From the NCBI RefSeq assembly GCF_012979235.1, contig NZ_JAATWC010000004.1, positions 137,243 to 169,242 of the forward strand: a DNA stretch of 32,000 bases, in the 5' to 3' direction. Shown here in pieces: positions 1 through 32,000 of the stretch (positions are counted from its first letter, which is position 1; every line of letters begins with the position of its first letter). Under the pieces are notes generated by a model. That model saw nothing but the letters and a program-made list of their open reading frames with translations. It had not been told where the DNA came from and did no database searches. This DNA is from Dissulfurirhabdus thermomarina. Its GTDB lineage: Bacteria; Desulfobacterota; Dissulfuribacteria; Dissulfuribacterales; Dissulfurirhabdaceae. The translations under genes and the position numbers were made by a program.

Positions 1-192
1 CTGATCTACCTCATCGCCTTCAACTGCGGGGTGGACGCCCTGCTCCGCCTGGAGCTGGCCGCCCTGCACAAGGATCTGGCGCGGCGGGTCCCGTTCATGG
101 TGCTGGTGGTGGACGAGCACACCCAGCACGAGCACGTGGCCACCCGCGTCGAGGCCTTCCTGGACATCGTCGATGGCACCGCACACGCCTGA
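1..192 (+). CDS. 3' end (partial) of an upstream gene: C-terminus of a 2-hydroxyacyl-CoA dehydratase-like / activase-associated (DUF2229-like) protein
   Basis: Frame +1 is open from base 1 to TGA at 190-192 (LIYLIAFNCGVDALL...VEAFLDIVDGTAHA*). FNCGVDA resembles the xCGxDA segment of HgdB/DUF2229-type proteins. Overlaps the next start by 20 nt. Confidence 0.45.
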   Translation: MIYLIAFNCGVDALLRLELAALHKDLARRVPFMVLVVDEHTQHEHVATRVEAFLDIVDGTAHA

Positions 193-1153
193 GATCCACC
201 TCGGCATCGACGTGGGGTCGGTGACCACCAAGGTGGTGGCCCTGGAGGCCGGAACCGGGGCGCTGCTGGCCGGCTACTACCTGCGCACCCACGGAAACCC
301 CCTGGCCGCCCTGCGCGAAGCCATGGGGCGGCTGGCGGCGGACCTCGGCCGGCCCCGCGTCCTGGCGGCCGCCACCACCGGGAGCGGCCGGGCCCTGGCC
401 GCGCGTCTCGTCAACACCGACATCGCCAAGAACGAGATCACCACCCACACCCTGGCGGCCGTCCGCATCAACCCGGCCGTTCGGACCGTGGTGGAGATCG
501 GCGGCCAGGACTCGAAGATCATCCTGGTCCGGGAGGGCCTCGCCGTGGACTTCGCCATGAACACCGTCTGCGCCGCGGGAACGGGCTCGTTCCTGGACCA
601 GCAGGCCGGGCGCCTCGGCCTCCGGGTGGAGGAGATGGGAGCCCTCGCCCTCGCCTCGGAGAACCCCGCCCCCATCTCCGGCCGCTGCACGGTCTTCGCC
701 GAGACGGACATGATTCACAAGCAGCAGATCGGCCTCCCGGTGGCGGACATCGTGGCGGGCCTCTGCCGCTCCCTGGTCCGGAACTACCTGGCCTCCGTGG
801 CCCGAGGCAAGGCCCTGGAGGCCCCCGTGGTCTTCCAGGGCGGGGTGGCGGCCAACGCGGGCATCGTGCGGGAGTTCGAGCGCCAGACGGGGCTTTCCTT
901 CGAGGTCTCGCCCCACCACGGCGTGGCCGGGGCCTACGGCGCCGCGCTGCTGGCCGCGGCCGCCGACGGGGAGCGGCCCCCCTTCCTCGGCTACGAGCTC
1001 CTGGAACGAGAGTTCCGGGTGGACAGCTTCGTCTGCCGCCGGTGCGAGGAGGCCTGCTCGGTGCTCCGCCTCCACCGGGACGGGCGGCCCGTCTCGTTCT
1101 GGAACGACCGGTGCGGGCGCTGGTCCGGGGCGGTGGAGGGCCCGCGTGGCTGA
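173..1153 (+). CDS. BadF/BadG/BcrA/BcrD-type ATPase (CoA-substrate-specific enzyme activase, HgdC-like)
   Basis: 326 aa. Has the N-terminal actin-fold phosphate motif LGIDVGSVTTK, then EIGGQDSK and CAAGTGSF, and a C-terminal Cys cluster (CRRCEEAC...C) typical of activase-family proteins. Confidence 0.8.
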   Translation: MAPHTPEIHLGIDVGSVTTKVVALEAGTGALLAGYYLRTHGNPLAALREAMGRLAADLGRPRVLAAATTGSGRALAARLVNTDIAKNEITTHTLAAVRINPAVRTVVEIGGQDSKIILVREGLAVDFAMNTVCAAGTGSFLDQQAGRLGLRVEEMGALALASENPAPISGRCTVFAETDMIHKQQIGLPVADIVAGLCRSLVRNYLASVARGKALEAPVVFQGGVAANAGIVREFERQTGLSFEVSPHHGVAGAYGAALLAAAADGERPPFLGYELLEREFRVDSFVCRRCEEACSVLRLHRDGRPVSFWNDRCGRWSGAVEGPRG

Positions 1154-2639
1154 CCGGCGCGTCGCCGTGATCGGGGCCGGCGTCTCGGGGCTCGCCGCCG
1201 GGGCCGTCCTGGCCCGGCGGGGTTTCGAGGTGGACGTCTTCGAGGCGGGGGAACGGCCGGGAGGCTACGTCACCGGGTTCCGGCGCCACGGATTCTACTT
1301 CGACGCCACCGGGGCCTTCCTCGCCGCCTGCGGCCCGGGCGGGGCCCTCACCCGGGTCCTCGAGGCGGCCGGCGCCCGGGACGAAGTCGCCTTCCTTCCC
1401 ATCCCGGAGATCCGGAACGTCTACCCCGGCTTCGACCTGCGCCTCGATTACCGGAGCCCCCGCGCCTACCTCGAGGGCGTCGCGGCCCGGTTCCCGGGGC
1501 ACCGGGAGGCCCTGGCCCGCTACGCCCGGCTCACGGAGCGGCTCGGCCGGGAGCTGCTCGCCCTCGACGAGGCCCCGGGGTGGAAACGCGCCCTCTTTCC
1601 CCTCTTCTTCCCCCGGATCCTCCGCTACGCCCGGGCCTCCCACGCCCGGGTCCTCGGCCGCCTCTTCCCCGGGGCCCCGGACCTCTGGCTGGCGCTCTCG
1701 GCGCTGCCCACCACGTTGCCGCCGAGCCGCCTCTCCTACCCCTTCGTGGCGGTGCTCTGGGCCAAGGTCCTCCGGGAGGGCGTCTTCTACCCGCGGGGCG
1801 GGATGGAGGCCCTGTCCGGGGCCCTGGCCCGGGCCCTGGCCCGGGCCGGCGGGCGGCTCCACCTCGGGGCCCGGGTCGCCGGGATCCGGCTCTCCCCGGA
1901 CGGGCGGCGCGCCGCGGGCGTTCGCCTCGCCTCGGGCGGGACGGCGGACGCCGACTGGGTGGTGGGGGCCTCGAACCTCTTCGCCGCCCGGCGCCTGCTC
2001 CCGGGGGGGCGGCATCCCTACGGCCGGCTCCACCGGGCGAAGCGGCTCCGGCCCTCCGCCTCCGCCCTCCTCTTCTACCTGGGGCTCCCGTCCGACGCCC
2101 TTCCCCCGGACTGGCCCTACTTCGTCTCCATCCAGACGGACGCCGACCTCGAGCGCGCGGCGGCGGCCCTGGCCGAGGGGTCCATGGAAGAAGGGCTCCA
2201 CGTGGTGATCACCACGCCCTCCCTGCTCGATCCGGGGCTTGCGCCCCCCGGCCACCACTCGGTGAAGGTCCTCGTCCACGCCCCGCCGGCCGGCCGCTTC
2301 CGCCACCGGTACGGCGAGGCGGCGGCCCTGTCGCGGCTGGAGGACCGGATCTTCGGCGAGATCCGGTCCCTGGCCGGGGTGGACCTCAGGGGCCCGGCCC
2401 GGTTCGTGGAGCGGGCCACCCCCATGACCCTGGAACGCCGGACCGGCAACGAAGAAGGCGCCATGTACGGCCTCGACGCCGCCGTGGACCAGGTGGGCCC
2501 CCTCCGCCCCCCGAACCGGACGGCCCTTGACCGGCTCCTCTGGGTGGGCCACTATACCCACCCGTCCCACGGCATCGTGGGAAGCGCCCTGTCCGGGCTC
2601 TTCGCCGCGGACACCATCACCGAGGCCGCCGGAAGATGA
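1146..2639 (+). CDS. FAD/NAD(P)-dependent oxidoreductase, phytoene desaturase (CrtI)-like family
   Basis: 497 aa. Has an N-terminal Rossmann motif VAVIGAGVSGLAAG...FEAGERPGG and overall CrtI-like length. GTG start overlaps the upstream stop by 8 nt. Confidence 0.8.
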   Translation: MADRRVAVIGAGVSGLAAGAVLARRGFEVDVFEAGERPGGYVTGFRRHGFYFDATGAFLAACGPGGALTRVLEAAGARDEVAFLPIPEIRNVYPGFDLRLDYRSPRAYLEGVAARFPGHREALARYARLTERLGRELLALDEAPGWKRALFPLFFPRILRYARASHARVLGRLFPGAPDLWLALSALPTTLPPSRLSYPFVAVLWAKVLREGVFYPRGGMEALSGALARALARAGGRLHLGARVAGIRLSPDGRRAAGVRLASGGTADADWVVGASNLFAARRLLPGGRHPYGRLHRAKRLRPSASALLFYLGLPSDALPPDWPYFVSIQTDADLERAAAALAEGSMEEGLHVVITTPSLLDPGLAPPGHHSVKVLVHAPPAGRFRHRYGEAAALSRLEDRIFGEIRSLAGVDLRGPARFVERATPMTLERRTGNEEGAMYGLDAAVDQVGPLRPPNRTALDRLLWVGHYTHPSHGIVGSALSGLFAADTITEAAGR

Positions 2640-3559
2640 TCCTGCCGAGGAAGTTCTACCTGCTGCTCTTCTACGTCTTCGCCCGGACCACGCCCCGGTT
2701 CTGGCAGGTCTGGCAGAACCGCGCGGTCTCGAAGCTCTTCTTCCTGGCCTGGGGCCGGATGCGCCGGATCGTGCAGGGCAACCTCGCCGTCGTCCTGGGT
2801 CTCCCCCCGGACGCCCCCCGGGTGCGCCGCCTCGCCCGGAACGTCTTCCGGAACTACGGCCTCTACCTCGTGGACTATGTGCGGATCAGCTGGATCACCC
2901 CCCGGACCCTCCCCCGGGTCATCGCCGAGGAGGCCGGTACCGCCCACATCCGGGCGGCCCTCGACCGGGGCCGGGGCGCCATCCTGGTGACCCCCCACCT
3001 GGGCCACTGGGAGCTCGGGGGGCTGAGCCTGGCCTTCCGGGGCCTCTCCGTCACCGCCCTCACCCTCACCGACCACGAATCCCGCGTCCAGGAATACCGC
3101 GACCGGGTCCGGGGCCGCCTCGGGATCGAGACGGTCCACATCGCCCCCGACGACCCGGGCACGGTATTGAAGCTCGCCCGGCTGCTCCGGGAGAACAAGG
3201 TGGTGGTGATGCTGGGCGACCGCTGGGAGGGAGGCAAACGCGTCCCGGTCACCTTCTTCGGCCGGCGGACCTTCTTCCCCGCCGGCGCGGCGGCCCTGGC
3301 GCTCGCCACCGGGGCCCCCATCATCCCGGTCTTCGTGGTGCTCCGGCCCGACAACCGCTACCGGGCCTGGATGGAGACGCCCGTCGAGGTCGTCCGCCGC
3401 CCCAACCAGCGGGGCGAGGCGGTGCTGGCGGAAAAGACCCAGGAACTGGCCGCGGCCTTCGAACGCGTCATCGCCCGCCACCCCGACCAGTGGTACCACT
3501 TCTTCGATTACTGGAGCCGATACGGTTGTGAAGACCCTGCTGCTCGACCCACCCCATAA
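2636..3559 (+). CDS. LpxL/HtrB-family (lysophospholipid / lipid A-type) acyltransferase
   Basis: 307 aa. Has an N-terminal hydrophobic anchor, an HLGHWE (Hx4E) catalytic motif and C-terminal HPDQWYHFFDYW typical of the lauroyl/myristoyl acyltransferase family. ATGA overlap with the upstream gene. Confidence 0.75.
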   Translation: MILPRKFYLLLFYVFARTTPRFWQVWQNRAVSKLFFLAWGRMRRIVQGNLAVVLGLPPDAPRVRRLARNVFRNYGLYLVDYVRISWITPRTLPRVIAEEAGTAHIRAALDRGRGAILVTPHLGHWELGGLSLAFRGLSVTALTLTDHESRVQEYRDRVRGRLGIETVHIAPDDPGTVLKLARLLRENKVVVMLGDRWEGGKRVPVTFFGRRTFFPAGAAALALATGAPIIPVFVVLRPDNRYRAWMETPVEVVRRPNQRGEAVLAEKTQELAAAFERVIARHPDQWYHFFDYWSRYGCEDPAARPTP

Positions 3560-4982
3560 GATCTTCGGCGCCCTCCGCCTCTGGATGCCCTCGCCGGGGC
3601 TCATGGCGCTCACCGCCTACCTGGAGCGCGAGGGGGAGGACGTGCACCTCCTCGACGCCACCACCCTCCCCCACCCGTGGACGGACCTGGCCGCCCGGCT
3701 CCGGGCCGGGGCCTACGACGTGGTGGGCGTCACCTGCCAGGCGGCCACCTTCCACCACGACGCCTGCGCCGCCGTCCGCCTGGTGCGCCGGGTGCTCCCC
3801 CGGGCCGTCATCGTGGGGGGCGGCGGGCACTTCACGCTGAACGCCGACCTGGTGCTGGAGACGGTGCCCGAGCTCGACTACGTGGTCCTGGGGGAGGGCG
3901 AGGTCACCTTCCTGGAACTCCTCCGGTGGCTCCGGGGAGGCGGCAACGGCGCCTGCCCCGTGGCCGGCGTGGCCTACCGGGACGGCGGCGGGGTGACCCG
4001 GACGGGGCCCCGCGCCCCCATCGCCGACCTGGACGCCCTTCCCATGCCCGCCTACCACCGGGTGGACCTCGACGCCCCCACCTACAACCTGCACGGCATG
4101 GGCCGGCGGGCGGTGGGGATCTCCACCAGCCGCGGCTGCGGGGACCACTGCGCCTACTGCTCCGAGTCGGCCCTCTGGCGGGCCACCTGGCGGGGCCGGA
4201 GCGGCCCCCTGGTGGTGGAGGAGATGCAGGAGCTCCACCGCCGGTACGGAAAGTCGCTCTTCGTCTTCAACGAGAACTCCTTCAACCAGAGCCGGGAGCG
4301 CAACGAAGCCTTCCTGGAGAGCCTGGGGCGCTCGGGCCTCAAGTGCGACTTCTGGTTCCAGTCCCGCGTCAAAGACATCCTCCGCGACCGGGACCTCCTG
4401 GCCGACTACCGGCGCCTCGGCCTCTACGAGGTCATGCTGGGCATCGAGAGCATCGACCCGGACACCCTCCGGAACTACACGAAGAACCAGGACGCGGAAC
4501 AGATCCGGGAGGCCGCCTCGCTCCTCCGCTCCCACGGGATCATGGTGATGACCAACGTGATGTTCGGCGACGTCCACGACACGGAGGCCTCGCTCCGGGC
4601 CATCTGCGACTTCGTCTCGGAGATCGGCGACTTCCTCGTCCTGTGCATCACCACCCCGCTGCCCGGGACGCGCTACCACCGGGCCGCCATGGAGCAGGGC
4701 CGGATCGAGGAGCACGACTTCTCGCGCTACGACTTCATGCACCCCGTGATGTCCAACGCCGCCTACAGCCGCGACGAGATCCTCGCCCTCCAGAAGAAGT
4801 ACCTGCGGCGCTACTACACACGGCCGGTGATCTTCCGCAAGATGCTCTTCTCTCCCAATCCCTTCATCCGCATGGCCTACCGTCTCATCATGCGCTACGC
4901 CTGGTACGAGGCGCGCCGAAGGGAATGGGTGCAGCCCAACTACGAGCCCCCGCCGCCGGACCTCCTCGCCGCCGCCCCCTGA
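3528..4982 (+). CDS. B12-binding domain radical SAM protein
   Basis: 484 aa. N-terminus MKTLLLDPP... with a cobalamin-binding-like domain (VVGVTC, IVGGGGHFT). Has the radical SAM motif SRGCGDHCAYC (Cx4CxxC). GTG start overlaps the acyltransferase by 32 nt. Confidence 0.85.
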   Translation: MKTLLLDPPHKIFGALRLWMPSPGLMALTAYLEREGEDVHLLDATTLPHPWTDLAARLRAGAYDVVGVTCQAATFHHDACAAVRLVRRVLPRAVIVGGGGHFTLNADLVLETVPELDYVVLGEGEVTFLELLRWLRGGGNGACPVAGVAYRDGGGVTRTGPRAPIADLDALPMPAYHRVDLDAPTYNLHGMGRRAVGISTSRGCGDHCAYCSESALWRATWRGRSGPLVVEEMQELHRRYGKSLFVFNENSFNQSRERNEAFLESLGRSGLKCDFWFQSRVKDILRDRDLLADYRRLGLYEVMLGIESIDPDTLRNYTKNQDAEQIREAASLLRSHGIMVMTNVMFGDVHDTEASLRAICDFVSEIGDFLVLCITTPLPGTRYHRAAMEQGRIEEHDFSRYDFMHPVMSNAAYSRDEILALQKKYLRRYYTRPVIFRKMLFSPNPFIRMAYRLIMRYAWYEARRREWVQPNYEPPPPDLLAAAP

Positions 4983-5088
4983 GACGCGCCAACGTGCCCT
5001 TCGGTCTCCCCTTCTGGGATCGAGGGTCGGCCCCCGGCCCGCGCGGAAAGGGGCCTTCGGTGGTGGTACTCTTGGAATTCGGTTCTAG

Positions 5089-5300
5089 GATGGCGTCGCC
5101 AAAAGTCGCGGGCTGCGGCGCTCTTCGGATGTTCTCGTCATTGCGGCGGAGCTCGGTACGACTCATTCCTCGATATCCTCGCGCCGTGCATTTGGCGATT
5201 TTTGCCGAGCCATCCACTCGGAGGGCTTTTTACGGGGCCATCTTCTATAATCCTCTATGCCGCAAGCGTCCCGCTTGGTGATGCCCGCGGCGCCATCATC
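5089..5300. repeat. Mosaic intergenic repeat, locus 1: A-type unit (5089-5242, reverse orientation) plus hairpin end-module (about 5262-5300, forward)
   Basis: 5089-5242 is about 85% identical to the reverse complement of 6281-6437 and to 17458-17603. Termini are GATGGCGTCGCC ... GGGGCCATC. 5262-5300 (GCAAGCGtccCGCTTGGTGATGCCCGCGGCGCCATCATC) recurs at 14720-14765, 21088-21128 and 28809-28850. Confidence 0.85.
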
Positions 5301-5330
5301 GAAAAGGCCTCCCCCGGTGCGGGGGAGGCC
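5301..5330 (-). terminator. Rho-independent terminator of the OMP gene
   Basis: Perfect 10-bp stem GGCCTCCCCC / GGGGGAGGCC with a 5-nt loop (5306-5330). Read on the minus strand it is followed by TTTTC. Lies 48 nt downstream of the stop at 5378. Confidence 0.6.
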
Positions 5331-5377
5331 GAGGGAGGCGGGACTCCTGGCCGGCCCGCCAAAGGTCGACGCCATCT

Positions 5378-6256
5378 TCAGAAGGCGTACTGGATGGAGA
5401 GGACGTAGGCCCTCCCGAAGGCCGCCCGCTTCTGGAGCGGCGCGGTCTTCCGGTAGGTCCGGTCGCCCGTGTCCGCGTAGGAGGCCACCAGCGTGAGATT
5501 CGGGTTCGGCATGTAGGCCGCGTGGGCCTCCCAGATGGAGTGGGTCGTGTACCGGGTGGCATCCCCCTCGATGACCCTGCCCACGTCGGCGTCCTGCTGG
5601 TACTCCCAGCCCACGATGAACCCGCCGGGGAGCACGGTCTCGACGTTGCCGAAGAAGACCGTGTCCCGGTCGTCGCCGAAGCCCAGCACGCCCCGGACGT
5701 AACCCTTGGTCCAGAGGAGGCCGGCGTTCAGGATCACCGGGACGGGAAGGGCGCCGAACATCTTGGTGGCCACGACGTAGCCGTCGACGTCGGTGACGTC
5801 GCGGGCCGGCGCCGCGCTGAACTCGGTATGCTTCCAGATGGCGCCGGCGGAGACGGCGGGCAGGAGACCGATCCCGAACCCGCCCTCCTGCACGAGGTTG
5901 ACCTTCAGGGAGAGGTTGTCCTTGTCCACGTTCTCGATGCCCTCGATATCCACGAACTCGTGGCTGTAGCCCAGCTCCAGGCGGTTGAAGAAGGCGATGT
6001 TCGCCCCCACGGACCACCAGTCGATGTCCGACTCGGTGAGCCCAGCGGTCCAGACCCCGACCTGGGGCCGGGAGACCGCCCGGCTCCCGAGCAGCCCGCC
6101 CGCCTCCCCCTTGACGGGGTTGGCGACGTAGGCGAAGGGATTCAGGGCGCACCCGCCCACGCCCTCGAAGTTGGTGAGCGGGGCGCCGGCCAGGGCCGCC
6201 CCCTCCAGGCACCAGCAGAGCCCCAGGAACAGGGACAGGGACACGATCTTTCTCAT
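5378..6256 (-). CDS. Putative outer-membrane beta-barrel protein (DUF3034-like)
   Basis: Start chosen at the internal ATG (6256), preceded by GGAGGAAG. Signal peptide is MRKIVSLSLFLGLCWCLEGAALA. Sequence alternates amphipathic beta-strand-like segments and ends in an aromatic residue (...SIQYAF), typical of OMPs. Confidence 0.6.
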   Translation of the reverse strand: MRKIVSLSLFLGLCWCLEGAALAGAPLTNFEGVGGCALNPFAYVANPVKGEAGGLLGSRAVSRPQVGVWTAGLTESDIDWWSVGANIAFFNRLELGYSHEFVDIEGIENVDKDNLSLKVNLVQEGGFGIGLLPAVSAGAIWKHTEFSAAPARDVTDVDGYVVATKMFGALPVPVILNAGLLWTKGYVRGVLGFGDDRDTVFFGNVETVLPGGFIVGWEYQQDADVGRVIEGDATRYTTHSIWEAHAAYMPNPNLTLVASYADTGDRTYRKTAPLQKRAAFGRAYVLSIQYAF

Positions 6257-6280
6257 GGGCTTCCTCCTCTCCGATGGGTT

Positions 6281-6437
6281 GATGGCCTCGTAAAAAGTCC
6301 TCTGATGTGGACGGCTCAGCAAGAATCTCCAAATGCACGGCGCAAGGATGTTGTGGAATGAGGCGTAGTTGAGCTACGCCGAAATGACGGGAACATCCGG
6401 AGCAACACAGCAGCCCGCGACTTTTGGCGACGCCATC
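6281..6437 (+). repeat. Mosaic intergenic repeat, locus 2 (A-type unit, forward)
   Basis: GATGGCCTCGTAAAAAG...GCGACTTTTGGCGACGCCATC. Homologous along its full length to 5089-5242 (reverse complement) and 17458-17603. Contains the hairpin GGCGTAG-TTGAG-CTACGCC (6362-6380). Confidence 0.85.
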
Positions 6438-6487
6438 ATGGGTTGTCGATGGGCCTCCCCCGGGCAGGCGGGGCGGCCGCAGGCGCC

Positions 6488-7429
6488 TCAGCGCTCGTAG
6501 AAACCGAAACCGTTGACCGCCATGGGGACCGCGGTGTCGGAGGCGACCTCGAGCACCGATCCGTCATAGAGCCGCACCCGCCGGTAGCCCAAGAGGTCGC
6601 GCAGCACGAAGTAGCCGAGGGCGGCCCTGAGGCCGTGGTCGCTGTAGACCACGATCTCCGCGGAGCGATCCTCCGGGAGGCCGATCCCCCGGGCGATGGC
6701 CTGGAGTTCCTCCCTGGGCCGGAAGACGGATGGGCTGAAGGCCTGGCCGCCGAGGGTGAGATAGGCGGCCGGCATGGGGATGGCGCCCCTCAGGTGCCCG
6801 TAGCGGGCGACGTGGGCCTTCTTCTCGTGGCCGATGTAGGCGTCCATGTCCCGGAGGTCCACGAAGACCGCCGTGCCGGAACGCAGCCGCGCCTTGACCT
6901 CGTCCAGGCCGATGCGCCGGTCGGCCGCGACGGCGGGGACGAAGTCTCCCGGCTCCGGCACGGCGGGGCGCTTCGTGACCGGGAGTCCGGCCTGGCGCCA
7001 GGCCTCGAAACCGCCGTCCAGGAGGGCGGCCTTCCCGTGGCCCAGGGTCTCCAGTGTCCACAGGACCCGGGCGCTCCGCGCCGTATCCTCCGCGGTGACG
7101 CCCTGGTCGTAGATCACCACGAAGGCGTCGTTTCGCACCCCATAGGAGCGCAACCTCGCCGCCAGTTCCCCCACCGGCGGCATCATGAAGCCCCGGAACC
7201 GTTCATCCATGGTCTGCCAGGGGCCGAAGGCCTGCACCGCCCCCGGAATGTGGCCCTGCCCGTACCGGGAGAAGGTCCGCACGTCCAGGACGACCACCCC
7301 GCGGTCCTCCCGGTGCTTGGCGAGCCACTGAGCCGTGACCAGCGGATCGTGGGCCGGGGCGGGCCCGGCGCACGAAAGGAACACGGCGGCGCAGGCGGCC
7401 GCGATCAGGGCATGGATCGTCGTCTTCAT
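6488..7429 (-). CDS. Periplasmic tandem-rhodanese-domain protein (SseA/thiosulfate sulfurtransferase-like), with Ser at the catalytic Cys position
   Basis: 313 aa. Signal peptide MKTTIHALIAAACAAVFLSCAGPAPA. Two rhodanese repeats (VVLDVR...GHIPGA; FVDLRD...GHLRGA). The second-domain active-site loop reads VVYSDHGLRAA instead of CxxGxR. Start overlaps the upstream stop (ATGA). Confidence 0.8.
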   Translation of the reverse strand: MKTTIHALIAAACAAVFLSCAGPAPAHDPLVTAQWLAKHREDRGVVVLDVRTFSRYGQGHIPGAVQAFGPWQTMDERFRGFMMPPVGELAARLRSYGVRNDAFVVIYDQGVTAEDTARSARVLWTLETLGHGKAALLDGGFEAWRQAGLPVTKRPAVPEPGDFVPAVAADRRIGLDEVKARLRSGTAVFVDLRDMDAYIGHEKKAHVARYGHLRGAIPMPAAYLTLGGQAFSPSVFRPREELQAIARGIGLPEDRSAEIVVYSDHGLRAALGYFVLRDLLGYRRVRLYDGSVLEVASDTAVPMAVNGFGFYER

Positions 7430-8421
7430 CTCCGTCGCCTCCTGTCGTCATCCGGGCCGGCGGCCCGGCCGGAAGGCCGCCCCCACGAGAAGCGTTCCAG
7501 GGGAAGGTCCCCGCGCCGCCGGCAGTACTCCAGCATGGACCCGTCATAGACCCGCACGTTCTCGTAGCCGAGGACGTCGTGGAGCACGAGGTAGTCGATG
7601 CCCGCGAACTGGGCGGTGTTGCAGTAGACGATGATCCCGGCCCCCTTGTCCGCGGGGAGCCCCACGCCGCGGGCCAAGGCCTCGAGGACGGCCTCGTCCT
7701 TCAGGGTGGCTGGCGCCCGGTTGCGCCCGGCATTCGTGAGATAGGCCGCCGGCAGGCTCACCGACGAGGGGATGTGCCCGTAGCAGGCGACGTCGGCGCG
7801 CTTCGTGTGGCCGAAGTGCTGGTCCGGGTTCCGGGCGTCCACGAGGAAGGTGCGCGGATCGGCGATGGCGCGCCGCACGTCGTCGAGGCCGGCGATCGCG
7901 CGCGGGTCGCGCCGGGCGACGAAGTCCCCCCTGCGCGGCGCCGGCTCGTCCTTGACCACCTTCCGGCCCTCGAAGGTCCACTTCGTGAAGCCCCCGTTCA
8001 GCATGGAGACCCGTTCGAGCCCGTTGGCCTTGAGGATCCAGTAGACGGCCCCGGCCTTGGAGGCGTCGCTCACCGTGTTCCCGTGGGCATAGACCACCAC
8101 GTGGGAGTCGCGGTTCACCCCGGCCTCCTGGAGGAGGTCGGTGAGTTCGCCCTCGGGCACCATGAGGAGCTCGCCCTCGTCCCCCGGTGGCTCCATCTCC
8201 CCGTAGGGCACGCTCACCGCCCCCGGGATGTGGGCGAAGGCGTAGTTGGCCTCGGTCCGTACGTCCATCACCACGAGGCCCTTTCGGCCGAGGTGCCCGG
8301 CGAGCCAGGCCGTGTCCACGAGGGGCGGGGCCCCGCCCGCGGCCGCCCCGGGGGCCAGGCCCATGGCCAGGCACACCAGCCAGCCGATCACGCCGCTTCC
8401 GAATCCGGTCCTTTTCTTCAT
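7426..8421 (-). CDS. Periplasmic tandem-rhodanese-domain sulfurtransferase (catalytic Cys present)
   Basis: Start at ATG 8421, preceded by GAAGGAGG. Signal peptide MKKRTGFGSGVIGWLVCLAMGLAPGAAA. Two rhodanese repeats. The active-site loop is IIVYCNTAQFAG. Has an unusual Arg/Asp-rich 30-aa C-terminal tail. Confidence 0.8.
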   Translation of the reverse strand: MKKRTGFGSGVIGWLVCLAMGLAPGAAAGGAPPLVDTAWLAGHLGRKGLVVMDVRTEANYAFAHIPGAVSVPYGEMEPPGDEGELLMVPEGELTDLLQEAGVNRDSHVVVYAHGNTVSDASKAGAVYWILKANGLERVSMLNGGFTKWTFEGRKVVKDEPAPRRGDFVARRDPRAIAGLDDVRRAIADPRTFLVDARNPDQHFGHTKRADVACYGHIPSSVSLPAAYLTNAGRNRAPATLKDEAVLEALARGVGLPADKGAGIIVYCNTAQFAGIDYLVLHDVLGYENVRVYDGSMLEYCRRRGDLPLERFSWGRPSGRAAGPDDDRRRRR

Positions 8422-8477
8422 GTCCACTGCGCCGCCTCCTTCACCCGGTCCACCCGTTCGCCCGGTCCGCGCCGCCA

Positions 8478-9836
8478 TCATCTTCTGCCCTCGATCCGCG
8501 CCGGGACCGGGTCCACGACGATCCGGCGGTTGGCCGCAGGGTCCCCGGGACGGAGATCGTCCCCGGTCAGGAAGAGTTCCCGCTTCCCGTGGCAGGCGTT
8601 GCACGACCGGTTCTGCGGGGTCCGCCTCTGGATGCTGTGCACCGCCGCGGAGTTCCATGTGGGGAGGGCGTCGTAGTTGGCGACGAGATCCTCCGGTCCG
8701 GGTTTGCCGGTGAGGGTGGCCTGGAACCACCGCAGCGAGGCGAGGGAATCCTTCCGCATGGGAGTGTGCCGGACGAGGTTGTACCGGTACGGGTTGGCCG
8801 GGCTCCGATCGATGTTCCTGCCGATCTTGAAGGTGAAGAGCGGCTCGGACGGGAAGATGACCTCGACCTTGCCCTCCTCCTTGACGTCCAGGGACACGTG
8901 GCAGTCCTGGCAGTTGAAGTACCGGTTCGCGTGGCAGACCTGGCAGGCCAGCTCGTTTTCCCCGTGGGCGTTGTGCATGGCCACCTTGGATCTCCCGGGC
9001 CGGGCGTCCGGGTGGCAGTCCTCGCACCGGGGGGTCTCGGTGGCGTAATAACGCTTGGCGTCCCCGGGCCGCGTGTGGTGGAGCTGGGAGCCCCGGTGGC
9101 AGTCGTCGCACTCCATCTGGCCCTTCTCGTAGTGGACGTCCGCGGTGGTCCCCAGGAAGCCCACGTATTCGCCGGCGAACCTGGAGCCGTGGCAGCCGAA
9201 GCAGGTCTTTTCCATGGGGGGGCGCCTCTGGAAGCGATGCCGGTCGATGAGGCCGCCCTTGGACACCTTGGGCCAGGCCACGTGGCAGCTGCCGCAGCTG
9301 GCGTGACAGTTGGCGCAATCGAGGCTCCAGGCGGCCGGGAGGAGGGTCTCCTGCATCTCGTGGGGCCTCGTGATGGTGCCCACGATGTCGAGGATGCCCT
9401 TCAGGGTGTAGTGCATGGAGTCCTTGAAGGTGGCGGCGATCTCCTCGTGGCACTCGGCGCACACCCCGCCGCCGCCCGCCTCCGACGGGTCCTTCACCAG
9501 GCCCTCGTGGGCCGCCTCCTTGTCGCTCGCATTGGTCCCCTTGTGGCAGTAGCGGCAGCCGAGCTCCCCGTGGGGGGTCTCGAGAAAGTCCCTGGCCACC
9601 CCGTAGGTGTCCCTGCCCCTCAACTGGGGGGCGGATACGCCTCAGCCGGCCACCCCGGCGGCCGCGGCCGCCGCCTTGGCCCCGAACTCGTCCATGCGCT
9701 CCAGGTCGGCGTGACAGGCGATGCAGGCCCCGGAGTCGGCATCGCCGGCCTGGACCGCCCGGACTGGGGCCGGAAGCCCGGCGCCAAAGAGCATCACCGC
9801 CAAGGTCACGAGTGATTTCATCATGTTGCGTTCCAT
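8478..9836 (-). CDS. Periplasmic undecaheme c-type cytochrome, interrupted by one in-frame TGA (9642-9644): candidate selenocysteine codon, or else a disrupted gene
   Basis: ATG at 9836 follows AGGAGGTGA. Signal peptide MERNMMKSLVTLAVMLFGAGLPAPVRA. There are 11 CxxCH motifs (CIACH before the TGA, 10 after). Both ORF-track pieces (9642..9905 and 8478..9623) are in the same frame. The downstream piece has no ATG/GTG start, RBS or signal peptide of its own. Confidence 0.7.
9602..9639 (-). other. SECIS-like extended stem-loop immediately 3' of the in-frame UGA
   Basis: mRNA after UGA reads GGCGUAUCCGCCCCCCAGUUGAGGGGCAGGGACACCUACGG. Lower stem is CGUA/UACG. Upper stem is UCC-GCCCC / GGGGC-(A bulge)-GGG. 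The 8-nt apical loop CCAGUUGA sits about 18-25 nt from the U of UGA. Confidence 0.35.
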
Positions 9837-9872
9837 GGGCACGTCACCTCCTCTTGGCCGTCGGGCCGTTAA

Positions 9873-9887
9873 TACCACGTTGTGGTA
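9873..9887 (-). promoter_or_regulatory. Perfect inverted repeat TACCAC-N3-GTGGTA (candidate operator or 5'-UTR hairpin)
   Basis: TACCACGTTGTGGTA lies just downstream of the predicted -10 element of the cytochrome operon, about +7 to +21 from the predicted TSS. Confidence 0.45.
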
Positions 9888-9889
9888 CT

Positions 9890-10010
9890 CAACTGGGATT
9901 TTCATAAATGAACGCGGTTTTTATGTCAAGAATTTTTATTTATCTGGATTTACCGTTGTTTTATGAAAATATTTATACTTTTTTATCTTTTTATTGTTTT
10001 TTTATCGCTG
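9890..10010. promoter_or_regulatory. AT-rich (about 20-25% GC) island with phased T-tracts in the divergent intergenic region
   Basis: Seven T3-7AT tracts end at about 9924, 9939, 9964, 9976, 9986, 9994 and 10005. The last four have roughly helical spacing. The flanking genome is about 70% GC. Confidence 0.7.
9901..9929 (-). promoter_or_regulatory. Sigma70-type promoter of the cytochrome-rhodanese operon
   Basis: On the minus strand: TTGACA (9929-9924), a 17-nt spacer, then TATGAA (9906-9901). It sits at the edge of the AT-rich island and about 65 nt upstream of the ATG at 9836. Confidence 0.55.
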
Positions 10011-10263
10011 GATGCCGTGCCGCCCTCGCAAAAAGGCTCCGGGGGGATGGCCGGGCAGAGATCCCGGATGCCGGCGCGAGGACGTCGGGGAACGGGGCGG
10101 GCCGCGGGCCGCCGAACGGGCGAGGTCACCCGGATCATCCCGGGTTTCGGTGCATTCTCGCAGCGCCACCATGCGCCGGGACGGGAAGAGGGCTTCCGCG
10201 CCTCCCCGATTCTGGTATCCTGGATCCCCGGACCGGCGACGGCCCGATCGAGGCCCGGAGACA

Positions 10264-10656
10264 ATGGACGGCACTCACTTCATGAGGGCCCGGCGGCTCC
10301 TCGGAAAGACCCAGAAGCAGATGGCGGAGCTCCTCGGGATCTCCCTGAAGGCGGTCTGCAGCTACGAGCAGGGCTGGCGGCGGGTCCCTCCCCACGTGGA
10401 GCGGCAGGTCTACTTCCTCATCGCCTCCAGGCGGGGCCTCGCGGAGGGCATGACTCCCTGCTGGGAGGCCAAGGACTGCCCCGACGAACGGCGGCGCTGC
10501 TGCCCCGCCTGGGAGTTCAACGCGGGGCGGCTCTGCTGGTTCATCAGCGGAACGGTCTGCGAATGTAACGCCCACCGAAACTGGGACGAAAAGATGCGCA
10601 TCTGCAAGGAGTGCCACGTCCTGGGGCAGATCCTGGACATGTTCGCGGAGCCCTGA
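10264..10656 (+). CDS. XRE-family helix-turn-helix regulator with a C-terminal 9-cysteine (two Cys-Trp) domain
   Basis: 130 aa from ATG 10264 (GGAG 5 nt upstream). HTH segment is RARRLLGKTQKQMAELLGISLKAVCSYEQG. C-terminal segment is PCWEAKDCPDERRRCCPAWEFNAGRLCWFISGTVCECNAHRNWDEKMRICKECH. Confidence 0.75.
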   Translation: MDGTHFMRARRLLGKTQKQMAELLGISLKAVCSYEQGWRRVPPHVERQVYFLIASRRGLAEGMTPCWEAKDCPDERRRCCPAWEFNAGRLCWFISGTVCECNAHRNWDEKMRICKECHVLGQILDMFAEP

Positions 10657-10737
10657 GGCCGAAAGGGAGGGGCCGCCGAGGCGCCGGACCGACGCGGGGA
10701 GACGGGCGCCGCCCCGGCGAGGGAGGGGAGGCCGCCG

Positions 10738-11169
10738 TCAGAAGGTGGCCGGGTCCTCGGGCGGAAGCGCCGCCTCGTCGAAGGGCAGGACCCCGAGCCG
10801 ATCCAGTTCCCCCTCCACCGCGGCCAGCCACCCCTCTGGGTCGATACCCGGGGGGAGCCGTCCCTCCAGGGCCTGCTCGGTAAGGCGGGCCAGCCCCTCG
10901 AAGTCGAACCCCGGCGAGACGGCGCCGCGGGCGGCGAGGTGGCGGAAGAGGGCCGCGTCGTCCTCGAGGTCCAGCCCGGCGGAGGCCCCGTGCACCCGGG
11001 CATGCCACTGCATGGCGTGGATCAGGGTGTCGTAGAGGGTGGACACCCCGGCCGCGAGCTTGCCCTGCCGGATCCGGCGCCGCGCCCCGCGAAGGTGCAG
11101 GCGCGAGCGCTGGAGGAGGGCGGCCGCGGGGTCCATGTGCCGTTCGTCGAGGAGCCCGAAGTGCGGCAT
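10738..11169 (-). CDS. Hypothetical protein (helical, 143 aa)
   Basis: ORF starts 4 nt after the stop of the upstream CDF-like gene. Codon usage is consistent with coding. No motif was recognised with confidence. Confidence 0.5.
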   Translation of the reverse strand: MPHFGLLDERHMDPAAALLQRSRLHLRGARRRIRQGKLAAGVSTLYDTLIHAMQWHARVHGASAGLDLEDDAALFRHLAARGAVSPGFDFEGLARLTEQALEGRLPPGIDPEGWLAAVEGELDRLGVLPFDEAALPPEDPATF

Positions 11170-11173
11170 GGCC

Positions 11174-11836
11174 CTACCCGGTTTCCCCGCTGCAGCCGCA
11201 GGCGGCGCAGCGGCAGGTGGCGGCGCCCCGGGCCTTCCCGAAGGCCTCCCGCCCCTCCCGGAGGGCGAAGGCGGCGATGAGAAGCGCCCCGGCGGCGTCG
11301 AGCCCGCCCACCCCGGTCCATTCGGTGCCGAGGCTCGCCCCCAGGAGGACGAAGGAGAGGTAGAGACAAGTCCGGGTACAGGCGGCGTCGGCCAGGATGG
11401 CGTCGGAGTCCAGGGCCCGCCCCACCCGGACCTTGGCCCGGATGAGGGCCCACATGGTGACGATGGAGACCAAGGCCACCACCACGCCCCAGAAGGTGGT
11501 CACCGGGGCGTGCCCCGAGGCGAGGCTGGCCGCAGCCCCGGCCGCGAGGCCGGCCGCCAGGAGGTAGAAGGCCGTCCCGGTGATGCGGAGGGCACGGCGT
11601 TCGAAGGGGTCGGGGGAGCGGTCCGGGTTCCGGCGGATGCGCCGCGCCATGTGCCAGACCCCCACGCCGGAGATCACCTCCACGAAGGAATCCACCCCGA
11701 AGCCGAAGAGGGAGAGGGTCTCGTCCTCCAGGCCGAAGAAGACGGACACCGCCCCCTCGGCCAGGTTGTAGACCGCGGTGAAGGCGGCCAGCCAGGCCGC
11801 CCGGGCGTAGAGGGCATCGCGCGCGCCGGGGGTCAC
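11174..11836 (-). CDS. Cation-efflux (CDF)-like membrane protein, transmembrane domain only, with a Cys-rich C-terminal tail
   Basis: 220 aa with about 6 hydrophobic helices. Acidic residues in TM segments (FFGLEDETLSLFGFGVDSFVEV, LDSDAILADAAC) are typical of Cation_efflux-type proteins. The tail is CRCAACGCSGETG. Confidence 0.55.
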   Translation of the reverse strand: MTPGARDALYARAAWLAAFTAVYNLAEGAVSVFFGLEDETLSLFGFGVDSFVEVISGVGVWHMARRIRRNPDRSPDPFERRALRITGTAFYLLAAGLAAGAAASLASGHAPVTTFWGVVVALVSIVTMWALIRAKVRVGRALDSDAILADAACTRTCLYLSFVLLGASLGTEWTGVGGLDAAGALLIAAFALREGREAFGKARGAATCRCAACGCSGETG

Positions 11837-11842
11837 GACCCG

Positions 11843-12511
11843 TCACCCGCGCGCGGGGAGCGACACCCCGATGCCGCGCATGACGGCCTCGAAGCCGGGA
11901 CGATCCCGGTAGAGGTGGGCGTGCCATCCGCGGGAGCGGGCCCGGCCCACGTTCCCCGCGTCGTCGTCCACGAAGAGGAGCCGGTGGGGCGCACGGCCCA
12001 GTTCCGCCGCCACGTCGTCGAAGAGCGATGCATCCCGCTTCCCCTTTCCCATCCGGTAGCTGTTGAAGACCCGGTCGAACTCCCGGCCGAAACCGGCGGC
12101 CGCATCCAGGCGTTCGAGCCAGTCCGTCTGGTCGCTCAGGAGGACCGCCGCCAGGCCGCGGCGGCGCACCGCCCGGACCCAGTCGAGCATCCAGGGACGC
12201 AGCACGAACCGGGAGAGGATCTCTCCGGAGAGGTCCGAATCCCGGCCGGGGATGCCCCACCGCCCGCGGAGCGCCGCCCAGAAGTCCGCCTCGGCTCCCC
12301 GGCCGGTCACGTAGCCCGTCTCGTAGACCGCGTCCGCCGCCGACCGGGCGAAGGCCTCCGGGTCCAGGCCGAACCGGCGGGCAATGGCCCGGAGCCCCTC
12401 CCGAAATCCCTCCTCGGCCAGGACGCCGCCGAAGTCGAAGAGGACCGCCCGGACGCCGGCATGCCCGCAGGCGTCGGAACAGGCGGCGGGCGGGATCGGC
12501 GGTCCGTTCAT
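11843..12511 (-). CDS. HAD-superfamily hydrolase (subfamily IA-like)
   Basis: Motif I is VLFDFGGVL, and the late motif is LLFVDDDAGNV. The start at ATG 12511 is uncertain, since the ORF-track ORF extends further upstream through non-coding-looking sequence. Confidence 0.7.
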   Translation of the reverse strand: MNGPPIPPAACSDACGHAGVRAVLFDFGGVLAEEGFREGLRAIARRFGLDPEAFARSAADAVYETGYVTGRGAEADFWAALRGRWGIPGRDSDLSGEILSRFVLRPWMLDWVRAVRRRGLAAVLLSDQTDWLERLDAAAGFGREFDRVFNSYRMGKGKRDASLFDDVAAELGRAPHRLLFVDDDAGNVGRARSRGWHAHLYRDRPGFEAVMRGIGVSLPARG

Positions 12512-12563
12512 GCGGGGATTATAACCGCGGGGGCCCGCCGGGGGCCACCCCGCCCCGTGGTCC

Positions 12564-12592
12564 TTGTCTTTCCCCCGGGGTCCGCGTATCCT
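12564..12592 (+). promoter_or_regulatory. Putative sigma70-type promoter of the DUF948-YtxH pair
   Basis: TTGTCT (12564-12569), a 17-nt spacer, then TATCCT (12587-12592). About 60 nt upstream of ATG 12654. Confidence 0.35.
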
Positions 12593-12653
12593 TGGGGAGA
12601 GGCCGGGCCCGGCCCGGCCGGCGCCGCCCCGAGACACTGGAGGACCGCTTCCC

Positions 12654-13127
12654 ATGGGCGCACACGTCAGCGACATCCTGCTCCTGGTCATCGCCCTGTC
12701 CGTGGCCGTGCTCGCCGCGGCGGTGGCCGTCCTGGCCCTCCGACTCCGCGACACCCTGAAACGGGTTGACGAGCTCACCTCCAGCACCCAGATTCTGGTC
12801 GAGGAGACCGGCCGCCGGCTGAACGACCTGGTGGACTCCGTGGAACGGCTCTCCCGCCTGGTAGAGGAACAGATGGAACGCAACGTCGCCCCCCTCCTCG
12901 AGGGCCTCGCCGAGCTGGCCGGGCAGGTCAACCGCAGCATCGCCCAGACGCGGGGCTTCTTCGACGCCTTCCAGGAGGTGGGCGACACCGTTCGACTGGT
13001 GAGCCGGATCACGCGGGGGGGGCTCTCCCACTTCGCCGTCCAGGTCGCCAGCATGGCCATGGGGGCCAAGCGCTCCCTGGAGGTCGTCTCCGAAAAGTTG
13101 ACCGGTAAAGGAGGGAAAGAGACATGA
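12654..13127 (+). CDS. DUF948-like membrane-anchored coiled-coil protein
   Basis: Start at ATG 12654 (GGAGGA upstream). Has an N-terminal TM helix ILLLVIALSVAVLAAAVAVLAL followed by coiled-coil sequence. Paired with a YtxH-like gene, as is common. Confidence 0.55.
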   Translation: MGAHVSDILLLVIALSVAVLAAAVAVLALRLRDTLKRVDELTSSTQILVEETGRRLNDLVDSVERLSRLVEEQMERNVAPLLEGLAELAGQVNRSIAQTRGFFDAFQEVGDTVRLVSRITRGGLSHFAVQVASMAMGAKRSLEVVSEKLTGKGGKET

Positions 13128-13471
13128 GCTGCAACGAGGGACACTACACCGCGGGATCCGTCACCCTGGCCTTCCTGCTCGGGGGGGCCGTCGGCGCCGC
13201 CCTGACCGCGCTGCTCAGCCCGCGGTCGGGCCCCGAGAACATCGACGCCATCCGGACCCAGGCCGACACGCTCCGGCGCGAGGCCCAACGCATGGCCGAA
13301 GAGGTCCGCGAGCGCACCGAGGAGATCGTCGGCAAGGGCCGGGACCTCGTGGAGACGAAGAAGGCCATCCTCGAGTCGGCCCTCGAGGCCGGACGCGAGG
13401 CCATGGAGCGCGAGAAGGAACGCCTGCTCGGCAAGCTGCGCAAGGAAGGGACCCTGGAGGAAGAGGCCTAG
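13124..13471 (+). CDS. YtxH-domain (general stress-like) protein
   Basis: 115 aa. Has an N-terminal hydrophobic segment GSVTLAFLLGGAVGAALTALLSP and then a charged helical region. ATGA overlap with the upstream gene. Confidence 0.6.
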   Translation: MSCNEGHYTAGSVTLAFLLGGAVGAALTALLSPRSGPENIDAIRTQADTLRREAQRMAEEVRERTEEIVGKGRDLVETKKAILESALEAGREAMEREKERLLGKLRKEGTLEEEA

Positions 13472-13580
13472 CCGGCCGCCCCCGGGGTGGCCGCCCGCCC
13501 GGCCCCGCCCCGGAAGGACGGCGCCCGCCGGGGCGCTTCGCCGCTTCGGCGGGCGGATGCGCGGCCTGGCCCGCGTGTGG

Positions 13581-14399
13581 CTATTCCCCCGGCCCCTTGG
13601 CCCAGCCGAGCTTTTCCCGGAGGATGGTGAAATAGTCGCGCAGGGGGGACCGAACGAGCCCCAGCGGGCGCGACGCCTTGGTGACCCGCAGCCGGTCGCC
13701 CGGCGCGAAGGTGCGGCGTACCTGGCCGTCCACCACCAGGCTCACCCCCTCCTCGGGCCGGGCGAGCCCCACCGTCACCTCGAGGCCGCCCGGCACCAGG
13801 ATGGGCCGGGCGCTCAGGGCGAAGGGGCAGATCGGGGTGAGGACGAGCGCCTCGATCTCCGGGTGGACCAGGGGCCCCCCGGCGGAGAGGTTGTAGGCCG
13901 TGGACCCGGTTGGGGTCGCGAGGATGAGCCCGTCGCCCCGGTAGGTGGTGAGGAAGTCGCCGCCGGCCCAGGTATCCAGGGTGATCATCCGCTCCACGGG
14001 GCCCTTGGCCACCACCGCCTCGTTGAGCGCCCGGAACCGGGCCGCCTCGCCGCCGCCGCTCTCCACCCGGGCGACGAGCACCATCCGGTCCTCCACCTCG
14101 CACTCCCCGCGGACCAGGGCCTCGAGGGCGGCGGCCATCTCCTCCAGCGGGATCTCCGTGAGGAACCCGAGCCCGCCCATGTTGACCCCCAGGATGGGCA
14201 CGCCGAGCTCGTGGGCCCGGGCGGCCACGTGGAGGAGCGTTCCGTCGCCGCCGAAGACCACCACCGCCTCGCACCCGGGCGCCACCCGCCCCTCGGTGAC
14301 CTGGACCCCCATCTTCCGGAGAAGGGCCGCGGCCGCCTCGGCGGCCCGGGCCGGCGCCTCCTCGGCGCCGCGCTTGCGGATGAGGCTGACGTGGCGCAT
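13581..14399 (-). CDS. nadK: NAD(+) kinase
   Basis: Contains VVVFGGDGTLLH (GGDGT), NMGGLGFLTE and ATPTGSTAYNLSAGGP motifs. Start taken at the internal ATG 14399 (MRHVSLI...). Confidence 0.9.
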   Translation of the reverse strand: MRHVSLIRKRGAEEAPARAAEAAAALLRKMGVQVTEGRVAPGCEAVVVFGGDGTLLHVAARAHELGVPILGVNMGGLGFLTEIPLEEMAAALEALVRGECEVEDRMVLVARVESGGGEAARFRALNEAVVAKGPVERMITLDTWAGGDFLTTYRGDGLILATPTGSTAYNLSAGGPLVHPEIEALVLTPICPFALSARPILVPGGLEVTVGLARPEEGVSLVVDGQVRRTFAPGDRLRVTKASRPLGLVRSPLRDYFTILREKLGWAKGPGE

Positions 14400-14449
14400 C
14401 AGGCTCGCCCTCCCGGAAGGCCGCCGGAGAAGACGACGGCCGAGTAAGC

Positions 14450-14765
14450 GCCGCCGAGGACACGGCACACGGATGCCGCGGAACCGGGCGGAGCTGGATA
14501 CGCCGCCATGACGAGGGCGTCCGGAGTGCCGCCGCAGCCCACGACTTTTGGCGACGTCATCAAGAGAGATGGCCGCTTAAAACGGCCAATCGGAAAAAAT
14601 CGCCACCTGCACAGCGCGAGGATGGATAGGCGAGAATCGCCGAGGACAAGGCGCGACCATCGCGAGGAACGAGGCCTTCCCGGAGACTCCGGGGAGGCCG
14701 AGGGGTTTGAAGCACCGCCGCCGAGCGCCCCGCTTGGCGATTGTCGCCACGCCATCGGCGCCATC
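14450..14765 (+). repeat. Mosaic intergenic repeat, locus 3: 5'-truncated A-type unit (to 14561) plus B-type unit (14568-14765)
   Basis: ...CCGCAGCCCACGACTTTTGGCGACGTCATC is followed by GATGGCCGCTTAAAACGGCC...GCGAGAATCGCCGAGGACAAGGCGCGACCATCGCGAGGAACGAGGCC...GCCGAGCGCCCCGCTTGGCGATTGTCGCCACGCCATCGGCGCCATC. Contains a 13-bp hairpin at 14673-14699. Fills nearly all of the nadK / peptidase spacer. Confidence 0.8.
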
Positions 14766-14766
14766 G

Positions 14767-17430
14767 TCAGGGGCCGACCCGGACCAGGACGTAGGCGTCG
14801 GGGTCGAGCAGCCGCCGGGCCACGGCCTGCACCGCGGCGGCGTCCACCCGCCGGATCTCCTGGACGTAGCGTTCCCCGAAGTTGTAGCCCAGCCCGTAGA
14901 GCTCGTTGAGCGCCAGGTCCATGGCCTGGGCCCCGTTGGTCTGGAGACCGATCTCGTAGTTGCCGGTGATCCACTCCTTGGCGCGGTCCAGCTCCTGCCG
15001 GGAGACCGGCGCGCGGGCCACCTCCAGGAGCTCGGCCCAGAGGGCCTTCACGGCCGCGTCCCGCTTTCCGGGCGCCGTGGCGATGTAGCAGGCGAAGGAG
15101 CCGTAGTCCACGCCGAGGCCCACGAAGGAGGTCACGGCGTAGGCGAAGGACTGCTCGTCGCGCAGGTGGCGGAAGAGGCGCCCTCCCTGGCCGGAGAGCA
15201 CGGCGCTCAGGACCTCGAGGGGGAATCGATCCGGGCTCCGGAAGGTGGCGCCCGGAAAGCCGAGCACGATGTGGACCTGCTCCTTGTCGCGCTTCAGGGT
15301 CACGGTCCGGGGCTTGGTGAGGGGCTCCGGCGCCGGGAGCTCGGGGGGCGGCTTCTCCGCCCCGCCGCCCCACCCCCCGAAGAGGGCCTCCACCTCGGAG
15401 AGCACCTCGGCGGTACGGACGTCACCCACGATGGAGAGCACGCCCCGGGACGGAACGGCGAATTCCCGGTAGGCCTTTCGCAGCCGTGCGGCGGTCACGG
15501 CCCGGACCACGGCCGGGCGCCCGACGGGGTCGAGCCCGTAGGGATGGGGGCTGAAGAGGAGGCGGCGGAACTCGCGGATGGCCACACTGGGGAGGTAGTC
15601 CTCCTGGCGGCTGATCTGGGAGAGGATCTGGGGCCGGAGCCGCTCCACCTCCTCCGGCGAGAAGGCCGGGGCGAGCACCGCCTCGGCGAAGAGGGAAAGG
15701 CCCTTGTCCAGCCCGCTCGCCAGGAAGTCGGCCTGGAGCCCGAAGGTGTTCCACCCGGAGAACCCGCTGACGGACCCGCCGAGCCGTTCCACCGCCTCGG
15801 CGAAGCCGCGGGCGCTGCGCCCCTCGGTCCCCCGCGTCCAGCACCGGGCGAGATAGGTGAAGAGCCCGTTGGTGCGCTTCGTCTCGTAGCGGGTCCCGCC
15901 GGGGAAGACCAGCCGAACGGAGACGGAGGGCACCTCGTGGGCCTCCCGCACCAGCACGGTGAGCCCGTTGGGGAGGACGCGGCGTACCACCGGGTGGGCC
16001 AGGCCCTCCTTCGGGGCCGGCCCCTCGGCCCGCACCCGGTCCTCGGCGTCGGCGGCCAGCGCCCCGAGATCCGCGGCGGAGAGGGCGGGGACGTCGGCCC
16101 CCTTGGGAAGCACCATGGCCACGTTGAGGTGCCGGCGGCGGAAGTACTTCTCGGCCAGGCGGCGGATGTCGTCCGGGCCCACCCGGTCCACGGCCTCGAG
16201 GTAGCGGCGCTCGGCCGCCGGGTCGCCGGCCAGGGTCTCGAAGAGCCCGAGGTTGCGGGCCTCGCCCTGCATGGTCTCGTGGTCCTTGACGAAGTCGGTT
16301 CGGACCCGGACCTTGGCCCGCTCCACCTCTTCGTCGAGGACCTTCTCGGACTTCAGCCGGAAGAGCTCTTCGAGGAGGCGGGAGAGGGCCTCCGGGACCT
16401 TCTCGGGATCCAGGGCCGCTGTGACCTCGAAGAGCCCGGGGCCGGCGGGGGTGAAGGCGGAGGCGTCCACGGCGTGGACCAGCTGGTCCCGGTCCCGGAG
16501 GCGCACGTTGAGGCGTGAACTCTCCCCGTCGGCCAGCAACGCCGCCAGTACGTCGAGGGCCGGGACGTCCGCCGCGTTGAAGCCGGGGATACCGGAAAAC
16601 CCGAGGGCCAGGTAGCCCTCCTGGATGTCCATCTCCTCGCGGGCCAGGCGCGGCTCGGCCTGGGGCAGCTCGTCCGGGATGGACGCCTCGGCCGGGGGGG
16701 CGGCGGGCGCCCGCCCGAAGGCGGCGTCGATCCGGGCCAGGGTCCGGGCGGCGTCCACGTCGCCGGCCACCACCACGGCCATCTGGGAAGGCCGGTAGCG
16801 CCGGGCCCGGTAGGCCAGGATGTCCGCCCGGGTGAACCGCCGGACCGTCTTCGGGAAGCCGATGACCGGCCGTCGGTAGGGGTGCACCCGGTAGGCGGTG
16901 GCCAGGAGCAGCCGGGAGAGCCGGGTGCGCGGCTGGTCCTCGCGCATGTGGATCTCCTCGAGCACGACCTTCTTCTCCCGCTCCAGCTCCGCCGGGTCGA
17001 ACTTGGCGTGGAAGACGGCGTCGGCCAGGACATCCAGGGCGGCGTCGAGGTGTTCCCGGGGCACCACGCAGTGGTAGACCGTATAGTCGAGGGAGGTGTA
17101 GGCGTTGATACTGCCGCCCACGGACTCGATCAGGCGGGCCAGTTCCCCGGGGCCGCGCCGCTCGGTCCCCTTGAAGATCATGTGCTCGATGAGGTGGGTG
17201 ATCCCGGCCTCGGCGTCGGACTCGTAGGCGCTGCCGGCCTTGACCCACACCTGGACCGCCGCCACGGGGGCCCGGCGGCTCTCCTGGACCACGGCGGTCA
17301 GGCCGTTGGCGAGACGCACCTTCTCGACCCCCGGCATGACCTCAAGACCCCAGGCGGCGGGGGCCGCGGCCAGCAGCCCCGCTGCCAGCACCACCCCCGC
17401 CGATACGCGACACCAGCATGGAAGGTTCAT
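14767..17430 (-). CDS. Secreted M16-family (pitrilysin/insulinase-like) zinc peptidase, duplicated (two M16 active/inactive domain pairs)
   Basis: 887 aa from ATG 17430. Signal peptide is MNLPCWCRVSAGVVLAAGLLAAAPAAWG. Has an HLIEH (HxxEH) zinc motif in the first half. The second half repeats the fold without HxxEH. Confidence 0.85.
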   Translation of the reverse strand: MNLPCWCRVSAGVVLAAGLLAAAPAAWGLEVMPGVEKVRLANGLTAVVQESRRAPVAAVQVWVKAGSAYESDAEAGITHLIEHMIFKGTERRGPGELARLIESVGGSINAYTSLDYTVYHCVVPREHLDAALDVLADAVFHAKFDPAELEREKKVVLEEIHMREDQPRTRLSRLLLATAYRVHPYRRPVIGFPKTVRRFTRADILAYRARRYRPSQMAVVVAGDVDAARTLARIDAAFGRAPAAPPAEASIPDELPQAEPRLAREEMDIQEGYLALGFSGIPGFNAADVPALDVLAALLADGESSRLNVRLRDRDQLVHAVDASAFTPAGPGLFEVTAALDPEKVPEALSRLLEELFRLKSEKVLDEEVERAKVRVRTDFVKDHETMQGEARNLGLFETLAGDPAAERRYLEAVDRVGPDDIRRLAEKYFRRRHLNVAMVLPKGADVPALSAADLGALAADAEDRVRAEGPAPKEGLAHPVVRRVLPNGLTVLVREAHEVPSVSVRLVFPGGTRYETKRTNGLFTYLARCWTRGTEGRSARGFAEAVERLGGSVSGFSGWNTFGLQADFLASGLDKGLSLFAEAVLAPAFSPEEVERLRPQILSQISRQEDYLPSVAIREFRRLLFSPHPYGLDPVGRPAVVRAVTAARLRKAYREFAVPSRGVLSIVGDVRTAEVLSEVEALFGGWGGGAEKPPPELPAPEPLTKPRTVTLKRDKEQVHIVLGFPGATFRSPDRFPLEVLSAVLSGQGGRLFRHLRDEQSFAYAVTSFVGLGVDYGSFACYIATAPGKRDAAVKALWAELLEVARAPVSRQELDRAKEWITGNYEIGLQTNGAQAMDLALNELYGLGYNFGERYVQEIRRVDAAAVQAVARRLLDPDAYVLVRVGP

Positions 17431-17457
17431 GTCCACCCCCTGAACGACGCATGGATT

Positions 17458-17773
17458 GATGGCCCCGTAAAAAGGCCTCTGGATGGATGGCCAAGCAAGA
17501 TGCAAAGCGCGAGGATATCGAGGAACAAAGAGCACTTAGGCACGCCGCAATGACGAGGACATCCGAAACAATGCCACAGTTGGTGACTTTTTGCGACGCC
17601 ATCAAGAAATCGCCGCCTCCCGTGAACAGAGTCCCGGCATCGGCACGGACGGCGAAGCGAGAACCGCCACGGACGAGACGCGGCCACCGCGAGGAACGAG
17701 GCGCACCGAACTCCGCCGCAACGACGCGAGCATCCGGGGCATCACGGCCGCCCAGGCGTTTTGCGACGCCATC
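17458..17773 (+). repeat. Mosaic intergenic repeat, locus 4: tandem A-type (17458-17603) plus variant unit (17604-17773)
   Basis: Both units end in TTTTGCGACGCCATC. The first starts GATGGCCCCGTAAAAAGGCC. The second shares the core GCGAGAACCGCCACGGACGAGACGCGGCCACCGCGAGGAACGAGGCG with loci 3, 6 and 7. Confidence 0.85.
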
Positions 17774-17840
17774 ACGAATTTATCTGGAATTTCCAATAGT
17801 CATATATGGAGAACCGAATGAATGCCCATTCATGCCGGGC

Positions 17841-17869
17841 TTGACACGCCCTATATATTTTGGTAGAGA
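17841..17869 (+). promoter_or_regulatory. Putative sigma70-type promoter of the YTD cluster
   Basis: TTGACA (17841-17846), a 17-nt spacer ending in TGG (extended -10-like), then TAGAGA (17864-17869). The local sequence is AT-rich (CTATATATTTTGG). Confidence 0.4.
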
Positions 17870-17960
17870 CGAACCGTTTCCTTCGGGGAAAGCCGCCGAA
17901 ACACCGGTGTTTCCCGGTCACCGGGTCCTTCAAGGGTAACCTTCTTGCAGGGGGGATGCA

Positions 17961-19154
17961 ATGAGTACCATTTCAGACAAGGTCAAGGAAGTTTACGAGG
18001 GCTTCTTCAAGAAGACGTGGTCCCCCATGACCGGCGGCATCCTGCTGGCGGTCCTGGCCATCTACATGTTCGCCTGGCACCGCCCGTGGGGCATCGTGGG
18101 CGGCCTCCGGAACTGGGGCGACTGGGTCCTCTACTCCCTGGGCCTCCTCGACCTCGACGAGGCGCCGGCCCATCCTCTCTTCTACTCGTCGTCGGTCATG
18201 GACCTCGGGCTGCTCGCCGGGGCGTGGATCTCCGCCGTCATCGCCAAGGAGTTCGCCATCCGGATCCCGCCGATGTTGGAGATCTGGAAGGGCCTCGTGG
18301 CGGGTATCCTCATGGGCATCGGCTCGGCCCTGGCCTTCGGCTGTAACGTGGGCGGGTTCTACAGCGCCCTCCAGAACCTCGCCGCCAACGGCCTCACCAT
18401 GATGGTGGGCCTCATCATCGGGGTCATCATCGGGCTCAAGTACCTCTACTGGGAGATGGAGCACCTCACCCCCGGCCCGGCCGGCCCCACCTGGCTCGAC
18501 AAGAAGATCCCCGCCGTGGTCGGTTTCATCGCCTTGGCCGCCCTCATCTGGGCCGCCTACGCCTACGGCGGCTCCGACATGGAAGACGCCGACCTCATGC
18601 CCGGCTACCTCCTCATCGGCGCCGGCATCGGCTACGTCTTCCACCGCAGCCGCCTCTGCATGGTGAACGGCTTCCGCGAGCCCTTCATGACCGGCGAGGC
18701 CGCCATGGGCAAGGCCGTGGCCGTCAGCGTCATCATCGGCACCCTGGGCATCGCCATCATGAAGTACATGGACCTCCGGCCCGAGGGCATGTACGTGGTG
18801 CCCGCCTTCTGGTGGGGCTCCCTGGTGGGCGGCATCGTCTTCGGCGCCGCCATGGTGGTGGCCGGCGGCTGCGGCAGCGGCTCCCTCTGGCGGGTGGCCG
18901 AGGGCCAGGTGAAGCTCTGGGTGGTGGTGATCGCCTTCGCCCTCAGCAACTCCGCGGTCCGCTACTGGTTCGACCAAAACGACTGGCTCTACACCAACGA
19001 CGAGTACACCGTCGGCATGCTGGGCAAGGCCATCTACCTGCCGGACTACCTGGGCTACGGCGGCTCCATCCTGCTGGTCATCGCCGCCATGCTGGTCTGG
19101 TATATCGTGATCGACTGGAACGAGGACAGCAACAAGCTGGTCATCGAAATGTAG
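17961..19154 (+). CDS. yeeE: YeeE/YedE-family sulfur-compound (thiosulfate-type) transporter
   Basis: 397 aa polytopic membrane protein. Conserved Cys-containing half-helices (LAFGCNVGGF; VVAGGCGSGSLW) are characteristic of YeeE/YedE. Confidence 0.85.
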   Translation: MSTISDKVKEVYEGFFKKTWSPMTGGILLAVLAIYMFAWHRPWGIVGGLRNWGDWVLYSLGLLDLDEAPAHPLFYSSSVMDLGLLAGAWISAVIAKEFAIRIPPMLEIWKGLVAGILMGIGSALAFGCNVGGFYSALQNLAANGLTMMVGLIIGVIIGLKYLYWEMEHLTPGPAGPTWLDKKIPAVVGFIALAALIWAAYAYGGSDMEDADLMPGYLLIGAGIGYVFHRSRLCMVNGFREPFMTGEAAMGKAVAVSVIIGTLGIAIMKYMDLRPEGMYVVPAFWWGSLVGGIVFGAAMVVAGGCGSGSLWRVAEGQVKLWVVVIAFALSNSAVRYWFDQNDWLYTNDEYTVGMLGKAIYLPDYLGYGGSILLVIAAMLVWYIVIDWNEDSNKLVIEM

Positions 19155-19223
19155 GACGAGCGGAGGCAACCGGGCACATCCCCTGCCCAGAATTCGACAC
19201 ACAAGATCGAAAGAGGAGGAGAC

Positions 19224-19481
19224 ATGAGCGACTACAAGAAAGCACCCGACGGTCTCACGGTGGCGCGGACCCTCGACGCCAAGGGGCTCAGCTGCCCCAT
19301 GCCGCTCCTTCGGACCAAGAAGGAGATCGAGAAGATCAACTCCGGGGAGATCCTCGAGGTCCTCGGCACCGACCCGGGCTCCCGCAACGACATCCCCGGC
19401 TGGTGCGAGCGGGCCGGGCACGAGTACCTCGGGGAGAAGGAAGACAGCGGCTTCATCCGCTTCTACGTGAAGAAGAAGTAG
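19224..19481 (+). CDS. tusA: TusA/SirA-family sulfur carrier protein
   Basis: 85 aa. Has the canonical LDAKGLSCPMPLLRTKKEI (CPxP) motif and a strong RBS (AGAGGAGGAG). Confidence 0.9.
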   Translation: MSDYKKAPDGLTVARTLDAKGLSCPMPLLRTKKEIEKINSGEILEVLGTDPGSRNDIPGWCERAGHEYLGEKEDSGFIRFYVKKK

Positions 19482-19538
19482 TCACCATCCGCCGGCGGCC
19501 GAAACGCGGCCGGCACAACCAACGGGAGGACACATCGG

Positions 19539-19871
19539 ATGTCTGCCGATCCGAACAAGCTGGGAATCTTCGTCACCTCCCCGCAGCACATGGACCATCT
19601 CATCGGGATCGCCCATGCCGCCGTGCGGGCGGGGAAGAAGGTCATGGTCTTCCTGACCTTCAAGTCCGTCCACCTCACCAAGCACAAGGACTTCATCAAG
19701 CTGGCCAACCTCTGCGACGTCGGGGACCTCGCCATCTGCGCCGACAGCTACACCTGCGAGGGCTACGACCCGGAGGCCGACATCCCCAAGGGCCTGGTCC
19801 CCTCCCAGATGCGGACCCAGGCCTACCACGGGGCCGTTCTCGAGGAGTGCGGCAAGTACCTGGTGCTCTAG
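19539..19871 (+). CDS. DsrE/DsrF-like sulfur relay family protein
   Basis: 110 aa. N-terminus KLGIFVTSPQHMDH... has the fold pattern of DsrE-like proteins, with a conserved Cys region (AICADSYTCEGY). Position after tusA matches the YTD arrangement. Confidence 0.65.
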   Translation: MSADPNKLGIFVTSPQHMDHLIGIAHAAVRAGKKVMVFLTFKSVHLTKHKDFIKLANLCDVGDLAICADSYTCEGYDPEADIPKGLVPSQMRTQAYHGAVLEECGKYLVL

Positions 19872-19887
19872 AGGAGGAGCTATCATC

Positions 19888-20226
19888 ATGGCATCCAAGA
19901 AGATCTACATACTCCTGCCGAACCGCATGTACGCCGGCGACGGGGTCCGCTCCGCCCTCGGCCAGGCGGTGGAGAATCACTACGCCTACCCCGTCTTCAT
20001 GCACGGCGAGTACCCTCGCTTCAGCGAGTACGTCACCGAGAACATCGATTGGATCAAGGACATGGAGGGAGACGTCCTGAACGTGGGCGGCGAGCCCCCC
20101 GAGGGCGTCGAGCTCACGAGCCTCACCCTCGAGGAACTCGGCGAGCGGCTTCGCGAGGCGGACGTCATCATCCCCTACGGTCTCAAGAAGCAGACCAAGG
20201 CCCCGCCCCCGGCCTGCGCGGACTAA
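19888..20226 (+). CDS. Conserved hypothetical protein (fourth gene of a YTD-type cluster)
   Basis: 112 aa. Strong RBS (GAGGAGGAG) and tight spacing after the DsrE-like gene. No recognised motif. Confidence 0.6.
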   Translation: MASKKIYILLPNRMYAGDGVRSALGQAVENHYAYPVFMHGEYPRFSEYVTENIDWIKDMEGDVLNVGGEPPEGVELTSLTLEELGERLREADVIIPYGLKKQTKAPPPACAD

Positions 20227-20239
20227 GGAGGACCGTCCC

Positions 20240-20431
20240 ATGAGCGAAGAAAAACCCATGAAGATCCTGCACGTCTACCGTTCCGAGCCCTCCGACGACG
20301 TGAAGACCCTGGTGAACATCCTGAACCGGGACCGGGAGGCCAAGGAATTCAAGCTCTACCTGGGAAAGCCCAACTACGACATGCTGGTCCAGATGATCTT
20401 CGACGCCGATCAGACCGTCAGTTGGTGGTAA
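20240..20431 (+). CDS. Conserved hypothetical small protein (fifth gene of a YTD-type cluster)
   Basis: 63 aa. Strong RBS (TAAGGAGGA). Followed by a terminator. Confidence 0.6.
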   Translation: MSEEKPMKILHVYRSEPSDDVKTLVNILNRDREAKEFKLYLGKPNYDMLVQMIFDADQTVSWW

Positions 20432-20453
20432 CCCCCTGCCACCTCGCTCACCG

Positions 20454-20494
20454 GGGCCCGGCCTTCCACGTGAAGGCCGGGCCCTTTCTCTTCC
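20454..20494 (+). terminator. Rho-independent terminator of the YTD cluster
   Basis: Perfect 13-bp stem GGGCCCGGCCTTC / GAAGGCCGGGCCC with loop CACGT, followed by TTTCTCTTCC. Confidence 0.8.
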
Positions 20495-20503
20495 CCGGAG
20501 GGT

Positions 20504-20532
20504 TTGACACCTCCGCCGCGATCGGGTAACAG
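20504..20532 (+). promoter_or_regulatory. Putative sigma70-type promoter of the nitroreductase gene
   Basis: TTGACA (20504-20509), a 17-nt spacer, then TAACAG (20527-20532). About 50 nt upstream of GTG 20583. Confidence 0.35.
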
Positions 20533-20582
20533 GGACGTGACGGGCCGTTCCGGCCCGCCGCCACAGGGAAAGGAACCGTCCC

Positions 20583-21089
20583 GTGCACCCCGTCCTCCAG
20601 GCCATCCGCGAACGGCGAAGCGTCCGGCACTTCCGGCCCGATCCCGTGGACCCCGAGACGGTGCGCCAGATCCTCGAGGCCGGCGCCTGGGCCCCCTCCG
20701 GGCTGAACAACCAGCCGTGGCGCTTCGCGGTGGTGCGGGACGGGGCCACGCGGGAGGCCCTGGCGGCACTCACCCGCTACGCCCGGGTGATCCGGGAGGC
20801 GCCGGTCCTCTTGCCCGTCTTCGTGGACCGGTCGGTCATGTACCACGAGGTGAAGGACCACCAGGCCGTGGGCGCCTGCCTCCAGAACATGTTGCTGGCG
20901 GCCCATGCCCTGGGCCTGGGGGCGGTCTGGCTGGGCGAGATCCTGAAGAACGCCGACCGGGTCCGGGAGATCCTGGGCCTGGAGCCGAACCTCGAACTCA
21001 TGGCCGTGGTGGCCGTGGGACACCCGGCCCGGCGGGACCAGGCCTCCACCCGGCGGCCCCTGTCCGAGCTGGTGGTGAAGGAGATCTGA
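20583..21089 (+). CDS. Nitroreductase-family flavoprotein
   Basis: 168 aa. Contains RRSVRHFRPDPV, APSGLNNQPWRF and LGAVWLG motifs typical of the NADH/FMN nitroreductase family. GTG start. Confidence 0.8.
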   Translation: MHPVLQAIRERRSVRHFRPDPVDPETVRQILEAGAWAPSGLNNQPWRFAVVRDGATREALAALTRYARVIREAPVLLPVFVDRSVMYHEVKDHQAVGACLQNMLLAAHALGLGAVWLGEILKNADRVREILGLEPNLELMAVVAVGHPARRDQASTRRPLSELVVKEI

Positions 21090-21128
21090 TGACGGCGCCG
21101 CGGGAATCACCAAGCGGGGCGCTTGGTG
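21088..21128 (-). repeat. Stand-alone hairpin end-module of the mosaic repeat family (locus 5)
   Basis: GATGACGGCGCCGCGGGAATCACCAAGCGgggCGCTTGGTG is the reverse complement of the R2 module seen at 5262-5300, 14720-14765 and 28809-28850. It has a 9-bp stem and overlaps the nitroreductase stop codon. Confidence 0.7.
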
Positions 21129-21168
21129 GTTCCGGCCGAACCGTCCACTTCTGGAAGGAGTCCCTGTC

Positions 21169-21651
21169 ATGACGAAGATGCGTGAACCGGCTGCTTCCCC
21201 CCGCCTCCTCCCCTTTCTGGCCGCGGCGATCCTGGCCCTCTCCGGCTGCGCCCGGCTCACCGGCGGCGACGCGGCCGCTCCCGGCGACACCGGCGAGCCG
21301 GGCGCCCGGCCGCTCCCGGCGGCCCCCCAGGTGACCTACGAGTTCCCCGACCTCCCCTTCCCGGTGGAGCTCGAACGCGTCCCCGGCGACAGCATGATGA
21401 GCCGGACCCCGGACTTCCAGGGCGGCCTCCTGGTACTCCAGGGGCGGGTGACCCCGAAGTCCCTGGTGGAGTTCTTCGCCAAGACCCTTCCGGAGCACGG
21501 CTGGAAGCAGGTGGGCTCCCTCTACCACAGCCGGAGCCTCCTCGCCTTCACGAAACCCGGTGACGCCTTCTGCTTCATCCAGATCTCCGAGCCGCGGCTG
21601 AGCCTCCAGACCCGGGTGGAGATCTGGGTGAACGAGCCGCGGTCGCAATAG
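21169..21651 (+). CDS. Lipoprotein of unknown function
   Basis: 160 aa. Signal peptide with lipobox LALSGC. No catalytic motif recognised. Confidence 0.65.
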   Translation: MTKMREPAASPRLLPFLAAAILALSGCARLTGGDAAAPGDTGEPGARPLPAAPQVTYEFPDLPFPVELERVPGDSMMSRTPDFQGGLLVLQGRVTPKSLVEFFAKTLPEHGWKQVGSLYHSRSLLAFTKPGDAFCFIQISEPRLSLQTRVEIWVNEPRSQ

Positions 21652-21667
21652 GCCGCCCCCCGCGTCC

Positions 21668-22909
21668 ATGACCGGCCCCGGCGATACCGACCGCTGCCCC
21701 GCCTGGCGCCCCCTGGAGGGCCGGACCGTGGTCTTCGGCCTCACGGGGGGCATCGCCGCCTCGAAGGCCGTGGAATACGCCCGGGGGCTGCGCGGCCTCG
21801 GGGCCCGCGTCGTTCCCGTCCTGACCCCCGCCGCGGTGCACTTCGTGACCCCCCTGGCGGTCGCGGCCCTCACCGGCGAGCGGGCCCGGACCGACCTCCT
21901 CGATTCCCGAGACGCCGCCGAGGTACCCCACATCCGGCTCGCCCGGGAGGCGGACATCGTGGTGGTGGCGCCGGCCACGGCGGACTTCATGGCCAAGGCC
22001 GCCGCGGGCCTGGCGGACGATCTCCTCGGTGCCGTCCTCCTCTCCACCCGGGCCCCGGTGCTCTTCTGCCCCTCCATGAACCCGGCCATGTTCGACCACC
22101 CGGCCACCCGGGCCAACATCCGCCGCCTCGAGTCCTTCGGCCACCAGGTCCTCGAGCCCGGCGAGGGCGGCACCGCCTGCGGCGAAGAAGGCCGCGGCCG
22201 CCTGGCCGCCTGGCCCGCCTTCGAGGACGCGGTCCTCGCCTGCCTGGCCCCCAAGGACCTGGCCGGCCTCGCCGTGCTGGTCACCGCCGGCCCCACCCGC
22301 GAGCCCCTGGACCCGGTGCGTTACCTCTCCAACCGCTCCTCCGGTCGGATGGGCTTCGCCATGGCCCGATCGGCCCGGCGCCGGGGCGCCGACGTGACCC
22401 TGGTGGCCGGCCCCACCACGGAACCGCCGCCCCCCGGCATCCCTTGCCACCGGGTGGAGACCGCCGCCGAGATGGCGGAGCGGGTCTTCTCCCTCGCCCC
22501 GGCGGCGGACGTCATCGTCATGGCCGCGGCGGTGAGCGACTTCGCCCCTTCGGCGCCGTCGGACCGGAAGATCAAGAAGTCGGACACCGAGCACCTGGAG
22601 CTCCGGCTGGAGCGCACCACCGACATCCTCGCGGACCTCTCCCGCCGCCGGCGCCCCGGCCAGACCCTCGTGGGCTTCTGCGCCGAGACCCACGACCTCG
22701 AGGCGGAGGCCAGGGAAAAGCTCCGGCGCAAGGGCCTCGACCTCCTGGTGGGCAACGACGTCACGGACCCCGAAAGCGGCTTCGACGTCCCCACCAACCG
22801 GGTCGTCCTGGTGGACCCGGAGGAACGGGTGGAACATCTCCCCCTCATGCCGAAGACCGCCGTGGCCGAGGCGGTCTGGGACCGGATCGCCGCCCTGCGC
22901 CGGGTCTGA
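21668..22909 (+). CDS. coaBC: Bifunctional phosphopantothenoylcysteine decarboxylase / phosphopantothenate-cysteine ligase
   Basis: 413 aa. Has an N-terminal flavoprotein domain (VVFGLTGGIAASKA, PAMN..M) and a C-terminal CoaB domain (VTAGPTREPLDPVRYLSNRSSGRMG). Confidence 0.9.
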   Translation: MTGPGDTDRCPAWRPLEGRTVVFGLTGGIAASKAVEYARGLRGLGARVVPVLTPAAVHFVTPLAVAALTGERARTDLLDSRDAAEVPHIRLAREADIVVVAPATADFMAKAAAGLADDLLGAVLLSTRAPVLFCPSMNPAMFDHPATRANIRRLESFGHQVLEPGEGGTACGEEGRGRLAAWPAFEDAVLACLAPKDLAGLAVLVTAGPTREPLDPVRYLSNRSSGRMGFAMARSARRRGADVTLVAGPTTEPPPPGIPCHRVETAAEMAERVFSLAPAADVIVMAAAVSDFAPSAPSDRKIKKSDTEHLELRLERTTDILADLSRRRRPGQTLVGFCAETHDLEAEAREKLRRKGLDLLVGNDVTDPESGFDVPTNRVVLVDPEERVEHLPLMPKTAVAEAVWDRIAALRRV

Positions 22910-22914
22910 CCGGC

Positions 22915-22943
22915 TTGACAGCCCGCCCGCCCCTCACTACCTT
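22915..22943 (+). promoter_or_regulatory. Putative sigma70-type promoter
   Basis: TTGACA (22915-22920), a 17-nt spacer, then TACCTT (22938-22943). 22 nt upstream of ATG 22965, which would give a very short leader. Confidence 0.3.
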
Positions 22944-22964
22944 TCAACTGCACCGGAGGGGCCC

Positions 22965-23579
22965 ATGGCCGAGCGCTTCTTCACACGAGCCGCCCTGCGG
23001 ACGCTGGACGAGGCGGCCCGGGTCGCCGAGGACCTCACCAGCGACCACTTCCGGCTCACCAGCCGGGACTGGCGGCACATGCCGTACGAGATACGGACCC
23101 TCCGGGAGCTGGCCGCGTGGGAACACCCGGGGCGTGCCTTCGCCCACCTCGTCCGCTACGACCGGCCCCTCGAGGCCAAGGGATCGGGCGGGGACGCCCG
23201 GCACTTCTACCGGATATGCCTGCACGACGGCAACATACTGGCAGCCGCCGGCGGCGGACACAAGGCCCGCCTCCTGCCCTTCCTGGTCTACGTCCTGACC
23301 CACGAACTGGTCCACGTGGCCCGGTTCGGGAAGTTCGCCCACGGGTTCCTCTCGAATCGCCACCTCGAGGAAGAACGCCGGGTGGACAGGCTGACGCGGG
23401 AGATCCTGGCTCCCTGCCCCATCCCCGGGATGGGAGGAGTCCTCGGCCGTTTCTGCCCCGAGGAGGCCGGAGCCACCCGCCGGGAAGGTGACCCTCGAGG
23501 GCGCCAGATCCTTCCGATGCAAGGAGGTCGCAGTCCATGCCCATCTACGAGTACGAATGCCGGAAATGCCACAAGGTGA
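22965..23579 (+). CDS. Hypothetical protein with an HExxH motif (putative metallopeptidase-like)
   Basis: 204 aa. RBS GGAGGGG. Contains VYVLTHELVHVARF (HExxH). The 3' end overlaps the next gene by 43 nt, and the tail looks low-complexity. Confidence 0.55.
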   Translation: MAERFFTRAALRTLDEAARVAEDLTSDHFRLTSRDWRHMPYEIRTLRELAAWEHPGRAFAHLVRYDRPLEAKGSGGDARHFYRICLHDGNILAAAGGGHKARLLPFLVYVLTHELVHVARFGKFAHGFLSNRHLEEERRVDRLTREILAPCPIPGMGGVLGRFCPEEAGATRREGDPRGRQILPMQGGRSPCPSTSTNAGNATR

Positions 23580-23809
23580 CGGAGCACTGGCAGCGGATCT
23601 CGGATCCCCCGCTGGAGACCTGCGAGGCCTGCGGCGGGACCCTCACCAAGCTGATCTCCCACTCCTCCTTCCACCTCAAGGGAAGCGGGTGGTACGTCAC
23701 CGACTACGCCGGAAAGAAGAGCGGCTCGAGCGCCCAGGCGGAAGGCGGCTCCAAGTCCGAGGCCAAGTCGGCGACCAAGTCCGGCGCCTCATCGTCGGAC
23801 GACGCCTGA
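23537..23809 (+). CDS. FmdB-family zinc-ribbon protein (CxxC...CxxC)
   Basis: N-terminus MPIYEYECRKCHKVTE...CEACGG is the hallmark of the FmdB/putative regulatory zinc-ribbon family. Strong RBS AAGGAGG. Ser/Lys-rich tail. Confidence 0.85.
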   Translation: MPIYEYECRKCHKVTEHWQRISDPPLETCEACGGTLTKLISHSSFHLKGSGWYVTDYAGKKSGSSAQAEGGSKSEAKSATKSGASSSDDA

Positions 23810-23833
23810 GCCCGGCATCGGGCCGAAGCAACG

Positions 23834-23861
23834 GAGGGGGGGCGGCCCGCCCCCTCTTTTT
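23834..23861 (+). terminator. Rho-independent terminator
   Basis: GAGGGGG ... CCCCCTC stem followed by TTTTT, 25 nt after the FmdB stop. The repeat element starts immediately after the T-tract. Confidence 0.7.
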
Positions 23862-24049
23862 GATGGCCTTAAAAAGCCCTTTGAGTAGATGGCTCGGCAG
23901 AAATCGCCAAATGCAAGGCGCGCGGATGGAGAGGCGGGAATCGTCGAGGGCAAGGTGCGACCATCGCGGGGAACGAGGCGTCACCGGGGACTGCGAGGGG
24001 CCGAGGGGCTTGAAGCACCACCGTCATTGGTGATTCTCGCGACGCCATC
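23862..24049 (+). repeat. Mosaic intergenic repeat, locus 6 (B-type unit, forward)
   Basis: GATGGCCTTAAAAAGCCC...AAATCGCCAAATGCAAGGCGCGCGGATGGAGAGGCGGGAATCGTCGAGGGCAAGGTGCGACCATCGCGGGGAACGAGGCG...TCTCGCGACGCCATC. Collinear with 14568-14765 and with the reverse complement of 28809-29008. Confidence 0.85.
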
Positions 24050-24097
24050 CTTCTTGGACGTTGCGCCCAGTCCACCGGGCCCTCCCACGGAGCCGAC

Positions 24098-25024
24098 GTG
24101 AGCCACGATCCGCCAACGGAAGCCACCGGACCCGGCGCCTCTCCGGGCGGCGGGATATCGGACCTCAGCGCCAGCCGGCGCCGATACGAGATCGTCCGCC
24201 GCCTCGAATCCCTGCCCCCCTTCCCGGTGGTGGCCCAGCAGCTGCTCGCGGTCCTGGCCGACGACCCCAACAGCGTCAGCCGGCTGGAGCAGATCATCCG
24301 GCACGACCCCACCCTCGCCTCCCAGATCTTGAAGGTGGCCAACTCCGCGGCCTACGCCCCCACGGTCCCCATCGACACGGTGCACCGGGCCATCGTCTAC
24401 CTCGGCTTCTTCGAGATCCGGAACATCGCCCTGGGGCTCGCGGTCTTCAGCGTCTTCAAGCCCGGCCGCGCCGTCCGGGGCTTCGACGTCCGCCGTTTCT
24501 GGCACCACTCCATCGCGGCGGCCATGGTGTCGCGGATCCTGGCCACCGAGACGGGGGAGGCCGACCCGGAGGTCTTCTTCACCGCCGGGCTCCTCCACGA
24601 CATCGGCCGCCTGGCCATGAACGCCGCCTTCCGGGAGGAATTCCGGGAGATCCTCGACGAGGCGCGGGACCGGGAATCGTCCCTCCTGGCGGCGGAGAAG
24701 CGGGCCGGCCTCTCCCATGCCGTGATCGGCGCCTGGCTCGCCAGGAACTGGGGGCTCCCGGAGGTCTTCGTCCGGACCATCGCCGGGCACCACCTGCCCC
24801 CGGACCACCCGAAGTCCTCCCGCCAGGCCGCCCTCATCCAGATCGCGGACCAGGTCTGCCACGCGGCGGGCTTCGGCCTCTTCAAGCCGCCTCCGTGCCG
24901 TCTCGCGCCGCTGGCCGCCCACGTCGGCCTGGAGATGGAGGCCCTGGAACACATCCAGGAGGAGATCGAGGCCCTGGAAGAGATCTCCGAGACGGTGACG
25001 GACCTCATCGGGTTCCTGCAATGA
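24098..25024 (+). CDS. HDOD-domain signalling protein
   Basis: 308 aa. Contains LPPFPVVAQQLL, ILKVANSAAY and GLLHDIGRL motifs typical of the HDOD (HD-related output) domain. GTG start. Confidence 0.8.
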   Translation: MSHDPPTEATGPGASPGGGISDLSASRRRYEIVRRLESLPPFPVVAQQLLAVLADDPNSVSRLEQIIRHDPTLASQILKVANSAAYAPTVPIDTVHRAIVYLGFFEIRNIALGLAVFSVFKPGRAVRGFDVRRFWHHSIAAAMVSRILATETGEADPEVFFTAGLLHDIGRLAMNAAFREEFREILDEARDRESSLLAAEKRAGLSHAVIGAWLARNWGLPEVFVRTIAGHHLPPDHPKSSRQAALIQIADQVCHAAGFGLFKPPPCRLAPLAAHVGLEMEALEHIQEEIEALEEISETVTDLIGFLQ

Positions 25025-25030
25025 GGGTGC

Positions 25031-25050
25031 CGCCGGGGGCGCCCCCGGCG
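25031..25050. terminator. GC-only 20-bp palindrome between convergent genes (possible bidirectional terminator hairpin)
   Basis: CGCCGGGGGCGCCCCCGGCG occupies most of the 27-nt gap between the HDOD stop (25024) and the J-domain gene stop (25052). There is no T-tract. Confidence 0.35.
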
Positions 25051-25051
25051 C

Positions 25052-26047
25052 CTAGCTCCCCGTCCACCCCCGCAGCCGGCGCAGCAGGAGGAAGGCCTTC
25101 CGGAGACGGATGAACGCCTCGTGGGCGCCGCCGGTGTCGGGATGCGCGGCCCGGGCCTTTTGCCGGAAGAGCCGGGAAAACTCCCGGGCGGTCATGGCCT
25201 CGAAGCGTTCCCGGTCGAGTCCGAAGACCGCGAGCGCCGCCCCGGCCTCGTCCCGCGCCGGGGCCCCGCCCGCCGGGGCCCCGCCCCGGGGCGTGGCGTA
25301 GGCCACGTCGAACCAGAGGACGAGGTACTTCAAGAGGAAGGGCGGCAGGCGCCCGGCCGGGGTCGAGTCGGCCGGGTCCCTGAGGGCAGGCTCCTCCGCC
25401 AGCCGACAGATCGCCTCCAGGACGTAGCGGTCCATGAGGGCCGGATCCTGGGCGCCGGGGACGAACCGGGTGGGGCGGGGGGCGAACCGGGCCGGGAGAT
25501 CCATCACCGCGTAGAGGTAGTCCTTGAGCTCCCAGGGCCGCAGCTCGGCCTCCATCCGGTCGAGCCGCTGCTCGATCTCGTCGCGGGACTTCTCCAGGAG
25601 GAAGTTGTAGAAGGCCATGGGCCGCCGGAGGAGCGCCTCCATGTCGATCCGGCCGAACTTGAGGAAGCAGAGGCGGCGCCGGTCGAAGGGATGGATGCGG
25701 GCCTGGGCAGCGGCGAGCTCCGCCTCGGAGGGCCGGGGCGCCCGCCCCCCCGACCGCCGCCGGCCGGTGAAGTGGGCCACCGCGCGGCGCACCACAGGGT
25801 CGATGAAGACCTCGAAGACCTCCTCGAGTTCCTCGTCGCGGGGATGGACGCCAAGGGCCGCCAGCGCCTCGGTGACCCCGGGATCCACGTAGAATCCGTA
25901 GGCGCCCGTGTAGACGATGAACCGGCCGGGGTCCTCCCCGAGGTCGAAGAGATCCCGGCTCACCCACCGCCCGTCGGGGGCCCGGACGGACTCGCGGATG
26001 TAGTAGTGGAACGTCCCTCCCGGCCGCCGCTCGCGCGCAAGATACAT
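25052..26047 (-). CDS. Hypothetical protein with a C-terminal J-domain-like segment (HPD motif)
   Basis: 331 aa. C-terminus FSRLFRQKARAAHPDTGGAHEAFIRLRKAFLLL matches the J-domain helix II-HPD-helix III pattern. A GGAGGG RBS sits in the 12-nt gap after the ATPase stop. Confidence 0.55.
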   Translation of the reverse strand: MYLARERRPGGTFHYYIRESVRAPDGRWVSRDLFDLGEDPGRFIVYTGAYGFYVDPGVTEALAALGVHPRDEELEEVFEVFIDPVVRRAVAHFTGRRRSGGRAPRPSEAELAAAQARIHPFDRRRLCFLKFGRIDMEALLRRPMAFYNFLLEKSRDEIEQRLDRMEAELRPWELKDYLYAVMDLPARFAPRPTRFVPGAQDPALMDRYVLEAICRLAEEPALRDPADSTPAGRLPPFLLKYLVLWFDVAYATPRGGAPAGGAPARDEAGAALAVFGLDRERFEAMTAREFSRLFRQKARAAHPDTGGAHEAFIRLRKAFLLLRRLRGWTGS

Positions 26048-26059
26048 GGGGGTCCCTCC

Positions 26060-28711
26060 CTACCGGTACCGGATCCAGCCCCGCCGCAGGGCGGCCTTCT
26101 CCGCCTCCACGGCCAGGAACACCACGGTGGAGAGGGCCAGCGTCACCCCGAGCTCCACGGGGGTGAGGGCCCGGGTCCGGAAGAGGCCCTGGAAGAAGGG
26201 CAGGTAGACCACGAGGAGCTGAAGGGCCGTGCTCCCGGCCACGGTGGCGGCGAGGAACCGGTTGGAGAAGGGCCCCCAGGAAAAGAAGGAGGCCCGGTCG
26301 GACCGGATGGCCAGGGCGTGACCGAACTGGGAGAGGCAGAGCACCGTGAAGACCATGGTCTGCCAGTGCCACCCCTGTCGGATCGCCAGGGCCTGGGTCG
26401 TCAGGCAGACGCCGCCCATGAGCAACCCCACCACCAGGAGGTGCTGCCAGAGGCCGCCGGCGAAGAGGCTCTCTCCCGGGGGCCGCGGCGGCCGCCGCAT
26501 GACGTCGGGCTCCGCCCGTTCCAGGCCCAGGGCGAGGCCCGGCAGCCCGTCGGTGATGAGGTTGACCCACAGGATGTGGACGGGCAGGAGCGGCACCGGC
26601 AGCCCCAGGAACGGGGCGAGGAAAACGGTCCAGATCTCGCCGGCGTTGCTGGTGAGGGTGTACTTGAAGAACTTGCGGATGTTGTCGTAGATGCGGCGCC
26701 CCTCTTCCACCGCGCCCACGATGCTGGCGAAGTTGTCGTCGAGGAGGATCATGTCCGCCGCTTCCTTGGCGACGTCGGTGCCGACCTTCCCCATGGCCAC
26801 ACCGATCTCGGCCTGTTTGAGGGCGGGGGCGTCGTTCACGCCGTCCCCCGTCATGGCCACGGCCTCGCCCCGGCGCTGGAGGGCCGCCACGAGGCGGAGC
26901 TTCTCCTCCGGCGCCACGCGGGCATAGACCTGGACTTCCCCGGCCAGGGCCTCGAATTCCGCCTCGGACCGGGCCGCCAGCTCCGCGCCGGTCACCACGG
27001 CGTGCGTGGCCCCGCCCCGGACCAGGCCGATCCGGCGGGCGATGGAGAGGGCGGTGAGCGGATGGTCGCCGGTGATCATCACCGGCCGGATGCCGGCCTC
27101 GTGGCACCGGGCCACCGCGTCGGCCGCCTCGGGGCGGGGCGGATCCAGGGCGGCCGCCATCCCGAGGAATTCGAGCCCCTGCTCCACCACCCCGGGGGAG
27201 AGGTCGGCCGGCCGCTCCGCCCACCGCCGGCAGGCGAAGGCGAGGACGCGAAGCCCCTCGGCGGCCAGCGCCCGGTGGACACCGTCCGCCGCGGCCCGGT
27301 CGAGGCCCGGGCACATGGCCGCCACGGCCTCGAAGCCGCCCTTGGTGAGGGAGAGGAAACCGCCGCCGGGGACGGCGTGCACCGTGGTCATGGCCTGCCG
27401 TTGCGAATCGAAGGGGATCTCCCCGACCCGCGGGTGGAGGGCCTCGAGGTCGGCCTTCCGGCACCCGTGCACCGCCGCCCGTTCCACCAGGGCGGTCTCC
27501 GTGGGGTCGCCCGCGAGCCCCCCGGCCTCGTCCACGCCCACGTCGTTGGAGACGGCGAGGGCGAGACCGAGCCACCGCGCCGCCTCCGGCGTGTCCGGGC
27601 CGCAGAGGGGCCGGTCCGCCGGGATCTCGCGAAGGTCCGGGCCCACCAGGCGCTCCACGTGCATCCGGTTCTGGGTGAGCGTCCCGGTCTTGTCCGTGCA
27701 GATGGTGGTGACGGAGCCCAGGGTCTCCACCGCCGGCAGCCGCCGGATGAGCACGTGGCGCCGTACCATCTGCCGCGCCCCGAGGGCCAGGGAGATGGTG
27801 ACCACCGCCGGGAGCGCCTCCGGGACCGCGGCCACGGCGAGGCTCACGGCGGTGAGGAACATGAGCACGGGCTCCTCGCCCCGCCACAGCCCCGCCGCGA
27901 AGACCACCGCGCAGATGACGAGGGCCGCCGCCGCCAGGTTCCGCCCCACCCGGACGAGCCGCTTCTGGAGCGGGGTTCGGAGTTCCTCCGCCCCCTCCAG
28001 GAGACGGGCGATGTGCCCCACCTGGGTCGCCATGCCCGTGGCCACCGCCACGCCGCGGCCGCGGCCGTGGGTGACCCGGGTCCCCTTGAAGGCCATGTTG
28101 ACCCGGTCGCCCAGGGGGGTCCCGGCGGGAAGGACCACCTCCGCCGCCTTCTCCACCGGCTGGGACTCCCCGGTGAGGGGGGATTCGTCCACCTGGAGGG
28201 CGGCGGCCTCGACGAGCCGCAGGTCCGCCGGGACCACCTGGCCCGCCTCGAGCGCCACCAGGTCGCCCGGGACCAGGTCGGCGGCGGGGATGCGCCGGAG
28301 GACGCCCCCCCGGACCACCGTGGCCTCCGGGGCCGCCATGGCCCGAAGGGCCTCCATGGCGCGCTCGGCCCGGTACTCCTGGACGAACCCCACCACGGCG
28401 TTCAGGCAGACGATGACCAGGATGACCACGGTGTCCCGGGCCTCGCCGATGAGGCCGGAGACCACGGCGGCGACGAGGAGTAGCAGGATCATGGCGTCCC
28501 GGAACTGGTCGAGGGCCATTCGGACCAGGGACCGGCCCCGGGAGGCCCGGAGGCGGTTGGGGCCGTGGCGGGCCAGCCGCCGGGCGGCCTCCGCCTCGGC
28601 CAGGCCGCCCTCGGCGGCGCCGAGGCGCCGGAGGACCTCTTCCGGCGGCATCCCGTGGGCCGGCCGGGCCGGGTCGGTCTCGGGCACAGCTGTCATCCCG
28701 GTTTCTTCCAT
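26060..28711 (-). CDS. Cation-transporting P-type ATPase (type II, Ca2+/Mg2+-like)
   Basis: Contains PLTGESQPV (TGES), ICTDKTGTLTQN (DKTGT), MITGDHPLTA and MTGDGVNDAPALK motifs, with about 10 TM helices. Start is ambiguous between ATG 28711 and ATG 28696. Confidence 0.9.
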   Translation of the reverse strand: MEETGMTAVPETDPARPAHGMPPEEVLRRLGAAEGGLAEAEAARRLARHGPNRLRASRGRSLVRMALDQFRDAMILLLLVAAVVSGLIGEARDTVVILVIVCLNAVVGFVQEYRAERAMEALRAMAAPEATVVRGGVLRRIPAADLVPGDLVALEAGQVVPADLRLVEAAALQVDESPLTGESQPVEKAAEVVLPAGTPLGDRVNMAFKGTRVTHGRGRGVAVATGMATQVGHIARLLEGAEELRTPLQKRLVRVGRNLAAAALVICAVVFAAGLWRGEEPVLMFLTAVSLAVAAVPEALPAVVTISLALGARQMVRRHVLIRRLPAVETLGSVTTICTDKTGTLTQNRMHVERLVGPDLREIPADRPLCGPDTPEAARWLGLALAVSNDVGVDEAGGLAGDPTETALVERAAVHGCRKADLEALHPRVGEIPFDSQRQAMTTVHAVPGGGFLSLTKGGFEAVAAMCPGLDRAAADGVHRALAAEGLRVLAFACRRWAERPADLSPGVVEQGLEFLGMAAALDPPRPEAADAVARCHEAGIRPVMITGDHPLTALSIARRIGLVRGGATHAVVTGAELAARSEAEFEALAGEVQVYARVAPEEKLRLVAALQRRGEAVAMTGDGVNDAPALKQAEIGVAMGKVGTDVAKEAADMILLDDNFASIVGAVEEGRRIYDNIRKFFKYTLTSNAGEIWTVFLAPFLGLPVPLLPVHILWVNLITDGLPGLALGLERAEPDVMRRPPRPPGESLFAGGLWQHLLVVGLLMGGVCLTTQALAIRQGWHWQTMVFTVLCLSQFGHALAIRSDRASFFSWGPFSNRFLAATVAGSTALQLLVVYLPFFQGLFRTRALTPVELGVTLALSTVVFLAVEAEKAALRRGWIRYR

Positions 28712-28808
28712 GAGCGAAGGCGCGCCACGGCACCGATGCGAAGGCAGGTGAGTGCCGTAGGCACTGCCATCCAGGCTATCACCTGGATCCGTAGACGTAA
28801 GAACAGAT

Positions 28809-29008
28809 GATGGCGTCGCGGGCATCGCCAAGCGGAACGCTTGGCGGCGTTGTTTCCCATCGCATCGTCACTGCGGCGTACTTCGAGTACGCCTCGTTCC
28901 TCGCGATGGCCGCGCCTTGTGCTCGGCGATTCCCGCTGAGCCATCCGTGCCGTGCATCCGGCGATCTCTGCTCAACCATCCACTCAGAGGCCTTTTTACG
29001 AGGCCATC
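28809..29008 (-). repeat. Mosaic intergenic repeat, locus 7 (composite unit, reverse orientation)
   Basis: Its reverse complement reads GATGGCCTCGTAAAAAGGCCTCTGAGTGGATGG...GGAATCGCCGAGCACAAGGCGCGGCCATCGCGAGGAACGAGGCGTACTCGAAGTACGCC...CCAAGCGTTCCGCTTGGCGATGCCCGCGACGCCATC. Flanked by 21-nt imperfect direct repeats. Confidence 0.85.
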
Positions 29009-29120
29009 TTGTAATGGCTGGCACCGCCCTCCAGGCTACCATGCTTTCAGACCCTTGGCAGCCGCTCCTCCCGGCGGTAGGCTTCACGTTGAGCGGGGTC
29101 CCGGGTCCCCGCCGCCGTCC

Positions 29121-30113
29121 ATGGAACGAACCGCCGCCGACAGCCATCCCGCCCCCCGCATCGCCGTTGTGGGCCCCGGGGCGGTGGGGTGTCTCCTCGC
29201 CGCCTCCCTCCACCGGGCCGGCTTCCAGGTGGCCCTCCTGGACCACCGGCCGGACCGGGCCGCCCGACTCGCCGCCGGCCTCCGGGTCGAGGATCCCGGG
29301 GGCGGCCGCTGGGAGGCCGCGCCGGCCGTCTCGGCCGACCCCGCCCGCCTCCGCCCGCGGGACTGGATCGTGATCGCGGTGAAGCAGCCGGACACCGAGC
29401 GGGCGGCGGAGGCCGCCCGCGCCCTCTCCGCCCCAGGCGCCCTGGTGATCTCGCTCCAGAACGGGCTGGGACACGAGGCGGTGCTCGCCCGGGCCTTCGC
29501 CCCGGAGCGGGTCGTCCTCGGCGTCACGGCCCAGGGGGCCACCCTCGTGGGGGAGGGACGGGTCCGGCACGCCGGCCGGGGCGAGACTCGGATCGGTCCC
29601 CTATCCCCGGAGGAGATGCCGGCGGCCGGCCTCGCCCCCCTGGCGGCGGCCTTCTCCCGGGCGGGCTGGCCCACCCGGGTGGAGGCCGACATCCGGCCCC
29701 TCGTCTGGCGGAAACTCCTCGTCAACGTGGGGATCAATGCCGTGACCGCCCTCACGGGCCTCCCCAACGGCGCCCTCCTCGACCACCCGGAGACCCGGCG
29801 CCTCCAGGAGCTGGCCGTGGAGGAGGCCCGGCGGGTGGCCGGGGCCCTTGGAGTGCCGCTCGGGCTCACGCCCGAAGCGGCGGCGGAGCTGGTCCAGGAC
29901 GTCTGCCGGCGGACGGCCGCGAACCTCTCTTCCATGCTCCAGGACCGGCTCCGGGGCCGGGACACGGAGGTGGAGGCCATCAACGGCGCCGTGGTCCGCC
30001 TCGGGTGCGAGGCGGGGGTCCCCACCCCGGTGAACGAGGTCCTCTGCCACCTCGTGACGATCCAGAGCCGTCTCGGGCACCCGCCCCCGGGCCGGCCCGC
30101 TCCGCCCGCGTGA
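29121..30113 (+). CDS. panE: 2-dehydropantoate 2-reductase (ketopantoate reductase)
   Basis: 330 aa from ATG 29121. Contains IAVVGPGAVGCLLA (Rossmann), LQNGLGH, KLLVNVGINAVTAL and SSMLQD motifs typical of ApbA/PanE. Confidence 0.8.
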   Translation: MERTAADSHPAPRIAVVGPGAVGCLLAASLHRAGFQVALLDHRPDRAARLAAGLRVEDPGGGRWEAAPAVSADPARLRPRDWIVIAVKQPDTERAAEAARALSAPGALVISLQNGLGHEAVLARAFAPERVVLGVTAQGATLVGEGRVRHAGRGETRIGPLSPEEMPAAGLAPLAAAFSRAGWPTRVEADIRPLVWRKLLVNVGINAVTALTGLPNGALLDHPETRRLQELAVEEARRVAGALGVPLGLTPEAAAELVQDVCRRTAANLSSMLQDRLRGRDTEVEAINGAVVRLGCEAGVPTPVNEVLCHLVTIQSRLGHPPPGRPAPPA

Positions 30114-31441
30114 GGCCCGTCACCGTCCGGATCGAGCGGCTCGTCCCGGGGGGCCGCGGGCTGGCGCGGCTCCCGGACGGCCGGGTGTGCTTCGTGGAGG
30201 GGGTGTTGCCCGGGGAGCGGGTGGCGGTGCGGCCCCGCCGGGCGGTGGGAGACTGGACCCCGGCGGACCTCGTGGAGGTCCACGCGCCCTCTCCGGACCG
30301 CCGCCCCCCGCCCTGCCCCCATGCCCATGCCTGCGGCGGCTGCCCCCTCTCCCACGCGCGGGAGGCGGCCCAGCCCGGGCTGAAGGCCGAGATGATCTCC
30401 GACGCCCTCCGGCGTATCGGCGGGATCCCTCCGGACGCCCTCGCGGCCTTCCACCCCGCCCCGGAACCCCTCGGCTGGCGGCACCGGGTCCGCCTCCAGG
30501 TATCGGAGACCGGGGCGACGGGCTTCTTCCGCCGGGGCAGCCACCAGGTCCATCCCGTGGAGGCCTGCCGGCTGGCGATCCCCGCCGTCCAGGGGGCCCA
30601 GCGGCGTCTGTCCGCCCTCGCCGCCTGGCGCCGGCTGGCCCGGATCTGCCGGAGCGTCGAGATCGTGGGCGACCCGGCCGACCCATACGGCGCCCCTTGC
30701 CACCTGGTCCTCCGGGGCCGGGGGCGGGCCCGGCCCCGCCGGCGGGATCTGGAGGCGCTTTCGGCCGAGGGGGGCTTCCGCGGGGTGGTCTGGCTCCCCG
30801 GCGGCCCGGCCCCGGCCCTCTCGGCCGGGGCCCCGACCTGTTCCTGGCCCTACCGGGAGATCCCCGGCGTCCCGGCGCCCTTCGAGATCCTCGCCTCCCC
30901 CGCCTGCTTCACGCAGGTCAACTGGCCCATGAACCTCGTCCTCGTCCGCCGCCTGGTAAAGGTGATCCGCCGCGCCGGGGCCCGGACCGTCCTGGATCTC
31001 TACTCGGGCATCGGGAACTTCTCCCTGCCGCTGGCCACCGCCGGGCTCCGCGTCCAGGGCGTGGAGACGGACCCCGCCGCGGTGGCGGCCGCCCGGGAGG
31101 CCGCCCGGCGGCTCGGCCTCGACCCCCGCGCCGCCTTCCGGTGCGCCCGGGCGGAGGATGTCGCCCGGGAGCCCCTTGAACCGCCGCCGGACGTCCTCCT
31201 CCTCGACCCCCCGCGGCGCGGCGCGGGGGAGATCCTCCCGGCCCTGGCCCGGGGCCGCCCCCGCCTCGTGGCCTACGTCTCGTGCGACCCGGCCACCCTG
31301 GCCCGGGACCTGCGCCGGCTCCTCGCCGAAGGCTACGCCCTGGGCCGGGTGGAGGGGTTCGACCTCTTCCCCCAGACGGCCCACGCCGAGTGCCTGGCCA
31401 TCCTCTACCGGGACGGCGCCGAGGACGCCCCAACCGCTTGA
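30110..31441 (+). CDS. TRAM-domain, Fe-S-containing RNA (uracil-C5)-methyltransferase (RumA/RlmD-like)
   Basis: GTG start in a GTGA overlap with the panE stop. N-terminal TRAM-like segment VRIERLVPGGRGLARLPDGRVCFVEGVLPGERV. Cys cluster CPHAHACGGC. SAM motif VLDLYSGIGNF. Also has DPPRRG and the catalytic YVSCDP. Confidence 0.8.
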   Translation: MRPVTVRIERLVPGGRGLARLPDGRVCFVEGVLPGERVAVRPRRAVGDWTPADLVEVHAPSPDRRPPPCPHAHACGGCPLSHAREAAQPGLKAEMISDALRRIGGIPPDALAAFHPAPEPLGWRHRVRLQVSETGATGFFRRGSHQVHPVEACRLAIPAVQGAQRRLSALAAWRRLARICRSVEIVGDPADPYGAPCHLVLRGRGRARPRRRDLEALSAEGGFRGVVWLPGGPAPALSAGAPTCSWPYREIPGVPAPFEILASPACFTQVNWPMNLVLVRRLVKVIRRAGARTVLDLYSGIGNFSLPLATAGLRVQGVETDPAAVAAAREAARRLGLDPRAAFRCARAEDVAREPLEPPPDVLLLDPPRRGAGEILPALARGRPRLVAYVSCDPATLARDLRRLLAEGYALGRVEGFDLFPQTAHAECLAILYRDGAEDAPTA

Positions 31442-31466
31442 CACCGGAAGCCCCGCCGTCTATCTT
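31438..31466 (+). promoter_or_regulatory. Putative sigma70-type promoter of rho
   Basis: TTGACA (31438-31443, overlapping the methyltransferase stop), a 17-nt spacer, then TATCTT (31461-31466). It would give a leader of about 300 nt. Confidence 0.45.
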
Positions 31467-31769
31467 GTGCGTGTCCGGACCGATATACCCCTGGTGCGGA
31501 CATCCACTGCTCGAAACTGAGACCTGAGGTCCCTCCCAGGCGATTTCTTTTTCCAACAGTCCTGATCGGTCCAGGACCCTCCCGCGGGGGGCACCTCTTC
31601 GCGACACGCAGTCTCCGCCGTTACCTATCGTGAACCATCGAACCCCCACCGGTCCTTCCGCCCGCCCGGAAGGCCGGCAAGACTGAACCCATCCCGGCGG
31701 CGGCCGCACGCCGCCGGGAGTCCATTCCACCCGCCAGCCGAATCCCCGCGCCGGCAAAGGGACGAACTC

Positions 31770-32000
31770 ATGCCACGAAGACCCAAGGACCGAAACGCCA
31801 ACCGAACGGAAAACAAGGGCCACAAGACCGCCTCCGGGGGCTCGAAGGAACCCAGCCCCGCGGCGCAGACACCGCTGAACCTGGCCGAGCTCAAGAAGAA
31901 GCAGGTTTCCGAGCTCTACCAGATCGCCAAGGACCTCGGTGTCGAATCCGCCAGCGGCCTCCGCAAGCAAGAACTCATCTTCTCCATCCTCCAGGCCCAG
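31770..32000 (+). CDS. rho: Transcription termination factor Rho (5' partial, runs off the window)
   Basis: Not in the ORF track because it has no stop in the window. ATG 31770 opens MPRRPKDRNANRTENKG...LNLAELKKKQVSELYQIAKDLGVESASGLRKQELIFSILQAQ, the Rho N-terminal helix-bundle signature preceded by a basic insertion. Confidence 0.9.
   Translation, partial: MPRRPKDRNANRTENKGHKTASGGSKEPSPAAQTPLNLAELKKKQVSELYQIAKDLGVESASGLRKQELIFSILQAQ

Follow-up and report, generated by a model that had tools for sequence, protein, structure and literature searches.

The window analysed here, a stretch of 32,000 nt of Dissulfurirhabdus thermomarina DNA (71% GC), contains copies of a repeat family in 8 of its roughly 11 sizeable intergenic gaps. 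An initial annotation had reported seven related intergenic loci, and an nhmmer profile made from the copies matched all of them (E 1e-39 to 1e-5). An eighth locus at 10018–10171, absent from that list, holds a degenerate copy. By nhmmer, the eight loci amount to 10 elements and 2 solo ends. The family was recovered independently by a repeat search, both as direct (D1, D2, D3, D8) and as inverted repeats (I1–I7, I11, I13, I14, I16, I17). The features are as follows:

5089..5242, minus strand: copy 1, a short-form element whose left end carries two repeats resembling binding sites, followed by the hairpin core and an R1 right end; full-model nhmmer match, E 1e-39; bordered by a 6-bp direct repeat, TTCTAG / TTCTAT, that differs at one base; one end of Logan contig L017 falls within this copy, at window position 5130.
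5263..5300, plus strand: solo right end, R2 type; hairpin CAAGCG-TCC-CGCTTG, then GATGCCCGCGGCGCCATC; I13/I14 inverted pairs, 92%; nhmmer match 5258–5297, E 1e-5.
6281..6437, plus strand: copy 2, short form, complete; nhmmer E 1e-39; perfect 7-bp direct repeat ATGGGTT on both flanks (6274–6280 and 6438–6444); left end 25 nt upstream of the start of a DUF3034 gene (6256); fold-back as RNA, z -3.3.
10018..10171, plus strand: copy 8, full-length, degenerate and GC-enriched; nhmmer E 8e-9, model positions 7–162; I9; 93 nt upstream of a small HTH gene (10264–10656), with an AT-rich stretch adjoining.
14430..14562, plus strand: copy 3a; degenerate left end, intact R1 right end (GACTTTTGGCGACGTCATC); nhmmer 14431–14561, E 5e-25; D2 member, 80%.
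14568..14765, plus strand: copy 3b, long form, in tandem with 3a across a 5-nt spacer (14563–14567); two 37-nt units, long GC hairpin, R2-like right end to 14756, then extra GGCGCCATC; nhmmer 14569–14756, E 2e-35; D3, 79% to copy 6; Logan contig L003 starts inside it, at 14646.
17458..17603, plus strand: copy 4a, a short form that has lost 9 nt internally; nhmmer E 7e-33; left end 28 nt upstream of an M16 peptidase start (17430).
17605..17773, plus strand: copy 4b, directly abutting 4a; outer left end missing, unit, core and R1 right end present; nhmmer 17619–17773, E 7e-26; flanks of the 4a+4b composite ATGGATT / ACGAATT, a 5/7 match.
21088..21135, minus strand: solo right end, R2 type; I13, 92%; partial nhmmer match 21091–21198, E 3e-7; its terminus TGATGAC, with the preceding T, supplies the TGA stop of a nitroreductase gene (21087–21089).
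23862..24049, plus strand: copy 6, in the long form, with both units, a long hairpin and an R2-like end; nhmmer 23863–24049, E 3e-12 and 2e-23; directly after the terminator of a Zn-ribbon gene; flanks CTTTTT / CTTCTT, 6 bp with one mismatch; Logan contigs L003 and L019 break inside it.
28809..29008, minus strand: copy 7, the most complete one, in the long form; a left end and two units in succession precede the hairpin GGCGTAC-TCGAA-GTACGCC and an R2 right end; nhmmer matches at E 3e-35 and 5e-11; I4, I5, I7, I14, I17; between divergent genes for a P-type ATPase and a ketopantoate-reductase-like protein.

Together the copies cover 1611 nt, or 5.0% of the window, close to the earlier estimate of about 4%. 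They are 147–200 nt in size, 75–86% identical to each other, and found in both orientations relative to the flanking genes and their transcription on the window gene map. The family had been described as lying only between genes; on a Pfam-based gene map this holds for every copy except the solo end at 21088, which overlaps the nitroreductase stop codon. No open frame is common to all copies, and in copy 6 each of the six frames is interrupted by stops, which agrees with the earlier description of a non-coding element acting at the nucleic-acid level.

The 8.5 kb to the left of the window in Logan contig L017 contains no further copy. Four short-read Logan contig ends fall within copies 1, 3b and 6, and the longest exact stretch common to any two window copies is at most 28 nt; together these observations imply putative near-identical copies elsewhere in the D. 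thermomarina genome. The first HiSeq assembly of this organism comprised 386–413 contigs for a genome of 2.5 Mb (PMC7463578, PMC7478628), and the elements are probably behind the fragmentation of its short-read assemblies. Repeats or transposons are not mentioned in the published descriptions of the D. thermomarina genome.

The L, M, R1 and R2 strings of the initial annotation are all present as described. Its picture of recombining modules was overstated, as the copies align collinearly as one element consisting of a left end, one or two 37-nt units, a hairpin core and a right end. M has diverged from part of L, the 37-nt unit, of which it is a tandem copy (repeat family D1, spacing 37), while R1 and R2 are homologous, mutually alignable variants of the right end. 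The short terminal inverted repeat that had been noticed is present, but it is about 19 nt long rather than 10 (consensus GATGGYSTCGYAAAAAGTC), usually with a T before and an A after it, and is found at every complete window copy and at 12 foreign copies. The left end carries this terminal site twice in direct orientation, 28–29 nt apart, and the long form of D. thermomarina has a third site through duplication of the 37-nt unit. At the right end there is a single site, in inverted orientation. As the hairpin core lies between the inverted ends, the whole element folds back on itself. Copies differ in having one or two 37-nt units and either right-end variant, and in the occurrence of truncations, tandem pairs and solo ends.

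The flanks of 16 elements were compared. Perfect direct repeats of 6–7 bp border 7 of these: 7 bp at window copy 2 and on contigs L014, L006 and L002, and 6 bp on L008, L009 and L015. Five more have a single mismatch (window copies 1 and 6; L012, L007 and L013). For any one element, a perfect 6- or 7-mer match would arise by chance with a probability of about 3e-4. In D. thermomarina, a clean duplication is wanting in most copies and is perfect at copy 2 only. The exact boundary of the element is ambiguous by one base on each side, and the length of the target duplication is therefore ambiguous as well. A filled and an empty site were also found in two related hosts, whose RpoD proteins are 92% identical. 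In the Desulfocapsaceae MAG L014, an element lies between PBP1A and a TPR/DnaG operon with AAGGATT on both sides, whereas the orthologous spacer of the related MAG L020 has a single AAGTGCT and no element. Both the duplicated flanks and this empty site demonstrate insertion.

Ten metagenome contigs, one Logan contig and MAGs of Desulfobacterota (47–60% GC) carry full-length relatives about 150 nt long, which takes the family into other sulfur-cycling members of that phylum and upholds, for the family as a whole, the earlier view of a dispersed family rather than a set of local copies. All ten metagenome matches to an internal pattern proved to be full-length members at unrelated chromosomal loci. 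Logan contig L004, from a 50%-GC relative, carries one member, and a left-end pattern scan of genome contigs detected the same terminal repeat on elements of two Thermodesulfobacteriota MAGs. Pattern scans of viral contigs yielded one diverged copy, and blastn against plasmids gave no family match. Identity within subfamilies is 91–98% across several loci per metagenome, which points to recent movement; across lineages it is 64–76%. The closest available relative of D. thermomarina is about 64% identical in protein. According to Pfam, the neighbours of the copies (window genes and ten genes flanking foreign copies) are functionally unrelated. Genomes ranging from 47% to 71% GC share a conserved internal sequence and fold-back, with compensatory changes.

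We consider it highly probable that the window repeats are copies of a MITE, a non-coding DNA transposon of 150–200 nt that is moved in trans. The features of such elements are present: small size and lack of coding capacity, inverted ends, target-site duplication, dispersed copies, and presence/absence variation, the last in Desulfocapsaceae MAGs. The overall interpretation of the initial annotation thus stands where it proposed a dispersed, MITE-type repeat, but not where it invoked modules, BIME/REP or PATE. The element itself would encode no enzyme and would depend on a transposase made elsewhere. This transposase, presumably of the DDE type, could bind the repeated sites, pair the ends and make staggered cuts. 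As the flanks show, insertion duplicates 6–7 bp of target; counting the adjoining T and A as part of the element would shorten this to 4–5 bp. The variants in length, the tandem pairs and the solo ends may have arisen secondarily, through slippage or recombination between the repeated sites, insertion beside older copies, and deletion.

No autonomous partner, that is, a transposase gene with the same ends, was found in the window or in about 150 kb of related loci, nor were paired ends 1–3 kb apart in the window or related loci. Pfam identified no transposase gene in the window or among ten genes that neighbour foreign copies, and the viral-contig scans that yielded the diverged copy gave no transposase. 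The copies in the window are most likely decaying relics, given that their 75–86% identity makes them old and that the window holds no partner transposase. IS21 elements have TG...CA termini, several direct binding-site repeats at their ends and duplications of 4–8 bp; IS3 elements have TGA... termini and duplications of 3–5 bp; and the ISDol1 group, first described in a Desulfobacterota host, generates duplications of 6–7 bp. By general description, IS21, IS3 and ISNCY/ISDol1 are candidate parent families, to be taken as leads. An IS3-type end in L020 (TGAGGTAGGCTGAAAAAAGTGGACACC) resembles the element ends in general layout only and differs in sequence. In the literature, ISDol1 was mentioned only as an ISNCY subgroup, and searches for the end-sequence strings returned unrelated primers only.

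Candidate effects on neighbouring genes can be proposed from the positions of the copies: the stop codon supplied at 21087–21089, the left ends 25–28 nt upstream of two starts, and hairpins in transcripts.

The conservation of the fold-back and of the internal sequence exceeds the constraint that end-binding by a transposase alone requires, which counts against a plain MITE. An extension of the MITE origin, rather than a replacement for it, is that the fold-back has been kept by selection for a role as RNA or single-strand DNA. As a transcript stabiliser, a processing or termination site, or a small RNA, its copies would punctuate operons, which would be why D. thermomarina has kept so many of them. 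We regard this extension as unlikely, though several observations speak for it. In the consensus fold, which comprises 36 pairs, 94% of cells are paired, compared with 28–54% for slid partners, and its covariation score was reached by 0 of 500 shuffles. In the inner helix (columns 72–76 with 120–124), all five pairs change on both sides between subfamilies, giving the versions GGATGTT/AACATCC, CACATT/AATGTG and CAATTG/CAATTG. Folding z-scores range from -2.2 to -5.1, unpaired blocks, AAATGCA-N-GGCGC among them, do not vary between 47% and 71% GC, and the occupation of most longer intergenic gaps also counts in favour of such a role. However, the copies lie in both orientations relative to transcription, and the comparison of G-U with A-C appositions (22 versus 10 cells, about 15 versus 9 events) does not single out a strand. 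A scan detected no sigma-70-like promoter in any copy. Terminator-like features are limited to weak stems of 4–6 bp followed by T-runs, reading from right end to left end. The compensatory changes could also be explained by template-switch correction of quasi-palindromes or by selection on transposable master copies.

Searches with copies from three genomes gave no relevant Rfam family: there were 0 matches at the gathering threshold across the whole window, and nothing overlapped the copies at E up to 10 in window positions 5000–6500 or L011 12000–12462, or at E up to 0.1 in L004 10800–12050. Two further signals were considered and rejected: the weak terminator-like stems as a sign of function, and a sigma-54 reading of TGGCGATTTTTGC, the latter by inspection because its GG-GC spacing is 8 rather than 10.

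A more far-reaching proposal, which we rate as quite improbable, is that the element exceeds a selfish relic: its fold-back, with the compensated inner helix and an invariant unpaired block, would be a functional RNA or single-strand DNA structure conserved across Thermodesulfobacteriota, co-opted genome-wide by D. thermomarina as an intergenic punctuation, processing or regulatory module. Otherwise, the element could be what an undescribed transposase family leaves behind, one whose substrate must be structured and multi-site.

Independent small-RNA genes or cis-regulatory leaders that are immobile would account for the length of about 150 nt, the structure, the conservation across genera and the position of several copies 25–110 nt upstream of start codons. 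The duplicated flanks and the empty site instead show that copies were inserted, and orientation towards the downstream gene is inconsistent: transcripts of the neighbours would run right to left through copies 2 and 3 and the solo end, but left to right through copies 6 and 8. With functionally unrelated adjoining genes, no promoter or terminator signature and no Rfam family, this explanation is very unlikely.

Highly improbable, too, is a REP/BIME-like family of short palindromic units arranged in mosaics and spread on single-strand hairpins by RAYT (Y1/HUH) enzymes. The confinement to intergenic regions, the hairpins and the mosaic look are shared with such families, and the solo ends of 38–48 nt with hairpin plus GATGGCG (5263–5300 and 21088–21135) superficially resemble single REPs. 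Yet only these two solo ends are REP-sized; the elements are 150–200 nt with true terminal inverted repeats, collinear rather than a mosaic of alternating units, and accompanied by target-site duplications and a clean empty site. HUH/RAYT and IS200/IS605-type elements are not known to make target-site duplications. The Y1 transposase domain was found by Pfam in none of the window genes. The likenesses to BIME/REP and to PATE drawn in the initial annotation both fail on the duplications and the true inverted ends, because mobilisation by RAYT or IS200/IS605 gives neither. Finally, local duplication or gene remnants degraded in this region only, for which nothing speaks except the clustering of eight loci in 32 kb, has practically no probability left: it is refuted by full-length relatives in at least 12 unrelated contigs of other organisms, a conserved reading frame is absent, and the assembly breaks imply more copies in the same genome.

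The MITE reading places the family among ordinary genome parasites; what sets it apart here is chiefly how densely it occurs and that its fold-back shape is conserved. MITEs are a known kind of element; for the family itself we found no published name in the literature and no match in Rfam, in line with the initial annotation, which had not recognised a named family. This part of a compact thermophile genome owes most of its longer intergenic spacers to the elements, which constitute a marker family across several Thermodesulfobacteriota lineages of very different GC. At a 95% identity cut-off, the clusters of most catalogued bacterial MITEs are confined to one genus (PMC11602168), although this cut-off is far stricter than the 64–76% identity within the family described here. 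The covarying fold-back and multi-site left end offer a tractable case of what MITEs need beyond terminal repeats, be it for movement or for persistence. The copies are also worth masking in annotation, because spurious ORFs run through them in a GC-rich genome.

Several known repeat families share part of this organisation. REP/BIME families with RAYT are likewise intergenic, rich in hairpins and apparently mosaic, but REPs are 20–40 nt, are Y1-dependent and have neither terminal inverted repeats nor duplications, whereas the present elements are longer and carry both, and Pfam shows no Y1 domain among the window genes. PATEs, derived from IS200/IS605, have subterminal hairpins without inverted ends or duplication, whereas both are present here. 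The ERIC/IRU sequences of enterobacteria are similar as imperfect palindromes of about 127–150 nt that are intergenic, occur across genera and vary in length by indels; they have no sequence similarity to the family, which in addition has clear target-site duplications and an empty site. The pneumococcal BOX element consists of boxA, a variable number of boxB and boxC, with ends that are partly mutual inverted repeats. Its conserved left and right modules around a tandem middle unit recall the 37-nt unit present once or twice here, but sequence and host phylum are unrelated, and the variable unit here is a copy of the terminal, binding-site-like repeat. With bacterial MITEs such as Correia/NEMIS of Neisseria and RUP of Streptococcus pneumoniae, the family shares small size, lack of coding capacity, terminal inverted repeats, target-site duplication, many intergenic copies in both orientations, fold-back, and presence/absence polymorphism between relatives. 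It has no sequence similarity to Correia/NEMIS or RUP, duplicates 6–7 bp (or 4–5 bp) rather than the TA of Correia-type elements, and differs from Correia/NEMIS and RUP in a left end with two to three direct copies of the terminal site.

[quoted passage not shown] The host, a thermophile that disproportionates sulfur, has a genome of 2.46 Mb and 71.1% GC (PMC7463578); the DUF3034 protein encoded beside copies 1 and 2 matches the NCBI protein of this species at 100% identity. Neither of the two D. thermomarina genome papers mentions repeats, transposases, or mobile elements. A repeat search of the whole window recovered the seven loci of the initial annotation in direct and inverted orientation, with matches such as 5158–5235 against 23867–23944 (78 nt at 82%) and 5263–5300 against both 21088–21125 and 28806–28843 (38 nt at 92% each). 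Every locus was read, and the copies were oriented and aligned with MAFFT. A profile HMM built from the alignment matched all of these loci (E 1e-39 to 1e-5), together with an eighth, degenerate and GC-enriched copy that had been overlooked (E 8e-9). In total, the family makes up 5.0% of the window (1611 nt).

Family members in the window (short form, one 37-nt unit; long form, two)
5089–5242, minus strand: copy 1, single unit
5263–5300: solo right end
6281–6437: copy 2, single unit
10018–10171: copy 8, the degenerate copy
14430–14562: copy 3a, in tandem with 3b
14568–14765: copy 3b, double unit
17458–17603: copy 4a, single unit, in tandem with 4b
17605–17773: copy 4b
21088–21135, minus strand: solo right end
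23862–24049: copy 6, double unit
28809–29008, minus strand: copy 7, double unit

On a gene map based on third-position GC content, start-codon inspection and Pfam, every copy lies between genes, as first proposed; of the ~11 such gaps that exceed 75 nt, 8 are occupied. A gene is overlapped only at 21087–21089, where a nitroreductase gene (20583–21089) takes its TGA stop codon from the tip of a solo end (T+GATGAC...); the protein's current C-terminus is therefore set by an insertion or its remnant. No reading frame is common to the copies, in agreement with the initial annotation, and in copy 6 each of the six frames is interrupted by stops.

Other features of the same spacers and neighbouring genes were also observed. 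A 37%-GC stretch between divergent genes (9840–10015) adjoins copy 8, and the spacer at 17774–17960 contains a palindrome (ATGAATG-CCC-ATTCAT) upstream of a sulfur-transporter/TusA operon. An exact 12–13 nt motif, TTTATCTGGA(A/T)TT, occurs at 9939–9951 and, just past copy 4b, at 17779–17791 (0 expected by shuffling); the feature could serve as an operator or a promoter. Two adjacent rhodanese-domain genes (6488–7429 and 7426–8376, minus strand; Pfam) are tandem paralogs that appear as direct repeats 980 nt apart and 70–76% identical.

The family had been described as a set of recombining modules (L, M, R1 and R2). The alignment places these strings in one collinear element, with no free recombination of modules.

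Parts of the element, from left to right, in the alignment
Left end: GATGGCCYCGTAAAAAGSCCTC
37-nt unit, single or double: starts GGATGGCTCGGCARAAATCGCC
Core with a short hairpin: GAGGAAYGAGGCG
Stretch between core and right end: CCGCAATGACGAG
Right end: terminates GCGACGCCATC

M is not a separate module but a second, diverged copy of the 37-nt unit (repeat spacing 37 nt), and R1 and R2, being mutually alignable, are two variants of one right end, R2 having ~9 extra nt and the hairpin CCAAGCG...CGCTTGG. The proposed terminal inverted repeat is present, at a length of ~19 nt rather than 10. The right-end site, which on the complementary strand reads GATGGCGTCGCAAAAAGTCGCCAACTGC, resembles two sites in the left end: the outer terminus and, more closely, an inner site (GATGGCTAAGCAAAAATCGCCAAATGC) located 28–29 nt inward of it. 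The site is thus found twice in direct orientation in the left end, or three times in the long form, and once, inverted, in the right end.

Flanking direct repeats were scored with the ends set as GATGG...CCATC, and a perfect 6–7 bp match is expected by chance at ~3e-4 per element.

Flanking repeats at window copies and at foreign loci (L numbers)
7 bp, perfect: window copy 2 (ATGGGTT), L014, L006, L002
6 bp, perfect: L008, L009, L015
6 bp, one mismatch: window copies 1 and 6, L012, L007, L013

The decisive evidence for mobility comes from an empty site. L014 has the element between PBP1A and a TPR/DnaG operon with AAGGATT on each side, while in a related MAG (L020, GCA_018814075.1; RpoD 92% identical) the orthologous spacer reads ...TCGGGCTGAAGTGCTGATCTCGG..., with the target present once and the element absent. 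When the element and one repeat are removed from L014, the two sequences are collinear; in a third relative (L021), the element is likewise absent. The length of the duplication is ambiguous. A T before GATGG and an A after CCATC are found almost always, so the true termini may be TGATGG...CCATCA with a duplication of 4–5 bp; a 6–7 bp duplication fits slightly better in three cases (L009, window copy 1 and L006).

The family is dispersed well beyond D. thermomarina. Ten metagenome contigs were matched by the internal pattern GCARRAATCKNNAAATGCANGGCGC, and each contains a full-length element of ~150 nt (nhmmer E-values from 5e-32 to 2e-12). The genes beside these copies are ordinary chromosomal ones (PBP1A, DnaG, RpoD, LapB, D-Ala-D-Ala carboxypeptidase), and L014 encodes an RpoD with 100% identity to the one in a Desulfocapsaceae MAG. 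A left-end 22-mer scan of species-representative genomes, among whose matches the source genome did not appear, matched only two Thermodesulfobacteriota MAGs, in each of which the same ends enclose an AT-rich element. An 87-nt mini-element in a Desulfobacteraceae MAG (L001, 647–733) has the same terminal repeats (GATGGCATCGTAAAAAGTC ... GACTTTTTACGGTTCCATC) and an unrelated interior, so the ends mark out a broader superfamily of small elements. A diverged member (nhmmer E 5e-6) with an exact right-end 19-mer was also observed upstream of a 374-aa ORF in a contig of 4.5 kb with a viral classification (L016, 272–417; IMGVR_UViG_3300033553_000705).

A full-length member of 157 nt is present in L004, a Logan contig of 50% GC that represents the nearest relative by DUF3034 (64% protein identity) among those with long contigs. 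D. thermomarina and this relative each have an identically oriented copy downstream of DUF3034, at a distance of 136 nt in the window (5089–5242) and ~920 nt in L004 (11777–11933). Synteny is not conserved beyond DUF3034, and the shared position could be either a coincidence or an old common insertion. Between the L004 gene and its copy is a group II intron fragment (11007–11175, domains D1–D4; Rfam RF02001, 39.3 bits against a gathering score of 32, E 3.5e-6).

Pairwise identity is 75–86% among short window copies and 64–76% between window and foreign copies; within foreign subfamilies it reaches 91–98% at different loci, which points to recent movement in those genomes. The D. thermomarina copies look old and are probably immobile. 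Closer copies should exist elsewhere in the genome, since short-read Logan contigs (run SRR11035951) have four ends inside copies 1, 3b and 6, while no two window copies share an identical stretch of more than 28 bases. The first HiSeq assembly, in 386–413 contigs (PMC7463578, PMC7478628), is consistent with such near-identical copies. No copy occurs in the adjoining 8.5 kb on the left side, where the genes form a tightly packed operon. At ~30267–30325, a region of ~80% GC that lacks a family copy, contigs from two assemblies of this organism, one from Logan and one from GCA_010499435.1 (JAAGRR010000003.1), both end, likely due to a coverage drop in extreme GC rather than a repeat.

RNAalifold predicted a long fold-back of 36 pairs from 13 short-form copies representing at least five subfamilies. 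On this fold 94.3% of cells are paired, against 28–54% with partners slid, and all five pairs of the inner helix are changed on both sides between subfamilies; the covariation score was reached by none of 500 shuffles. Relative to dinucleotide shuffles, the two RNA strands of copy 2 gave z scores of -3.3 and -2.15, and L008 folded as DNA gave -5.1. The wobble asymmetry (22 G-U against 10 A-C cells) does not identify the strand. The predicted fold-back looks to be under constraint, which may act on transposition, single-strand DNA or RNA; a neutral alternative is that the compensatory changes arose by template-switch correction of quasi-palindromes.

The initial observation was thus confirmed and extended, with the kind of element correctly recognised and its architecture imprecisely drawn. 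Of the likenesses it had suggested, that to MITEs stands; REP/BIME and PATE do not fit, given the duplications, the inverted ends and the wrong size. Every testable character of a MITE was found, except for the partner transposase, which did not turn up in the window, ~150 kb of related loci, plasmids or viral contigs. A transposase supplied in trans would bind the repeated sites, pair the ends and insert the element via a short staggered cut; we infer both the class of this enzyme and what the inner sites do. Slippage, adjacent insertion and deletion may have given rise to the long form, the tandem pairs and the solo ends.

Candidate parents are IS21, IS3 and the ISDol1 group of ISNCY. The L020 contig opens with an IS3-type orfA (1–400; HTH_Tnp_1) whose left end, TGAGGTAGGCTGAAAAAAGTGGACACC, has the same general layout as the MITE ends (TGA..., A-run, GT) but a different sequence. 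We take the arrangement of a left module, a variable-number middle unit and a right module to resemble pneumococcal BOX, and the palindromic 150-nt form to resemble ERIC, in both cases by analogy and not homology. The family, which the initial annotation could not name, has no match in Rfam or in plasmids, and no paper containing its end sequences was found in the literature. It may be present, unnamed, in the tables of a large automated survey that catalogued 1.4 million bacterial MITEs but gave families no names (PMC11602168). It adds to a known kind of element, made somewhat more notable by its density in a small thermophile genome, its spread over lineages of very different GC, and its covarying fold-back.

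Follow-up and report, generated by a model that had tools for sequence, protein, structure and literature searches.

What does a multiheme cytochrome encoded together with two rhodaneses do in a sulfur-disproportionating bacterium, and is the cytochrome gene a single gene at all? The locus lies on the minus strand of a 32,000-nt stretch of the Dissulfurirhabdus thermomarina genome (the window from here on), and its features are collected in Table 1. The initial annotation described three co-directional genes in the order cytochrome, rhodanese-2 and rhodanese-1, with a 56-nt gap and an ATGA overlap between them, and all of this can be read directly from the sequence (8477..8422 for the gap, 7429..7426 for the overlap). 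It also called the cytochrome periplasmic and undecaheme. Eleven CxxCH motifs are indeed present, but an in-frame TGA at codon 65 had been missed, and both labels hold only if that UGA is decoded.

Table 1. Features of the locus, in positions of the window.
Feature	Position	Strand	Basis
Undecaheme c-type cytochrome gene, predicted to contain selenocysteine (Sec)	8478..9836	-	translation, CxxCH count, Pfam, homologues
Rhodanese-2 gene	7426..8421	-	Pfam PF00581 twice; catalytic Cys loop
Rhodanese-1 gene	6488..7429	-	Pfam PF00581 twice; without catalytic Cys
DUF3034 protein gene, predicted outer-membrane β-barrel	5378..6256	-	Pfam PF11231
Intrinsic-terminator-like hairpin	5306..5330	-	11 bp stem, 10 G-C pairs, then TTTT
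Promoter-like TTGACA-17-TATGAA in AT-rich intergenic island	9901..9929	-	read from sequence
HTH + two-CW-domain regulator, candidate operon regulator	10264..10656	+	divergent; NCBIfam NF045718, Pfam HTH_3
Dispersed intergenic repeat copy between rhodanese-1 and DUF3034	6307..6438	.	families D1, D2, I6
In-frame TGA, codon 65 of cytochrome gene, putatively read as Sec	9642..9644	-	same alignment column in relatives
SECIS-like hairpin	9614..9632	-	RNA fold and ungapped alignment A2 of 67 sequences

Mechanical ORF calling splits the cytochrome into an 87-aa and a 381-aa ORF, and its GenBank entry has only the 381-aa part, as a 'hypothetical protein'. Read through the TGA, the gene has 452 codons and specifies a signal peptide, heme 1 (CIACH), a 22-residue linker, residue 65 in the context G-V-A-G-U-G, and then hemes 2-11. 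Its ATG at 9836 lies 10 nt past a GAGGAGG, with an in-frame GTG at 9842 as an alternative start. Pfam reports Cytochrome_C7 and Cytochrom_c3_2, and 80 relatives carry 10-13 CxxCH motifs.

Taken at face value, the split annotation would make the TGA a true stop, or a pseudogene lesion, that separates a 64-residue monoheme peptide from a decaheme protein. Gene callers and GenBank agree with that reading, and the hairpin of the window taken alone is no stabler than shuffled sequence (z = 0.07). But only the part before the TGA has a signal peptide, together with heme 1; the ORF downstream has ten hemes and no signal peptide of its own, so that those hemes could not be attached. Moreover, of 80 genome loci, spread over four phyla, 78 have the TGA in one and the same alignment column, as do 74 of 80 metagenome loci; it stands in a G-G-U-G motif, and the residues flanking it are kept too. 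The distance from heme 1 to this position is 20-25 residues in all of 74 loci, and Sec is retained in about 95% of the loci examined. Homologues P0101, P0115 and P0088 have Cys in that column (motif GGGCG), and Trp and Phe variants also occur.

The RNA carries a signal of its own. A SECIS-like hairpin starts 10 nt after the UGA, with columns 13-19 pairing with columns 25-31 at fixed spacing, and with a G-U-U in the apical loop at +21 to +23. In the ungapped alignment, G21 is invariant and U22 and U23 are at least 90% conserved. The proposed pairs form in 88.5% of cases, compared to 64% after shuffling and about 45% with the partner columns shifted, and there are 101 double-change cells where shuffling leaves 35. 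As an example, pair 16-28 is GC in 36 sequences and CG in 31. A hairpin that covaries across phyla, together with Cys homologues and, at some loci, adjacent Sec machinery, makes the true-stop reading scarcely credible. The machinery is seen in eight spirochaete loci, where tRNA-SeC, selA and selB directly precede the cytochrome gene. No Sec-decoding machinery is found in the window, and a tRNA-Sec has been reported for the D. thermomarina genome (PMC7463578).

We infer from these comparisons that codon 65 encodes selenocysteine, aided by the hairpin just downstream, and the residue is likely the catalytic one. A structure model gives the Sec loop low confidence (pLDDT below 50). No NCBIfam model is matched by the family, and two selenoproteome reviews do not list it; it is widespread and, apparently, a selenoprotein family unannotated so far. 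A 2026 selenoproteome review lists Sec-containing OTR variants.

How far does the transcription unit extend? A single strong promoter had been proposed, and the elements are there (TTGACA at 9929-9924, a 17-nt spacer, TATGAA at 9906-9901), but "strong" is an overstatement. A sigma-70 consensus scan finds zero promoters in 5000-10700, and it misses this site because TATGAA lacks the conserved final T. On the other side, the only strong terminator-like hairpin lies 3′ of the DUF3034 gene and is likely the end of the unit, which most likely includes DUF3034 as a fourth gene. The 231-nt gap between rhodanese-1 and DUF3034 is accounted for by the dispersed repeat copy lying there. The transcript would then run from the promoter-like site through Sec-cytochrome, rhodanese-2, rhodanese-1 and the DUF3034 barrel to the terminator. 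As for the claim that each of the first three proteins has its own signal peptide, a basic n-region and a hydrophobic h-region are visible by inspection in all of them, and the periplasmic location of the cytochrome is again conditional on UGA decoding.

Both rhodaneses have two Pfam Rhodanese (PF00581) domains, and their genes are paralogous, visible as repeats of 70-76% nucleotide identity 980 nt apart (D6, D9). They are not equivalent. Rhodanese-2 has the active-site sequence IIVYCNTAQFAG with the loop YCNTAQFAG in its C-terminal domain, its active Cys is kept in all orthologues examined, and its nearest solved structures are the tandem TST/MST rhodaneses 8k55, 1uar and 1urh. In rhodanese-1 a Ser replaces the Cys (VVYSDHGLRA; loop YSDHGLRAA), both in the window and in L001, L003 and L004, and the mature form is Cys-free. 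Thus the idea that both carry sulfane sulfur as a Cys persulfide can apply to rhodanese-2 and cannot apply to rhodanese-1. Neither protein reaches the NCBIfam cutoff for ExtH (NF040901; 70 and 51 bits, cutoff 200) or for SseA (NF008557; 92 and 83 bits, cutoff 250). By their sequences, rhodanese-2 is probably a periplasmic tandem-domain sulfurtransferase and rhodanese-1 its conserved Cys-less paralogue.

The coupling of cytochrome and rhodanese is not peculiar to the window. A cytochrome with two tandem rhodaneses recurs in the Desulfobacterota-like MAGs L001-L004 and L089 and in Ca. Sulfobium, of the Nitrospirota (L090), and we found no orthology of the cytochrome to a characterized non-sulfur enzyme; these are two of the points on which the initial annotation had made its proposal depend. 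In Chloroflexota, Bacillota, Spirochaetota and Acidobacteriota, too, the cytochrome gene has a rhodanese gene of some type next to it, for a total of at least six bacterial phyla. The types recruited are non-orthologous, tandem TST-like in the window and four single-domain repeats with CASGHRG in Chloroflexota, and cytochrome-rhodanese fusion proteins occur (for instance P0043). Many family hosts, such as Anaerolineae and Sphaerochaeta, are known as fermenters rather than sulfur respirers. On the other hand, the proposed link to a YTD cluster 8 kb away is not conserved: neither YeeE nor TusA turns up in a ±6 kb neighborhood of the 80 genome loci, or in one of ±10 kb around L089 and L090.

Could the cytochrome be a plain electron-transfer or extracellular-electron-transfer protein, with no sulfur catalysis, and the rhodaneses serve another purpose or supply cofactor or selenium? 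There are Trp/Phe-type relatives that have neither Sec nor rhodanese and keep NrfC, NrfD and a multiheme cytochrome, so the scaffold can be a plain wire. Ten invariant distal His and two conserved Met could also make all hemes six-coordinate. Yet the costly Sec is kept nearly everywhere, and it goes specifically with rhodanese, to which some of the proteins are even fused. We say that a rhodanese is adjacent if it lies on the same strand within 700 nt of the cytochrome gene; this is so for 116 of the 132 Sec/Cys-type loci versus 1 of the 9 Trp/Phe-type loci (Fisher p = 1.9e-6, a value that does not account for phylogeny). A mere wire is therefore very unlikely.

The initial annotation had set the unit apart from the textbook systems, and in this it was right as far as the families go: the cytochrome matches no NCBIfam model for OTR (TIGR04315), MccA, TsdA, Sox or Psr/Phs/Ttr. 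Its best PDB profile matches are weak (octaheme tetrathionate reductase, OTR, 1sp3 at E 1.6e-6, 6i5b at 2.5e-5, 5ze8 at 8.5e-5), and these OTR/NrfA/OcwA-type matches span merely 60-140 residues around heme motifs, in enzymes with a different heme number and a different C-terminal β-rich domain. There are likenesses of arrangement. Wolinella succinogenes has the Sud-Psr system, in which a rhodanese-like transferase of polysulfide sulfur feeds the molybdenum polysulfide reductase from the periplasm, and here too a periplasmic rhodanese-type carrier would bind sulfane sulfur as a persulfide and pass it to a membrane-linked reductase; the acceptor, however, would be a Sec-multiheme cytochrome and not a molybdopterin enzyme, and the rhodaneses are tandem- or four-domain. 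With TsdA and SoxAX the cytochrome would share sulfur chemistry on a chalcogen side chain near or bound to a c-type heme. Those enzymes have two hemes and use Cys, not Sec, at a His/Cys-ligated heme, and we detected no homology of the cytochrome to either.

That nothing comparable exists is outdated, since MccSep/ExtKL with ExtH and ExtI has been published (PMC13510729). Respiration of S0 by Geobacter sulfurreducens requires the Sec residue of MccSep (ExtKL, GSU2937-2936), which lies next to a heme and reduces polysulfide; the gene is clustered with a rhodanese-like lipoprotein (ExtH) and a porin (ExtI) (PMC13510729; PMC5877670). MccSep also reduces selenite, prefers polysulfide sevenfold and is inactive on thiosulfate (PMC13510729). 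The parallels are many. Both are periplasmic multiheme c-type cytochromes with an in-frame UGA and a SECIS hairpin, split by annotators, with genes for a rhodanese-family protein and an outer-membrane β-barrel as neighbors, and found in sulfur-reducing and sulfur-disproportionating Desulfobacterota and Nitrospirota. Still, MccSep is an analogue and not a homologue. We rejected membership of the cytochrome in that family: NF040886 is not matched at E<=0.01, and the MccSep chains 9wt8 and 9wt9, present in the PDB set searched, are matched neither by the protein (E<=1) nor by the family profile (E<=10). MccSep has five CxxCH against eleven hemes here, and its Sec lies in a C-terminal Ig-like domain (D-G-U-P), while residue 65 follows straight after heme 1 (G-G-U-G). 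Neither rhodanese is an ExtH equivalog, and in place of ExtI the barrel is a DUF3034 protein. Finally, the family lacks the heme-ligating Cys of MccSep (among 80 relatives no Cys is conserved outside CxxCH and the Sec column), so that the chemistry of MccSep is not directly transferable.

With these provisos, we consider it somewhat probable that the four-gene periplasmic operon specifies a Sec-dependent reductase to which rhodanese supplies sulfane or polysulfide sulfur. It would work like the Geobacter MccSep/ExtKL, ExtH and ExtI system, with a different protein family. The substrate and direction proposed here come only from the gene neighbors and from that analogous, unrelated enzyme. Polysulfide or other sulfane sulfur would enter the periplasm, in the D. 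thermomarina clade maybe via the DUF3034 barrel, and rhodanese-2 would capture it as a Cys persulfide, with the Cys-less rhodanese-1 as a possible non-catalytic partner or binding subunit. The selenolate of Sec65, 20-25 residues past heme 1, would attack the sulfur to form a Se-S adduct, which electrons passing down the eleven-heme chain would reduce with release of sulfide. No quinol-oxidizing module lies next to the operon in the window; genes for NrfD, an NrfC-like 4Fe-4S protein, a multiheme cytochrome and cytochrome b flank many other loci, and in other phyla the electrons could plausibly come from such adjoining quinol-oxidizing modules (NrfC and NrfD with a multiheme cytochrome, or else cytochrome b). 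For a sulfur disproportionator, this would amount to the reductive branch in the periplasm, the one that forms sulfide, and the Sec-cytochrome family is a strong candidate for a sulfur-reducing periplasmic enzyme of a new kind in such a bacterium.

This proposal has competitors. In classical rhodanese chemistry the sulfur donor is thiosulfate, and both proteins here fall into the tandem thiosulfate/3-mercaptopyruvate sulfurtransferase class. Rhodanese-2 might then take the sulfane sulfur of thiosulfate and free sulfite, with the Sec-cytochrome reducing the persulfide to sulfide, and one Cys-type locus does adjoin a molybdopterin oxidoreductase of the Psr/Phs/Ttr kind. The sequences do not separate thiosulfate from polysulfide as donor. 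Disproportionation of thiosulfate is reported to be lacking in D. thermomarina (PMC7463578), and the inactivity on thiosulfate is that of MccSep, the sole characterized Sec-multiheme cytochrome. We give this version a low probability.

The direction could also be reversed, with sulfide, polysulfide or rhodanese-bound sulfur oxidized at Sec and electrons leaving through the hemes to the quinone pool or to an extracellular acceptor. A disproportionating host needs both branches, multiheme chains are reversible wires, and the His/Cys-heme enzymes TsdA and SoxAX oxidize sulfur (cited in PMC13510729). Since the characterized Sec-heme analogue is a reductase, NrfCD-type neighbors usually pass quinol electrons outward, and the hosts are for the most part strictly anaerobic fermenters in which no high-potential acceptor is obvious, an oxidative role seems unlikely to us.

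A third competitor would have the system reduce or handle selenite, tellurite or other chalcogen oxyanions, the rhodanese carrying selenium as proposed for the Geobacter ext cluster. ExtH ('selenite/tellurite reduction operon') is the second-best NCBIfam match of both rhodaneses, family members weakly match ExtM and ExtN, MccSep acts on selenite as well, and in spirochaetes selA, selB and selC adjoin the cytochrome. All Ext matches, however, fall far below cutoffs of 200-800 bits, MccSep itself favors polysulfide, the adjacency of Sec genes is accounted for by the cytochrome being a selenoprotein, and selenium oxyanions are scarce in most of the source habitats. This makes the oxyanion role quite improbable.

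Within the reduction of sulfane sulfur that we favor, where would Sec65 act? There are ten invariant non-motif His for eleven conserved hemes, and before residue 80 no other conserved His, Met or Cys. One speculation, which we regard as doubtful, is that Sec65 is the distal axial ligand of heme 1, a His/Sec-ligated heme c that takes sulfane sulfur directly from the rhodanese-2 persulfide. If true, this would be a new kind of catalytic heme center, and the periplasmic branch that forms sulfide, long sought for S0 disproportionation and for the sulfur reduction of Anaerolineae, Sphaerochaeta and soda-lake Clostridia, would have been identified in this system.

The entry route is also a prediction. 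The DUF3034 protein matches PF11231 (E 4e-18, 66 bits, cutoff 25) and no NCBIfam ExtI model, and ends in ...QYAF; its AlphaFold2 model is all-β (pLDDT 86), with Foldseek matches to FapF, NanC, Omp33 and OmpF (FapF, NanC and OmpF at E ~1e-7). The model suggests an outer-membrane β-barrel and a candidate channel. DUF3034 adjoins the cytochrome-rhodanese genes in L001-L004, but because it is absent from L089 and L090 and solitary in other sulfur disproportionators, its role would be clade-specific at best. The same four MAGs also keep the divergent HTH/two-CW regulator beside the operon, at 55-69% identity, and its match to two_CW_domain (NF045718) scores 47 bits against a cutoff of 35.

The cytochrome gene that heads the operon contains an in-frame TGA (9644..9642), which the initial annotation overlooked. 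On the 5′ side of it lie a signal peptide and heme 1 (CIACH), and on the 3′ side ten CxxCH motifs and no signal peptide. The ORF starts just past the TGA in mechanical calling, in GenBank (WP_163297549, a 381-aa "hypothetical protein") and in about 100 of 120 listed database homologues, and it is because of this UGA that the family is mis-annotated as truncated "hypothetical proteins". When we take the 80 best genome loci from contigs of one genome per species, 78 share a TGA at this alignment column, set in a G-G-U-G motif, and the other two have Trp or Phe. The 80 best metagenome loci have TGA (74), Trp (4) or an unresolved residue (2); overall, UGA is found in about 95% of the 160 best loci. 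The column is Cys (GGGCG) in three full-length database homologues (P0101, P0115 and P0088). We propose that codon 65 of the window gene is read as selenocysteine (Sec65).

A SECIS-like hairpin follows the UGA. When 67 distinct sequences are aligned without gaps over the stretch between the UGA and +42, columns 13-19 pair with columns 25-31 around a loop in which G21 is invariant and U22 and U23 nearly so. We observe 88.5% of the hairpin cells paired vs. 64% in shuffled alignments, and 101 double-change cells vs. 35. Pairing drops to 34-54% once the partner columns are slid, and at the pair 16-28, 36 sequences have GC and 31 have CG. Folded on its own, in a 70% G+C context, the window hairpin has z = 0.07, and support for the putative SECIS comes entirely from the comparative analysis.

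Eight spirochaete loci have tRNA-SeC, selA and selB directly upstream of the cytochrome gene, and ResB and CcsA, the System II cytochrome c maturation pair, directly downstream. Genes for Sec decoding, for the selenoprotein and for attaching its hemes are clustered in these loci, and it is a possibility that in those genomes the Sec-cytochrome is a major client of the Sec machinery. The D. thermomarina genome is reported to carry tRNA-Sec (PMC7463578). That the TGA is instead a true stop or a pseudogene lesion is very unlikely given the conservation of the UGA, the Cys homologues, the covarying hairpin, the clustering with sel genes, and the tRNA-Sec report.

Relatives of this cytochrome occur in no fewer than 559 species-level genomes and at least 571 metagenome contigs, and exhaustive searching with HMMER gives 94 clusters (50% identity) at E ≤ 1e-30 and 237 at E ≤ 1e-10. 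Pfam reports only generic multiheme domains for the window protein. In NCBIfam, the window cytochrome and relatives from three other phyla stay far below every model cutoff: their best matches (GSU2203, DmsE, ExtM/ExtN) score 24-48 bits where 192-800 are required. The closest known system is MccSep/ExtKL, the Geobacter Sec-containing pentaheme polysulfide reductase. It is the first Sec-multiheme polysulfide reductase, published in Sci Adv only in August 2026 (PMC13510729). The window cytochrome falls outside that family: the MccSep chains 9wt8/9wt9, present in the PDB sequence set, are matched neither by it nor by the 56-sequence family profile, whose best PDB matches, to 28pb, OTR (1sp3), GSU1996 and OcwA, reflect local similarity at heme motifs. 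A Foldseek search of the PDB with the AlphaFold2 cytochrome model, that of the Cys-type homologue P0101, gives no significant match. The only such cytochromes in two prokaryotic selenoproteome reviews, from 2022 and May 2026, are ExtKL, GSU2204 and those of the OTR type, and in the published literature on Sec or multiheme cytochrome-rhodanese systems we found MccSep alone. Thus, within NCBIfam, the PDB, the literature and the two reviews, this predicted selenoprotein family is unannotated. The main finding is a second family of Sec-multiheme cytochromes with rhodanese partners, non-homologous to MccSep. JGI labels many cytochrome-only members (P0016, P0046, P0049, P0056 and others) "thiosulfate/3-mercaptopyruvate sulfurtransferase", a name probably carried over from cytochrome-rhodanese fusions; it is an artefact, yet it mirrors the linkage.

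Eleven CxxCH motifs are common to the family, together with ten invariant non-motif His (H89, H110, H142, H200, H235, H253, H288, H291, H357 and H400) and the conserved M208 and M241. There are 12-13 hemes in 36 of 80 sequences; in Chloroflexota the extra one or two CxxCH come from an insertion after heme 7 (e.g., P0046, P0047, P0051). Apart from the heme motifs and the Sec column, the family alignment shows no conserved Cys. Sec follows the heme 1 His at a distance of 20-25 residues in 74 of 74 loci (22 in the window), across a linker of variable composition.

The operon layout and the other features are collected in the table below. The initial annotation of the layout is partly confirmed. 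The minus strand carries four genes, and the 56-nt gap and the ATGA overlap described there stand. The promoter called strong there is present as a literal TTGACA-17-TATGAA, but a sigma-70 consensus scan gives no support for its strength; the scan leaves it uncalled, as its −10 hexamer is missing the last T. Within the window, Rfam at gathering thresholds has no match and ARAGORN finds no tRNA.

Features of the operon, its surroundings and related loci (window positions unless a locus number, L, is given)
Feature	Position	Strand	Remarks
Cytochrome gene	9836..8478	-	first of four minus-strand genes
Rhodanese-2 gene	8421..7426	-	
Rhodanese-1 gene	7429..6488	-	
DUF3034 gene	6256..5378	-	231-nt spacer with dispersed repeat separates it from rhodanese-1
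Strong terminator-like hairpin	5330..5306		after DUF3034 gene; only one of such strength
Promoter-like TTGACA-17-TATGAA	9929..9901		read literally in sequence
HTH + two-CW-domain regulator	10264..10656	+	divergent from operon
143-aa ORF	10738-11169	-	between regulator and CDF transporter gene
YTD-type cluster	17940-20431	+	YeeE/YedE, TusA-like, DsrE-like, small ORFs
Dispersed repeat copies	5089-5300, 6307-6438, 10072-10132, 14434-14756, 17458-17775, 21088-21129, 23867-24011, 28809-29008		
Spirochaete Sec cluster	L013-L017, L035, L041, L055 (e.g., L014:112-4773)		(rhodanese)-tRNA-SeC-selA-selB-Sec-cytochrome-ResB-CcsA
Acidobacteriota MAG cluster	L081:3402-12978		multiheme cytochrome, NrfA-like cytochrome c552, Cys-cytochrome, rhodanese, 919-aa molybdopterin oxidoreductase, 4Fe-4S subunit, TorD-like chaperone

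The two rhodaneses differ at the catalytic position. The catalytic Cys (IIVYCNTAQ) is present in rhodanese-2 and in every orthologue of it; in rhodanese-1 and each of its orthologues this position is Ser (VVYSDHG), and mature rhodanese-1 has no Cys at all. Both score under the equivalog cutoffs of ExtH (the MccSep-associated rhodanese) and SseA. An ExtH-like lipoprotein identity for rhodanese-1 was ruled out, as no lipobox is conserved among its orthologues.

A synteny survey bears out the cytochrome-rhodanese-rhodanese triad as a recurrent unit. The near clade (L001-L004, 67-73% identity) retains the regulator, the cytochrome, both rhodaneses and DUF3034; L089 and Ca. Sulfobium (L090) retain the triad without DUF3034. 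Chloroflexota have a different rhodanese 3′ of the cytochrome (median gap 71 nt), a 574-aa protein of four single domains, each with CASGHRG. A rhodanese also lies close to the cytochrome in both Cys-type loci, next to a Mo-oxidoreductase or cytochrome b, and in some proteins the cytochrome is fused to rhodanese domains. The Cys-type cytochrome of L081 sits inside a larger cluster.

Relatives with Trp or Phe in the Sec column keep NrfC, NrfD and multiheme cytochrome neighbours and lack the rhodanese, with one exception. In this exception, L164, the Trp is embedded in otherwise Sec-type sequence and the rhodanese is still present; it looks like a recent TGA-to-TGG change. Rhodanese adjacency is found in 116 of 132 Sec/Cys-type loci vs. 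1 of 9 Trp/Phe-type loci (Fisher p = 1.9e-6, not corrected for phylogeny), which ties the rhodanese specifically to the chalcogen residue. A Chloroflexota-type subclade (L068, L074, L083-L085, L091-L093) has Trp or Phe, "xWA" replacing "GUG". A metagenome scan seeded with Trp-type sequences, aimed at more Trp loci, gave mostly Sec-type loci.

The coupling of the predicted Sec-multiheme cytochrome to rhodanese is thus genetic, sometimes by fusion, and is established at the sequence level. The sulfur module proposed in the initial annotation keeps this conserved coupling but needs substantial revision. In the mechanism we favor, rhodanese-2 would bind sulfane sulfur and the selenolate of Sec65 would attack it; thiosulfate as the substrate is improbable, and selenite more so. 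The Se-S adduct would then be reduced to sulfide via the heme chain, with electrons supplied by quinol-oxidising modules such as those seen adjoining the cytochrome gene in other phyla. The reverse, oxidative direction we consider about as unlikely as thiosulfate, and a cytochrome serving as a pure wire less likely still. The proposed sulfane-sulfur reduction at Sec65 would have analogues in Sud-Psr and in MccSep with ExtH and the porin ExtI.

To our knowledge, how bacteria carry out periplasmic S0 reduction or disproportionation has been unclear for decades. D. thermomarina is a thermophile that disproportionates S0 and sulfite (PMC7463578). If the proposed function is true, the sulfide-forming step of Dissulfurirhabdus, Ca. 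Sulfobium and other sulfur disproportionators would have a candidate that can be tested directly, and cryptic sulfur reduction by abundant fermenters (Anaerolineae, Sphaerochaeta) would be explained. The prokaryotic selenoproteome would gain one family, and selenium would prove to have been recruited convergently to heme-based sulfur chemistry.

The YTD cluster lies 8 kb from the operon, with a CDF transporter, an NAD kinase and an M16 peptidase in between; synteny gives no support to its suggested link to the operon, as no related locus examined has YTD in synteny with the cytochrome. The DUF3034 model is a confident β-barrel (pLDDT 86), similar to porins and to the 12-stranded channels FapF and NanC. 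Only in the near clade is DUF3034 linked to the operon: Thermosulfuriphilus and Desulfurivibrio have it as a solitary gene, L089 and L090 do not have it, and we rejected it as a general partner for these reasons. The 143-aa ORF has no Pfam or NCBIfam match and a coding-like composition. The two-CW-domain regulator stays beside the operon in the near clade, and a second two-CW-domain ORF occurs a few kb downstream in L001 (12123-12287) and L002 (10265-10429). The dispersed intergenic repeat, one copy of which fills the rhodanese-1/DUF3034 spacer, is REP- or MITE-like, about 60-200 nt long, and occurs in both orientations at 63-94% identity.

Follow-up and report, generated by a model that had tools for sequence, protein, structure and literature searches.

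Does the TGA codon that interrupts a multiheme cytochrome gene in Dissulfurirhabdus thermomarina end translation, or is it read as selenocysteine (Sec)? The locus lies on the minus strand of the window, by which we mean the whole 32,000-nucleotide stretch of DNA that was analysed (71% GC). A preliminary description had reported here a single in-frame TGA separating a signal-peptide/heme-1 module from a module with ten CxxCH motifs, and had proposed Sec recoding. The two modules indeed share one minus-strand frame, which reads ...AAAAAAGVAG-TGA-GVSAPQLRGRDTYG... with the TGA at 9644-9642. Taken as a whole, the locus is very probably best explained by one gene for an 11-heme cytochrome with SECIS-directed Sec decoding, which belongs to a rhodanese operon and would act as a sulfur-compound oxidoreductase. 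The cytochrome region comprises the following features:

8478..9836, minus strand: 11-heme periplasmic cytochrome c gene of 452 residues, taken as one reading frame, with Met1 at 9836 and predicted Sec65
9645..9836, minus strand: 5' module with signal peptide, heme-1 motif CIACH and Ala/Gly-rich linker ending in AG
9642..9644, minus strand: in-frame UGA, predicted selenocysteine 65, in a G-U-G motif
9605..9642, minus strand: SECIS-like stem-loop, assessed by fold, positional stability, covariation and synonymous freeze
8481..9641, minus strand: 3' module, hemes 2-11, with ten CxxCH motifs
8480-8478, minus strand: terminator TGA of the cytochrome gene

As described earlier, the 5' piece carries a ribosome-binding site (GGAGG), an ATG at 9836, a Sec-type signal peptide cleaved at about VRA/VQA and a sole heme motif, CIACH (9725-9711). 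In the 3' piece (9641-8481) there are ten CxxCH motifs but, again in agreement with the initial observation, no ATG or GTG start, no ribosome-binding site and no signal peptide; the only start codon present is a TTG at 9623. Ten non-motif His residues are conserved in the 3' module, together with Met208 and Met241. Since 11 hemes are to be ligated, at least one of them is not bis-His. No conserved Cys beyond the heme motifs is observed in the cytochrome family alignment. TGA serves as a genuine terminator elsewhere in the window (genes 20541-21089, 21632-22909 and 28761-30113) and at the cytochrome's own end, so that a global change of the genetic code does not apply here, as had been argued.

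A single in-frame stop is also what a newly arisen nonsense mutation or an erroneous base call would produce, and the locus could thus be a recent pseudogene or an ordinary 11-heme cytochrome gene with a sequencing or assembly error. That no Sec machinery is found in the 32-kb window may be counted on the same side. Against this, comparison with 80 related loci, taken from species-representative genomes of Desulfobacterota, Nitrospirota, Bacillota, Spirochaetota and Chloroflexota (36-77% protein identity), shows that the aligned codon is likewise TGA in 79 of the 80 independent assemblies, with conserved protein sequence on both sides. In the 80-sequence alignment (A4) the TGA is invariant and the next residue is always G, as in the flanks ..AG-U-GVSAPQ.., ..GGG-U-GVAGPQL.. 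and ..KGVG-U-GGEVAPLEPWEK... A protein 100% identical to ours is encoded on an independent contig (P0001). With these conserved flanks, and with the constrained synonymous sites and covarying hairpin described below, the pseudogene or error explanation is effectively refuted, and we consider its probability negligible.

An upstream piece with a signal or lipoprotein peptide and at least one CxxCH was found at 76 of the 79 TGA loci. Among the three loci devoid of a full upstream piece, two are truncated, either where a contig ends or by a stop upstream. Public annotations show this arrangement as two genes: most database homologs are about 370-385 amino acids long and begin just past the TGA, and NCBI gene calls place a 63-105 amino acid ORF directly upstream of the main ORF, with a gap of 1-19 codons. 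Such annotations (a 63-105 amino acid ORF followed by one of about 340-385 amino acids), along with the TTG available at 9623, would be expected if the locus encoded a small secreted monoheme cytochrome and a separate decaheme protein initiated at this or a nearby codon. However, the 3' piece would then have neither a ribosome-binding site nor a signal peptide, though heme attachment needs export. Furthermore, the stretch from the TGA to any start codon (GVSAPQ or GGEVAPLEPW) is among the best conserved of the family, and homologs with Cys, Trp or another residue in place of the UGA are uninterrupted single ORFs of the same architecture. Two independent genes are therefore highly improbable.

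The homologs that lack the UGA are informative in their own right. The preliminary description had suggested asking whether orthologs show TGA or Cys at the aligned position; besides the TGA loci, we found two Cys homologs, GG-C(TGT)-G in P0105/L082 and GG-C(TGC)-G in P0096/L084, the full-length Cys homologs being single ORFs. In some homologs the position is taken by Trp (TGG in L081), Arg, Phe or a different residue, which suggests that the residue is dispensable in some paralogs. We ruled out that the Trp forms are gene-calling artefacts of genetic code 4, as L081 truly has TGG.

Immediately 3' of the UGA, the mRNA can form the stem-loop anticipated by the preliminary description. Its upper stem pairs 9632-9626 with 9621-9615 (GCCCCCC/GAGGGGC, with one C.A mismatch) around the apical loop AGUU (9625-9622), which places the hairpin core at nucleotides 13-30 past the U of the UGA (9632-9615 in the window); the lower stem reaches nucleotides 3-40. 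The extended hairpin thus exists as proposed, but its stability does not exceed that of shuffled sequences: the 66-nucleotide fold has z = 0.07, which makes a thermodynamic argument alone weak in DNA of 71% GC. As shuffles are uninformative at this composition, we used positional stability controls within genes instead. This positional test is significant: the 30-nucleotide window at nucleotides 10-39 past the UGA ranks in the top 3.1% for stability within its own coding sequence, and the corresponding window in orthologs falls within the top 5% of its own gene at 70 of 79 loci (median 0.6%).

Comparison of the orthologs also points to a functional RNA structure. The hairpin occupies nucleotides 13-30 in most lineages; in Tissierellia and Peptococcaceae it is shifted downstream by up to about 8 nucleotides. 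It is built from stems that differ among lineages (GCCCCUC/GAGGGGC, GGCUCC/GGAGCC, GGCCCGC/GCGGGC and GCGCCGGA/UUCGGCGC), capped by the apical loops AGGU, GUU, AGUUA or AGUU. Pair 16-28 is C-G in 40 sequences, G-C in 39 and unpaired in none. The hairpin has a covariation score of 0.404, compared with 0.131 +/- 0.014 in shuffles, none of which reached this value (0/500). Synonymous sites are also frozen. In the 40 Chloroflexota loci, codons +4 to +8 read GTG GCT CCG TTG GAG in 40/40, while conserved Gly and Pro residues flanking these codons use three to four codons each; in group 1, Arg+8 is AGG in 22/22. This freeze spans codons +4 to +9, exactly over the stem. The covariation asked for at the outset is thus observed, along with structural conservation. 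As expected of a bacterial selenoprotein gene, for which the G/U-containing apical loop should lie about 16-37 nucleotides downstream, the stem-loop 3' of the UGA is under selection at the RNA level.

The hairpin starts about 10 nucleotides past the UGA, with a G-C-rich upper stem of 4-8 bp and a G/U in an apical loop of 3-5 nucleotides located at nucleotides 20-24. This geometry agrees with the bacterial SECIS consensus. The conserved TGA, the Cys homologs, the covarying hairpin and the frozen synonymous codons together make up the standard in silico signature of a bacterial selenoprotein gene equipped with a SECIS element. We consider the decoding of UGA codon 65 as Sec, probably directed by the SECIS-like element, as supported by this comparative evidence, and the recoding first suggested from the window alone is strengthened accordingly by the TGA found in 79 of 80 loci.

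A different way to cross the UGA would be readthrough by a near-cognate Trp or Cys tRNA, or local suppression, in which case the hairpin would stimulate readthrough instead of binding SelB as a SECIS. Several results could be seen in this light. None of selA, selB, selC and selD is present in the 32-kb window, nor is any tRNA (ARAGORN), and ARAGORN identified no tRNA-Sec in the 87 fetched loci. An Rfam scan of the whole window returned no family at threshold, the hairpin included, and some homologs, such as L081 (TGG), have Trp at the position in question. Yet these Trp forms constitute a divergent subfamily in which the flanking Gly residues are lost too, Sec/Cys pairs among homologs are the classic signature of selenoproteins, and the hairpin fits the SECIS geometry given above. 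Furthermore, lineages related to the gene carriers encode the selenoprotein MccSep (PMC13510729). We regard readthrough with an ordinary amino acid as quite unlikely.

Under Sec decoding, the single gene 9836-8478 would produce a secreted 11-heme c-type cytochrome in which codon 65, UGA, specifies Sec. A SECIS-type stem-loop beginning about 10 nucleotides past the UGA, with a G/U apical loop about 20 nucleotides downstream, would direct this decoding. The Sec residue, in its G-U-G motif, would sit at the end of the flexible Ala/Gly-rich linker that joins heme 1 to heme 2.

What such a protein may do is suggested by its neighbours, which are listed below with the intervening sequence elements:

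5306..5330, minus strand: intrinsic-terminator-like hairpin of 11 bp, 10 of them G-C pairs, with a T-rich tail (TTTTCGATGA)
5378..6256, minus strand: DUF3034 protein with signal peptide and C-terminal ...SIQYAF (PF11231, 6.9e-18)
6488..7429, minus strand: RhdB, second two-domain rhodanese-like protein, with Ser for the catalytic Cys (YSDHGLRAA; Pfam Rhodanese, 2.5e-30)
7426..8421, minus strand: RhdA, periplasmic two-domain rhodanese with active-site loop YCNTAQFAG (Pfam Rhodanese, 1.9e-30)
9906..10010, no strand assigned: AT-rich island in the 71% GC window, separating the cytochrome operon from the divergent regulator
10264..10656, plus strand: divergent HTH_3 regulator (PF01381) with a Cys-rich two-CW domain (NF045718 two_CW_domain, 47 bits for a cutoff of 35)

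The minus-strand genes would form an operon headed by the cytochrome, followed by the Cys-active RhdA, the Cys-less RhdB and the DUF3034 protein. RhdA lies directly downstream of the cytochrome in 21/21 group-1 loci (one of which, L019, is cut off within RhdA), and its Cys loop is conserved in 19/19 aligned orthologs. The start of RhdB overlaps the stop of RhdA (ATGA); RhdB orthologs have Ser at the active-site position in 20/20 aligned sequences, and many are devoid of any Cys. The DUF3034 protein is probably an outer-membrane beta-barrel, judging by its sequence ends, and probably the product of the last operon gene; the literature searched held nothing relevant on DUF3034 function. Its gene adjoins the operon in four loci (L002, L003, L014 and L085), and the terminator-like hairpin follows its stop by about 50 nucleotides. 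The HTH_3/two-CW regulator adjoins the operon in three of these loci (L002, L003 and L014). The AT-rich island at 9906..10010 is presumably a promoter or operator region; no sigma-70 consensus was called in it. The operon is conserved in Desulfobacterota and Nitrospirota, and a cytochrome-rhodanese pairing or fusion recurs in Bacillota and Chloroflexota. A rhodanese is directly downstream in L035 (Dethiobacter) and in L047, where it has four rhodanese domains, and fusions exist.

Given the two rhodaneses, one Cys-active and the other Cys-less, and the probable outer-membrane protein encoded downstream, the cytochrome is most likely a periplasmic sulfur-compound oxidoreductase, whose substrate may be polysulfide, thiosulfate or a rhodanese persulfide. 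On this model the selenolate would attack an S-S bond, the heme chain would supply or remove electrons, and the rhodaneses would hand over sulfane sulfur.

Alternatively, Sec may be real and the protein an electron-transfer wire, for example an extracellular one, with Sec serving for structure or for redox buffering and the link to rhodaneses being incidental. The recognizable domains are compatible with this: Pfam and NCBIfam return generic multiheme modules only (c7/c3 in Pfam) and none of the listed Sec-cytochrome models, and sequence and profile searches of solved structures give generic multiheme matches only (28pb_A at 8e-8, OcwA 6i5b and NrfA). On the other hand, rhodanese adjacency or fusion is conserved over three phyla and many species, and one heme has no conserved distal His. 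Sec is also costly to make, and is typically catalytic in selenoproteins. In a study of Dethiobacter, a likely homolog was grouped among proteins linked to extracellular electron transfer, but it is up-regulated on thiosulfate and not on ferrihydrite (PMC10376724). We find the wire rather unlikely, and favor the sulfur-compound oxidoreductase.

More speculatively, and with a similarly low chance of being right, Sec65 on its flexible Gly/Ala-rich tether could be the distal axial ligand of the heme without a conserved His, or could swing into the active-site cradle of RhdB and provide, in trans, the catalytic chalcogen missing there. If so, this would represent a new coupling of selenium, heme and rhodanese chemistry and, in the ligand version, a natural His/Sec-ligated heme; for Desulfobulbaceae, Ca. 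Sulfobium, Dethiobacter and Anaerolineae, it would also supply a periplasmic enzyme, so far missing, that reduces or disproportionates thiosulfate or sulfur. In the AlphaFold model of the Cys homolog P0105 (mean pLDDT 84), the Cys loop scores below 50 and is thus unplaced relative to the hemes.

The family is widespread: it occurs in five phyla or more, and at least 475 of the pattern-matched stretches in species-representative genomes encode relatives. Cultured carriers include Anoxynatronum buryatiense (NZ_FXUF01) and Thermanaerothrix solaris (NZ_JAUHMF01), and probably Dethiobacter alkaliphilus; the gene is also present in CP045798.1. In every annotation examined the gene is split into two "hypothetical" ORFs or misnamed sulfurtransferase, so that the family escapes genome-based inventories of both selenoproteins and sulfur-cycle enzymes. 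Its strict association with a catalytic and a Cys-less rhodanese makes it a candidate, open to testing, for the turnover of thiosulfate, polysulfide or sulfur in the periplasm of organisms such as sulfur disproportionators, cable-bacteria relatives, Dethiobacter and Anaerolineae.

The initial impression that a Sec-containing multiheme cytochrome would be an undescribed class is outdated. GSU2937+2936 was predicted as a Sec cytochrome in 2007 (PMC1914089), and the product, MccSep (GSU2937-2936, also ExtKL), was proven in 2026: in Geobacter sulfurreducens it is a five-heme polysulfide reductase, the sulfur reductase that had long been sought in Geobacter (PMC13510729); no Sec multiheme cytochrome had been biochemically proven earlier. 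OTR-family and GSU2204-family selenoproteins have also been listed (PMC13188914), and the OTR family has members annotated as Sec-containing in GenBank. Nothing relevant to an 11-heme Sec cytochrome appeared in the literature searched, including a 2026 selenoproteome review, which has no 11-heme family.

MccSep is the closest parallel. Each is a multiheme c-type cytochrome of the periplasm whose single Sec is encoded by a UGA, and in each gene a SECIS-like hairpin immediately follows this codon; both genes were historically annotated as two ORFs, and the broad lineages (Desulfobacterota, Nitrospirota) are in common. A rhodanese (ExtH) and an outer-membrane protein (ExtI) are likewise encoded in the extHIJKL cluster, to which MccSep is assigned by annotation. 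However, the Sec of MccSep (U325) is part of a D-G-U-P loop within a C-terminal Ig-like domain, whereas Sec65 belongs to a G-U-G motif in an N-terminal linker, and a His/Cys heme defines the MccSep active site, whereas the 11-heme protein has no conserved non-motif Cys. No sequence relationship is detectable: NF040886 (MccSep/ExtKL) matched neither the joined protein nor either piece at E <= 0.01, and with 11 CxxCH motifs instead of five, Sec at residue 65 and no extra conserved Cys, we rejected membership. By analogy, Sec is expected to act as a nucleophile on S-S bonds here as well, and the 11-heme family would represent a second Sec multiheme cytochrome solution, unrelated in sequence and with more hemes.

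Other known systems are more distant. The GSU2203 family of decaheme cytochromes (NF041028) was rejected at 22-24 bits for a cutoff of 325. The octaheme tetrathionate reductase (OTR) family, TIGR04315, also comprises multiheme cytochromes of sulfur-compound respiration and shows a weak local match to the 3' module (E = 1.6e-8 over about 95 residues), but 34 bits for a cutoff of 375, and 11 hemes instead of eight, exclude membership; a profile search of solved structures did not retrieve OTR. The His/Cys-heme enzymes TsdA, SoxAX and DsrJ, used as a mechanistic frame by the MccSep authors (PMC13510729), are c-type cytochromes that perform sulfur-sulfur chemistry with a chalcogen side chain near or on the heme iron; we found no sequence similarity to them.

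Finally, one member of the family may already have been met in Dethiobacter alkaliphilus. DealDRAFT_1917 (OMD50_RS07060), formerly misnamed thiosulfate sulfurtransferase, is a rhodanese-linked multiheme cytochrome that is up-regulated in thiosulfate-grown cells and that branches deeply, close to the Otr and SirA families; it was treated as an octaheme SirA/Otr homolog, and selenium is never mentioned (PMC10376724). Naming and gene context, rather than sequence, suggest that it belongs to the 11-heme family: JGI gives the same sulfurtransferase misnomer to many 11-heme members, and a locus from a Dethiobacter MAG (L035) presents a Sec-type gene followed by a rhodanese.

The cytochrome gene (9836-8478, minus strand) starts with a GGAGG ribosome-binding site and an ATG at 9836, and encodes a 5' module in which a signal peptide (…PAPVRA/VQA) is followed by a single CIACH heme motif and by an Ala-rich linker. 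The frame then meets a TGA at codon 65, past which it runs unbroken (GVSAPQLRGRD…) through ten further CxxCH motifs to the terminator TGA at 8480-8478. On inspection of the sequence, the 3' part has neither ribosome-binding site nor signal peptide, and the sole start available to an ORF lister is a TTG six codons past the TGA. The preliminary description of a split cytochrome was accurate as to frame, 5' module and downstream heme motifs, and gene ends confirm that TGA is a genuine stop for other genes of the window (71% GC).

Features of the cytochrome locus
10264-10656, plus strand: two-CW-domain HTH regulator, divergent from the cytochrome operon
9644-9642, minus strand: in-frame TGA, after the Ala-rich linker of the 5' module
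8421-7426, minus strand: RhdA, secreted two-domain rhodanese, downstream of the cytochrome
7429-6488, minus strand: RhdB, second rhodanese-like protein, its start overlapping the RhdA stop
6256-5378, minus strand: DUF3034 protein (signal peptide; C-terminal …SIQYAF), closing the operon
5330-5306, minus strand: strong terminator-like hairpin past the DUF3034 gene

Used as a protein query, the joined sequence retrieved 226 homologs, mostly of 370-385 residues and covering the post-TGA part alone, which suggests that gene callers everywhere stop at one place. Scanning one genome per species gave at least 600 pattern matches, at least 475 of them encoding a relative; the best 80 relatives were fetched and each match was walked upstream in frame. 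The first in-frame stop encountered was a TGA at the homologous codon in 79 of the 80 loci, the single exception (L064) being an unbroken ORF with an unrelated linker. Upstream of the TGA, the frame reaches one or more CxxCH motifs in every locus but three, of which two are truncated at a contig end or by a stop further upstream, and this piece begins with a signal or lipoprotein peptide. A G-U-G motif occupies the recoded position throughout the TGA loci.

Sequence around the recoded position (U)
Desulfobacterota and Nitrospirota (including Ca. Sulfobium): …AA(V/I)AG-U-GVSAPQVRGRD…
Bacillota: …GGG-U-GVAGPQL…
About 45 Anaerolineae and other Chloroflexota: …ESKGVG-U-GGEVAPLEPWEK…

Full-length database homologs are of three kinds at the Sec position: Cys, a Trp subfamily, and Arg or Phe. 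The Cys forms use TGT (P0105/L082) and TGC (P0096/L084), both in a GG-C-G context. Trp marks a divergent subfamily; a code-4 artefact is ruled out there, since the L081 codon is a genuine TGG. Selenoprotein genes are customarily called on two grounds: a protein conserved on both sides of the stop codon, and Sec/Cys pairs. The same two observations exclude the readings in which the interrupted frame is a pseudogene, the TGA a sequencing error, or the two ORFs separate genes.

The SECIS-like hairpin proposed after the TGA folds as described, but dinucleotide shuffles of the 66-nt segment are equally stable (z = 0.07), and on thermodynamics alone the hairpin could be due to chance. We folded a 63-nt stretch from each TGA and aligned 80 sequences gap-free (alignment A4). 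In most lineages the hairpin has its upper stem at about nt 13-30 and a 3-5 nt apical loop with G and U at nt 20-24; in Tissierellia and Peptococcaceae it is shifted downstream by up to about 8 nt. Stem sequences vary between lineages, and the D. thermomarina version (GCCCCCC AGUU GAGGGGC) keeps loop and position with one C·A mismatch.

Hairpins by lineage (5' arm, loop, 3' arm)
Desulfobacterota / Nitrospirota: GCCCCUC, AGGU, GAGGGGC
Chloroflexota: GGCUCC, GUU, GGAGCC
Bacillota: GGCCCGC, AGUUA, GCGGGC
Sphaerochaetaceae: GCGCCGGA, GUU, UUCGGCGC

Position-specific stability is high: in 70 of 79 loci the 30-nt segment covering nt 10-39 falls within the most stable 5% of such segments in its own CDS (median 0.6%), the D. 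thermomarina copy ranking in the top 3.1% (-12.6 versus -6.4 ± 3.0 kcal/mol for segments of its CDS). In A4, 40 sequences have C-G at pair 16-28, 39 have G-C and none is unpaired there, a compensatory change, although a few deep clades account for part of these counts, which are not independent events. The expected ortholog covariation was found, with a helix score of 0.404 against 0.131 ± 0.014 in shuffles (0 of 500 as high); sliding the 3' arm by 1-3 columns lowers it to 0.206 or less. Chloroflexota codons +4 to +8 read GTG GCT CCG TTG GAG in 40 of 40 loci, while equally conserved Gly and Pro flanking the stem use three or four codons each. In group 1, the Desulfobacterota/Nitrospirota clade that includes the window's gene, all 22 sequences use AGG for Arg+8, and CAG encodes Gln+6 wherever Gln is present (21 of 22); Arg+10, by contrast, is spread over five codons. 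This synonymous freeze falls exactly over the hairpin stem. Stability, covariation and synonymous-site tests support RNA-level selection on the hairpin, for which Rfam has no matching family.

Cross-stop conservation, Cys homologs and the covarying hairpin support the candidate selenocysteine recoding. From these comparisons we consider it very probable that the locus is a single gene with a recoded, SECIS-directed UGA; Sec-decoding capacity of the organism and Sec as residue 65 are assumptions of this reading. No tRNA gene was detected in the 32-kb window, no selA, selB or selD among its annotated genes, and no tRNA-Sec in the 87 fetched loci. Such genes normally sit elsewhere in the genome, so their absence here is unsurprising.

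Among 1.84 billion cluster representatives, searched exhaustively without a profile, 94 clusters matched at E ≤ 1e-30 and 237 did so at E ≤ 1e-10. Public gene calls divide the cytochrome gene into two ORFs. In three genomes NCBI calls the 5' module as a separate hypothetical ORF of 63-105 residues, 1-19 codons ahead of the ORF for the cytochrome (L085, 8806-8997; L086, 8686-8943; L087, 8674-8991), and JGI labels many members 'thiosulfate/3-mercaptopyruvate sulfurtransferase'. The mis-annotation is systematic. In a paralogous subfamily (P0047, P0048, P0051, P0054, P0081) an extra CxxCH insert brings the heme count to 12, and the Sec position is taken by Trp, Arg or Phe; L081, a related locus of the Trp form, lies behind NrfC/NrfD-like genes and another multiheme cytochrome of 377 residues. 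These look like Sec-independent derivatives.

The order cytochrome-RhdA-RhdB is found at all 21 group-1 loci (the L019 contig ends inside RhdA). RhdA keeps its catalytic Cys (YCN[TS]xQxAG) in 19 of 19 aligned orthologs; in RhdB, Ser replaces it (YS[ND]xGxxAA) in 20 of 20 (L001-L021), and many mature RhdB orthologs contain no Cys at all. By these motifs, the two are a conserved pair of predicted active and inactive rhodaneses. The DUF3034 gene and the regulator recur at several group-1 loci; DUF3034 adjoins the operon at L002, L003, L014 and L085. Its sequence suggests an outer-membrane barrel, which by analogy with ExtI of the Geobacter ext cluster could be an entry channel for sulfur substrates; our literature search on DUF3034 function found nothing. 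Between operon and regulator lies an AT-rich island of about 100 nt, nearly pure A/T (9906-10010), in which a sigma-70 consensus scan called nothing.

Cytochrome-rhodanese pairing persists outside group 1. A two-domain rhodanese follows the cytochrome in a Dethiobacter MAG (L035), a protein of 581 residues containing four such domains does so in Thermanaerothrix solaris (L047), and fusions occur (P0044). At the Cys-form locus L082 (8361-12978), an NrfA-like cytochrome and a further multiheme cytochrome come before the pair, and a Psr/Phs-like molybdopterin oxidoreductase, a 4Fe-4S subunit and a chaperone come after it. Elsewhere in the window (17940-19871, plus strand), 8 kb from the proposed selenoprotein operon, is a module for uptake of sulfur or selenium. 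First comes a membrane protein of the YedE/YeeE type (its top NCBIfam hit, scoring under the cutoff, is 'selenium metabolism membrane protein YedE/FdhT'), then a TusA/YedF-like sulfurtransferase and an unknown ORF of 129 residues.

Ten non-motif His are conserved for eleven hemes, hence at least one heme is not bis-His; Met208 and Met241 are also conserved. In an AlphaFold model of a Cys homolog, confident overall (mean pLDDT 84), the Cys loop is disordered, consistent with a flexible tether. The rhodanese pairing, the non-bis-His heme and the tether-like loop fit a rhodanese-coupled periplasmic sulfur-compound oxidoreductase, a function that we favor slightly. The selenolate would attack an S-S bond, hemes would deliver electrons and rhodaneses would traffic sulfane sulfur; candidate substrates are polysulfide, thiosulfate, tetrathionate and selenite. 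In Dethiobacter alkaliphilus, the rhodanese-linked multiheme cytochrome DealDRAFT_1917 is up-regulated on thiosulfate, in a study that nowhere mentions selenium (PMC10376724). We infer that this protein belongs to the present family; the wrong name it once bore is the one JGI gives to many members.

Sec-containing multiheme cytochromes, which the preliminary description did not recognise as a described class, do form one. GSU2937+2936 of Geobacter sulfurreducens was flagged as Sec-containing in 2007 (PMC1914089); its product, MccSep (ExtKL), was shown in 2026 to be a five-heme tetrameric polysulfide reductase whose Sec325 adjoins a His/Cys-ligated heme (PMC13510729). A 2026 review lists three Sec multiheme families: ExtKL (NF040886), the GSU2204-family protein (NF041027) and octahemes of the octaheme tetrathionate reductase family (TIGR04315) (PMC13188914). 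The 11-heme cytochrome matches neither NF040886, which rules out MccSep/ExtKL membership, nor NF041027; TIGR04315 (34 bits, cutoff 375) and NF041028 (22-24 bits, cutoff 325) are likewise rejected. Solved structures include no sequence relative past generic multiheme modules, and Foldseek gave no match. MccSep differs in heme number, Sec position and Sec motif, and has a conserved extra Cys that the 11-heme cytochrome lacks; the latter probably works along similar lines while lying outside that family. Within a known kind of protein, it represents a family that is new, widespread and as yet unannotated, without amounting to a categorically new class.
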